From: Heterodontus francisci
Lineage: Eukaryota
Length of the DNA: 64,000 nt
Direction of reading: 5' to 3'
NCBI RefSeq assembly: GCF_036365525.1
Contig: NC_090404.1
Span: 4,340,001-4,404,000 of the forward strand
The translations under genes and the position numbers were made by a program. The notes under the pieces were generated by a model. The model was not told the DNA's origin. It saw only the letters and a list, made by a program, of their open reading frames with translations, and made no database searches. Below are positions 1 to 64,000 of the stretch, piece after piece. Positions within the stretch are counted from its first letter, which is position 1. Each line of letters starts with the position of its first letter.

Positions 1-1329
1 CTCGGCTGCCTCAGATGTTGCGGCGCGAGGCCATATCTCTATTCATTCCACTAAACGATGTCACATTCTATAATGTTGTAGTTTGTGCCTCAGTTATTAG
101 TGAAGTAACCAGAAAAAATATTGGAAGATGTCGGAGAGGAAATGGTGACGGTAAAACGTTAAAATGAATTTTATGGAAGCAGAAATGGTGCGAAATTCAC
201 AGAAAGCAGCAAGTGTTTCATTCCTTTACAAACAATGGAAATAATAAATCAGTCATTTATAGATTTATTAGCTTCACATCATGTACAGGTAGTTTCATTT
301 TTACCATCACTTACACAAATCATCACACACGCGAGGTGTTTTACCATCAGCTTCTGTGTGATGGTGAGGTGATCACTTAACAATAAAGCACAGAGACTGG
401 AGAGTCGCTGCTCATTACCCCTCGGTCTGCAATCACATCTTGAATTAAATAAATGCTTTAAAAATTGGTGAAGATAATTACTTATATTTATGGAGTTGTA
501 AATAATATGGTGTGCTTTGCACAGATACAAATGGGGTGACTTTGGTGAGAGAGTGAAACCAGGGGCTAAATGGGGACTGTGCTGATGAAAAGACCCTGTT
601 TGAATGACTGCATTTAGCACCCAATTTCCATCTAATTGCTGATTGCCATAAAATTGAACTTGTCTGGAAATGTTAAACCAGAGACCAGCAGGTTCAACAC
701 TCAGGTGCTGAGTAACCACAATATTCTTGAATCAATATATGTGGGCTCCATGCACGCACTTCTACTATAAGTGTGAGGTTGGCGGCCTGACACACGGTAA
801 CAAGTTTCAGGATGGCTCAGGAACCAACTGAGTGGCTGCACAGATTCTCAGAAAGCCTTGTCGGTCCTGGTGGAGGAGATCCAGGAGAGGAGGGATGTCC
901 TGTACCCGCAATGTACCCTTCTGTCTCACTATCCTGCAGCAGCTGGTGCTACTCTGCCTGGCCTCATGTCCTCCTCCCATTCGTACACCAGGATGCCGAT
1001 GACCTCGCTGTGAAGGCCATTCCTTGAGAGGCAGGTTCTGCCACAAGTGGCGGAACCCCTTCAACCAAGATCAACAAATTAAACTAACAAACGTTCAGCC
1101 ATTTTGCTCTATTACAAATTTCTCTGTGCAGAAATCGGCAACATTCATCTGGAATTAGTTGCACTTCAAATTTTGGGACCTCCTAGAGAAGGTGATGGGC
1201 TGGGACTTCAACGCAAGTTGTTTCTTGGTGTATTAATATCAGAAGCAGTAACTGACATCGACATTTTCACAAGAGGAGCAATGGCCAAACACAACCACAA
1301 GGTGTCAGTGAAAGCCCGATTGTTTACAT

Positions 1330-2830
1330 TACTTGAAACAGGTGCTGCCTTCATTATTACTGCTCCAGATCCTGTTTCTGTTTATATTACACTAGATGCT
1401 GTCTCTGTTTATATTAAGCTAGAACTTGCTTTTGTCTATATTATACTAGATGTTGTCTCTGTTTATATTATACCAGGTCATTTTCCGATTCGTATTCCAA
1501 CAAATATTGTCTCTGAACATATAAAAACAGTCCATTGCTCAGCTATTCCGACATTGGCCCAATCTCAGGTGTTAATACTCTGGACCATGTTTCTGTTTGC
1601 ACCACACAATACCCTGTCTAGGTCATTCCTGTACGAGATCACATTTCTGTTTCCATCACACAAAGCCCTGTCTCGGTTATTACTGTAATGAACCATCTCT
1701 CTGTTACTACTACACGGAATTCTGTCTCACCTGGTGCTGAACTTGTCCATGTCTCAGATCATTGAAATCGAGGTTCTGTATCAATAATTACTGCACTGGA
1801 CCTTGTCTCGGTTTTTCTTCTAATGGACCCTGTCTCACGTATGACTACATTCTATCATGTCCCTGTTCTCATTACACAAGACACTGTCCCAATTATTATT
1901 GCACTCGACAGATTTCAGATTACACTTGATCATGTATCTGTTTAAATTACACCAGAACATGACTGTTAATACTAAACGAGACACAATCTCAGTTTTTACT
2001 GAGCTGGACCCAATGTTGGTTCATATTACCGTAGATCTTGTATCAATAATTGGTGCACTGGAGCCTGTCTCAGTATTCCTGCACCAGGCCCTGTACCTGT
2101 TTATATTACCACAGTGCCTGTCTCTGATCCTATTGCACCAGTCCCTCTCTCAGTTATTACTGCTCTAGACCCTATCCCAGCTGCTACTACACAGGACTAT
2201 GTCTCTGTTTATATTAAGTTCGGCAAAGTCTCTGTTATTGCTGCACCAAACCCTGTGTCTGTTTATAGTACACTAAACCCAGTCTCAATTAGTGCCGGAC
2301 CATTCAATGTCTCCGTTCATATTACACTGGAACATGTCCCTGTTTATACTCCACTTGAACATGTCCCTATTCGTATTAAAATAAGCCTTGTCCTTTCATT
2401 ACTAATGTGTTTACATTGCAGTTGGAACACTCTCTGTTTATATTACACAGGACCCTGTCTCTTTTTATATGACACTTGACCCTGTCTCTTTTTATATTCC
2501 ATTTGACCCTTTCTCTGTTTATATTACACTAGAACATGACTCAGTTACGACTGGACTTCGTTGCATCTCTGTTTATATTACATTCGACCCTATCTCTGTT
2601 CTTACTGCACCAGGCCTTGGCCATGTTTACATTACACTCGACCTTATCTCTGGTCTTTCTGCACCAAGCCCTGTCACTGTTTATATTACTCTCGACCCTG
2701 TTTCTGATTGTATTACACTCTGCCGTGCCTCTGTTATTATTAAACTAGGCCCTGTCTCTGTTTATATTACTTTGGACGCTGACTCTGTTTATATTACAGT
2801 TGACCCTGTCTCTGTTTATATTTCACGAGA
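1330..2830 (+). repeat. Degenerate 27-bp tandem minisatellite (about CTGGACCCTGTCTCTGTTTATATTACA)
   Basis: Recurrent ctgtctctgtttatattacact. Translated ORFs show a 9-aa period (ITLDPVSVY). The array resumes at about 5305-5490 after a LINE insertion, with reverse-strand copies at about 6340-6560 and 16460-16780. Confidence 0.88.
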
Positions 2831-2834
2831 CCCA

Positions 2835-5302
2835 TTTCGGCAAAAGTGACCATAACGCTGGAAGGTTTAAGGTAGTTATGGAAAAGGACAAAGATAGACC
2901 AGAAATAAAGGTACTGAATTGGGGGAAGGACGATTTCAATACGATAAAACAGGATCTGGCCGTAGTGGACTGGGAGCCGCTACTTGGAGGAAAGTCTACA
3001 CCAGACCAGTGGGAGTCATTCAAGGAGGAAACAGTGAGAGTTCAAAGACAACATGTACCCGTTAAGGTGAAGGGAACCCTGGATGTCAAGGGAGAGAGGA
3101 TTGGATCAGGAAAAATGGAAGCTTTTGGCAGATTCACAGCGCTGAAAGCAGTGGAGGTACTAGATGAGTATCGAAAGTGTAGCGGGGGGGGGGGGGTACT
3201 TAAAAAAGTAATTAGGAGAGAGAAGAGTAGATAAGAAAAAACACTGGCAGGCTAGATAAAGGAAAATTCTAAAGCTTTTTCTAAGTATATTAAGGGTAAG
3301 AGGATAACCAGGGAAAGAGTAGGACCCATTAGGGACCAAAGGTGCAATCTCTTTGTGGAGCCGGAGGGCATTGGTGAGGTTTTAAATTATTACTTTTAAT
3401 CTGAGTTCACCATAGAGAAGGTCAATGTTGGTGTAGAGATCAGGGAAGAGGATCGTGATATACTTGAACATATTAGCATTGAAAGGGAGGAAGTATTAGC
3501 GGTTCTGGTGGACTTAAAAGTGGATGAATCCCCAGGCCCAGATGAGATGTATCCCAGGCGGTTATGTGAGGCAAGGGAAGAGATAGCATGGACTCTGACA
3601 CAAATTTTCAAATCTGCTCTGGCCACAGGAGAGGTACCAGAGGATCGGAGGACAGCGAATGTGGTACCATTATTCAAGAAGGGTAGTAGGGATAGACCAG
3701 GGAATTACAGGCCGGTGAGTCTAACATTAGTGGGAGGGAAACTATTGGAAAAATCTCTGAGGGATAGGATTAATTTCCACTTGGAGAGGCAGGGGTTAAT
3801 CAGGGAGAGGGAGCATGGCTTTGTCAGGGGGAGATCGTGTCTAACTAACTAGATTGAATGTTACAAGGCGGTGACTCAATGTATAGATGAGGATAAAGCA
3901 GTTGATATTCTACATGGACTTCAGTCAGGTTTTTGATAATGTCCCACACGGGAGATTGTTTAAAAAGATAAGATCTCATGGGATCCGGTGCAATTTGGCA
4001 AATTGGATCCAAAATTGGCTCAGGAGCAGGAGGCAGAGGGTGATGGTTGAGGGTTGTTTTTGCAAGTGGAAGCCTTTGACCAGTGGTGTACCGCAGAGAT
4101 TGGTGCTGGGACCCATACTGTTTGTAGTGTACATTAATGATTTAGGCGTGAATATAGGAGGTGTGATCAGTAAGTTCTCAGATGACATGAAAATTGGTGG
4201 TGTCGTAAATAGTGAGGAGGATGGCCTTACATTACAGGACGATATCGATGGGCTGGGAAGATGGGCGCAACAGTGGCAAATAGAATTTAATCCTGAGAAC
4301 TGTGAGGTGATACATTTTTGGAGTACTAATCAGGCAAGGGAATATATCGTGGATGGTAGGACCCTATGAAGTACAGAAGGTCAGAGGGACCTTGGTGTAC
4401 TTGTCCATAGATCACTGAAAGCAGCAGCACAGGTTGATAAGATGGTTAGCAGGGCATATGAAAATTATTAGAGGCATTTATGGGATAGATAGGAAGAAAC
4501 ATTTTCCCTCATGCAGATAGGTCAATAACGAGGGGACATAGATTTAAGATAAGGGGCAGGAGTTTTAGAGGGGAGTGGAGGAAAGAAAATTCACCCAGAG
4601 GTTGAATGGAATCTGGAACACACTGCCTGAAGAGGTTGTAGAGGCAGGAACACACACGACATTTAAGAAGTATTTAGATGAGCACTTGAAATGCCATAGT
4701 ATACAAGACTATGGGTCAAGTGCGGGCAAGTGGGATTAGTTTTGGACAGGTGCTTGATGGTCAGCGCAGGGGCGCTGGGACGAAGGGCATGCTTCTGTGC
4801 TGTAAAACTCTATGACTCTATAGGATTCTTGCATTTATGAGCCGAGGCATTGAATATAAGAGCAGGGAGGTTATGATGGAGCTGTATAAAACGCTAGTTA
4901 GGCCACAGCTGGAGTACTGTGAACAGTTCTGGGCACCACACTATAGGAAGGATGTGATTGCACTGGAGAGGGTGCAGAGGAGATTCAGCAGGATGTTGCC
5001 TGGGCTGGAGCATTTCAGCTCTGCAGAGAGACTGAAAAGGCTAGGGTTGTTTTACTTAGAGCAGAGAAGGCTGAGGGGGAACATGATTGAGGTATACAAA
5101 ATTGTGAGGGGCAGTGATAGGTTAGATAGGAAGAAAATGTTTCGCTCAGCGGAGGCGTCAATAACAAGGGAGCATAGATTTAAGGTAAGGGGCAGGAGGT
5201 TTAGAGGGGTTTTCAGGAATTTGTTTTTCACTCTGAGGATGGTTGGAATCTGGAATGCACTGCATGAAGAGGTGGTGGAGGCAGGAACCTTCACAACATT
5301 TA
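2835..5302 (+). mobile_element. CR1-clade LINE, 5'-truncated decayed ORF2, with a second CR1 3' end nested at about 4461-4822
   Basis: SPGPD, PGNYRPVSLT, HGFVRGRSCLTN, SGVPQ.LVLGP, SKFSDD, LYKTLVRPQLEYC. The nested piece ends in a ctatgactctat tail. Confidence 0.92.
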
Positions 5303-7227
5303 CACGATATTACACTAGACCATGTTTCAGTTATGACTGGACTTCGTTGCATCTCGGTTTATCTTACACTAACCCGATCTCTGTTCTTACTGCACCAGTC
5401 CATGTCTCTGTTTATATTACACTGGACCCTCTCTCGGTTTATATTACACTGGGCCATGTTGGTTTTTCACTGCACTAGGCCATGTTTTCAGCAGATGAAG
5501 AGATATTATTATAAATAAAGATGTTAGACTGGAAATTGGTATCAGGTTACGGCCGAATGGACGCTTTTGGCTCGGCCGCCCTTTCTACCCAGGGCCTGCT
5601 GCTCAATTTCATTGCAGTCAACGGAGTTGCTGTCTCTCCCGGGCGGTCAATCCGATCGTGACTCTTTCTGTGCCACTGCCTCAAACCAATCTCCATCTTA
5701 TGTGTTTGTGTGTTGGGCGGGTGCAATCATTTTCTGCATGGAAGAATACCTTTAATCTTGTTAATACCTATCAGTAGCTTATGTGAAATTTCTAATTGCT
5801 CTGGTATTATGTGGGTAATATTTGTGTTGAAAGGATGGGCTGAATCCTGCAACAAGCTCCCAGAGACGGACTGGGTGGGATTGAAGGACAGGACTAAAGG
5901 TCAGTAATAGTGCACTGCACTTTACAACACTTGGTAACAAACTCTGTTGTGTTAAAGTGTACTAATTCACACTTGTGTTGTACTGTGACAATTCCTCACT
6001 TTTTAATGTTCAGGATATTTTTGTCGCTGCGGGATTTTCAATTTCGACTTCACCTGACCTCGTGATTGTGTCAGAAACAGCCTGGAACAGTGACCCCGCA
6101 GCCCCAACCGACAGGCTGCCGCCGGGTCCTAATGTCCACCAAGTTCAATCATCTGATCAACAGGGACAACTGAAATGAAAACACACAATGTTATATATAG
6201 GCGAGTGTGTGTGTGTGTGTGTGTGCCAAATAAATCATACTTAATGATTGCATGGTGGTTCCACAGAGTTATATAACCTATTTCACTAGATTGTTTCTGC
6301 ATTTCATTTCCTTTTATTCAAACTGTAATTGCAGATTGTTTAATACCGTGTGATATAAACAGAGATATGGCCCCGTGCAATGATAACAGAGAGACAGGAC
6401 ATCAAGAACCATGTCTTGATGTAATCGTAATTGAAACAATACTTCGTACAATAATAACAGCAAATACTTTGCCTAACACCTCATAACAGAGTCAATGTCC
6501 ACTGCAGTTTGAATGGGATGGGCTTAGTGTAATAACGCAGGCACTGTCTGGTGTAATGGGAGCTGGGAAAAGATCATGTCAGCATTGACACTCTCAGCCT
6601 CAGTCAGAAGGTGTGGGATCAAGCCCCACTCCAGACACTCGACTGCATAATCTAGGCCGATGCTCCCGTTGCCAATATAAATGCAAGTCGTTCTGTTCTT
6701 TTGCCCACTATTTTGTTAGACTCAGAAGGAGTGAGGGGAATGGCAGATGGAGCAATTCTAGGCAATTTCTCCATCCAGCGAGGCAGGGGTTCTGGTGACA
6801 TAATTGCAAGTTTGACGTGACTGCCCACTCCTAAAAGACCTCTTCCCCCTCTCCCACTAATAATCACAGAGGCCGGCTCAAGGGTATCAATAACAGAGGC
6901 TGCTTTTACTGCAGGAACTCTTATCTTGAGAGAGGCAGGGGGTCTAATAAACACCCGATTGCAATAGGAAGACAAAGAGCAGGTAAGCACTGACGTCTTG
7001 GGCCGAGTACAGGCTTCTGTGTTCTGGTGAGTGAAACAGGGAGTAGTGTGAAAAAATAGGAATGGAAACATCATGACAGGCACATGTGGCTGACTCCACC
7101 TGACTAAGCTGATGCACAAAAGGGGGTGACCATGAGGACAGGGCGTACTCCAGAGATTTCTGATATCTGAGGTGACAATGGTGCATGTCTCAGAGGAACT
7201 GAAAAGAAACTGTTTCTTCTCATCTGT

Positions 7228-7692
7228 CAGCTGTGCCTCAGTTTTTACAACGCTCACCTTTGAGTCATTAGCTTCCAGGTTCAAGACCCAATCCGGGGCT
7301 TGAGAGCAAAAATCAAGGCTGATACAGTAGTGCAGTATTGAGGGAGCACAGCACTGCCAGAGGTGCCGTCTTTCAGATGAGATGTCAAACCGAGGCCCAA
7401 ATCTACTTGCTCGGGTGGATGTAAAAGCTCTCTGGTACTATTTGGAAGAAGAACAAAGGAGTTATCCCCAGTGTCCTGGTAAAGGTTTATCCCTCAATCA
7501 ACATCACAAAAACAGATTATCTTGTCTTTATCGCATTGCTGCTTGTGAGAGTTTGCTGTTTGTAAACTGGCTGATATGTTTCCTGCATTACAACAGTGAC
7601 AACACTTCAAAAGTACTTCATGGATTCTAAAGCATTTTGAGATGTCCGGTGGTTGTGAAAAGCGTGATATAAATGCAAATCTTTCCTTTCCT
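7228..7692 (+). mobile_element. tRNA-headed Deu-domain SINE (SacSINE1-like) with L2-type tail; internally deleted copy at about 6585-6697
   Basis: B-box-like ggttcaagacc, core gaggtgccgtctttcagatgagatgtcaaaccgagg, and 3' tataaatgcaaatctttc. Family assignment is from memory. Confidence 0.7.
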
Positions 7693-8795
7693 TTTTGCAG
7701 TCGCTGTGTTGCACAGGAACATCGGGGCCAGTTCGTAGAAACCAATGTTTTAAATCTTTTGCTGAAGCCAATTAAATTCAAAGTTCAAACCTCACCAGAG
7801 GAAAGTTCAGAGTTGTGCAAAAATGAGTGAGCTGTCCAATTAATCCCATTGTTCATATCGCTGCCAATTTGCACCCCCCACCCCCACTCCACCACAACCA
7901 TCAATATGGCAACAAAACCAAAAGGGGAGATGAGAAGAATTTTGTTTTAATACAGAGATTTTCTGTGATCTGGAATGCACACCGTGAAAGGGTGCTTGAA
8001 GCAGTTTGAACAGTAACTTTCAAAGGGAACTGGATAAATACCTGAGGGGAGGGGGGAGATTGTTGCAGGATTCACCCCATCCTTTCAACACAAATATTAC
8101 CCACATAATACCAGAGCAATTAGAAATTTCAAACAGCTACTGATAGCTATTAACAAGGTTAAAGATATTCTTCCATACAGAAAATGATTACACCCGCCCT
8201 ATTTTGAACACTTCTATTAAATAGTAACACACGCAGGTGGAGAGAGAAAAACAGACACTTTTAAAATGGCAGAAACACGAGGTGGTGAGAGATAAAAGCT
8301 GAGAAATAGAGAAAACAAGGAACACACAGAGAGAATGGCATAAAATTAAAGGGAGCAAACTGCCAGCTGCCGGTTTCAGAGAGCAGAGGGAGCTCAGTGA
8401 CTGATCCACAGACATGGTCAGTTATGTCCGGAAATGGAGACTCGAAACAGAAACAACAGGTTCATTTGTAAATGTCACCACAATGTGATCTGTGTGACTC
8501 TGCACCGACTCTGTGGATAGATATAGGCCGCCTTGGCAGATGTTTCCACCAGATTGTGGCCCCTGGATTTATTTTCTGCTCAGAAGTGAGATGTGTGGTT
8601 TGGAACCGGCAGAAGAGAAACAGGAAGTTGTGTTGCCTGAGAATGAAATAGCAGGTGTCAATTTCAGGTTGTCACCATGAACAGTCTTCCTGCCTGTGAG
8701 GGTGGATTCAATCTGACAGCACCAAGAACAAGCTCACAAATTGCTTCTGGTCTCAACATCGCATTCACCTCCATTCACATTTAATTCACATTTGA

Positions 8796-9310
8796 TTCAG
8801 TGAGTTCAGTCTGCGAGAGAGGAGAGAGGTTCATTGAGTTCAGTCTGAGAGAGGAGAGAGGTTCAGTGAGTTTAGTCTGAGGGAGAGGAGAGAGGTTCAG
8901 TGAGTTCAGTCTGAGAGAGAGGAGAGAGGTTCAGTGAGTTCATTCTGAGAGAGAGGCGAGTGATTCCGTGCGTTCAGTCTGAGAGGAGAGAAATTCAATG
9001 AGTTCAGTCTGAGACAGAGTAGAGAGTTTCAGTGAGTTCAGTCTGAGAGAGAGGAGATTGATTCAGTGAGTTCAGTCTGAGAGAGAGGAGAGAGGTTCAG
9101 TGAGTTCAGTCTGAGAGAGAGGGGATAGGTCCAGTGAGTTCAGTCTGAGCGAGAGAAGAGAGATTCAGTGAGTTCAGTCTTAAAGAGAGGAGAGAGGTTC
9201 AGTGAGTTCAGTCTGAGAGAGAGAAGAGAGATTCGGTGAGTTCAGTCTGAGAGAGGAGAGACCTTCAGTGACTTCATTGCATCTGAGAGAGAGGTTCAAT
9301 GAGTTCAGTG
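8796..9310 (+). repeat. 32-34 bp minisatellite (TTCAGTGAGTTCAGTCTGAGAGAGAGGAGAGAGG), about 15 copies
   Basis: Directly visible tandem units. Confidence 0.95.
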
Positions 9311-9548
9311 ACAGACGTGTTCGCCTGGGCAATGGAAGAGTCTGTGTGAGATCACTTTCTCAACAAGACCACACAACAGAATGTGTTGTGAATAGGTGTT
9401 ATCGTTATTGAATGATACGTAATACTATTACATTTTGAATAAATTGAAATTGAATAAAATGTTGTACAACGCTTCATGCACATAATCACTTATGTTAGTG
9501 CAATGCATTGCATGCATTAAGAAGTATGTGTTCTGGGCACGCCGTATC

Positions 9549-9555
9549 CACACAC

Positions 9556-9626
<71 letters not shown>

Positions 9627-9700
9627 GCCTCAAACACGGTCACCCACAAACCACACACCCACACCCACAGAGCATACCACACACATGCACATACGCACAA
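9549..9700. repeat. (CA)n microsatellite with degenerate flank
   Basis: Pure CA run at about 9557-9623. Confidence 0.97.
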
Positions 9701-9937
9701 ACAGAAACATTTTTTTTGGCTGGTTTCAGTTGCACCACTGAACTAGTTGATGAAAATCTAATCAGTTGGACATTAGGACCCTATGGCAGCCCATCTGGTG
9801 GTGCTGGGAGGACACGGCTCCAGACTCTGTCCAACACAATCTGTGGGTCAGGCGAAAGTTAAACAGAAATTCTTGCAGAAAAAAAAATCCTTAACATGAA
9901 AAAAAAACTATCAGCAATGGAGACAGTACAACACAAA

Positions 9938-12900
9938 TATCATAGAGTTATGCAGGACACAAACAGGCCCTTCGGCCCATTGTGTCTTTCCCGTTCATCA
10001 AGCACCTAACTATTCTAATCCCATTTTCCAGCCATTGGCTCAGAGCTTTGTATAATATGGCGTTTCAGGTGCTCATCTATATACTTCTTGTTGTGAGGGT
10101 TCCTGCCTCTACCACCTCTTCAGGCAGTGCATTCTCGATTCCAACCACTCTCTGGGTGAAAATGTTTTCCTCAAATCCACTCTAAACCTCCTGCACCTTA
10201 CCTTAAATCTATGCCCCCTGGTTATTGACCGCTCGGCTAAGGGAAAATGTTTCTTCCTATCTAACCTATCAATACCCCTCATAATTTTGTCTCCCTCAAT
10301 CATATCTCCCCTCACCCTTCTCTGCTCCAAGGAAAACAACCGTCGCCTTTTCAGTCTCTCTGCATAGCTGAAATGCTCCAGCCCAAGCAGCATCCTGGTG
10401 AATCTTCTCAGCACCCTCTCCAGTGCAATCACATCCTTCCTATAGTGTGGTGCCCAGAACTGTGCACAGTACTCTAGCTGTGGCCTAACTGGCACTTTAT
10501 ACAGCTGCATCATAACCTCCCTGCTCTGAAATTCTATGCCTTGGCTCATGAAGGCAAGTATCCCATATGCTTTCCTAACCACCTTATCTACCTGTGCTGC
10601 TGCCTTAAGTGATCTATGGACAAGTATACCAAGGTCCCTCTGACCCTCTGTATTTCCTAGGGTCCTACCATCCGTTGTATATTCCCCTGCCTTGTTAGTC
10701 CTCTCAAAATGCATCACATCACACTTCTCAGGATTAAATTCCATTTGCCAAAGCTCCACCCATCTTACCAGCCCATCAACATCGGCCTGTAATCTGAGGC
10801 TTTCCTCCTCAGTATTTATGACACCACCAATTTTCGTGTCATCTGCGAACCTACTTACCATACCTCCTATGTTCACGTCTAAATCAATAATGTACACTAA
10901 AAACAGCAAGGGTCGCAGCAACAATCCCTGTGGTACACTACTGGTCACAGGCTTCCACTCAGAAAAACAACCCTCGACCATGACACTCTGCCTCCTGCCA
11001 CTGAGCCCATTTTGGATCCAATTTGCCAAATTGCTTCTTGACCAATCTCCCATGTGGGACCTTATCAAAAGCCTTACTGAAGTCCATAAATACTACATCA
11101 ACTGCTTCATTCTCATCTACAAAATGTCATCACCGCCTCAAAAAATTCAATCAAGCTAGTCAGACACGATCTCCCACTGAGAAAGCAATGCTGACTATCC
11201 CTGATTAATCCCTGCCTCTCCTATTGGAGATTAATCCTGTCCCTCAGAGATTTTTCCAATAGTTTCCCAACCAATGATATTAGACTCACTGGCCTGTAAT
11301 TACCTGGTTTATCCCTGCTACCCTTCTTAAATAATGGTACCACATTCGCGGTCCTCCAATTCTCTGGTACTTCTCCTGTGGCCAGAGAGGATTTGAAACT
11401 TTGAGTCAGAGCCCCTGCTACCTCCTCCCTTGCCTCACATAACAGCCTGTGTTACATCTCATCTGGGCGTGGGGACTTGTACAGTTTTAAGCCCGATATA
11501 ACTGCTAATTCTTCTTCCCTTTCAATGCTAATATGTTCAAGTATATCACAATCCCCCTCCCTGATCTCTACACCTACATCGTCCTTCTCCATAGTGAACA
11601 CAGATGAAAAGTAATCATTTAAAACCTCACCTATGTTCTCCGGCTCCACACACAGAATGCCACTTTGGTCCCTAATGGGTCCTACTCTTTCCCTGGTTAT
11701 CCTCTTGCCTTTAATATACTTGCAAAACGCCTTAGGATTTTCCTTTATCTTGCCTGCCAGTGTTTTTTCATGTCCCATCTTCGCTCTCCTAATTACTAAT
11801 TTAAGTGCCCCCCTACAATTTCTATACTCCTCTAGTGCCTCCACTGTTTTCCGCACACTGAATATGCCATAAGTTTCCGTTTTTTTACTGATCCAATCCT
11901 CTATATCCCTTAACATCCAGGGTTCCCTGAACTTGTTGGTTCTACCCTTCACCTTACTGGGTACATGTTGGCTCTGAACTCTCACTATTTCCTCTTTGAA
12001 TGACTCCCACTGATCTGATGTCGACTTTCCTACAAGTAGCTGCTCTCAGTCCACTTTGGCCAGATCATGTTTTATCATCCGAAAATCGGTCTTCTCCCAA
12101 TTCAGTACCTTTATTTTCCGTCCATCTTTGTCCTTTTCCATAACTACCTTAAATCTTGCAGAGTTATGGACACTAACCCCGAAATGTTCCCCCACTGACA
12201 CTTCTCCCACTTGTCCGGCTTCATTCCCCAGGATTAGGTCCAGTACTGTCCCTTCTCTTGTTTGGACTATCTACGTACTGGCTCAAAAAGCTCTCCTGTA
12301 TGCATTTTAAGAATTCTGCCCCCTTTAAGCTATTTGCACTGAGTCGATCCCAGTTGAAATTCCCTGCTATTATTACCCTATTATTTTTACATCTCTCTGA
12401 GATTTGCCTACATATCTGCTCCTCTATCTCTCCCTAACTATTTGGAGGCCTGTAGTACACTCCCAGCCAAGTGATTGCCCGATTTGTGTTTTTAAGTTCT
12501 ACCCATTTGAGGAACCTTCTAAGATATCATCCCTCCTCATTGCAATAATTGACTTCTTGATCAACAATGCAAGGCCAACTCCTCTTTTACACCCTCCCCT
12601 ATCATGCCTGAAGATTCTATTCCCTGGGATACTGAGCTGCCAGCACTGCCCTTCCCTCAACAATGACCCTGCGACAGTAATAATACCATATTCCCATGTG
12701 TTAATCAACACCCTCAATTCATCTGCCTTACTTGTAAGTCTCCTTGCATTAAAATAGATGCAATCCAGCCTTGCATTTTGCACTTGTGCCTGAACAGGTC
12801 TATATTTGCTCTGCCTTCCAGATTGACTCAGTTTATGTCGACGACTGTGCATCACCCTCTACTATACCTGCACTCAGTATCCCATCCCCCTGCCAAGTTA

Positions 12901-13285
12901 GTTTAAACCACACACCCCCACACCCAGCAACAGCACTAACAAACCTCCCAGCAAGGATGTTGGCCCGTTCAGGTTCAGGTGCAACCCGTCCAACTTGTTC
13001 AGGTCCCAAATTTGCTGGAAACAGACCCAGTGATCAAGGAAACTAAAGCCTTCCCTCCTGCACCACCTCCTCAGCCACGCATTCATCTGCTCTGTCCTTC
13101 TAATCCTATAGTCACTAGCACGTGGCACCGAGAGTAATCCAGGGATTACAACCTTTGAGATCCTGCTTGTTAATCTTCTTCCTAGCTCACTAAATTCTTG
13201 TTACAGAACCTCATCCCTCTTTTCACCTGTGTCGTTGGTGCCAAAGTGTACTACGACTTCTGACTGTTCCCCTCCCCTTTCAGAA
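9938..13285 (-). mobile_element. CR1-clade LINE, long decayed copy (ORF1 esterase end, APE endonuclease, RT, 3' tail)
   Basis: WLRRWCRREGFSFLDHW..DGLHLN (SGNH-type ORF1), CIYFNARRL (APE), GGVALLIK-like motif, VPQGLLL, RFADDTK, RPQLEYCAQFW. Confidence 0.93.
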
Positions 13286-13589
13286 TATGTATTAGTAAAC
13301 TTTGACACAACAGAGTGTGTCACTAAGTAATGTAAAGCGCAGTGCACTATTGCTCACCTTTAGTCCTGTCCCTCAATTCCAGTTCATCTCTGGGAGACTG
13401 TTGCAGGATTCAACCCATCCTTTCAACACCAATATTACCCACATAATAAAGAGCAATTAGAAATTGAACACAGCTGCTGATAATTATTCACAAAACTAAA
13501 CGTATATTTCGTACGAAAAATGAATAATTCCTCACACACAAATGTTTATCTTTATATGTATTAATATGTATGACTGTCACTGTCGTCCC

Positions 13590-13682
13590 ATCTAGCTATA
13601 TGTCTGTCTATCTCCCAATCTATCTGTCTGTCTGTCGCGCTGTGTGGCTAGCTCGCTATCAAGCTATTTGTGTGGCTATTTG

Positions 13683-13713
<31 letters not shown>

Positions 13714-13728
13714 GTCTATCTATCTATC
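13590..13728. repeat. (TATC)n/(TGTC)n microsatellite
   Basis: Visible tctatctatc run; a related run lies at 16378-16425. Confidence 0.9.
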
Positions 13729-13729
13729 A

Positions 13730-16375
13730 GAATATAAGAAATAGGAGCAGGAGTCGGTCATTCAGCCCCTCGAGTTAGCTTTGTTGTTCAATCAGATTAT
13801 GGGCTGATCTGCTCATGACCTTAACTCCACTTTCCTGCCTGTCCACCATAACCCTTGACTCTCTTATAAATCAAAAATTTGTCCAACTCACCTTTGAATA
13901 TATACAATGACCCAGCTTCCACTGCCCTCTGGGGAAGAGAATTCCAACCACTAACGACCCTCTGAGAGAAGAAATTCCTCTTCCTCCGTCTTAAATGGGA
14001 GACCCCTTATTTAGAGACTGTGCCCCCGAGTTCTAGATTCCCCCATGAGGGGAAACATCCTCTCTGCAGCTACCCTTTCAAACCCCCTCAGAATCTTATA
14101 TGTTTCAATAAGGTCATCTCTTATTCTTCTAAACTCCAATGAGTATAGGCCCAACCTACTGAACCATTTCTCATACGACAGCCCTTCATCCCAGTCACTG
14201 GACTAGTAATCCAGATGCCCAGGCTACTGCTCTGGGGACATGGGTTAGAATCCCACCACGGCAGATGGTGAAATTTGAATTCAATTAATAAACCTGGAAT
14301 TGTGAATACTAGTCTAATGTTGACCATGAAACCATGTCGATTGTTATAAAAACCCATCTGGTTCACTCATGTCCTTTCGAGAATGAAATCTGCCGTCCTT
14401 GCCTTGTTTGGCCGACATGTGACTGCAGACCCAGAGCAATGTGGTTGACTCTTAAAATGCCCTCTGAAATGGCCTCGCAAGCCATTCAGTTCAAGGCCAA
14501 ATAAAGATGGGCAATAAATGTTCCATTAGCCAGCGATGCCCATATCCCATGAACAAATAAAAGAAAGGGAATCGGCCGAGTGAAACTTCTCTGAACTGCT
14601 TCCAATGCAAGTACATCCCTCCTTATGTAAGAAGACCAAAACTGTACCAATGCCCTGTACAGTTGTAGCGAAAGTTCCCTACTTTTATACACAACCTTCC
14701 TTGCAATAAACACCAACATTCCATTTGCCTTCCTTATTACTTGCTGTTTCTGCATGCTAACTTTTTGTGATGCCTGTACAAGGATACCCAGATCCCTCTG
14801 TACCACAGCATTCTGCAGTCTCTCTCCCTGTAAATATTATTCTGCTTTTCTATCCTCCTGCATTATACTCCATCTGCCAAATTCTTGCCCAGTCTCTTAA
14901 CCTATCTATATGTCTTTGCAGACAGTTGTGTCTTCCTTACAACTTGCTTTCCGAACAATTGTCCACAAATTTGGCTACATACACTCGGTCCTTTCATCCA
15001 AGTCATAAATATAGATTGTAAATAGTTGAGGCCCAAGCACTGATCCCTGTGGCAGTCCACTAGTTATGGTTTGCCAACCTGAAAATGTGCCACTTACCCT
15101 GTCTCTCTGTTTCCTGTTAATTATCCAATCCTCTATGTATGCGAACATATTACCCCCAACACCATGAGCTCTTATCTTGTGTAATAAACTTTTTTGTGGC
15201 AGCTTATCGAACGCCTTTTGGAAATCCAAAAACACAACATCTGTTGGTTCCATATTATCCACCCTGCTTGCTACATCGTCAAAGCACTGTAATAAATTTG
15301 CCAAATACAATTTCCTTTTCATAAACCATGTTGACTCGACCTGGCTGCATGATAGAGTCATAGAGTCATAACGGTACAGGAGGAGGCCATTCAGCCCACC
15401 GAGTCCATGCTGGCTCTCTGGAGAGCAATCCAATCAATCCTGTTCACCAGCTCCATCCCTGTTGCCCTGAAAATGTATTTCTCTCAAGTGCTCATCCAAT
15501 TTCCTATTGAAATCATTCATCATCTCTGCTTCCACACTCTCGTGGGCAACAAGTTCCAGGTCATTACCACTCGATGTATAAAGCAGTTCTTCCTCATATA
15601 ACCACTGCATCTGTAGCCAAAAACCTTAAAATTGTATCCTCTAATCCTTGCACCATCAGCGAATGGGAACAGATTTGCTTTATCTACTCTATCCAAACCT
15701 GTCATAATCTTGCATACCTCTATCAACTCTCTCCTCAGTCGCCTTTGCTCCAAGAAGAACAACACCAGATTCTCCAACCTAACCTTGTAGCTAACATTCC
15801 TCATCTCTGGGGCCATTCTTATAAATCTCCTCTGCACCCTCACATCCTTCCTCAGTGTGGTGACCAGTACTAGATGCAATACTTTAGTTGTGGCCTAACC
15901 CGAGCTTTACAGAGGCTCAGCATAACATCCCTGCCTTTGTGCTCAATGCTTCTATTTTTGAAGCCCAAGATCGCATATGCTTTGTTAACTCCTCTCTTAC
16001 TATGTCCTGCTACCTTTAAAGATCTATACACATGAACCTTCAGTTCCCTCTGCCCCTGGACACTCTTTGGAACTGAAACATTTGGTCCATACTGCCTCGG
16101 CTTACCCCTTTTGTCAAAATGCATCGCCTCATATATCTCTGTATTAACTTCCATCTGCCACTTGCCTGTCTGTTATACTTGCCTATCTATGTACTTTTGT
16201 AGTTGATTTGCATCATCCTCATTGTCTGCCAAATGATTTTCTAAATGACCTGTTTCTATTTCCTTAATCATGAATTCTGGCATTTTTCCAATGACACATG
16301 TTCGGCTAACCTGGCTATAGTTCCCTGCTTTCTGTCACCTTCTTTCTTGAATCGAGGTGTTACATTTGCGTTTTC
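13730..16375 (-). mobile_element. Stacked CR1-clade LINE fragments (about 13730-15350 and 15350-16375), with a tRNA-derived SINE inserted at about 14193-14565
   Basis: [33 protein letters not shown]. The SINE shows A/B-box-like motifs (ggactagtaatccag...gggttagaatccc). Confidence 0.85.
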
Positions 16376-18391
16376 CCTCTATCTATCTATCTATCTATCC
16401 ATCAATCTGGCTGTCTATCTATCAATCTTTGTAAGAGATGTTTTACAGTGCAGCAATAAATAAGATAGGACCTGGTGTAATACAAAAAGAGACAGGAGAG
16501 AATGCAGTCTTTACTGAGACAGGGCTGTGGGTAATATAATTTGAGACTGGGCCTTGTGCAGTAATAACTGAGACATTGCCGAGTGTAAAATAACCAGATA
16601 CATGGTCTAGCCGAGTAATAATCTGGACATGTTCTAGTGTAATATAAGCAAGGACTGGGGGTGGCCTAGTGGAATATAAACAACAAGAAGGTCATTTAAA
16701 TAAAAAGTATGTGAGGGCCTTGTGTAATGTAACCAGAGAAATGTTCTCGAGTCATAGAGACATAAACAGTCAATTTTATTGTAAACAGAAGCACCAGTTA
16801 ATATAGCAAGAAATGAGAGAGTGCCAAGTGATGCTAATAAAGCTGCATGACCTCAAATAAAATAAACGAAGAGAGATTTTTACTTCAATATCCTTCCTAA
16901 TAGCATTGTGGGTGTACCTACTCCACAGGGACTGCAGCGGTTCAAGAAAGCAGCTCACTATCACCTTCTCAAAGGCAATTATGGAACGGCAATTAATGTT
17001 GGCCTGGCCAACGACACCCACAACCCATTAAACCAGTACATAAAATAGACTTTCACTGCCATCCGCTGGCCAGACATTGCCATTGCTCCTACTGTGAAAA
17101 CGTCAATGTCGCTTACTGTTTCTGCAGTAATGGATCAAGAAACAACTCAACTAATTCCAGATGAACGTGGCCGATTTGTGCCTCGATACATCAGGAACAG
17201 TGCAAAGCGGTTGAATTCCAGTTTATGCATTTTTGTTGATCTTGGTTCAAGGGAGGAGTGTTGACCAGGACACAGTGTGGAACTATGGGACTTTTAATGT
17301 CCACCTCAACAAAAAAGGAGTGGGGGAGAGATTATTGTTTCAAAATGTCCCTGGAATGATATTGCCCTTTCATTAATGGACCCATTGGAAGCCTGGTTAA
17401 TATACTCAGTTTCTGAAGCTGACATGGAATCCACAAATTACTGATTCTGAAATCAGAGTCAAGTTGTGTTACCCAAGTTGCTGCTGAAATGTTTCCTGTG
17501 TCCAGGTGACATTTTATATCCACATTGGTGAATACGATTGCTGTTACGCTTCCGTATACTGATATCACAAATAGCAACTTCTGGATTACAATTACAAAAC
17601 TTTTGATTGATACAATTGAAATTCATTAATTCATGGAATCTGACAGCACAGAAGGAGGCCATTCGGCCCATCGTGGCGGCTGCTTGAAAGAGCTATCCAA
17701 TCAGTTCCATTCTCCTGGTCTTTCTCCAAAGTCCTGAAAATCTTTCCTTTTCATGTAATTATACAATACACTTTTGAAAGTTACAATTTTAAGTGGTTAC
17801 ACCAACCTTTCAGGTAATTCATTCCAGCTGATAACAACTCGCTGAACTTTAAAAAAAAACTCCTCATCTTCTCCCTTCTTCATTTACCATTGAATCGAAA
17901 TCTGTGTCCTCTCGTTATCAACATTCCTGCCAGCGGAAACTTTGTCATGGATATGTTTCCGTGCGATTTGTGTGGTTTGGAACAGGGAAATGTTTGTTCG
18001 AATGAGTGAGTTCAGAGGATTCAGTCTTTCACCTTCTTCCTCAGCACCTGAGGCCAAGAAGTTAGATGTGGATGTAGTGTAGCTGATATCAGCATTACCT
18101 GACACGGGAAAGGTCCCTGGTCACTTGGGAAACATTTCATTCAGTTTGTGACAGGATGTTGCTGCTTTACTAACAGTAATGTAAACTATTATCATTCGCC
18201 TGACAGATGAACTGTTTTGTGATAAAAGCAGAAAGCGCTGCAATTACTCAGCGGGTCTGGAAGCATCTGTGGAGAGAGTAGCAGAGCTAAATTTTCAGGT
18301 CTGTGGCCTTAACTCAGAACACAGATCAGCATTTTCTATTTTCATTTCAGACTTCCATCATCGGCAGTTTTTCCTTTTATTGAACGCTTGC

Positions 18392-18462
18392 TTCCCTGGT
18401 CAGGAAACAAACCCGGCCGTGGCGGCAGGAACTCCCAATTCTAACCACTAGACCATCAAGGA
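18392..18462 (-). pseudogene. tRNA-Glu pseudogene
   Basis: Reverse complement TCCTTGATGGTCTAGTGGTTAGAATTGGGAGTTCCTGCCGCCACGGCCGGGTTTGTTTCCTGACCAGGGAA aligns end to end with vertebrate tRNA-Glu. The anticodon arm and B box are mutated. Confidence 0.8.
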
Positions 18463-19269
18463 ACAGGACCTGCGAGCTCCGGAGCCATTGTTGATATAAT
18501 TGAAGGTATCGGTGTTAATTTCTTAATTTAATTTGTGCTGGATGCAAAACCATTTCATAACGCTGCTGCTTCCAGATCTATTTAAATGTGTCTGTATATT
18601 TCGTTCACGTTTCGAGTCAGTCTGTCTTCAATCTGAAAATAATTTCTGCCTGTTTATTTCCCTCTTACTTTTCATTTACACCTAAATATTATCACGGTCT
18701 TGTGTTTTATTTCTCTCTTTGGGAAATATTGTGCTGTTCCTTTAAGACTGTAAAATATCAGTGCAACTTTCAGGCAGTAAGTTCCGGAGGGTCAGTGAGC
18801 CAGGGTGCATTCTGATTGCCAAACAGCAGCCACAGAGAAAGAGAGGACACGAGATTCAATGTTACAGGTTAGACTTTTAAAATTAGCCGAACAACTGTCA
18901 GAAGCGGAGCTCTGAGACAATTTAAAATGAAAAAAACTGTGTTATTTCTCTCTCAAAATTCTACAAAGCGTCAAGCCGAATTAATTCTATAAAAAATAAG
19001 AAAAGGCTTCTTCTTTCACAACAAGTTATTGATATCTGCTGTGTTCATTGCTGGAAAAAAAGAAGAGGTTAATGCAACAACTGCCGAACTGCTGAACCTT
19101 TATATTTGAGGTATCCTTTTTCTCATGGGACCATGGAAGACTGCAAGTGAATTTTGACTGCAGTGTATTGGAAGTCGTAAGAATCGTAACTTACAGAGAC
19201 TTGTTTATTTGTTCTATTTCTGAGAGGAAGATACACTTACAAATCAACAATCTTTTAAAACCGAGTTTC

Positions 19270-22135
19270 TGGAATCATAGAGTGATAGAGCACAGAAGCA
19301 GGCTCTTCGGCCCATCCTGTCCACGTCGGCCATCAAGCACCTATCCATTCTAATCCTATTTCCCACCATATGACCCATAGCCTTGTATGCTATGGCGTTT
19401 CAAGTGCTCATCAAAATACACACTGCAACCTCACAGCTCTAGGGACCTGGGTTCGATTCTGAGTACTGCCTGTGTGTAGTTTGCAAGTTCTCCCTGTGTC
19501 TGCGTGGGTTTCCTCTGGGTGCCCCGGTTTCCTCCCACATGCCAAAGCCTTGCAGGTTGATAGGTTAATTGGCCATTATAAGTTTCCCTTAGTATAGGTA
19601 CGTGGCAGGGAAATATATAGGGACAGGTGGGGATGTGGTAGGAATATGGGATTAGTGCAGGATTAGTAAAAATGGGTGGTTGATGGTCGGCACAGACTCG
19701 GTGGGCCGAAGAGCCTGTTTCAGTGCTGTATCTCTAAACTAAACTAAACTTCGCAAATGTTGTGAGGGTTCATGCCTCCACCAAAATTTCAGGCAGTGTG
19801 TTCCAGATTCCAACCGCACTCTGGGTGGTTTGTTTTCCTCAAATCCCATCTAAGCCTCCTTCCCCTTATCTTTAATCAATGCCCACTGGTTATTGACACC
19901 TCTGCTGAGGGAAATCGTTTCTTCCTATCTACCCAAACTATGCCCCTCATAACTTTCTACCCCTCAATCAGGTCCCCCCTCAGACTTCCCTGCGCTTAGG
20001 AAAACAACCCTAGCCTATCCACTCTCTCTTCACTGCTCAAATGCTCCAGCCCAGGCAACATCCTGGTGAGGCTCCTCTGCACCCTCTCCAGAGCAATCAC
20101 ATCCTTCTGATAGTGTAGCGACCAGAAGTGTACAGAGTACTCCAGCTGTGGCCTAAATAGTGTTTTATACAACTCCATCATAACTTCCCTGCTCTTATAT
20201 TCTATGCCTCGCATAATATAGGCAAATATCCCAAATGCCTTCCTAACCACCTTATCTACCTGTGCTGCTGCCTTCAGTCTTCAGTGATACATGGACAATT
20301 CCGCCAAGGCCCTTGTGACTCTCTGTACTTCCTAGGGACCTACAACACATTGCATATTCTCCTGCCTTGTTAGTCCTCCCAAAATGCATCTCAGGATTAA
20401 ATTATATTTGCCACTGCTCTGCTGATCTTATCAGCCCATATATATCGTCCTGTAATCTAATGCTATCCTCCTCACTATTTACAACAGCACCAATTTTCGT
20501 GTCATCTACAAATTTACTGATCATACCTCCTATATTCACGTCGAAATCATTAATGTACACCACAAACAGCAAGGGTCCCAGCCCCGATTCCTGTGGTACA
20601 CCACTGGTCACAGGCTCCCAATCTCAAAAACCACCAACCACAACCCTCTGCCTCTTGTCACTGAGCCAATCTTGGATCCAATTTGCCAAATTATCCTGGA
20701 TCCCATGGGCTCTTATCTTCTTTCCCAATCTCCCTTGCGGGACCTTATCAAAAGCCTTACTGAAGCCCATGTAGACTACATCAACTGCTTTAACCTCATC
20801 GACACACCTAGTGACCTCCTAGAAAAATTCCATCAAATTTGTTAGACACGATCTCCCTCTGACAAATCCATGCTGACTATCCCTTATTAATCACTGCCTC
20901 TCCAAGTGTAGTTTAATCCTGTACATCAGAACACTTTCCAAACGTTTCCCAACGACTGGTGATGGACTCACTTTCCTGCAAGGACCGAGTTTATCCCTAC
21001 TTCCCTTCTTGAATAATGATACCTCATTCACTGTCCCCCAGTCCTCTGGCACTTCTCTTGTGGCCAGAGATGTTTTGAAAATTTGTGTCAGAGCCCCAGT
21101 AATCTCCTCGCTTGTCTCACAAATCAGCCTGGGTTACATCTCATCTGGGTCTGGGGATTTATCCACTTTAAAACCCACTAAAACCGTTCATACCTCCTCC
21201 CTTTCAATGCTAATTTGTTCAAGTATATCACAATCCCCCTCCCTGATCTTTTCACCTTCATCGTCCTTTTCCAATGTGAACACAGATGGAAAGTAATCAT
21301 TTAAAACCTCACCTACATCTTCCAGCTCCACACACAGATTGCTGCTTCGGTCCTTAATGGGCACTACTTGTTCCCTGATTATTCTCTTGCCATAAATATA
21401 CTTATAAAACGCTTTGGGATATTCCTTTATCTTGCCCACCCGTGTGTTTTTCATGCCACCTCTTCCCTCTCCAATTTTTTTTTAACTGCACCCCGACACT
21501 TCCTCTCCTCCTCGAGGGCCTCCACAGCTTTCAGCTCTCTGAATATGCCGTTGGGCTCCTTTTGTTTTCCTTATTCAATCCTCTATATCACTTGACATCT
21601 TGGGATCCCTAGAATTATTGGTCCTACCCTTTACCTTTACTAGAATATGTTGGCTCTGAACTCTCACTATTTCCTTTTTGAATGACTCTGATATATTCTT
21701 TTCTGAAAGTAGCTGATCCCAGTCCAATTTGACCAGGTCCTGTTTTATAATATTTGAAAGCGGCCTTCCCCCAGTTCAGTACCATTATTTCCGGTCCATC
21801 TTTGTCCTTTTCCATAACTACCTTAAATCTTACAGAGTCCTATCCCCGACATGCTTCCCCACTGACGCTTCTACCAATTTGGTGGCTTCATTTTCGAAGC
21901 GCAGATCCTGCATGGCCCCTTCTCTTGAAGGACGTTCTACGTGCTGGCGAACAAAGATCTCACAGATGCACTTTAAGAATTACGCCCCCTTTAAACCTTT
22001 TTCACTGAGACTATCTCAGCTAATATTGTGGAAGTTGAAATACCCTACAATTATTACCCTATTATTTTTACACCTCTCTGAGATTTGCTGACATATCTGC
22101 TCCTTTATCTCTCCGTGGCTGTTTGGAGGCCTGGA
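19270..22135 (-). mobile_element. CR1-clade LINE, decayed ORF2
   Basis: SGVPQESGLGPLLF, SKFVDDTK, LYKTLFRPQLEY; same family as 9938-13285. Confidence 0.92.
19421..19750 (+). mobile_element. HE1-like shark tRNA-derived SINE nested in a LINE 3' UTR
   Basis: gggttcgattct B box, tgcgtgggtttcctc core, gggccgaag..cctgtttcagtgctgtatctct(aaact)n tail. Confidence 0.85.
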
Positions 22136-23465
22136 GTGCACTTGGGGGTACTCATTCAAGGAATGCACAAAATTAATATGCAAGTGCAGCAGGCGATTAG
22201 GAAGGCAAATGGAATGTTGGCCTTTATTACAAGGGGGTGGAAATACAGGAAGAAAGAAGTCTTACTGAAACACTGTCTGCATTTTTGGTCTCCACGTTTA
22301 AGAAAGGAATTTTTTATTCGTTACATGGGATGTGGGCGACGCTGGTCAGGCCAGCATTTATTGCCCATCCCTAATTGCCCTTGAGAAGGTGGTGGTGAGA
22401 TGCCTTCTTCAACCGCTGCAGTCCATGTGCGGGTCGGTACGAACAGTGCTATTAGGAAGGGAGTTCCAGGTTTTGATGCAGCGACAGTGAAGGAACAGCG
22501 ATCTCGTTCGAAGTCAGGGTGGTGTATGGCTTGGAGGGGATCTTGCAGGTGGTGGTGTTCCCAACCATTGCTGCCCTTGTCCTTCTAGGTGGTAGAGGTC
22601 GCGGGTTTGGAAGGGTTAGGGTTTTCCCCCTGATTCCCATTGATTCCAGTTTTACTAGGGCTCCTTGGTGTCGTTCTCGGTCAAATGTTGCCTTGATGTC
22701 AAGGGCAATCACTCTCACCTCACCTCGAGAGTTCAGCTCTTTTGTCCATGTTTGAACCAAGGCTGTAATGAGGTCTGGAACTGAGTGGCCCTGGTGGAAC
22801 CCAAACTGAGCGTCACTGAGCAGGTCATTGCTGAGCAAGTGCCGCTTGATGGCACTGTCAATGCACTAGTAATCCAGAAACGCAGGGTATTCCCTTATGG
22901 GGAGGAGTTCGAATCCCACCATGGCAGAAAGTGGACTCAAAGCAAAATACTGCGGATGCTCGAAATCTGAAATAAAAACAAGAAATGCTGGAACCACTCA
23001 GCAGGTCGGGCAGCATCTGTGGAGAGAGAAGCAGAGTTAACGTTAAGGGACACTGACTATGATGAGAGGTTGAGTAAATTGGCCGATATTCTCTGGAGTT
23101 TAGAAGAATGAGAGGTCTTCTAATTGACAGGGTGGAAGCTGAGAGATGGTTTTCACTGGTCAGGGAATGCATAAAACTGGGACACAGCCTTAGGATAAGG
23201 GACCAATCATTCAGGCGTCAGATGAGGAGAAATTACTCCACTCAAAGCTTTGTGAATGTTTGGAATTCTCTACCACAGAGGGTTGTGGATGCTCCATTAT
23301 TGCATACATTTAAGGCTGGGATAGATAGTTGTTTGGCTTCGCAAGGATTCAAAGGGTATGGGGAGTGGCAGGAAAGTGGCGTTGAAGTCCAAGATCAGCC
23401 ATGATCGTTTTAAATGGCGGAGCAGTCTCGATGGACCATATGATCTACTTCTGCTCCTGTTGCTT
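22135..23465. mobile_element. Mosaic of nested LINE, SINE and Penelope fragments
   Basis: Plus-strand CR1 pieces flank a minus-strand RT fragment (QFGFHQGHS..ALDIKATFDR), a SINE head at about 22860-22930 and a Penelope-type terminus at about 22938-23045. Confidence 0.7.
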
Positions 23466-23711
23466 GTGTTCTTGTGGGAGCTCCCTTGGGCAGTGGTATT
23501 TGGCAAATAACCCTCTGGCTGGTTTAATGCAACTGATGCATTTAAAACTTGCCTCCTCCCAACTGAATAGAATTCCGCAAATGTTGTTGTCGAGAGTTGT
23601 CGTCATTTGCAATTTCAGTGAGATCTTTGTTTCACAGCAGAGGCTGTTTATCGGTGTGACAGCGCCCTCTGGTGAGCACTAATCGGAACTCTCATTCTGG
23701 AGTTTTTGACG

Positions 23712-25990
23712 AGAACATCGGAGCAGGAGCAGTCCATGCAGCCAATCGAGCCGACTCCGCCATTCAACACGATCTTGGCAGATCATCCACTTCAACGGCT
23801 TTTCCCACGCTATCTCCCCTTTATGCCATTGACGTCTAGAAATCATGTTAATGATTGCTTTAAATATCCTCATTGACTGAGTTTCCACAAACCTATGGGG
23901 TAGAGAATTCCAAAGATTCACAACCCTCTGAGTAATGACATTTCTCCTCATCTCTGCCTGAAGTGGTTTCACCCTTATTTTGAAATTGTGCCCCCTGGTT
24001 CTAGATCCCCCAACAAGGGGAAACATCTTACCTGCATCTACCCTGTCTATCCCCTTAAGTATTTTGTAGGTTCCAATGAGATCATCTCTCATTCTTCGAA
24101 ACTCTAGAGAATACAGGCCCAAGTTCCCCACTCTCTTTTCATAAGGCAGTCCTGCCATCCCGGGAGCAAGCCTGGTGAGCCTCGTTGCACTCTCTCTTTG
24201 GTAATAATATCCTTCCTCAGTAAGGGAACCAAAACGGCACACAATCCTGCAGGTGCTGTTGAACCGAGGTTCTATACAATTGAAGCCAGACTTCACTAGT
24301 CCCGTACTCAAAACCTCTTGCTAAAAAATGATGAGAGATACAGCACTGAAACAGGCCCTTCGGCCCACCGAGTCTGTGCCGACCATCAACCACCCATTGA
24401 TGCTAATGCTACTCTAATCCCATATTTCTACCACATCCCCACCTGTCCCTATATTTCCCGACCACCTACCTACACTAGGGGCAATTGCTAATGGCCAATT
24501 TACCTGTCAACCTGCAAGTCTTTGGCATGTGGGAGGAAACCGGAGCACCCGGAGGAAACCCACGCAAACACAGGGAGAACATGCAAACTCCGCACAGGCA
24601 GTACCCAGAATTGAACCCGGGTCGCGGGAGCGGTGAGGCTGCGGTGCTAACCACTGCATTATTTAATCTCTTACTATTTAAGAAATAGTGTGCACATCTA
24701 TTCCTCCTAGCAAAGTGGATAACCTCACATTTTTCCACATTATGTCCATCTGCCACGTTCTTGCCCACTCACTAGGTCTCTCCAAATCCCCTTGAAGCCG
24801 CTTTGCATCTTCCTCACAACAGACATTCCCGTCCAGTTTTGTGTCATCCATGAACTTTGAAATATTACATTTGGTTCCCATATCTAAATCATTGACATAT
24901 ATTGTGAACAGCTGGAGCCTAAATACTGATCCTCGCGGTACCTCACTAGTCACAGCCTGCTAATGCGAGAATTACCCATTTATTACTACTCTCTGCTTTC
25001 AGCCTGTTAACAAATCCTTAAACTACTCCAGTATATATTACCTCCTATCGCATGTGCTTTCATTTTGCTGACCAACCTCCTGTGGGGGACTTTATCAAAA
25101 CGTTCTGAAAATCCAAGTATACTATGTCCATTGACTCTCCTTCATCACTTCTGTTAGTAATATCTTCAAAAAAACTTCTAAAGGTTCGTCAAACATGATT
25201 TCCCATTCATAAAACCATGTTTACTATGCACAGTCTGATCATTATTATCCAAGTGTCCACTTATTACATCCGTTACAATACATTCTAGCATTTCCCTGGC
25301 ACTGATGTAAGACTAACAGGTCCGTACTTCCCTGTTTTCTCTCTCCCTCCCTTCTTCAATTGTGGGGTGACATTTCTCACCTTCCAATTTGCCGGAACCG
25401 TTCCAGAATCTATAGAATTTTGGAATATGATCACCAACACTTCCACTATCTCATTGTTTCCGCTTTTAAAACACTGAGATACGAACATAGGAATTCGGAG
25501 CAGGAGTGGGCCACTCAGCCCCTCGAACCTGCTACACCATTCAATAAGTTCATGGCTGTACTGATTATTGCACATTACCACCTACCCCCGATCATCTTTC
25601 ACCCCCTTGCTTATCAAGAAGCTATCTACCTCCGACTTAAACATATTAAAAGACTCTGCTTCCATTGCCTTCTGAGGAAGAGAGTTCCAAAGACTCACGA
25701 CCCTCTGAGAGTACTGGGATGAGAGAGGGATATACAATATCAGGTCCCATAGACTTATCAGCATTTAGCCCTATTAATTTCTCCAATACAACCTTCTTAC
25801 TAACACCAAATTCCTTCAATTACTCATTCTCCCTAGTCCCTTGAATCTCTAAAGCTGGGAGATTTATTATACCTTCCTCAGTGAAGACTGACACAAAGTA
25901 AACATTTAGCTTCTCTACCATTTCTCTATTCCCCATTTTAAATTCACTTGAATCTGCCTGTAATGGACCCACATTTGCCTTAGCCTAACG
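23712..25990 (-). mobile_element. CR1-clade LINE with a nested CR1 3' end (about 25483-25710)
   Basis: KGGREKTGKYGPVSLTS, EVPRGSVFRLQLF, KFMDDTK, RVVNLWNSLP. Confidence 0.88.
24333..24657 (-). mobile_element. HE1-like SINE
   Basis: Reverse complement of the elements at 19421 and 55599. Confidence 0.88.
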
Positions 25991-26959
25991 AGTACGATGC
26001 ATTCCTGAAGTAGTGCGGGGCTCATGGCGCAGAAATGCAAGGTGATGTTGGAGATCAGGGCATTGCCAATCGCTAGCTCAGTAATCTTGGCATCTTTGGT
26101 CAACATAGAAACAAACCAATTAATGATGTCGGTGTTCCTGTGTACATTCCCTCCATTAAGATGAAGCATATACTGTGCCGGCTGCCCAGCGTGCTGACTG
26201 CACCAGTGCATTTAAGTGTTAGAATCGTTTCTCTTTTCAAGCTACACAGTCGTGTGATGTTACTTTTCTCTCCAATTGTCATTTCAAGGACAGTCTGTTC
26301 AATTGTGTCTTGGTGATTCAATTATAAGAGAATATCATAGTAATAGTCATGATTAGAAGCATTATCATCACCACCATCTCAATGAACATAATTATCATCA
26401 TTTGACCAATAATGAAACCTAGGTTGCAGCTGGGAAAATGCATTTTTGTGTGAAAGGAAACATGACAGTAAAGTAATTTAATGATGATTAACAGTGGGAG
26501 CCTGTTCCATATGATGCTTTCTGAGTCTGTAACTCTGCAGTCTGGAAAATCCGCTGTCTGAGCGAACGCATTTCCTAACCCACTGACCTTCTAACTCAGC
26601 CAGTGCCAAACAGGGAACAGCGACAGCAATCTCTCCATAAACACAGGGGAAGCAAGGCGGCTCAGAGCCAGAGCAACTGAAGGTTTGAGGGCGGGGCTGC
26701 CGCGGGGGCAGTGTTGACACACGGAGGATTCATTTGTGAGGAACTGAATTCATTCATAATGTCGCAATCTGAAATTGTATAACTCTGCCTGTCTCTAAGA
26801 GTTGTTTTACTTGCGTAATTATTGCACATTCGCTACAAGCAGGCTTGCGATATGAAAGACAGAATTATTATATTATTTACAAGTTACCGAAATCTTCATC
26901 AGTGAAGTGCGTTAAAACTCGGGTGGGAATGTAACGGTGGGAAATGGAATGAAATGGTA

Positions 26960-27510
26960 ATAAAAGCAAAATACTGCAGATGTTGGAAATATAATAGGAC
27001 AAGGTCACAGAAAATAACTGAGCAGCAGGTCATGGACCAAAGGCAGCGGTATGTTAATGGTGTGGTCACATACAAGCGTTAGTGCAGAGATGGTGCACAT
27101 TGACAGAAAATGAACAGCCCTGACCCCAAGCACAAGCATGAAAAAAACTGAGTAGGCACAATAGAAACAAATGAAGCAAATTAAAATAAAGGAAAAGAAA
27201 CAAATAACAAAGAAAAAAGAAAAAATAACTAAGAATAAAAATTAAAAGGTGGGTCCGTCATGCACTGAAATTTTTGAACTCTATGTTCAGTCCGGCAGGC
27301 TGAAGTGTGCCGAATCGGTAAATGAGATGCTGTTCCTCGAGCTTGCGTTGATGTTCACTGGAACACTGCAGCCATCCCAGGACAGAGATGTGGGCATGAG
27401 AACAGGGGGTGAATTGAAATGGACAGCAACCGGAATCTCGGGGTCATGCTTTGGGACTGAGTGGAGGTGTTCCGCAAAGCGGTCACCCAATCTGCGTTCA
27501 GTCTCCTCGA
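26960..27510 (-). mobile_element. Penelope-like element fragment (GIY-YIG C-terminus and 3' region)
   Basis: LGDRFAEHLHSVPKHDPEIPVAVHFNSP. Confidence 0.8.
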
Positions 27511-27828
27511 CATTGGGGACGGAAGTGGCTGTTCAGAGAGGTAGAAATGGACGGGAGAAGAAATTCCAGCCGTTCTAATAACAACTCGGCGCTGTTTCTT
27601 CCTTTCCAGGTTCTTTAAGGTCGCAGTCTCTGTTTCTGAAGTTAGGACTGGAACCGCCGAGATTAAACTCTGCCTGACACCGCTTATTGTCCTGATCACA
27701 GGTCGGTACCATTATCGACTCCCTGCAACATTCGCCAATCATCATTAAATTTCCCATCTCCAGCTGCGGGTCACTTTCACTTTATTATACTTCATCTAAC
27801 ATGCTGTGTGTCCGCTGTTTATTTTCAG

Positions 27829-28135
27829 AGATGGGTAACAGAGACTCAGGGCTCCAGTAAGAACAAGGAGTTGGATCAGTAAATTTAGCAATAATCTATA
27901 GTTGTTCTGCATGGTTTCACTTGCCAGCTGTAATCTGTTCTGGTATCACCAGTATCCACACCAAGCTCCTTAGTATCTGTTCAGAACCGATAGTCACGAA
28001 AATAAGGAAACGGCTCCCGGTTTTGAACACTTCAGCGGTAATCTCAACCGGATGCAAGGCACTTTTCTCCTGCCTATGAAAGGCTTGAGGATCACAGACA
28101 ACGACTATTATTACTGCACCATAAGACCCACAGTG
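27829..28135 (+). pseudogene. TCR alpha/delta-type V pseudogene 1
   Basis: TTTTCAG acceptor; NLFWYHQYPHQAP*YLFR...FSGNLNRMQGTFLLPMKGLRITDNDYYYCTIRP, then CACAGTG (28129-28135). Stops and a frameshift in FR1/FR2; no recognisable nonamer. Confidence 0.85.
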
Positions 28136-29012
28136 AATAAGATTCCTCGAGCAGAACACAGGTCGGCATTAAGGGTGGGCGCCAAGTAAATACAAGGGAT
28201 TGAATCCCAGAGAGTTTGCACAGAAAATGAAGGGAATATGCACTTTTTCCGAGCTGTTTTCTCAGTCAGTGCTCTCACCGTTGTGAAATGTAACATTTTT
28301 GCAGCATTTGAATCTAGGGTCAAATTCAGATATTCCCAGCTACCTGTTAACAATGACTTGCAGATCTCTGGGATGAATAACAGGATCGATCTGTCCAAGT
28401 AACATATCCGTCAGGCCACATCTTGCAAAGTTTCTGGAATTGCATTGGTAACAAAAGCGGCTGAATGAAATCATCACTTTACTGGTACAAGTTGAACATA
28501 AGTGATACCGCACACCGATTTGAAGAGGAGTGGCTACTTATAATGTCCCTGATAGCCTTAGGACTGTAGCAATGATGTTCATGGTCGGGAGGGTATTCAT
28601 TCATACCAGGGCTTGAGAGCAAATCGAATTATTTCACCTTAATTAGAGAGAGATCTATTTCTCATATAACATAAAGATATCCAGTTAGACAACAATGGAG
28701 ACAAAGTGAGAAAGAAGCAGAAAGACTGACAACGAGATAAAGAACAAGCGACTGAGACAGGGAGAAAGACGCACAAACGTATTCAGGGAAGAAAGTATTG
28801 GTGAGACACAGCAGTAATTAGTCCTCAACGAACCTGATTGGTTCACAGTTGACATAATATCTGAGCCACCAGCCAACGTAACCCAGAGAAACACCCGTCC
28901 GTTTTCCAATAAGTGAATTCTGCCTCGATCAAAGGTCATTCTTCAATATCGGATTGGAAAATTAACAATTAAAGCATTCTGCTATTTTCAGTCGAACGCT
29001 AAACCAGACAGC

Positions 29013-29479
29013 ATGTGCTTCCTACGTTTCTTACTGATGATACTGGTCTTGTTGTCGGGTGAACCTATGTTTAAAAGAAAAGTGTGTCCTCCATTGGTTA
29101 TATTCAGTCTTCTAATTTCGACTTCTGTGTATTGTTACAGGAATGAGTGGTGACGATTCAGTGTCCCTGGACCCACTTGAATTAACGGTTCAGGAAAGAC
29201 GGGCGGTAATTCTGAACTTTAGTTACACGACAGCGTAGCCTGACTTAAATCTTTTCTTGTACATGCAGTATCTGAGGGAAGCTCCGAGATTTTACTGAGA
29301 ACATGCAGCATGGTCCAGGGGGATAAATCTCCAGATTTTCCAGATTCTGGTGAATTGGACAAAGAAAAGAAAACAGTTCCTTCAAAAGTCGACGGGGCTC
29401 TTGTCTCTGACTCTGCGGTGCGTTACTGTGTCCTCCGCCTCACACTGTCAGAGGAGCGCAGTCTGTCAGTACAAACATG
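29013..29479 (+). pseudogene. TCR alpha/delta-type V pseudogene 2 with leader and 23-RSS
   Basis: Leader MCFLRFLLMILVLLS (29013-29058) with GT donor. V exon from 29141: GMSGDDSVSLDPLELTVQERRAVILNFSYTTA*...DSAVRYCVLRL. First Cys and Trp are lost, with a stop and a frameshift. RSS CACACTG-23-ACAAACATG (29441-29479). Confidence 0.87.
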
Positions 29480-31063
29480 TCAAAGGACTCTCACCTCCTC
29501 TCACTGAATCTGGATTGTTATCTGATAATGGAACACAAACCAAACTATGGAGATAAACACATGGGTCAATTTATAGATGGGTAGTTCATTAAACAGTTAG
29601 AAAGATAAATGGACAGTCTCCTCGCCTTCACTTTCTCCTTCAATGATCTCTTCCTCCTTTGTTTGAAAGTATCCTGCTGCTGCAGACAAGCGCCTGTGAA
29701 TTCCGGCTGTGGGGTCTGTGAGTATAAAGCTCAGTGTGTTTCACAGCTCAGTAACGGGTTGGTTCTTGTTCGTTTGGGATCTGAATGATGAGATAGTTGG
29801 ACATTAGCACTTCAGTCATCACTCCGATTGCCCGACTGCAACATAACCAAGAGGTGGATCGGATCATGAAGAATATAAAACAGTTAACTCTGGATATAAC
29901 TTTAAATTAAACTGCGGAATTATAGCTTAGGGACAGGGGTTCAAACTATGAAAGGTCATTTCAGGACCGGTATCAGGAAATTCTTCAGCAATCAATGCGT
30001 GGAATCAAGTTCCAGATGCAACAGAAGATGGTCAAACCTGGGAATAATTTCATAAAATGATGGATATTCCAAAGGCGAAGGTTGGAGCAGGATGGGGTTG
30101 GAGGCATGTTGGTGTTAAACAGTCTATCCTAAGAGTGGCAGAATTCCAAATCCCGCCTTGCATGATCCTGTGATCTTGTGATCAATCGCAGGAGTCGGCA
30201 ATTTGTTTTGGACATGCAGTCGCTTGTAGTCACCAGCAGAGGGCACTAAATGTCTTCACTGTGTTGGTGTCAATGTGGCAGCGACTGCAGCTTCAGTATT
30301 GAGTAACTTTACTGAAGAAGCGGATTGAAGAAAAGTTTCGGTAACAGAAACATTCATTTCAAATGGAAGTTGTTTTTATCAATGTCATGATGAAGGAATA
30401 AAATATTATTACTAATGGCGATATTCTGCATTTTGTAAGAAGCCGATCACCACAGAATCACTCAGTCCATTTGTTGCGACACTCCGCCACTCTCCTCAAA
30501 GCTGTCAATTATTCCCTATTGCATTCAAGTAAAAGGTGCTGGCTGTCTCGTTTATCTGCAGAACAACTGCAAACTTGTTATGCTGGCTGTGGGAAATTCT
30601 AATGAGCAGTGCACAGCTCTTCTCGTGGAATTCAATGGCACAGATGCCAGGACAACATGAATTATTTTCCTCATGCACCAGCCTCACAGACTGGCTCTGT
30701 TAAAGGGCCAACATTGAGTTTTAACCCCGTCCAGTTCCCTGTTGTGAGAACAATTTCCCTGTTCACTGCTCTGATGTCATCAATTCTGGATGAAAGGACC
30801 GAAGAGCTGATTGGATGAATTGCAGTACTAATGCACTGAGTGCTGATTGGATGAACTGGAGAATAAAGGATTTGTGATCTGATTGGACGAATTAAACAAC
30901 AAAGGACCCGTGAGTTGACTGGATGTCACATGCTGTCCAGGCCAGCAATGGACCTATCGGGAGAAAGGCTGGATATCGAACAGCATCTTCCAAAGGCCTG
31001 ATGAAAACAATTCCAGCTTCAATCAGTTCAGTTCATATCAGCCCACAACTGTCTGAAAACGTG

Positions 31064-31918
31064 TTGGATGTTACTTTTTATTTATTCCTCACAGCTGCAG
31101 CTCTCTTAACTGGTAAGTTCACAATTTACACAAGGCCGCCTTTCACATCTTGATCATATAGTTCATCGGTCTGTTCCCTGAAAACAAGGGTAACAATCGA
31201 TTGATCGGAAGTGAACAAAGCAATCCGGATCTACCTTGAGTCAACACTGAACACTGTTTGAGCAAACTCGACAAGCTCCCCCAATAAGAGAAATTGGAAG
31301 AGTTGAGCTGAGATTACAGGGGAATGGCAGACAGACATGGCCCTCCCCACCAGGGCTAATGACAGACACCGATAGACACACGAGTCTGACACCCACAGGC
31401 CGTTTGTCGGCTTCCCTTCACAATCGATCTCAGCACCTACCTGTTGCAGCTTCTGAACTGTGGAAAGTGTATTTGTGTTTACCTGTCCTGATTTCTCAGT
31501 TAAGTATTGGGGGTGACGGGCTGATTCTGGGAGATCGACGTTGGTTAATTTGATATTGCTCTGTTCTTGCAGGATATTGTCGAGGAGACTCCGTTTCACA
31601 GACACCGGCTGTAATCACAGTAAGTGAAGGAGACGATGTTCGGTTGCACTGTGATTATACAACTACAAGCAGCAGCAATCCTTACCTATTCTGGTACCGT
31701 TAGTATCCCAGTGGATACATGGAATATCTGCTGCAAAGAAACAAATACAGTGAGGACCGAGAAAGATTTCCAGAGGACCGTTTTTCAGCGGAGCTCGATG
31801 ATTCGATCCGAACCATCCCGCTGAAAGAATCTAAAACAGAACTGACAGACTCTGCGGTGTACTACTGCGCACTGAGACCCACAGAGACACAGAGCTGGGC
31901 TGATCCTGAACAAAAACT
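31064..31918 (+). pseudogene. TCR alpha/delta-type V pseudogene 3, nearly intact, with a good 23-RSS
   Basis: Leader (TTG)DVTFYLFLTAAALLT 31064-31112 with GTAAGT donor. V exon 31573-31879: GYCRGDSVSQTPAVITVSEGDDVRLHCDYTTTSSSNPYLFWYR*YPSGYMEYLLQRNKYSEDRERFPEDRFSAELDDSIRTIPLKESKTELTDSAVYYCALRP. RSS CACAGAG-23-ACAAAAACT (31880-31918). Confidence 0.93.
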
Positions 31919-32214
31919 GTCAGAGAGTCTCTCAACATCACAGCAAGTTAGGGAAACATTGTGATTGGAGGCGAGTGTCTGCATTAGTGATTAGAACTTG
32001 TACTGTTAATGTTAATATACAGTTATCCTTTTTCCTGCAATGTTTCACTTTTCAAATAATGATCTAATTTCCTTTTAAAAGTAACGATTGAATCTACCTC
32101 CACCAACATTTGCAGGCAGTGTCTTATGGAGCATAACATCTCGCTGAATAAAGGCAAAATTCTCTTCCTTTTTCCTCTGTTTCTTTTCGCAAGTATCTAT
32201 GTGTTTTTGCAGAT

Positions 32215-33680
32215 TGGCAACACCGGACAGCCCGCTTCTACCTCCTTCCGAAAATTCACAAACAAGACTGTCCTGGCAGACCCATCGTTTCAGCCTGTTC
32301 CTGCCCCACTGAACTTATTTCTTTCTATCTTGACTCTATCTTTTCTCAACTGGTCCAGTCTCTTCCCACCTGCATCCGTGACTCTTCTGAAGCCCTACAT
32401 CGTATTTGACAATTTCCAGTTTCCTGGCCCACACCACCTCCTCTTCACGATGGACGTCCAATGTTTCTACACCTCCATCCCCCACCAGGAAAGTCTGAGG
32501 GCTCACCGCTTCTTCCTTGAACAGAGGTCTTCGCTATGCCTGCCTTTTTGTGGGATATGTCGAACATACCTTGTTCCAGTCCAACTAAGGCCCCCTGACC
32601 CAACTCGTTTTCTGGTATATTGATGATTGTATCGGTGCCGTTTCCTGCACCCGCCCCGAACTGGAAATCATTGTCAACTTTGCTTCTAATTTCCACCCTT
32701 CTCTCACCTTCACATGGTCCATCTCCAACACATCCCTTCCCTTCCTTGACGTCATTGTCTCCATCTCTCGGGATAGGCTGTCTCATATAAGCCCACAGAC
32801 TCCCATAACTACCTCGACTACACTTCTTCACACCCTACCTCCTGTAAGGACTTTATTTTATTATCCCAGTTTCTCGGTCTCCAAGGCATCAGTTCTGATG
32901 ATGCAACCTTCGGCAACAGCGCTTCTGACCTGTTTTCCTCTTTCCTCAACACAGCATTCCCCGTACCATCCCACACCACCTCCCCCGCTCCACCCCCACA
33001 GCCACACTGTTGTTGACGGGGCCCTTCAACCGTGTCTGGCCTATTTCCCACACTTCTGCCCGCACCCCTTCCCCTCCATCCCAGAACCGCGACAGGGTTC
33101 CCCTTGTCCTCACTTTCCACCTCACCAGCCTCCATATCCAAAGGATCATCCTCCACCATTTCTGCCACGTCCATCGTGATGCCAATACCAAATGCAGCTT
33201 CCCCTCCTCTCCCATGTCAGCATTCCGAAGGGATCATTCCCTCCGCGGCACCCTAGTCCACTCCTCCATTACCCCCAAAGGCCGTCTCCTTCCTATGGCT
33301 CCTTCCCATGCAATCACTGGAGGTGCAATACCTGCCCCTTTACCTCCTCTCTCCTCACTATCCACGGTCCGAAACACTCCATTCAGAAGAAGCAGAGGTT
33401 TGCTTGTACTTCCTTCAATGCAGTATACTGTATTCGCTGCTCGCAATGCAGTCACCTCTGCACTCGGGAGACCAAAGGCAGATTGGGTGACCGCTTTCGG
33501 GAACAGCTCTGCTCAGTCTAAAAACATGCCCCGAGCTTCTTGTCGCTTGTCATTTCAATACCCGCACCCGCTCCCACCCATACAAAGTCCCGCCCCCTCC
33601 CACCCTCCAACTCCCCCCCTCCCCCCAACTCTGCTCTCTTGACGACTTCTCTGTCCTGGGCTTGCAGCAGTGTTACGTGT
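32215..33680 (+). mobile_element. Penelope-like element, decayed RT plus GIY-YIG; its 3' part resumes at about 35490-35840
   Basis: LLFTMDVQCFYTSIPH, YIDD-like tggtatattgatgat, RVPLVLTFH, AVYCIRCSQC...RETKGRLGDRFREQL. Confidence 0.88.
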
Positions 33681-35475
33681 GCTGTGGACAGAGTGGAACC
33701 AGTGGATGGAGCTTACTTAGGTTTCCAGAAGGCATTTGATAAGGTGCCACATCAAAGATTATTGCAGAAAATAAAAGCTCATGGTGTAGGGGGTAACATA
33801 TTGACATGGACAGAAGATTGGTTAGCTAACAGCAACAGAGAGTCGGCATAAATAGGTCAGTTTCTGAATGGCAAGATGTAACGAATGGTGTGTCACAGGG
33901 CTCTGTGCTGGGGCCTCAACTTTTTACAATTTATATAAATGACTTCGATGAAGGGACCGAAGGTATGGTTGCTCAATTTGCTGATGACACAAAAATGGCT
34001 GGAAAGTAACTTGCAAAGAGGACATAAGAAGGCTACAAAGGGATGTAGATAGGTTAAGTGAGTGGGATAAGATCTGGAAAAGTGTGCATAATGTGGGAAA
34101 GTGTGAGATTGTCCACTTTGGCAGGAAGAATATAAATGAAACATGTTATCTAAATGGTGAGAGATTTCCGAGCTGTGAGATGCAGAGGGATCTTGGTGCC
34201 CTAGTGCATGAATCGCAAAAGGTTAGTATGCAGATACAGGACATAATTAGGAAAGCTAATAGAATGTTATCGTTTAATTGAATACAAAAGTAAGCAGGTT
34301 ATGCTTCAGCTATAAAGGACGTTGTCGTGACCACATCTGGATTACTGTGTACAGTACTGGTTCCTCATTTAAGGAAGGATGTAAATACGTTGGAGGCAGG
34401 ACAGAGATGGTTTCCGAGATGAATACCTGGAATGGATGGGCTTTCTTACCAGGAAAGGTCCTGGGGAAAATTGATAGACAGAGAGATTTGGGTGTTCAGG
34501 TCCATTGTTCCCTGAAGGTGGCAACGCAGGTCAATAGAGTGGTCAAGAAGGCATACGGCATGCTTTCCTTCATCGGACGGGGTATTGAGTACAAGAGTTG
34601 GCAGGTCATGTTACAGTTGTATAAGACTTTGGTTCGGCCACATTTGGAATGCTGCGTGCAGTTCTGGTCGCCACATTACCAAAAGGATGTGGATGCTTTG
34701 GAGAGGGTGCAGAGGAGGTTCACCAGGATGTTGCCTGGTATGGAGGGCGCTGGGTATGAAGAGAAGTTGAGTAGATTGGGATTATTTTCATTCAAAAGAC
34801 GGAGATGGAGGGGGGACCTGATTGAGGTGTACAAAATCATGAGAGGTTAGATAGCAAGAAGCTTTTTCCCAGAGTGGGGGATTCAATTACTAGGGGTCAT
34901 GAGTTCAAAGTGAGAGGGGAAAAGTTTAGGGGGGATATGCGTGGAAAGTTCTTGACGCAGAGGGTGGTGGGTGCCTGGAACGCGTTGCCAGCGGAGGTGG
35001 TAGACGCGGGCATGATAGCATCTTTTAAGATGTATCTAGACAGATACATGAATGGGCAGGAAGCAAAGAGATACAGACCCTTAGAAAATAGGCGACATGT
35101 TTAGATAGAGGATCTGGATCGGCGCAGGCTTGGAGGGCCGAAGGGCCTGTTCCTGTGCAGTAATTTTCTTTGTTCTTTGTTCTTTGAAAGATAGGATGAG
35201 GTTGGCTTGCATCAGCTGGAACTTAGAGGAGTAAGAGGCGACTTGATTGAAACATATAATATCTTGAGGGGGCTTGACAGGGTGGATGTGGAAAGGATGG
35301 TTCCCCTTGTGGGAGAATCTCAAACTGTTACTGTTTAAAATTAAGGTGTCGCCCATTTAAGACCGAGATGAGGAGAATTTTTTTCTCTCAGAGGGTCGGC
35401 AGTCTTTGGATTCCTCTTCCTCAAAAGGCAGTGGAAGCAGAATCTTTGAATATTATTAAGGTAGAGTTAGATATT
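33680..35475 (+). mobile_element. CR1-clade LINE inserted in the Penelope, itself containing a younger CR1 3' end (about 34455-35187)
   Basis: FQKAFDKVPH, QGSVLGP, FADDTK. The inner copy has LYKTLVRPHLECC and a (ttctttg)n tail. Confidence 0.88.
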
Positions 35476-36032
35476 TTATTTATTTTCATCATTCGTTTTT
35501 TAACTATGTGTCTCCCCACTTTTTGTTCGTGTTTGTGCTTTTGGCTTGGGCTGTTAATTATTCTGTCATTTAACATCCTCTATGCACTAATGCTTCGTCC
35601 TTCACCACACGATTGGCACTCTCTTTGCCTTTGCCCCATGACCTCCTTGTCTGTTAATCGCTGACCATCTGTCCTATCAACACTTTCCCTTTTGTTCCCT
35701 TTACCCCCAACCCCGCTTTATTTGTATCTAAGCTATTACATTTCTAAACTTTGCCAATTCTGATGAAAGGTCAGTCACATGAAACGTTAACTCTGCTTCT
35801 CTCTCCTCAGATGCTGAGTGTTTCCATCACGTTTTATTTTTATTAATGTTTTTGTGTCCAGCTGTTACTGACCCTCCCTCACACGGGCAACAGTTTCTCT
35901 TTATTCACTCCATCAAAATCTATTTTTTCTTCATATGTCACTCAGTGATCTTTTATTCTTTATATTGTATCCTGCTTTTGTTGGGATTTACTATTCACAC
36001 ATTCTCTAAATGTTTCTCTCTCTATCCTGCAG

Positions 36033-36377
36033 AGAGCGGCCTTGAAGGCATCACTCATCAACGAAAAGAAGATGTGACAGCTCGGGGAGGAGTGATCTCC
36101 ACCATGACCAGCTCCTATACTGAGGTGACGAGAGTTTGCCTGGAATGGTAGCGGGATGGTCTCTCCGTGGATCCGGAGAAATTCTCATCCACTGCACCGA
36201 CGGGTTCATTGACAATTCGTCTTTTGCAACCCGGCGCTTCACCACATCTTTGGTCAAAAAATACACGGCCGTCAGTGAAACAGTTTCACAGGTGGCAGCT
36301 GCCGATACCAGGAAATACTTCTGAGTCTTAACACCGCACACAGCCGTGTAGGTTGGGAAAGAGCCTATACATAAACT
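36033..36377 (+). pseudogene. TCR alpha/delta-type V pseudogene 4 with 23-RSS
   Basis: CTGCAG acceptor; ESGLEGITHQRKEDVTARGG...SSYTEVTRVCLEW*R, frameshift, then RRFTTSLVKKYTAVSETVSQVAAADTRKYF*VL (second Cys codon is now TGA). RSS CACAGCC-23-ACATAAACT (36339-36377). Confidence 0.75.
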
Positions 36378-37159
36378 GAAGATGTTATGACAAGAATACT
36401 GTGTCAGTGAACTCGCGGTATCATTGTATTTCATGATCGCTACTGAGTGCAATGGTTTAATGGAGAAGCGTAACAATTCTTTCATCCATTTTTCCCTCAG
36501 TGTATCATAAACGGACAGATTGACAATTTTATCGAACATTGTGCACCCAAAGGATTTTATTTTTGTTGACCACAAATTACCGATATCTCGAAAACACTTG
36601 GACTCCCAAATTCCTTCATTCCTCCACAAGAGTCAGCGTCAGAATCAATGACACCATTTCTGGCACAGAATTCCACATTCATACTTCTTACTTTGTGATA
36701 AACTTCCTTTTATTTAAAAGTCAATCTTCTGCTGTTTGAAAGCTCACACTATTGGCTATCTTTATTGTCGCTGTTTCCACAGGGACCAGCAGAGTTTCTT
36801 CTTTGCTTTGCATTGTTACAGTCCATTTTACCAGATTGTGTTGATGAGCGGTCACCTCTTCCTGGGAATGCCCCGCCCACCCACCCCCAACACCTTGGAT
36901 TCAGTCTCCAATCCTCTCAGTGATCCTCTCCGCTCAAGAGGACACCTGTCGGGACCCAGGAACCTCCCGGCAGAAAGGAGGTTCTGTTTGGAATGACTCC
37001 GTGATTGACTGGGCAGAGGAGGGCTGAAGCTCCCACAATTCACAGCAGCTATCAAACGCCTGGGATGTCGCTGACAGTGACGTTTCAGTCAATGATATTG
37101 CATTTGCGAATGTGTGGGTCGTGAGCCATCTGACATCAGCAAACAAGACCTTCAAGTTT

Positions 37160-38088
37160 TTGAAAGCAAGAAATGCTGGAAATACTCAGTAGGTCTGGCA
37201 GCATCTGTGGAGAAGAAGCAGAGTTAATGTTCATTGAAACGGACAGAGATGTGAGCTTGAGAGCGGGGGGACTGTTGAAATCGCAAGCAACCGGAAGCTC
37301 GGGGTCATGCTTTCAGGCTTGGCGGAGGTGTTCCACAACGCGGTCACCCAGTTTGCGTTTGGTCTCCCCAATGGAGAGGAGACCATATTGTGAGCAGCGA
37401 ATACAGTATACTACAGTGAAAGAAGTATGAGTAAATCGTTGGTTCACCTGAAATGAGTGTTTGGGGCATTGGATAGTGAGGAAAGAGGAGGTAAAGGGGC
37501 AGGTATTACACCTTCTGCGATTGCAGGGGAAGGTGCCTTGGGAAGGGGACGAGGTGGAGTGGGTAATGGAGGAGTGGACCAGGGTGTCGCGGAGGGAATG
37601 ATCCCTTCAGAATGCAGACATGGGAAGGGAGGGGAAGATGCATTTGGTATTGGCATCACGCTGGACGTGGCGTAAATGGCGCTGGATGATCCCTTTGAAT
37701 ATGGAGACTGATGGGGTGGAAACTGAGGACAAGGGGAACCCTGTCGCGGTTCTGAGAGGGGGGAAGGAGTGAGGGTAGGGGTGCGGGGAATGGGCCAGAC
37801 ATGGTTGAGGGTCCTGTCAACCACAAAAGGGGGAATTCCTTGGTTGAGGAAAAGGGGAAGTCATATCAGAAGCGCTGTCATGGAAGGTAGCATCATCAGA
37901 GCAGATCCATCGGAGACAGAGAAACTGGGAGATTGGAATGGAGTCCTTACAGGAGGCTGGGTGTGATGAAGTGTAGTCAAGGTGGCTGTGGGAGTCGGTG
38001 GGATTATAATGGATATTAGCAGATAGCCTATCCCCAAAGATGGAGACAGAGAAGTCGAGGAAGGGAAGGGCAGTGTCGGAGATGGACG
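37160..38088 (-). mobile_element. Penelope-like element fragment
   Basis: SISDTALPFLDFSVSI..HYNPTDSHSHLDYTSSHPASCKDSIPISQFL; homologous to 32700-33650. Confidence 0.88.
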
Positions 38089-38449
38089 GTTTCCCATGAT
38101 ATTTCCTGAATCTGTAACTCTTCAATGCAGGAGCATCTCTGACGGAGCAGAAATACAAATCCCACTCCCCCAACACTGCTGATCCAACCAATGACAAGAA
38201 TGGACCCGCGGCAGCACTCCCTCCAATAACACAATCGGTTCAGAGCAAGAGCAGCAAACGGAAGTTGTGGGCGAGGATGCCGCAGACTCAAAATTTGAGT
38301 GAAGTGTGAGGCGACACTCTGCTGCACTCGGAACTGATTGAGCGGGAATAGTGTCTGTTGAATCTCCAGAATTCTGTGGCTATTCTCCACCTGCTTACTG
38401 TTCAGTTGACTGGGAAATTTAGAGTGGAAGGAGAATGAAGGTACCAGAA

Positions 38450-40170
38450 TAATAGAATCTGAGAGCACAGAGTGAGGCCATTCGGCCTATACTCCCTATG
38501 CCTCTTTGGAAGAGTTCACTAATTCATACCTCACCCCCTACATTTTTCGCATTGTCCTGTTTTGTTGTTCATTTTCAAGTATATATAGAAATCCCTTTCG
38601 GAAATTACTGTTCAATCTGCTTCCACCACCCTTTCAAGCAGTACATTCCAAATCTTAACAAATCACCGTGTATTAAATATAACTCAATTTTCCCTGTCAT
38701 TTTTCTGCAACTCTTTTAATTTGGAGTCCTTGGGATACACAATTTTATGCCAGTGGAAACAGTTACGTGCAATCTACTCTATACTGATATATGGAGAACA
38801 ATCCCAGCTTTCTCTCGTCCCTCTGCATAAACGTTCATCATTTTACTTATTCTTTAATCGGGGGTGGGCATCTCTGGTGAGGTCAGTATTTAATACCTGT
38901 CTCTACTTGCCTTTGATAAGGTGGCGGTGAGCTGACTTCTTGAACTACCGCAGTCCTGGGGGTGCAGGTTCACCCACAGTGCTATTAGGAAGGCAGCTCC
39001 AGGATTTTGACCCAGCAACAGTGAAGGAACGGCGCTTTCGTTTCAAGTCAGGATGGTGTGTGGTTTGGAGGGGAACTTGCAGCTGCTGGCATTCCTACGT
39101 TTCTACCGTCCTTGTCCTTCTAGGTGTTAGAGATCACGGGAATGGAAGGTACTGTCCAAGGCGTCTTGGTGCGTTGCTGCAGTGCATCTTGTAGATGGTA
39201 CACACTGCTGCTACTGTGTATGGGTGGTGGAGTGAGTGAATGCTGAAGGTTGTGGATGTGGTGCCGATCAAGCGGGCTGCATTCTCCTGGATGGTGTCGA
39301 GCTTCCTGTCTGTTGTTGGAGCTGCACGCATACAGGCAAATGGAGGGTATTCCATCACACTCCAGACTTATGCATGTAGGTGGAGGACAGGCTTTGTGGA
39401 GACAGTAAGTTAGTTACTCGCTGCAGAATTCCTAGCCTCTGACCTGCTCTAGTAGCCATAGTACTTTTATGGCTGGACCAATTCAGTTTCTGGTCAATGA
39501 TAACCTGCAGAATTAGGTCCGTGGGGGGTTCAGCAATGGCAATGGTATTGTACATCAAGGGAAGATGGTTCGATTCTCTTTTGTTTGAGATGGTCATTGC
39601 CTGGCTCCTGCGTTGTGTGAAGTTTACCTGCCACTTATCAGCCCAAGCCTGGATGTTGTCCAGTTCTTGCTGCATCTGGATACGGACTGCCGCGAATGGT
39701 GCTGAACATTGTGCAATCCTCAGCGAATATACCAATTCTGACCTTATTATTGAAGGAAGGTCATTGACGAAGCAGCTGAGGATGGTCTTTCCTAGGACAC
39801 TACCCTGAGGAACTCATGCAGTGAAGTCCTGGGACTGAGATGATTGACCTCCAACAACCACAACCATCTTCATTTGTCCAGGCATGACTCCAACCAGCGG
39901 AAATGTTCCCCCTTGATTCTCATGGGCACCCGTTTTGCTCAGGCTCCTTGATGCTCTACTCCTGCTACCATTTTGGTTTACTTCCTCTGCACACGCACCA
40001 ATGTCTTGAGATTCTTTTTCAATAGTGGGGACAGCTGTTAAGCTAACAGGCATATAATTTCCTGCTGTCTGTCACACCCCTTTTTGCGAGTTTTCAATCC
40101 TCTCGGAGGTTTCCAGAATCTAGGGTATTTTGGGAGATTGCAACCAATACATCCACTATCTCTACAGCGA
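38450..40170 (-). mobile_element. Decayed LINE fragments (CR1 3' end; CR1/L2-group RT C-terminus)
   Basis: MQQELDNIQAWADKWQVNF, IDQKLNWSSH, LDTIQENAARLI. Confidence 0.78.
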
Positions 40171-40749
40171 CTTATTTTAAAGGGAGATGGAGTGGAGCAA
40201 TGTGAGGGGATCCCTCGGCTGGTGTTCAGTGAGTTCAGGAAGATGGTATCAGAGGGAATGGAGCATGGAGAGAAGATTCCTGGGGTGATCTTCGGTGAGT
40301 TCAAGGAGATGGTGTAAGAGGGAATAGAGCAGAACAAAGAGGAAGTTCAACTGAGGCGGGGGGGGGGGGAGGCAGGGGGGTGCGGAGGGCAAATAACGAG
40401 GTATAGTAGAAATGATGGAGGCAGTGATTCAACATGTGCATAACAGAAAAGTGGACACTGTGTGTGTATCTGACAGAACAGGTGGACAGTGTGGTTTGTG
40501 TATATATCAGTAAATTTGAAGTTAGAGTCTATGTGTCAGATAGACCTCAGAATCCGGGGCTCATTCCTACCGTTTGTCCTCCCTCTTGTGTCTACCAGAC
40601 TCTGGCAGTCATCCCAGCAATTAAATTGATTCAAATTCATTGAAACCCTAATTAACTATTTAATTAATAAATAGAGGAGCAACTAATCCGGAGGGAGGAG
40701 ATTACTGCATTTAATATTTATAGTAGAAGGCTAGCGCTAGGGACCATAT

Positions 40750-43700
40750 AGTTAATTGTAACTTTATTTAGTAAGGATTTAATAAGTATTTCTTTTAAAT
40801 TAATGTATTAATTAGTGCTAGAAATGTCTGTTAGAGGGGTAAAGTGCTTCACCTGTGAGATGTGGGAGGTCCATGACACTTCCAGCATTGCGGACAACGT
40901 CATCTGCAAGAAGTGTACCCAATTGCAGCTCGTCACAGACCGCATGGATCGGTTGGAGCAGCAATTGGATGCGCTTAGGAGCATGCAGGTGGTGGAAAGC
41001 ATCATAGACAGGAGTTTTAGAGATGTGGGTACACCCAAGGTGCAGGCAGATGGATGGGTGACCGCTAGAAGGGGCAGGCAGTTAGTGCAGGAATCCCCTG
41101 TGGCTGTCCACCTCTCTAACAAGTATATCGTTTTGGATACTGTTGGGAGGGATGGCCTATCTGGGGAAAACAACAGCAGCAGCCACAACAGTGGCACCAC
41201 GGCTGGTTCTGTTGTTCAACAGGGAGAGACAAAGCGCAGAAGAGCATTAGTTCTTGGGTAGTCACTCGGGAGGGTTTAAACTCGTGTGGCAGGGGGGAGG
41301 GAACAAGAGCAGTTGGTCAGCAGGTGAAGCAACTGAGGGGGAACTGGTAAATAAGGCCAGTAAGACTGAGAGGAAGAGCAGGCAGGGAGATGTTGCTGTG
41401 CACTGCGGGACTGGTGGTCTGAAGTGCATTTGTTTCAGTGCGAGAAGTATAACAGGTAAGGCAGATGAAATTAGAGCTTGGATTAGTACTTGATGTTGTT
41501 GCTATTACAGAGATTTGGTTGAGGGAAGGGCAGGATTGCCAACTAAATGTTCCAGGATTTAGAAGCTTCAGGCGGGATAGAGGGGGGTGCAAAAGGGGTG
41601 GGGGAGTTACATTACTGGTTAAGGAGAATATCACAGCTGTACTGCGGGAGGATACCTCGGAAATCTCATGCAGCGAGGCATTATGCAGAGCTCAGGAATA
41701 GGACGGGTGCAGTCACAATGTTGGGGCCTCCCAACAGCCAGCGGGAGAGAGAGAAGCATATATGTAGATAGATTTTGGAAAGATGTAAAAGCAACAGGTT
41801 TGTTGTGGTCGGTAATTTAAACTTCCCCTATATTGACTGGGACTCAATTAGTGTTAGGGGCTTGGATGGGGCAGAATTTGGAAGGAGCATCCAGGGGGGC
41901 TTCTTGAAACAATGTGTAGATTGTCCAACTAGGGAAGGGGCCGTACTGACCCTGGTATTGGGGAATGAGCCCAGCCAGGTTGTCGAAGTTTCTGTAAGGG
42001 AGCATTTCCGGAACGGTAGCCATAATTCCGTAAGTTTTAAGGTTCTTGTGGATAAGGATAAGAGTAGTCCTCCGGTGAAGGTGCTAAATTGGAGGAAGGC
42101 TAATTATAACAATATTAGGCAGGAACTGAAGAATTTAGATTGGGGGCGGCTGTTTGAGGGTCAATCAACATCTGACATGTGGGAGTCTTTCAAACGTCAG
42201 TTGATTAGAATCCAGGACCGGCATGTTCCTGTGAGGATGAAAGATAAGTTTGGCAAGTTTTGGGTACCTTGGATAACGAGGGATATTGTGAGCCTAGTGA
42301 AAAAGTAAAAGGAAGCATTCGTAAGGGCGAGAAGGCTGGGAACATACGAAGCCCTTGAGGAATATAACGAAAGTAGAAAGCAACTTAAGCAAGGAGTCAG
42401 GAGGGTTAAAAGCGGTCATGAAAAGTCTTTGACAAACAGGATTAAGGAGAATCCCACGGCTTTATATACGTATATAAAGAACAAGAGGGTAGCAAGGGTA
42501 AGGGTTGGCCCACTCAAGGACAGAGGAGGAAATCTATGCGTGGAGCCTGAGGAAGTGTGCGAGGTACTAAATGAGTACTTTGTATCAGTATTCACCCAAG
42601 AGAAGGACTTGGTGGATGATGAGGCCGGGGAAGGGAGTGTAGATAGTCTGGGTCATGTCGATATCAAAAAGGAGGAGGTGTTGGGTGTCTTGAAAAACAT
42701 TAAGATCGAGATGTCCCCAGGGCGTGATGGGATCTACTACCCCAGAATACTGAGGGAGGCAAGGGAGGAAATTGCTGGAGCCTTGACTGAAGTCTTTGTA
42801 TCCTCATTGGCGACAGGTGAGATCCCAGAGGAGAGGAAAATAGCCAATGTTGTTCCTTTGTTTAAGAAGGGTGGTAAGGATAATCCAGGAAATTAGAGGC
42901 CGGTGAGCCTTCCGTCAGTGGTAGGGAAATTATAAGAGAGGATTCTTCGGGACAGAATTTATTCCCATTTGGAAACAAATGGACTTATTAGCAAGAGGCA
43001 GCTTGGTTTTGTGAAAGAGAGGTCGTGTCTCACTAACTTGATCGTGTTGTTTGAGGAAGTGACGAAGATGATTGATGAAGGAAGGGCAGTGGAAGTTGTC
43101 TACATGGACTTAAGTAAAGCCTTTGACAAGGTCCTTCATGGCAGATTGGTACAAAAGGTGAAGTTGCACGGGATCAGAGGTGAGCTGGCAAGATGGATGC
43201 AGAACTGGCTCGGTCATAGAAGGCAGAGGGTAGCAGTGGAAGGGTGCTTTTCTGAATGGAGGACTGTGACTAATGGTGTTTTGCAGGGATCAGCGCTGGG
43301 ACCTTTGCTGTTTGCAGTATATGTAAATGATTTGGAGGGAAATGTAGCAGGTCTGATTAGTAAGTTTGCGGATGACACAAAGGTTGGTGGAGTTGAGAAT
43401 AGTGATGAGGATTGTCAGAGGATGCAGCAGGATATAGATCGGTTGGAGACATAGGCAGAGAAATGGCAGTTGGAGGTTAATCCGGACAAATGTGAGGTAA
43501 TGCATTTTGGAAGGTCTAATACAAGTGGGAAGTATACAGTAATGGCAGAACCCTTAGGAGTATTGACAGGCAGAGAGATCTGGGCGTACAGGTCCAAAGA
43601 TCACTGAAAGTGGCAACGCAGGTGGATAAGGTAGTCAAGAAGGCATATGGCATGCTTGCCTTCATCGGTTGGGGCATAGAGTATAAAAATTGGCAAGTCA

Positions 43701-44215
43701 TGCTGCAGCTGTACAGAACCTTAGTTAGGCCACACTTGGAATATTGCATACAATTCTGGTCGCCATACCACCAGAAGCATATGGAGGCTTTGGAGAGGGT
43801 ACAGAAGAGGTTTACCAGGATGTGGCCTGGTCAGGAGGGTATTAGCTGCCAGGAGAGGTTGGATAAACTCGAATTGCTTTCACTGGAACGACAAGGTGGA
43901 AGGGTGACATGATAGAGGTTTACAAAGTTATGAGTTGCATGGACAGAGTGCTTAGTCGGAAGGTTTTTCCCAGGGTGGAAGAGTCAGTTACTAGACGACA
44001 TAGGTTTAAGGTGCGAGGGGCAAAGTTTAAAGGGGATGTGCGAGGCAAACTCTTTACACAGAGGGTGGTGAGTGCCTGGAACCTGCTGCCGGGGGAGGTG
44101 GTGGAAGCAGGTACGATAGTGACGTTTAAGAGGCATCTTGACAAATGCACTAATAGGATGGGAATAGAGGGATACGGTCCCCGGATGTGCAGAAGGTTTT
44201 AGTTTAGACAAGCAT
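40750..44215 (+). mobile_element. Near full-length CR1-clade LINE (ORF1 zinc-finger/coiled-coil, APE, RT), frameshifted
   Basis: ORF1 VKCFTCEMWEV...CKKCTQLQL, then LKCICFSARSI, VVVGNLNFP, CPTREGAVL, YMDLSKAFDKV, QGSALGP, KFADDTK. Confidence 0.94.
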
Positions 44216-44454
44216 TGTTCATTTTTCTTTGAATTGTGCCTCCTTCTTTGTCTAATAGGCTTCAGGATCAGGAAGTCATTCCCAGGGGTTGTCCTCTCTG
44301 ATGTATTCGATAGTCCCTTGAATGTGGGCTCCCTGTTGTGGAAAATGGACCCCAGGCTCTTGGGATAATTCCCAGCATTTATTCTTAATGGTCTATCGTT
44401 CCAGATATTCATTAGTCTTGAGGAATCATTCCCAGGGTTTATTGTCTCTCGTGT

Positions 44455-44660
44455 CTGTGTTATATTTCTAACCTGGTCAGTGCCTGCCCTGGGAGCGTTT
44501 GCTGGTGCAGTGTCGAGGGAGCTTTACTGTGTATCTAACCCGGGCTGTGCCTGCCCTGAGAGTGTGTTTTGCGGCAGTGTGAAGGGAGCTGTCCTCTGCA
44601 TTATCCCGTAAACTACCTATCCTGGGAGTGTTTGATGGACAGTATTCTTTCATATACTAC
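44455..44660 (-). repeat. About 60-bp degenerate shark minisatellite; opposite-strand array at about 55360-56120
   Basis: Units resemble acagtaaagctccctctacactgtcccatcaaacactcccaggacaggtacagc.gggttagat. Confidence 0.65.
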
Positions 44661-45397
44661 ACTGCTCTTTAATGCAACCTGGCACCTGACTGTGACAGAC
44701 CATGGAAGGTGCTCCTCTTCGCTGTGCGGCCATTCCGACCCTGGGCATTGGCATTTTGAGGCAGAAGGAAAGGTGGCTATATTCTGATGAGCCACTGGAT
44801 GGCGCAGCAGCACCATCACCGAAAGACTTTTGGTTCAAACACAAACCAGACAGGACTGGTGGAAAACAGCTGTCAGGAAAAGGGAAAATGTGCAATCGGT
44901 AAAATGGAGCGTGTGAATGGGCCTTGGAGCAGGGAATTGAGCAAAGTCAAGTTAGTCCATTTGTTACTCAAGATTTATTCACAATTTCAAAAAAAACATT
45001 TTACAGAAACATTTTTAAAGGGTCCAAAGTGAATTTAGCACCTGTGAGTCACATTGAGGACAAAACACATGCGATCTGAGCTGTAGACTACTTCTAAAAT
45101 TGTTACAGATCAGAGAGAAAACAGGGGCTCAACATAAAGAGAAGGAAACAGTTGCAAATAAGGGATAGTTATTTATTTACAGATGAAATTCAAACTATTG
45201 TGAAACTCGAAGGTGCATAGACATTATCGGTAAGATTATCTGACACAATTCAAAGAGAAAAACGGAAACAATGTTTATGATCTTCTCAGCTACAGATTCT
45301 GAACCATAAACTGACGGCAATTTACTTTTACAGTTTGTTTGATAATGCAGAGATGTTAAAAAATAAGGAAAATCCAGGGCGGCCGAAATTCGATCGA

Positions 45398-45406
45398 TCA
45401 CTTAAC
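45398..45406 (-). CDS. IGHM: IgM TM2 exon coding part (VK-stop; completes the KVK cytoplasmic tail)
   Basis: TTTTACAG|GTT AAG TGA, with AATAAA candidates downstream (e.g. 45172-45177). Confidence 0.9.
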   Translation of the reverse strand, partial: VK

Positions 45407-45538
45407 CTGTAAAAGAGGGATAAAAGAATGAAGCAGAGATTTCGTGGTCTTGGACATTCATCTCAGAACTATGAAATTTTAGAGATTTGTTAAACAGCTT
45501 CATTTAATTTGAAATGTGAGTGGATTGAATATTCTCAC

Positions 45539-45666
45539 CTTCACCAGAGTGACGGCAGCGCTGTAGAAAATGCTCAGGAAGAACAGGATGATGAATGTGG
45601 AAGCGGTTGTCCAGATGTTGCCGCTCTCTTCCTCATTGTCTTCAATCCAGATGTGGCCTGAGTAAT
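45539..45666 (-). CDS. IGHM: IgM transmembrane exon TM1 ([43 protein letters not shown])
   Basis: Acidic extracellular spacer plus the conserved antigen-receptor TM motif (W-T-T-A-S-T-F...F-x-L-S-x-F-Y-S). AAG acceptor and GTGAG donor; missed by the ORF track. An alternative in-frame CAG acceptor 9 nt further in is possible. Confidence 0.94.
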
Positions 45667-46199
45667 CTTCGGGTTTTTAGAGGAGAAATATATTTAGATC
45701 GTTCATTAATCCAGGATATAAGATTGTCAATTTGCACTCGCAGAGTTCTTCCTTAAGCCATTATTTTGCTCTCTAATTTAATTTTCAGTTTGTATCCATT
45801 GTGAAGTTAATCACTCTCAGCAATCTACCTCTGTTACTAACCCCACAGCCATTCTTCCCATATGATCCTCGTCCAGGCCCTGTTGGAAAATATGATATTT
45901 CTTTCTTCAGGGTCAGGCGCTATTCTCGTCTGGATCAATCTTGTTCTATCATTCGGGATATAGATGGAATTTTACTGATCAATATCGATAGTTTTGAGAT
46001 TTTCATTGGTGCTGGGTAAGAGATTGGATGCAAGTTCTAATCTTGTTTATTTGTGATGGAAGTTGTTGGTCAATCATTAACTGACCTCACTTTCTAAGTG
46101 AAAACTTTGCTTCACTGTGTTTGTAGGTCCAACATGTATGAGGGAATATGTTGGAAAAGGTGCCCATTCAAACAGTGCATTTGAATGCAACTTTCACAT

Positions 46200-47260
46200 A
46201 TAGCCTGGTGCTTTTGTTTGTACGCTTTAATACATGTGTATGTGTGCATAAGTATCTGTTACTTTGCATCACTCAGTGCGTGTCCATGGCTTGTGTGTGT
46301 GAGATTTAATGTATGTTTTAATGCATTTCTTTGTGCACCCGCCTGTGAATGTCTCAATGTGCGTATTTATATCTTGATGCCTGTGTGTTGTGTCCCTGTA
46401 TGTTAGTATGTGCTTATGTGCCAATGTGTATCAATGTGTGTTTTCAAGTGGCCGCGTGTGTGTGTATGTGCATGTGCGTGTGTATAAAATATATCATCCT
46501 TAATGTTTTGTCTTCATTCATCCATGTGTGTGCATGAGCATGATAATGTTTGTTTTTGTGTGTGGTTTGGTCCCCATGCGTGCTTCATGTTGTGAGCTTT
46601 TGTGTTGACAGATGTCTTTATGTTTTCCTGTGTGTCAATGTGTGTTTATGTTTCCATGTGTGCGTATGAGTTTGTTAATGTTTGTTTTTGTGTGCTTCTG
46701 TCCCCATAAGTGTGATAATGCGTCTGCTTTTGTGTTGATGTCTACGTTTATGCATTAATATGTGTGATTATGTGCACATGTGTGCTAATGTGTGTGTTAT
46801 GTGCATGTTTTTGCATCCATGTATGTGTCATAATGTTAATGTTGGTGTCTATTTGTGTGTGAGTGATCGTGTTAATGTGTCTGTCTAAATGTTTGTGTGC
46901 AGATGTGTTAGTCTGTTAATGTGAGAGTATGTTTCCATCTAGCTGTGTTTATGTCTATGATAATGAAAGCTTTTCCGTCTCTGTTTCTGTGTTTGTGAGA
47001 CTGTACTAATGTGTACATTTATGTTTATTTTTGCGTGGGTGACTGTGAAGTGTTTATATCTGCGTTTGAGTCTGTTTGTGTGTGTAGGTGTAATTGTGTG
47101 GTTGTGCATTTGAGTGTGTTTATGTGTGTTGTTTTGTCTGTGTGCCTGCGCATCTTTATTCTTGTTCAAAGTTTTACAGAGAATAAATAACCGGGTCTGA
47201 CGCTGATGGTGTGCATTATGGAGAATATTCTTCACTGTTCTGTGTATAAATGTATTCTGT
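46200..47260. repeat. About 1 kb degenerate TG-rich low-complexity tract in the CH4-TM1 intron
   Basis: Continuous tgtgtg/tatgtg composition. Confidence 0.85.
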
Positions 47261-47312
47261 GCGAGATGTCATCTGACATCATCTGAATGACTGTAACAAT
47301 GCAACTGATGGA

Positions 47313-47522
47313 TAAAAACAGAAGTTCTGGAAATACTCAGCAGGTCAGACAGCAGCTGTGGACAGAGAAGCAGAATTAACGTTTCAGGTCGGTGCCCTTT
47401 TCACACACCTGAAATGTTAACTCTGCTTCTCTCTCCACAGATGGTGCCTGACCAGCTGAGTATTTAAGCATTTTCCGTTTTTATTTCAGATTTCCCCCAT
47501 GTGCAATATTTTGCTTTTATTT
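47313..47522. mobile_element. Short palindromic Penelope-terminus-derived element; related pieces at about 18222-18380 and 63715-63835
   Basis: aatactcagcaggtcagacagcagctgtggacagagaagcagaattaacgtttcagg followed by its approximate reverse complement. Confidence 0.7.
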
Positions 47523-48436
47523 CCATGAAACTGATGGGCCTCAGAATCATCAGGAACAGGAGATGATTAAATCTTCAGCTAGATTTAGATGATTAGATTA
47601 TTAGAATTTAACAGGGAAACCGTGAACGATATTACGTTACATAAATAATTATTTTACAATATGATTCCCATGTGGAAAGTTTAAAATCTTCGCACACTGC
47701 GCTCGAAGCCGACTTTGTACTGATGGCATTTGAGTCCGTTTAATAGAGAGCGGGGGAGTGGGAGTATAAGGTTTACAAATTTCCTTGCCCCTTTTTCTGT
47801 TGGAGGAAATGTGGCGAGGAGCTACAGTCGGTTCACAATTCTCTTTACCGTCTGTCTGTTGCAGAAGTACCGTTGCAGTGGATTCACAAGTACCCTTTCC
47901 TCTTCACTGTTTGGGAAGTGGGGTACAGTGTTTTAGTAAATTCCTCTTCCCCCTCTTTCTGATGGGGGATTTTGGGAAGATTTCGTATTCGTGTGTGGCC
48001 ATCACTTCAGTTCCCAGTGCGCATGATGCTGCAACTAAAAACTGACCCTATTCTGAAGGGATGGCCAACACGAGAAGCAGGTACACCGAGATCTAAATGC
48101 ACTGCGTATTTTTGTTGGTAAGGAGAAATGTCCAGGTTCTCCATCTCCTCCTCCCCGGCCCCCCACCCCTGTCCCCCTCTAATGCTCCCCACCGCCTCCC
48201 CCTCCTCCAACAGGAGGAAAGTTGCTGAAATACTTCCACAGAATCCAATAATGAATCAGGTTTACTCTGTGAATTATTATGTGCTGGAAACACTGGTTGT
48301 ACAAGACTTGGGCCCGAGACCTGCAAATATCATGCTTTGATGAAAAGACCTACACTTAGCAAATGTGGGAAGCACAATTAATTGAGCTGTTGTGTATTTA
48401 AATCGCGATTGGAAGAAAAGGTCTTTGTTGTGTTTT

Positions 48437-48442
48437 TTTATT
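48437..48442 (-). terminator. PolyA signal for secreted mu transcript
   Basis: AATAAA about 30 nt after the secretory stop codon. Confidence 0.7.
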
Positions 48443-48470
48443 TAAGAATTGAAATGCAATCGAGAAATTC

Positions 48471-48865
48471 TCATTGACATGAATTAACGGTGTCCAACAG
48501 TGCAAGGGAAATGTTCACAAAACTCGGTTTACCGCTGGATTTATTAACTGTTCTGTTGATGATCTTCAAGGGGATCGCTTCATGTCCCACCACACAGGAG
48601 TAAGAAGCGCCGCTGGCCCACTCCTCCGCTGCAATGGATAACAGGCTGTAGATGAAGAAGGAGCTATTGTCGTTCTCCGCCATCACCTCGGTGTTCTTGT
48701 AGTTGCCGGGATTCACCGACTTGTCATTGACAGTCCACTTGACGAAGATCTCTCGGGGGGAGAAACCTCTCACTAAGCAGGTGAGGGAGAGGAACCTCTC
48801 AGCGGAGATTTCTTCTGCTGGGGGCAGGAGAACAGACACAGATGGTTCCCGCAGATCTTTCCATG
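48471..48865 (-). CDS. IGHM: IgM CH4 exon plus secretory tailpiece; internal donor after 48533 for the membrane form
   Basis: CAG acceptor. Encodes [16 protein letters not shown]...[17 protein letters not shown]...[23 protein letters not shown]|[20 protein letters not shown]. The tailpiece has an N-I-S sequon and a penultimate Cys, and there is a G|GTAAA cryptic donor. Confidence 0.97.
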
Positions 48866-49335
48866 CTGAAAAATTAAAATAAATGTCAATAAACGAGACA
48901 ATTTCAGAGACAATGACACCGGTGGTTAAATGTGAGAGAAATTGAGAAGGTTTTCCTTTTCCTCTCTGGGGCCTGTGCTGTTTTCCAGCTGGCGCAGAGG
49001 CGCTGCAATCCTGCTCGCCGAGAACATAAAGGATTAGACTGGAAAATTACATAGAACTTGCAGCACAGGAGCAGGCCATTAGGAGGAGCTAGCCTATGCT
49101 GGTGTTCATGCTGCACACGGACCTCCTCCCACCTTACTTCAGCTCTTTCTATTCCTTTCTCCATAATCTACGTATCCAGCGTCGCCTGAAATGCATCACC
49201 TCTGGTCCCAGGGAGGTTCATTAGTGAATTACAATTAAATTATCAGCGTAATCCATTCAACCACTTAATTGGGCCTTGCACAAACACCGGCAATAAGCAC
49301 AACCTCTGACTTATTGCTTCAATCACATTGCTCAC

Positions 49336-49641
49336 CTTCCTTGTGGATGGAATCTCTGAGAGGAGTCGGCAGATCCTGATGGCTCACCACACAGTAGAAC
49401 ACAGCCTCACTCAGCCAGGCTTGTGTCGAGATGTCTACGGTGCTGATCACGCTGTCGGGATCCTCTCCGGGTTGGACGGCAATCTCTGATTTCAAAGGCT
49501 TCTGTTCTTGTGTCCAGGACACGTTGACACCATAAGGAGCATTAGACACGACGCAGGTTAAGGTGACCGTGGCCTCCAGTAAGACCTGTTCTATTGATGG
49601 TGGCAGTAGTTTAATTACTGGATGATTGCACTCGGAAGAAT
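49336..49641 (-). CDS. IGHM: IgM CH3 exon
   Basis: CAG acceptor and GTGAG donor. Encodes [33 protein letters not shown]...VSWTQ...[21 protein letters not shown]. Confidence 0.96.
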
Positions 49642-50139
49642 CTGTAGAACAGAAATGAGAGTCGAAGAAATCTCCATCTTCAGGATCAGGACGCGAGTAT
49701 TTAACTATCACTTTCTTCAGGAGGGGAAAAACACCTTTCACTTCAACACTGTCGTTCATGGGAAGGGCAACGATTTGTAAAATCTGGGACATCCAAGCGG
49801 ATTACACCTCTGCTGAATATAATGGCTCTGTCACCCCAGGACATGAGCTACACATGTAATTCATACTGGCTCAAAACGAATGAAATTACGAATTTTAGGA
49901 CCAACTGGAAACAAAGTTATTGTTCTGGTGCCTTGTCAGTATATTTGGGGAGATGAAAATGTTCAGCAACCAGTCAGAGGAGGGGCGAAAGGTTGGTAAA
50001 ATGCAGTCCCAAGGTTTTTGTTTTTGTGTGGTGAGGAATAATTCGCAATACCGGATGAGATAGTTTTCTAATATCTGCCACGAGTGAGTATTTATGTGTC
50101 GGCCTGGAGTTAGAAGGCGATCTGACCACAGGACTGTAA

Positions 50140-50690
50140 TAAGAACATAAGAATAAGAGGAGGCCATTCAGCCCCTCGAGCACGTTCCGCCATTCAATTA
50201 CACGATGGCTGAATTGTATCTTAATTCTGTTTACCCATATATAACCCTTAATACCCTTACCTGTCATAAATCTATCACTCGCAACATTAAAGTTTTCAAT
50301 GGATGTCAAGCTTCTAAAGCGAGTTGGGGGAGAGAATTCCAGATTACCGCTATCTACTGTGTGAATATTCCCTTCCTGATATCATTCCTGAATGACCATG
50401 GTCTAATCTGAAGGTTATGCCCCCTTGTTCTGAAGTTCCTCACCAGAGGAAATATTTTTCTCCATTGACTCCATCAATTCCAGTAAACATCTTAACCACC
50501 TCAATTAGATCACCCTTTAATCTTCTATACTCAAAGCAATACCAGTTTGGCCTGTGAAACCTGTCCTCATAACTTAACCCGATCAGCCCCGTTATCATTA
50601 TGGTCAATTCTTGTTGCACCACTCCCAAGACCAATACATTCTTCCTGTGCTCTGCAGTCCAGAATTGAACACAGTTTTCTAAATAGGGTA
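50140..50690 (-). mobile_element. CR1 3' fragment in the CH2-CH3 intron
   Basis: LENCVQFW..EYRRLKGDLIEVVKM; aagaacataagaa tail. Confidence 0.8.
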
Positions 50691-51042
50691 GATGCTCTTT
50701 CTGGCACCTGATTCCGAGGCCGTTACCAAGAAAGGGTTCCAGATGCCGATTGCTGCTCCGTGTATGATTAGCCCATTCAGGATAAAGCTGATTTACAGGC
50801 CACCTCACTCACTACATGACATCACAGTAGAGCTAATCATTCTTTCATGATGTGATGACATGTTGAACCGTGAGCAATCCTAATTTCTAATTTCTAAATC
50901 CTAAACTCACAGCGAAATAACACATAAGAACTGCACGATGGCGATTTAGAAATTGTTCTTTGTACTAATTCCAATAAATTCCTGTCTTTCAGTAACATGG
51001 AGTACAGAAAGATGTGGAGCTTCCTGGGACTGTGCATCTTAC

Positions 51043-51360
51043 CTGGAGATCCGGTGATGTTTTGGCTTTGGGTGGCCGCTTGATGGGAGACCTGGCAGGT
51101 ATAGACCGTGTTGGTGAACCATTCCCGAGCGGGAACTGTCAGCCGACTGGTTGCTGAGAAGTTCCCGTTCGTTTCACAGGCGGGAGAGGTGACGAAGCCC
51201 GATTCCATGGGATGTCCATCCTTCAACCAACTCACGGTTATTGCTTCTGGATGGAAATCGATGATTGAACACACGACAGTTGCAAATCTGCTGCTTGTGA
51301 TTTCTTCACTGGAAGTCTGGGTGAGGATAACAGTTGGATGGACGATGTCACCTTTACAAT
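51043..51360 (-). CDS. IGHM: IgM CH2 exon
   Basis: AAG acceptor and GTAAG donor. Encodes [15 protein letters not shown]...[21 protein letters not shown]...[20 protein letters not shown]. Confidence 0.96.
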
Positions 51361-51572
51361 CTTTAAGAAAAAACACGTTAGACATTTCTAGAAGAAATTA
51401 ATAACTAATACAAACTGTTCTTATATTTTAACAGGTTATTTGCATCAAGCAGGCACTAACTGATGTTTCCAGGGGTCTGAACTGTGCACAACACTCTAAA
51501 TGTGGAATAGCCAAAGTTCTACACAAGATCCTTCTAGCTTTTCTGTTTTTCCACAGTTTCCACAACACTAAC

Positions 51573-51869
51573 CTGGAATTTCCTTGATCCAGAGCGACTC
51601 TCCGCGTCGAACCTCGCAGTAGATTTTGCTGCTTCCCACCTCTGAATCGGTGATGGTTAATTGGCTGCTCAGGGTGTAGGTTCCCTTCTTGTTCAGCACT
51701 GACGGGTAAGTCTTCAAACCAGTGGTGATCGGTTCTTTACCTTTCTTCCAGGAAACGCTGGTGATTTGGGGCATGTAGTCCATCGCCAAACAGCCGTAGG
51801 CCATGGAGCCGTCGGTGTTGGGTTGTTCACAGGAGCACAGGCCGTAAAGGGTTGGGGGAGACGGTGTCG
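51573..51869 (-). CDS. IGHM: IgM CH1 exon
   Basis: TAG acceptor and GTTAG donor. Encodes (A)[15 protein letters not shown]...YGCLAMDY...VSWKK...[17 protein letters not shown], a C1-set Ig domain of shark mu type. Confidence 0.96.
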
Positions 51870-53399
51870 CTAGGAAAGAATGGCAAATTGAACAAGTTAG
51901 ACTGTGATTCCTGCTTATTAAATAACCAGACAACTCGCAATTCGACTCCAGCTGGAAACTGATTCCAATATTTTCTGATTAAAACCTTCATCCGCATTTG
52001 AGCTGCGATCAGTTACATCATTTGGTGATCATCACCTGTCGGTCTCCTGGTCAGGAACACACCTCTCTTTCAGGACCTGTCACATTACTAAAGTAAGAGC
52101 CTTTTGAAGTTATCTCAATAAGGTATTTTTCATTGGATTAAACTGAAAGAGGAGTTTCCCACTTTGTTCGGCCAATATTTATTTCTAAATCAACAACACT
52201 TGGTCAAAAAACACGCGGCATTTAGTTTTTGGAAATTTCTTCTCTGCAAATTGACTGCTGGGTTTCCCCGCACCTCCACCTCCTCCCAGCGCCCCTCCCC
52301 ACCACCAGCAGACCACCCCGCACCACCCCCCCACCAACCCCCACTCCCCCTCCAAATAAATAGCAACTAGCCTGAAAAAGTGCCATTGGAATGCGTGCTT
52401 ATAAAATGAACTTAATACTGTAAACTTGAATACCAGGCAAATTCATTCCATTATTTTCCCATAAAAACCTACAAAACATCCGATCATGCTTATGACCCAG
52501 GGTGATAAATTCATAGACATGATAGCTGAGAAGAAGGCCATTCGGTCCATCAGGCCTGTGAAAGATCACTCCAGCGATCCCGCTGACCTTCCAATTCCTA
52601 ATCTTCTTTTCAAAATTTCATTTTATCCAGCTCTTTTAGATTCTATTTACAGCCCTCTTTCTGACAGGACATTCCAGATCCGAGCAACCCCCTGTGTAGA
52701 AGAGTAGATTCATACCCTCTTCCTTCATTCTTTTGACGCTGATTTTAAATCAGTGCCCTCGACAGACCAACTCACTGATCTGGGCAAATTGGTTTCTGAA
52801 TTTCTGTGTAAAACATTCATTATTCAAAACACCTCTAGCAGACTTCATTTTAATCTTCTATGTTCCCATAATAATGAAGAACTTTTACAATAAATAGTTG
52901 AAGTCTACTTTAAAATATGGACTGAATCATTTAGTACACAGATGTCAGAGGGGAATTTTTACACAGCCTAGTTTCTGGAATTAAAGTTTTTAATGACTCG
53001 GCAATGACTCTAAGCTATCACTTTCCTTTTAAGTACTTGAAGATTGTGACTTCTGTTCTATATTATTCGACTGAATGGATTCTCTGGAGTTTGCTTCTCC
53101 CTCCAACTCAAATAATAAACCGAATTAAATCCGATCCCTAAAAATCGGTCATTTGGACTGATGCGCTTTAAAGTTAATTTTCCAAAGTATCTTCCCACCC
53201 CTCACCAGTGAGAACTGGTGTTGCTGACTGTGTCGTGACAGACACTTCTTCTTGCTGCTTGCACCGACCATAATGTGAACACCAGGACAGGTTTCTTCTA
53301 CAAATATCTGATATTGTCATTACTTACACATTATAAATCGAGTGAATATCAGTCGGTTCCATGGAAGGAAGGACAAAAGTTCCTGAAGTGTTATTGCTG

Positions 53400-54640
53400 A
53401 TTTGGTCAACTCTCACTTCTGATTTGTGTGGACAATTCAAACACCTGAGGCCTATCGGTAAGATATTGGAAGCTCGCTCACCAATATGATGCAAAAGAGG
53501 TTGCCGGTTATGGTGGCGCAACAGTAGGACATATGGGCTTTCAAATGGCATTAGATAACATGTCACGTAAGAGAACATTCGGAAAATGGAAGCACGTGGA
53601 TTAAAGGGGTCTCAGTAGCCTGTTCAGGTACAGGAAACAGAGAGTGACGGTGAACCAATGATTTTCTGACTGGAGAGAATTAAGCATTGCGATCCCCCTT
53701 GGGTCGGTCATAGGGTCATTATTATTTTTGTTAAATATAATGACGTGGTATTGGGTATGGGGCGTAGAATTTCGAAGGTCAAAGATGATACTAAACAAAT
53801 TGTGAGCAGGATAGTATCAGAGTTCAGAAGGACATGGGCAGGTGAAATGATCAGAGACAGAGCAAATGCAATTTAATGCGGTTAAATGTGAAGTGCTGGA
53901 CCTTTTGAGGAACAATACGGAAAATTAATGCAATCTAAATGGTCCTATATTGAAGGGGTAGAAATGCAGAGGGACCTGAGTTGCATTTTCACAATGTTTT
54001 TTTTCAAGGTGGTTAAGAAAGCGAATGGAATACTTGGTCTTGTAAAATGGAGTACGAATTACAAAAAACCAGGAAGTCATATTAAAGTATTACAAATCAC
54101 TAATTAGGCTGGAGTATTTTTGCACAATTCTGGCCATCACACTTTCGAAAGGATGTCAAGGCTTTGGGGGGAGTGTGGAGGGAGTTTACCAGAATGATGC
54201 CAGGAATGAGGGAGTACAGTTGTATGGAGTTATTATACGAGCCGAATTGTTCTCGTTAGGCGCTTTCCGATTAGTTATGTTCAAAATTATGGGATGTTTT
54301 GATACAGCAGATAAGGAAAAGCTTTTTCGTCTGAAAAGGGGGTCTGTAACAAAATAATTAATTGTCAAAAAAGAGCGTGGGCGGGTGGTGGCTGCGGAAA
54401 AAGGTTTCTTTCCTGACAGAGGGTGCTTTTCACAGAAGCACAGAACGATTACACCACAAAAGGAGGCCATTCAGCCCGTCGTGTCTGTGCAGGTTCTCTG
54501 CAGGTGCAACCGGCATATCCTCGAAGGACATTAATTTGCGTAGTTATGAGGGGAAAACTGGCTTGAAAGATTAAATTGGAGAGCGCTTTGAGAGCTAACA
54601 CAGGCATGACGGGCTGAATGGCCACATTCTCTGCGAGAAC
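53400..54640 (+). mobile_element. Old decayed CR1 RT fragment in the J-Cmu intron
   Basis: gggcttt caaatggcattaga (DFQKAFD-like), ggctggagtatttttgcacaattctgg (LEYC.QFW-like), gggctgaatggcc tail. Confidence 0.72.
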
Positions 54641-55598
54641 TTTCTGTCATTCTCCCCGACTCAGTAGTATTTGTTATCCCCAATTTAATGGGACGAAAAG
54701 CTTCATAAATTTGAACATCTCTGTGACATATATTTTGTTGCTTTTTATAATGAAAGAGGGTTTTTAAAATAAGAGGTTCTGAGCGATTTTATTCAAATGA
54801 GTCAATCAGATACTGTCAGAGACTTAAAGCATATTGTGATTGACATTGATTGCAGGCTAATGATATCACTTCAAAAATTTCACAAGAGCTTACTTCAGTG
54901 GCTGTGTGCCCTCTGCTGTGACACAATCCAATGATTGCATCTCCCCAGAGTTTACCACTGACTGTGACCTTTTGAAAATACTTGAACTAAATAATGATTT
55001 CAAACATGAGAATATCATGATGGTTATTCGGAGTGGGAGTCTCCACTATCTCCATTTAAAGCGCCAAAATAACTTCCAGTCTCCCATCAGTTCAGAACAG
55101 GCGTTGGTCTCTGGAGCGTTACAATCACTTCCTGAAACTGTTTGTTCTGAAAGTGCACTCAAAATCAGGCCAATCTCATTCAATAATTATCTATATGTTT
55201 AAATATTATTAATTCATTAAAATTTGGCCAAGAATTATTATTAAAATCAATTCATGTGCGTTGTTTCATCTGGACAATTTAATAATTCATATTCATATAT
55301 CTGGGTCGAGGACTCACAGCTTATGAGTTAGATGCAGATTGAGATTCCTTGAACACTGTGGGGAAAATATTCTCAGATCAGGTACAGGACAGTTAAGCTG
55401 CAAAGTAAAGATCCCTCTACATGGCCCTATCATGAGTTGTAATCTCAGACGTCGCAAGTGTTATATTCCGTAGAAAGCCGCCTCGACACCACACTGTCAC
55501 TCTGGGTCAGGTACAGCATCAGTTTAATATAAAACAAAAATTCCCTCAACGCTGTCCCATCAAATATATCCAGGACAGGTTCAATCCGGTTTAGATTA

Positions 55599-55957
55599 GG
55601 GGCGGCACAGTGGCGCAGTGGTTAGCACCGCAGCCTCACAGCTCCAGAGACCCGGGTTCGATTCCGGGTACTGCCTGTGTGGAGTTTGCAAGTTCTCCCT
55701 GTGTCTGCGTGGGTTTTCTCCGGGTGCTCCGGTTTCCTCTCACAAGCCAAAAGACTTGCAGGTTGATAGGTAAATTGGCCATTATAAATTGTCACTAGTG
55801 TAGGTAGGTGGTAGGGAAATATAGGGACAGGTGGGGATGTTTGGTAGGAATGTAGGATTAGTATAAATGGGTGGTTGATGTTCGGCACAGACTCGGTGGG
55901 CCGAAGGGCCTGTTTCAGTGCTGTATCTCTAATCTAATCTAAATCTAATCTAATCTA
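55599..55957 (+). mobile_element. Full-length HE1-like SINE in the J-Cmu intron
   Basis: A box tggcgcagtggttag, B box gggttcgattcc, V-domain-like core, (aatct)n tail and a possible tagat target duplication. Confidence 0.9.
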
Positions 55958-58900
55958 GATACTGAGTAATTCCTCCCTCTACGCTGTCCCCATCAAGTAG
56001 TCCCAGAACAGTTACAATATAGATTAAATATACAGTAAAACTTCCTCTACATTGCCGAATCAATCACTCCCAAGGGAGGCACATTACTGATTACAAACTG
56101 ACCAAATCTCCTTCTACAGTCCGTCTGTTGTGTCTCTGAACTGTTATTTCTGACTGCCACAGACTGGAATTATGATCTCATTGCTGAGGCGCCTCATCAA
56201 ACTTAAAGTCAAACTTTTAGGTTTCTCGGGGGTACAAGTTTCTTAATTAAATGGATCAAGTTGCACTCCTTGAAATGAAACGAACCAGTCTGTTTGCAAC
56301 CTGCAGGGAGGATTCCTCGTCCTGACACAGTGAGCAGGTACACAGAAACAGAACAGACACAAACGGTGCAACAATCGGGCTCTCAGCAGATAGATCTGTT
56401 CAATTGTCAATTTCAATGAAGCTGTTTTATTCTAGTTCATCAATTATCAAATTGTGACCACTCCAAATCTGTATACTCTTTTGAAATTAAACTGATATTC
56501 ATTTCAAAAACTCCCTTCGACCTCCAACTGTTTCTCCCTGTCTGTTTACAATCTTAAAAGCATGTAAGAAAGTTTTGCTTTAAATGAGTACATTAGAAGA
56601 ATACACATTCAGGAAAATTAGATGTCCATAACCAGAACTCAGTGACAGAGTAAGAATTTAGAAAATCAGGAGATATTTATCTTGCAAACTGATTACCCAC
56701 TGGTTTGATACAATTGCAGAATTCAATTTTACAAAAAAAAATAGTTGAACCACTGCTCAAAGTTAATTCATTAAAATCTGCGGTGACACTTGATTGAGCT
56801 GAGAACAGCTGAGTAAGAAATGTATTCTCTAAGTTATTGCTAGACATAATGAAAAAGTTACTCCGATTCTTGAGATTTTGCACTCATTGGAATCCTGGCA
56901 AGTATACTATTGAATTGTGGGAGGTCATTTATGTTTAGTAAATTAGTACAATTATATTCTAAGCTAATATTCATGTTATCTGATTTTATACTGTATTTAC
57001 CATTTATAAATAAATAAAAATAAATAAATTAGTTAATATTACTTCAAGACCAGTTTCTGCCCGGCACCCTGTGAATTAATGGAGTTTTAATTAAGTCATT
57101 ATGACACTTTATCAATATTAAATAATCAACGTCATAGTAATAGATGAAAACTTTCAGACAAATATATTACTTTTGCTGAAATCGAATCACAGTGCAATAA
57201 TTTAAAATGAACAATAAGTTCGAGTCCCGCCCTGCTTTCTCTCTGCAAACTTGTAAACTGCACAGGTATCTGAATGCGTTGATATATTATAAGCTCCTAC
57301 CATTCTCAGCGAGTATTTCACACAATGGATTTAGCCTGGCCGGGGTCACATGTCACTAACTGGGCTGCAACATGGCCTGTTTGTGAAAGCAGCTCTCCCA
57401 TGTTTAAATATCGTTATAAATCTTAACTATATGAGATAAAATATCAAAAATATCCTGGCACTTTGCGATCAGTAACTGTGCAGCCACTATTTAATCACAC
57501 GATGTTTTTAGATTTTACTCCCGTAATTCACACAGTCCCTGTAAATTAATTGCTAAATATATTGTGATTTTTATTGAAAGAAGTTCCAAAATGATCACTG
57601 CAAAACTGGACGAAAACAACTCTTTCAGATCATCTGTGACATTGAAACCTAATGAGGAAATGTAGCCGAGATTTTGCGGATCAATTTAATATTTATTAAG
57701 AATTAAGCATAACTCTCAGGTATAATCTGTTCTTTGTCTATCATTCCATCCTGCGTGCAGCACAACTATGGGAGACAGGATGTTGTTACTGAATTCAAAA
57801 CTAACATTAAACTTTTGTAATTAATTGAATCTGCTTGAATTTCCAGGTGTTATTTGTTTGTCTTTAGCCTTACGCAGTCTGCAAGTTTCTTCAATTTAAA
57901 TAAAATCATATGCACAATTCTTTGACTGCCATTGACCTCTTGTCCCAGGAAAATGGTTAATATTAGATTAGTGATAATTATCTCACTATCCAACAACAAA
58001 TGACATTGAAGAAAGAACATGGAAGAACATGAACTCAAAGAATGCAATAACCGGACAGATATATTACACTGACAAACTGCAATTTACAACGCCTATTTAA
58101 GTTGTAAGTAAATACAAGCTGACATTCACCTTTTTTAATCAGGAATATCACAATTAATTTAAAAGCGCTCATTAACCTGAAAACAGCACTGGAATAAGTA
58201 CACTCTTATTGAAATAATTTCAAGCAAAATTAAAAATAGTCTCCAGCCATAAAGTTTTCCGGTCACGACAATTGTGCGCTTGGCCCGCCAGAAATGTAAA
58301 AGATGATTCTTGAATAATGAATCGATCACAACATGAAAGCATATTTGGTTTATATGAGGACATATTGCCGCATTTTAATTGTTTGAATTGTATTAATTTT
58401 ACTCTCCAATCTGCAAACCTGCTACTTATTCAGTTTGTAATTGCAGTTACATTCCACGTATTGAAGGAGCATTACAAACCATGGCTTAACAGTTCAATCT
58501 GCAATTATCATTTAATTTTTTTTAAATGCCTTGAAATATCCTTTTTTTTTATTTCTGATATCTGCCTGTTATCCGGCTTTCGAATCGTCTCTGAAGCAGT
58601 TTCAAACAAACAGAATGCATCCATTTGATCAGAAAACCTGCAGCCGCTCGATGTCACCCGGGTTAAACAAAGCAGAAACGCCAAATAGTTTTACAAATTT
58701 TACTTTGTAACACAGAGACACACTCTCCTCAGCAGATAAGCTCCAACTCACATCACTGAGGGGCTGAATCCCGCCTCAGTACGTTTCAAGGCGAAGCAGC
58801 TTAATTCCACAATCACTTTCAGCAGAATCAAATGTAACATCCCAAAAAAAACATCTCAATACAGAATCCACCGAGCCTGCCTGTCTCTGAATTACCAAAT

Positions 58901-59597
58901 ATATAAAATAAAGGCAGCAGATTTGTTAGTACAGAGAGCATGTTTAATAAATTAATATTGATTCTGTAGCATATTTCATTGATATTGCCTGATATCACTG
59001 CATTATTAAAAGTGAGGTTATATTAATGCAAATCTGGCCAAAGCTGCAAATTTGTTATTTCTGTAGTTCTTAATTACATCAAAATTTATTGCATTACATA
59101 TGAGCATTCGTAAGCAGTAGATTGATAGATGGCAATTTAATTACCACAAATAAAAATAGATCAAAATATCAGAAGGCTATTTTTGACCACTGAAGCTTTC
59201 TGCATAATTTTATTTCAAACATATTTAAAGACTTATTGTTTCTATTAGATCAGAAAACCTGCAGCAACTAGATGTCACCCAGATTAAACATTGCAGAAAC
59301 GTCAAACAGTTTAACAACAGTTTGGTATTTAAAGTAGCCCAAACACTCAGTCCCATCAACAAATAAACACCAAATCACATCAATCTGGAGCTGAATCCTT
59401 CAACAGCACCGTGTGTAAAGAAACCATTAAGTTCTTTAATCCCTTTGCAGCAGAATCACATAAAACATTGCAACAAATTCGCAATATAGAATCCACCAAA
59501 TCCACTTTTCAGTGAACGAATGTATCATTACAAAAAACAGAAATATAAAATTAAAAACACAAATAAAACAGTTAATGAATAAATGTATGTTTCTTAC

Positions 59598-59645
59598 CTG
59601 CAGTCACCGTCACCATGGTCCCTTGGTCCCAGGAGGCAAGATAGT
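59598..59645 (-). CDS. IGHJ: IgH JH segment (YLASWDQGTMVTVTA)
   Basis: Preceded by an RSS, carries a W-x-Q-G-T-M-V-T-V-T motif and ends in a G|GTAAG donor. Confidence 0.94.
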
Positions 59646-59684
59646 CACAGTGTTACATTCCCTGGGCTGGGTCACACAATAACC
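59646..59684 (-). other. JH 5' 23-RSS
   Basis: GGTTATTGT-23-CACTGTG (plus strand: CACAGTG-23-ACAATAACC). Confidence 0.92.
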
Positions 59685-60010
59685 GGCTCTGCACAGAATA
59701 ATGAGAAATCCATTATTATTTTAAATATTCACACTCCAGAGGCAAAATAAAATCTTGATGGTTCTTTGTAAAATTATAACTGCGTTAATAATTCTTTTCA
59801 CTCTTTATAAATTTCCCTGATGTTTTATATTTCACACAGTAACATATCAGCAATTATTGAAATCACTAACTGATGAATGAATAATTAATCCGTTTATCCA
59901 TAATAAACCGTGCTAGGAGGGCAGTGCTGGACACAAATAGTACTTCACTGTATATATAGTTGGATTGTGAAAGCGAGCACTGACCCAGACTCATCAATTA
60001 GTGCTGAGGG

Positions 60011-60079
60011 AGTTTTTGTATTGACAGTAACTGCTGTGCCACCCAGTATATCACAGTGAGACAAACCGTGTCAAATACT
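60011..60079 (-). other. IGHD: IgH D2 segment (ATATACTGGGTGG, 60039-60051) with 12/12 RSS
   Basis: AGTATTTGA-12-CACTGTG / D / CACAGCA-12-ACAAAAACT. Confidence 0.92.
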
Positions 60080-60390
60080 GCGGCGGACTGTTAACTGTAA
60101 AATACAGAGATTACATTTCACAGCGCTCTCAAAAACATGATTGCGATCCCCCTAAGAGGACATCAGTGAGAAAGTTCAGTTTATACCAGTCATTATATTT
60201 ATAAAGAGATCGGAATATTTCAGAATCATCTGTGCTGATTTAGCGTGACAGTCAACATTAATAAAGCAGGAGACTTCTATACAATGTTACAAATCTATAT
60301 TGTATTTCCCCAATTTTTTATTTAATCCTCATTGTTTACGGACCATCGGCCGTGTTAGTGATCGCTGGTTTGAGCAAACTCCCTGTCTGG

Positions 60391-60471
60391 GGTTTTTGTA
60401 TGAAGATCTCGCTCTGTACAGCACCGTGACCCACTGCTGTACCCACAGTGACACGAACCTGCACAAATACT
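60391..60471 (-). other. IGHD: IgH D1 segment (GGTACAGCAGTGGGT, 60429-60443) with 5' 12-RSS and 3' 22-RSS
   Basis: AGTATTTGT-12-CACTGTG / D / CACGGTG-22-ACAAAAACC. Confidence 0.93.
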
Positions 60472-60853
60472 GCACTCACTCTCTGTTCAGTACTGCCTCC
60501 CAATATTCACTTCAAATAAAAATTCACTTCTGATCTAATTCAGAATATATCCAAAAGTTTACACCATGCAGTAGGAATTGAACCCAGCTCCAAGTAACTC
60601 CCTCCAGATATCAGTCCCATTAAAACTAGCATCTTATCCAGATCTGCAATTGCTGACACTGTTAACATTAAAAATCAGCACAGCCAAAATTACTCATCAG
60701 TTAGTGTCTGAGATTTGTACCATTGAATTTTCACGGTGCTAGGTCTGTGAGAGACGGGCTATGGCCTGGTTCTGAACTACGCCGTTAATATTGTATTTAA
60801 TAAAATTACTGACCGTCAGTTTATGATGGAAGTTGTTGAATTCCCTCTCCATG

Positions 60854-60892
60854 TGTTATTGTACATGTCCAGCCCTGGTTCCTCTCGTTGTG
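60854..60892 (-). other. VH 3' recombination signal, 23-RSS
   Basis: CACAACG, 23-nt spacer, ACAATAACA directly after YYCARD. Confidence 0.9.
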
Positions 60893-61197
60893 ATCTCTTG
60901 CACAGTAATAAATGGCGGTGTCTTCAGTCTTCAGTTTCTTCATGTCCAAAGCGAAGATGTTTTTTGAAGTGTCTTTGGACGCAGTAAATCGATCTTTAAT
61001 CTCCGGGGCGTAGTTGTTGCTGGATGAACTGTAGTAGTAAACTATCCACTCCAGCCCCTGCCCGGGAACCTGTCGGACCCAGTCCATGCCGTAGCTGCCA
61101 AGATTGAACCCGCTGGTTTTGCAGGTCAGTCTCAGGGAGCCTCCGGGTTTCCCGGTCTCTGCCTCTGGCTGAGTCAACACGACATCCGAATGGACAC
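60893..61197 (-). CDS. IGHV: IgM VH gene segment, open and unrearranged
   Basis: CAG acceptor, then (R)[101 protein letters not shown]. Both Cys, WVRQ, GLEW and YYCAR are intact. Confidence 0.97.
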
Positions 61198-61325
61198 CTG
61201 TAAAAAAATATCAAAAACCCCGAGGATTAATCCTGGTGAAATGATTCCTGACTCTGTAACATTCCAGAGAGAGACTAACACTGAGACGGTAACAGTGAGA
61301 GACTCGGACAGTAAAAACTACTCAC

Positions 61326-61371
61326 GGGATAAGAAAACCAGTAACAGACTGAGAGAAATCGCCGACCTCAT
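61326..61371 (-). CDS. IGHV: IgH VH leader exon (MRSAISLSLLLVFLS)
   Basis: ATG at 61371, then 15 hydrophobic codons plus 1 nt (46 nt), followed by a GTGAG donor. Phase 1 matches the V exon acceptor. Confidence 0.93.
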
Positions 61372-61439
61372 CTTTCTGGCAATTTGGGGGCAATGGTTCT
61401 GGTAAGAACTCACTGAGCAAACCGACTCCCACACTGTTG

Positions 61440-61540
61440 TATTGCGGTCCCAGTGACCGGCATTTAAATACCCGGCAGAAGGGGGCGAGGTTACAGGCGC
61501 CGCCTATTGCTTCCCTGATAGAGGTGGTTACTGGATCCAC
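61440..61540 (-). promoter_or_regulatory. Probable VH proximal promoter
   Basis: TATTTAAA (61463-61470) about 90 nt upstream of the leader ATG, within a GC-rich patch. No perfect octamer seen. Confidence 0.5.
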
Positions 61541-63132
61541 GTCCCATCTTCCACATCATCAACAGAATGGACTCATATCATTACACTGAGTTATTATTAA
61601 ATGTGAACTTTTTATCTGTATCCAGGGATAGTTAGTTGGCTGTGTGGTTTCAATTCAATGTGTTACTTGGTACTAAATGGAACTGTTGCAGTGAAGAATG
61701 CGTCAGAAATAAACAAGTGCATTGTGGACTGTGAATTAAATCCCTTTATTTCCTCAACTCATCACAGGGGATGTGAATCACTAAGATTAAATTACGTTAC
61801 CAAGGTCTAAAGTTACTGATAGTATGTATCAATTCATTTCCCTTCGATCCGTACCAGTGAAGTATCCCCGATAATTTGAATTGTTATCAATTTATGCAAT
61901 TAAATGCGGGACATAAGTAAAGTGATTTTATTTTCAATTTGAATGGCTGTAGTTATACGATTTAGGATCAGAATGAATAGAAACGCCTCGTATTATACAA
62001 GTCTTTCTCTCTGTCTGCATTTCTCGAGCTGCTCCTGACGCCAGTCCTTTTAAAATTACCGAATACAGAAGTCCGCATGCCTTGACACGTAAAATTCATA
62101 TCAGCTTTTGAAAAAGAGAATCTAGTGAATCAGAATCAATACGGTAATCAGGAAATCTATCCCTGATACCCAGATCATTGCAGCTAACATTACTAACGAC
62201 AGACTGTTTAACACGCACTGGTATCAGGAACACAGTATATCAGGACTTAAAGCTATGCTACAAAATATCACAAAAAGAAACGCTTTATTTGTTGTGGAAA
62301 CGGATCACAAAGTGGGCATTTCTCTAACCACTGATATCTCCACTGAGAGGGATGGATATGCAATCCAAATTATCAGATATTAAACTGTCCACAGCTGTTA
62401 TCAGCAATGAAAGAGTCTTTATTGTTTGAATGTGATACAGAGCTCTGTGAGAAAATTCAAGGAAATGCAGCGGCTTCAGAGCAATTCCACCTATTTCTTT
62501 ATTTAATATACGATTCCCAATTTTCTATTTCCGATGTGGGTGTGGGGGGTCATTAAAATCTCTCTCCAGAACTTCATGCAGTAGAAATAAATGGTCTTAA
62601 TGATTCAGAATAATATTTAATTGTCACGTGTCAATTTATTATTTTGCGCTCCCAGTTTATAATGATATGAGCAGTGAGTTTACCGAAAATCATTCTTTAG
62701 ACTTGATACTGTGAAATTATTTATTTTTTGTAAGAGCGCTGCTGAATAGTTAATATTTAAATGGTTAAATGCCATCTTTGTCCATTCATATTCACACTAA
62801 TCTGCCCCACACAGTATTTGGCACCAACCCAGCCGACTGCCATCAGGGAGACTCAAACAGCAATGTCATTTACAGGAAGCATCTGGGGTTCTGTGCAGTA
62901 AATCAAAGATCTGTTTCCTCGTTACTGACCGCTTGGCTACAAACCAACTTCAAACCCTTACCATTGTCAATGAGGCCTATTGGGAAACAAATCTGCCCAG
63001 CAACAATACTGGAGTTAATTTTATTTTTTTCAGTTGCTTACCTAGGTGAACTGTTCCCATCTCTCAGTAAAGGAAACATATCCACTGTCTCAGACACCCT
63101 TTTAGGACCAACAGTCTGAGGAACCGTGCAGC

Positions 63133-63622
63133 NNNNNNNNNNNNNNNNNNNNNNNNNNNNNNNNNNNNNNNNNNNNNNNNNNNNNNNNNNNNNNNNNNNN
63201 NNNNNNNNNNNNNNNNNNNNNNNNNNNNNNNNNNNNNNNNNNNNNNNNNNNNNNNNNNNNNNNNNNNNNNNNNNNNNNNNNNNNNNNNNNNNNNNNNNNN
63301 NNNNNNNNNNNNNNNNNNNNNNNNNNNNNNNNNNNNNNNNNNNNNNNNNNNNNNNNNNNNNNNNNNNNNNNNNNNNNNNNNNNNNNNNNNNNNNNNNNNN
63401 NNNNNNNNNNNNNNNNNNNNNNNNNNNNNNNNNNNNNNNNNNNNNNNNNNNNNNNNNNNNNNNNNNNNNNNNNNNNNNNNNNNNNNNNNNNNNNNNNNNN
63501 NNNNNNNNNNNNNNNNNNNNNNNNNNNNNNNNNNNNNNNNNNNNNNNNNNNNNNNNNNNNNNNNNNNNNNNNNNNNNNNNNNNNNNNNNNNNNNNNNNNN
63601 NNNNNNNNNNNNNNNNNNNNNN
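63133..63622. other. Assembly gap (490 N)
   Basis: Run of N. Confidence 1.
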
Positions 63623-63842
63623 AGAAAATACATTCTGTAATTGATAAATATGCTTGTTTGCGTGGATGGAGGCATAGCTGCAACGATGCAGGGATGACTA
63701 GATAGTTGGATGGCTGAATAAAAGCAAAATACTGCTGATGCTGAAAATCTGAGATCAAAGTGGAAAGTGTTGGACATACTCAGCAGGTCTGGCAGCAACT
63801 GTGGAGAAAGAAACAGAGTTAACGTTTAACGTCTATGCACCA

Positions 63843-64000
63843 GGCGACACAGTGGCACAGTGGTTAGCAATGCAGCCTCACAATTCCAGTGACCTGGATT
63901 CGGGTACTGCCTGTGTGGAGTTCTCCTTGTGACCTCGTGGGCTTCTGCCGGGTACTCTGGTTCCTTCCCACAGCCAAAGACTTGCAGGTCGATGGGTAAA
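63843..64000 (+). mobile_element. HE1-like SINE, 5' part, running off the window
   Basis: ggcgacacagtggcacagtggttagc...gggtactgcctgtgtggagtt. Confidence 0.82.

Follow-up and report, generated by a model that had tools for sequence, protein, structure and literature searches.

The TCR delta locus is bracketed by two dedicated outside elements, deltaRec and psiJalpha. The kappa-deleting element (human Kde, mouse RS) acts after VJ joining, by way of an RSS in the intron, and Kde is used on 35–50% of alleles in peripheral B cells (PMC2137914, which also names deltaRec-psiJalpha). In the nurse shark, unused IgH loci of B cells stay germline, 97 isolates had rearranged within a minilocus with one possible exception, and partial IgH joins are found in thymocytes (PMC2435157). 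Germline-joined Ig clusters and a D1-D2 hybrid-joint inversion are known from the horned shark (PMC2193153, in part). In elasmobranchs, IgH miniclusters and TCR alpha/delta are linked and TCR-type V exons are interspersed among the clusters; trans-rearrangement of Ig V to TCR delta is reported to be common in sharks (PMC12227049, in part).

The window analysed here, 64,000 nucleotides of Heterodontus francisci NC_090404.1 (positions 4,340,001 to 4,404,000), is one of 12 tandem units of ∼75 kb, each with four TCR-type pseudo-V (V1–V4) on the plus strand and one open-frame IgM cluster on the minus strand (Table 1); identity of the V block to that of the window is 92–99.7%. The 12-unit array sits within a TCR alpha/delta V array with V genes in both orientations: outside the 12 units at least 132 TCR-type V are found, 69 on the plus and 63 on the minus strand, a lower bound resting on 150 scored candidates out of 1482 (in the VH search, 40 of 59 candidates were scored). 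Some 1 Mb leftwards of the window, on the minus strand, are found a D and arrays of TCR J, where 44 of 46 12-RSS matches head an FGxG J; we infer the alpha/delta labels of these arrays from their layout. An ORF screen located no TCR constant exons. The V3 family is of Pfam V-set type, nearer TCR V than VH, with a 3' 23-RSS, linked TCR D and J, and database relatives named TCR alpha/delta variable, and it falls outside the Ig clade of a tree (clade support 100/99; 7 rows, L150 and one wrong-frame VH row excluded). PDB searches gave no class assignment for the V exons. With an IgM V-D1-D2-J-Cmu cluster amid TCR-type V, and TCR D and J ∼1 Mb off, the window is a place of the kind known from the elasmobranch antigen receptor complex; the cited portion of that account describes no 12-fold tandem of V-plus-IgM units and no joining of TCR V to Ig D, parts of which other literature may cover (PMC12227049).

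Table 1. Coordinates of the gene segments and recombination signals in the window; mismatches are given as heptamer+nonamer.
Feature	Position	Strand	Remarks
V1, TCR-type V pseudogene (stops, frameshift)	27830..28128	+	translation; tblastn to V3 family
V1 signal, dead RSS	28129..28167	+	heptamer perfect, nonamer not recognisable
V2, TCR-type V pseudogene (stop, frameshift)	29142..29440	+	
V2 23-RSS	29441..29479	+	1+3 mismatches; nonamer decayed relative to family
V3, TCR alpha/delta-type V pseudogene (one stop)	31573..31879	+	
V3 23-RSS	31880..31918	+	1+1 mismatches
V4, TCR-type V pseudogene (stop, frameshifts)	36034..36338	+	
V4 23-RSS	36339..36377	+	2+2 mismatches
IgM transmembrane exon	45542..45658	-	
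Cmu4 + secretory tail, open	48471..48869	-	
Cmu3, open	49331..49639	-	
Cmu2, open	51041..51349	-	
Cmu1, open	51580..51870	-	
JH	59598..59645	-	JH-Cmu1 splice end in reads
JH 23-RSS	59646..59684	+	0+1 mismatches; left breakpoint of inversion in sister unit L024
D2 3' 12-RSS	60011..60038	-	2+1 mismatches
D2	60039..60051	-	
D2 5' 12-RSS	60052..60079	+	pairing with V2–V4 signals would be inversional
D1 3' 22-RSS	60391..60428	-	
D1	60429..60443	-	
D1 5' 12-RSS	60444..60471	+	counterpart is the 12-signal in both sister-cluster signal joints
VH 23-RSS	60854..60892	-	2+2 mismatches
IgM VH exon, open	60893..61199	-	

The first-pass annotation had proposed that the pseudo-V signals could serve as an IgM-deleting element. 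Its geometry holds: the five motifs concerned (those of JH, V3, V4 and V2 and the D2 3' 12-RSS) were all found with the positions, letters and spacers claimed, and the JH and V2–V4 23-RSSs all read on the plus strand, facing the D2 signal on the minus strand. A D2-to-pseudo-V join would be a legal 12/23 deletion and would remove JH, Cmu1–4 and TM, with predicted sizes of 23.7, 28.2 and 30.6 kb. The JH signal is 326 bases from the D2 3' 12-RSS, and the nearest V signal 23.6 kb. The fourth pseudo-V, V1, had been omitted, as had the plus-strand 12-RSSs at 60052 and 60444. The count of 23-RSS-like motifs on the plus strand is by itself only modestly above chance (5 versus 1.7 ± 1.3, maximum 5, in 60 order-2 Markov simulations), and the one at 7980 has no adjoining V; the V2, V3 and V4 signals are nevertheless real, since each begins directly 3' of a V exon.

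We put at about three in four the probability that this D2-facing layout is a by-product of gene duplication, with rare stray RAG joins and occasional fixation in the germ line. The pseudo-V signals are probably 23-RSSs handed down from ordinary TCR alpha/delta-type V genes, and their polarity would follow from an IgM cluster lying in the opposite orientation inside the V array, the whole unit having been copied twelve times. RAG would normally join D2 to the nearby JH, and only as a rare stray event would D2 or D1 join to V2–V4. The likeliest setting is the thymocyte, in which RAG may have access to the TCR V array and to IgH alike. Strays through the D2 3' signal would produce deletions, and those through the D1 and D2 5' signals inversions placing a TCR V before D-JH-Cmu. 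Some joins would have become fixed through sporadic RAG action in the germ line, including an inversion between an IgM D1 signal and a TCR-type V signal at 6.70–6.73 Mb of C34.

The idea that the signals have been conserved more closely than the V frames is not established. In pairwise alignments with CpG context, the V2–V4 RSSs show 3 changes across units against 6.0 expected from background (P 0.15), or 1 against 4.9 (P 0.04) when dead V1 is added and the most distant unit dropped; the working IgM signals show 6 against 10.9 (P 0.08, L024 excluded). The pseudo-V ratio, 0.5 of background, is no different from the ratio for the working IgM signals, and so this comparison cannot separate neutral from selected. 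That the RSS positions changed less than background does speak against the by-product reading. A contrast of RSS with non-coding flank (P ∼1e-4) was discarded because in L002 the stretch behind V3 holds an insertion without homology, which had been counted as substitutions. All 12 units have the same V3 heptamer and nonamer, as do several open-frame paralogues, whilst V3 itself carries a TAG stop in six units, a TAA stop elsewhere in five and is open in one (L001); its loss is thus recent and repeated, and intact signals are to be expected. The V4 nonamer is altered in 2 of 11 units (V4 of L002 lies beyond the compared stretch).

Signals were also scored with a home-made heptamer-plus-nonamer matrix, not RIC, from 27 open-frame V less L160, where no RSS was located. 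V3 scores 21.8, and 6 of 13 stop-codon V elsewhere reach at least 21.6. The V2 and V4 signals outscore only one of the 26 open-frame V signals, and that of V1 (−16.7) is lower than all 26. However, the window's own VH signal, at 12.4, is as low as those of V2 and V4, so that a low score does not imply inactivity.

How, then, does the locus compare with a dedicated deleting element? On that account selection maintains the pseudo-V signals so that JH-Cmu can be removed from clusters in unrearranged or V-D-D form, in the service of exclusion among many clusters or of T-lineage commitment. As with Kde, in so far as the cited source describes it, the RSSs lie 3' of the constant exons with the polarity of the J signal, in deletional orientation and with a 12/23-compatible partner, and their use would delete C (PMC2137914); the V3 signal is moreover close to consensus and constant across the units, the RSS change ratio is half of background, and shark thymocytes do rearrange IgH in part (PMC2435157). 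Two features of such elements are missing here, a partner that survives full rearrangement and a placement and direction with respect to C that stay the same from locus to locus. All three 12-RSSs lie between VH and JH, leaving none after VDJ joining; no replacement RSS was found in the J-C intron, and the three isolated heptamers on the minus strand from V4 to JH (55360, 46119 and 40462) have 6–8 nonamer mismatches. Once D2 is lost, the only other facing partner is D2 of the next unit, ∼100 kb away. Completion of VDJ therefore means that a finished gene cannot be edited as by the kappa-deleting element (PMC2137914); a further difference is that the candidate signals here belong to V exons. 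The resemblance to deltaRec-psiJalpha is that a pseudogene-segment RSS would delete the unused J and C of another receptor (named in PMC2137914). Here, in contrast, D2 of the cluster itself serves as one of the partners, and other clusters do not preserve the layout.

Indeed, D2-facing V polarity is not enriched at other clusters. Taking the V list as the lower bound that it is, one or more convergent V are listed within 70 kb at 10 of the remaining 35 clusters and none at 25; the V listed behind these clusters are 15 convergent against 19 co-oriented, and the nearest downstream one is convergent at 5 of 17 clusters. Of the 63 V listed on the minus strand beyond the 12-unit array, 57 are distal to it, so that ordinary V-J joining would already delete the array in many T cells. 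Exclusion in the nurse shark has also been accounted for without deletion (PMC2435157), and the RSS conservation is not significant. A dedicated IgM-deleting element at this locus is thus not supported and we regard it as very improbable; from the original proposal there remain the legal join and a single Ig-D × TCR-V footprint elsewhere in the locus.

Direct traces of D2-to-V joining were sought in the assembly and in reads. The assembly has 33 places with either the D1-D2 interval or the D1 5' signal belonging to it; none holds a D2-to-V join, and the D2 3' RSS was not found in any signal joint. What happens in somatic cells can hardly be judged from this lack of fixed germline deletions. 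Two truncated V3 paralogues (L018 and L019) were rejected as D2 joins, as they have no match to the VDJ interval and L018 continues into V4-type flank. Among the 15 read joints listed of 128, 14 are VH-JH and one is a leader splice, and no loose read ends at the D2 3' edge occur among the 20 listed of 270, which cover the VH-JH stretch only. Read sets X5 and X6 are presumed to be RNA and come from the same sample as X4, and read joints are not independent support.

Joins bounded by RSSs are present in 22 of 47 IgM clusters, in the forms V-DD-J, VDJ, D-D and D-J, together with a D1-D2 inversion (L056). These forms recall the germline-joined shark Ig genes; unlike those, as far as the cited part of the account goes, the present clusters include exact chromosomal signal joints of two types, neither of which is mentioned there, and which other literature may cover in part (PMC2193153). 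A genome-wide pattern search (5 matches, control 0) placed exact head-to-head fusions of 12-RSS and 23-RSS heptamers at two sites, L024/L079 and L080–L083; on C34 the two signal joints fall at 4252003/4252004 and 6700551/6700552. In the sister unit L024, a JH × D1 inversion retains both the signal joint and the reciprocal coding joint; the JH end is untrimmed, two added letters are palindromic to the D1 end, and the V and C exons are still open. In L080–L083 (C34, 6.70–6.73 Mb) an IgM D1 5' signal is fused to a TCR-type V signal, in four copies at least 99.8% alike within a fold-back block. The fusion shows, as a point against the by-product reading, that Ig D and TCR V can pair across tens of kb.

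If the fused signals were somatic lymphocyte products or assembly artefacts, they would give no evidence of germline Ig-D × TCR-V joining. The fold-back copies may indeed have been multiplied in assembly, and the strand-change joint of L024 is absent from the 15 listed read joints. Yet both junctions fall exactly at heptamer borders, L024 holds both reciprocal joints, the flank of the trans joint tracks its paralogue for ∼21 kb at 90–95%, and the same joined forms are present in this assembly and, from the cited portion of the report, in the horned shark (PMC2193153). We therefore give an artefactual or somatic origin little credence. The fused signals are likely inherited RAG scars, and Ig-D × TCR-V pairing likely occurred once in the germ line, by inversion, the joined clusters and signal joints being known here from one assembly.

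The reciprocal coding joint of L080–L083 is not in the assembly, where that V occurs in five copies, none of them joined to D1. As possible coding joints, L041 and L040 were rejected because both carry an IgM-type VH, and searching for the foreign V at the protein level gave no candidate. This absence bears on a further possibility, that the geometry matters somatically mainly by inversion, TCR-type V and the D1 or D2 5' 12-RSS giving TCR-V/D/JH/Cmu chimeras which add repertoire where the V is open, as a mirror image of the known IgM-V/TCR-delta trans-rearrangements. The same-polarity 12/23 pairs at 60052 and 60444, the involvement of a D1 5' signal in the single trans footprint, the open V3 of the L001 unit and the reported frequency of Ig-V to TCR-delta joins in sharks (PMC12227049, in part) are all consistent with this. 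Against it, V1–V4 are all broken in the window, the trans footprint lacks its coding joint, and the read joints listed are of VH-JH and leader-splice type. We think it unlikely, though less so than a deleting element.

A dedicated element would have provided the exclusion mechanism that is missing for multi-cluster IgH loci; a by-product is the reading that the evidence favours. More tentatively, and on slightly less than even odds, the shark Ig/TCR complex may keep chromosomal signal joints that record cross-locus RAG activity in the germ line, namely the D1 × TCR V joint (an inversion of ∼25 kb) and the complete JH × D1 inversion, with interleaved IgM and TCR V as live RAG partners. If so, TCR-V/Cmu chimeras and stray Cmu deletions would be expected in lymphocytes, and in evolution Ig and TCR would have a direct way of exchanging V genes.

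A scan of both strands of the window recovered every RSS motif named in the first-pass annotation. The IgM cluster lies on the minus strand in the order VH-23, 12-D1-22, 12-D2-12, 23-JH, Cmu1-4 and TM, with frames open throughout, and four TCR-type V pseudogenes follow it (see table). As had been proposed, the 23-RSSs of V2-V4 are oriented toward the D2 3' 12-RSS, and a D2-to-V2, V3 or V4 join is predicted to remove 23.7-30.6 kb, including JH and all C exons; the V1 signal, missing from the earlier list, has lost its nonamer. The plus strand carries five 23-RSS-like motifs against 1.7 +/- 1.3 expected (60 simulations), and the V signals among them are taken as real because they are positioned behind V exons, not because of their count. 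The 12-RSS-like motifs between Cmu4 and TM are probably chance matches in repeat-like sequence; their joining to V3 or V4 would take out TM only.

Coordinates of features in the window and elsewhere in the assembly (L numbers, stretches fetched outside the window; G000 C34, contig NC_090404.1, on which the window spans 4340001-4404000)
Feature	Location	Strand	Remark
V1 pseudogene	window 27830	+	behind TM
V2 pseudogene	window 29142	+	behind TM
V3 pseudogene	window 31573	+	behind TM
V4 pseudogene	window 36034	+	behind TM
Four weak 12-RSS-like motifs	window 46411-47503	-	CA-rich intron between Cmu4 and TM
Array of twelve ~75-kb tandem units	G000 C34 3.98-4.85 Mb		per unit, four TCR-type V plus a JH-bearing IgM cluster
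Series of Ig-like V with 23-RSS	L067-L071 (G000 C34 3.36-3.40 Mb)		immediately upstream of TCR D
Sole open-frame V3 copy of array	L001:4518-4811		most divergent unit
Divergent VH	L060:7096-7392		already D-joined
Inverted D1-D2 interval	L056:1478-1860		two hybrid joints; 12 and 22 signals exchanged
LINE-like insertion, ~3 kb	L063:700-3555		within D2 3' RSS spacer; cluster disabled
Insertion, ~75 bases	L052:1087-1162		within JH RSS spacer; cluster disabled
JH x D1 inversion	L024:1087-1887 = G000 C34 4251204-4252004		signal joint and coding joint both kept
Trans joint	L080:1524-1525 and L081-L083, G000 C34 6.70-6.73 Mb		four near-identical copies, fold-back block

The further suggestion, that such a join could inactivate the cluster in the manner of the kappa-deleting element (Kde), is not supported. 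Kde is described as deleting C kappa after VJ joining, through an intron RSS (PMC2137914), whereas VDJ assembly in the shark removes all three 12-RSSs of the IgM cluster. The deletion would be open only to clusters that are still unrearranged or at the V-D-D stage. Lone heptamers behind JH in the window, considered as a Kde-type replacement RSS, have no nonamer, and the competing JH signal sits 326 bases from the D2 signal. A dedicated IgM-deleting element is very improbable. For the nurse shark, PMC2435157 reports 97 partial rearrangements as intra-minilocus, with one possible exception, unused IgH loci that stay germline in B cells, and many untranscribed partial IgH joins in thymocytes; given the last of these, thymocytes are the likely place for stray joins.

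The deleting-element proposal was also offered as a possible reason why the signals look better preserved than the V frames. Across the 12 units the V3 frame has a TAG stop in six and a TAA stop at a different site in five, and is open in one. Stop-making changes in the V3 exon amount to 16 site-equivalents and heptamer plus nonamer to 16 positions, so the mutational targets are equal and V frames should be lost at least as early as signals. Between units, three changes were counted at the 48 sites of the V2-V4 signals, where 6.0 were expected (P 0.15, a low-power test), compared with 101 in 900 against 124 for the V exons, one against 2.3 for the dead V1 signal, and six in 96 against 10.9 (P 0.08) for the working IgM signals. 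Adding V1 and excluding L001 gives one change against 4.9 (P 0.04, again at low power). The deficit leans toward the first-pass proposal, in a test short of power. Scored on a matrix built from 26 open-frame V, V3 reaches 21.8 (six of the 26 score lower), V2 13.4 and V4 11.8 (one of 26 lower), JH 24.3 and the window VH 12.4; 13 stop-codon V elsewhere span 8.3-28.4.

Of the 27 open-frame TCR-type V retrieved, 26 have a 3' 23-RSS, and because this signal is a feature of the V class, any V behind an IgM cluster on the opposite strand faces D2. Among the V listed (150 of 1482 candidates, hence lower bounds), the 132 outside the array divide into 69 plus and 63 minus, and those behind 35 other JH-bearing clusters into 15 convergent and 19 co-oriented; 17 of the 35 have a listed V at 8-70 kb, the nearest being convergent in five. 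The 12 array copies are a single arrangement, duplicated. We put at about three in four the probability that the facing signals are a by-product, with stray joins.

The array holds 12 copies of each of JH-D2, V2, V3 and V4, spaced ~75 kb apart in an unchanged arrangement. V block identity between units is 92-99.7%, and some units form near-identical pairs 150 kb apart. About 1 Mb left of the window, on the minus strand, are two J arrays (FGxG in 32/33 and 12/12 matches) and a D with 12/23 signals, followed by Ig-like V; by their layout we read the J and D as candidate TCR J alpha, J delta and D delta. An ORF screen for TCR constant exons found none. Ig-like V upstream of TCR D is the arrangement seen for TCR-delta-associated Ig-like V. 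In the database, sequences related to the V3 family carry the name TCR alpha/delta variable. The region is the linked IgH/TCR alpha-delta complex known from elasmobranchs, where TCR-type V exons are reported between IgH clusters (PMC12227049).

RSS-bounded changes were found in 22 of 47 JH-bearing clusters examined: V-D-D or V-D2 in 10, VDJ in three, D1-D2 in two, D1D2-J in two, V-D1, D2-J and V-D1 plus D2-J in one each, and an inversion in two (the D1-D2 interval in L056, and JH x D1). As four have one junction in common, they represent at most 19 events. All joins are intra-cluster as far as homology shows. Clusters L058 and L060 have a divergent, already D-joined VH (43% to the window VH), which may represent either a second VH family or a join between clusters; the L060 C exons are IgM-type. 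The L056 inversion has the form of the D1-D2 hybrid inversion that, like germline-joined clusters, is already reported from horned shark (PMC2193153). JH is present at 33 of 33 places with a D1-D2 interval or D1 5' signal, the signal and flank of V2, V3 and V4 are retained in 12 of 12 array copies, and a search of the assembly found no signal joint at a D2 3' RSS. The proposed deletion therefore has no fixed trace in the assembly; somatic cells lie outside the reach of that result. Read contigs from two runs, presumed RNA, contain VH-JH joins, leader splicing and a JH-Cmu1 splice, at a likeness of 88% that takes in paralogues; no strand-change joint or break at the D2 3' edge is among the 15 joints (of 128) and 20 loose ends (of 270) listed.

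The signal-joint pattern gave five matches genome-wide, and the control none. In L024, a sister unit, an inversion spans the 798 bases from the JH signal to the D1 5' signal. At one border the heptamers are fused exactly; at the other, JH meets inverted D1 across two extra letters that form a palindrome with the D1 end and are likely P nucleotides. VH, Cmu1-4 and TM are open, and the leftover signals would still permit a V-to-D2-to-D1-J assembly in which both D are inverted. The second case, four fold-back copies scored as one event, is an IgM VH whose D1 5' 12-RSS is fused to a TCR-type V's 23-RSS. That 23-RSS shares 96% identity with the signal plus flank of a V located at 6.856 Mb, a V-set member that falls outside the Ig clade (100/99 support) and has TCR-type V as its nearest match (47%, vs 36% for VH). 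The flank of the joint tracks its paralogue over ~21 kb, and in the paralogous unit ~25 kb separate VH from the V, which is upstream and on the opposite strand, so that inversion would account for the trans junction; the reciprocal TCR-V/D1 coding joint was not found in the assembly. Joins of Ig-V to TCR-delta are already known (PMC12227049; PMC5931798), and the titles and abstracts listed by literature searches, in which key shark work is incompletely covered, mention neither a shark IgH-deleting element nor a retained Ig x TCR signal joint. The signal joints are the part of these results worth pursuing.
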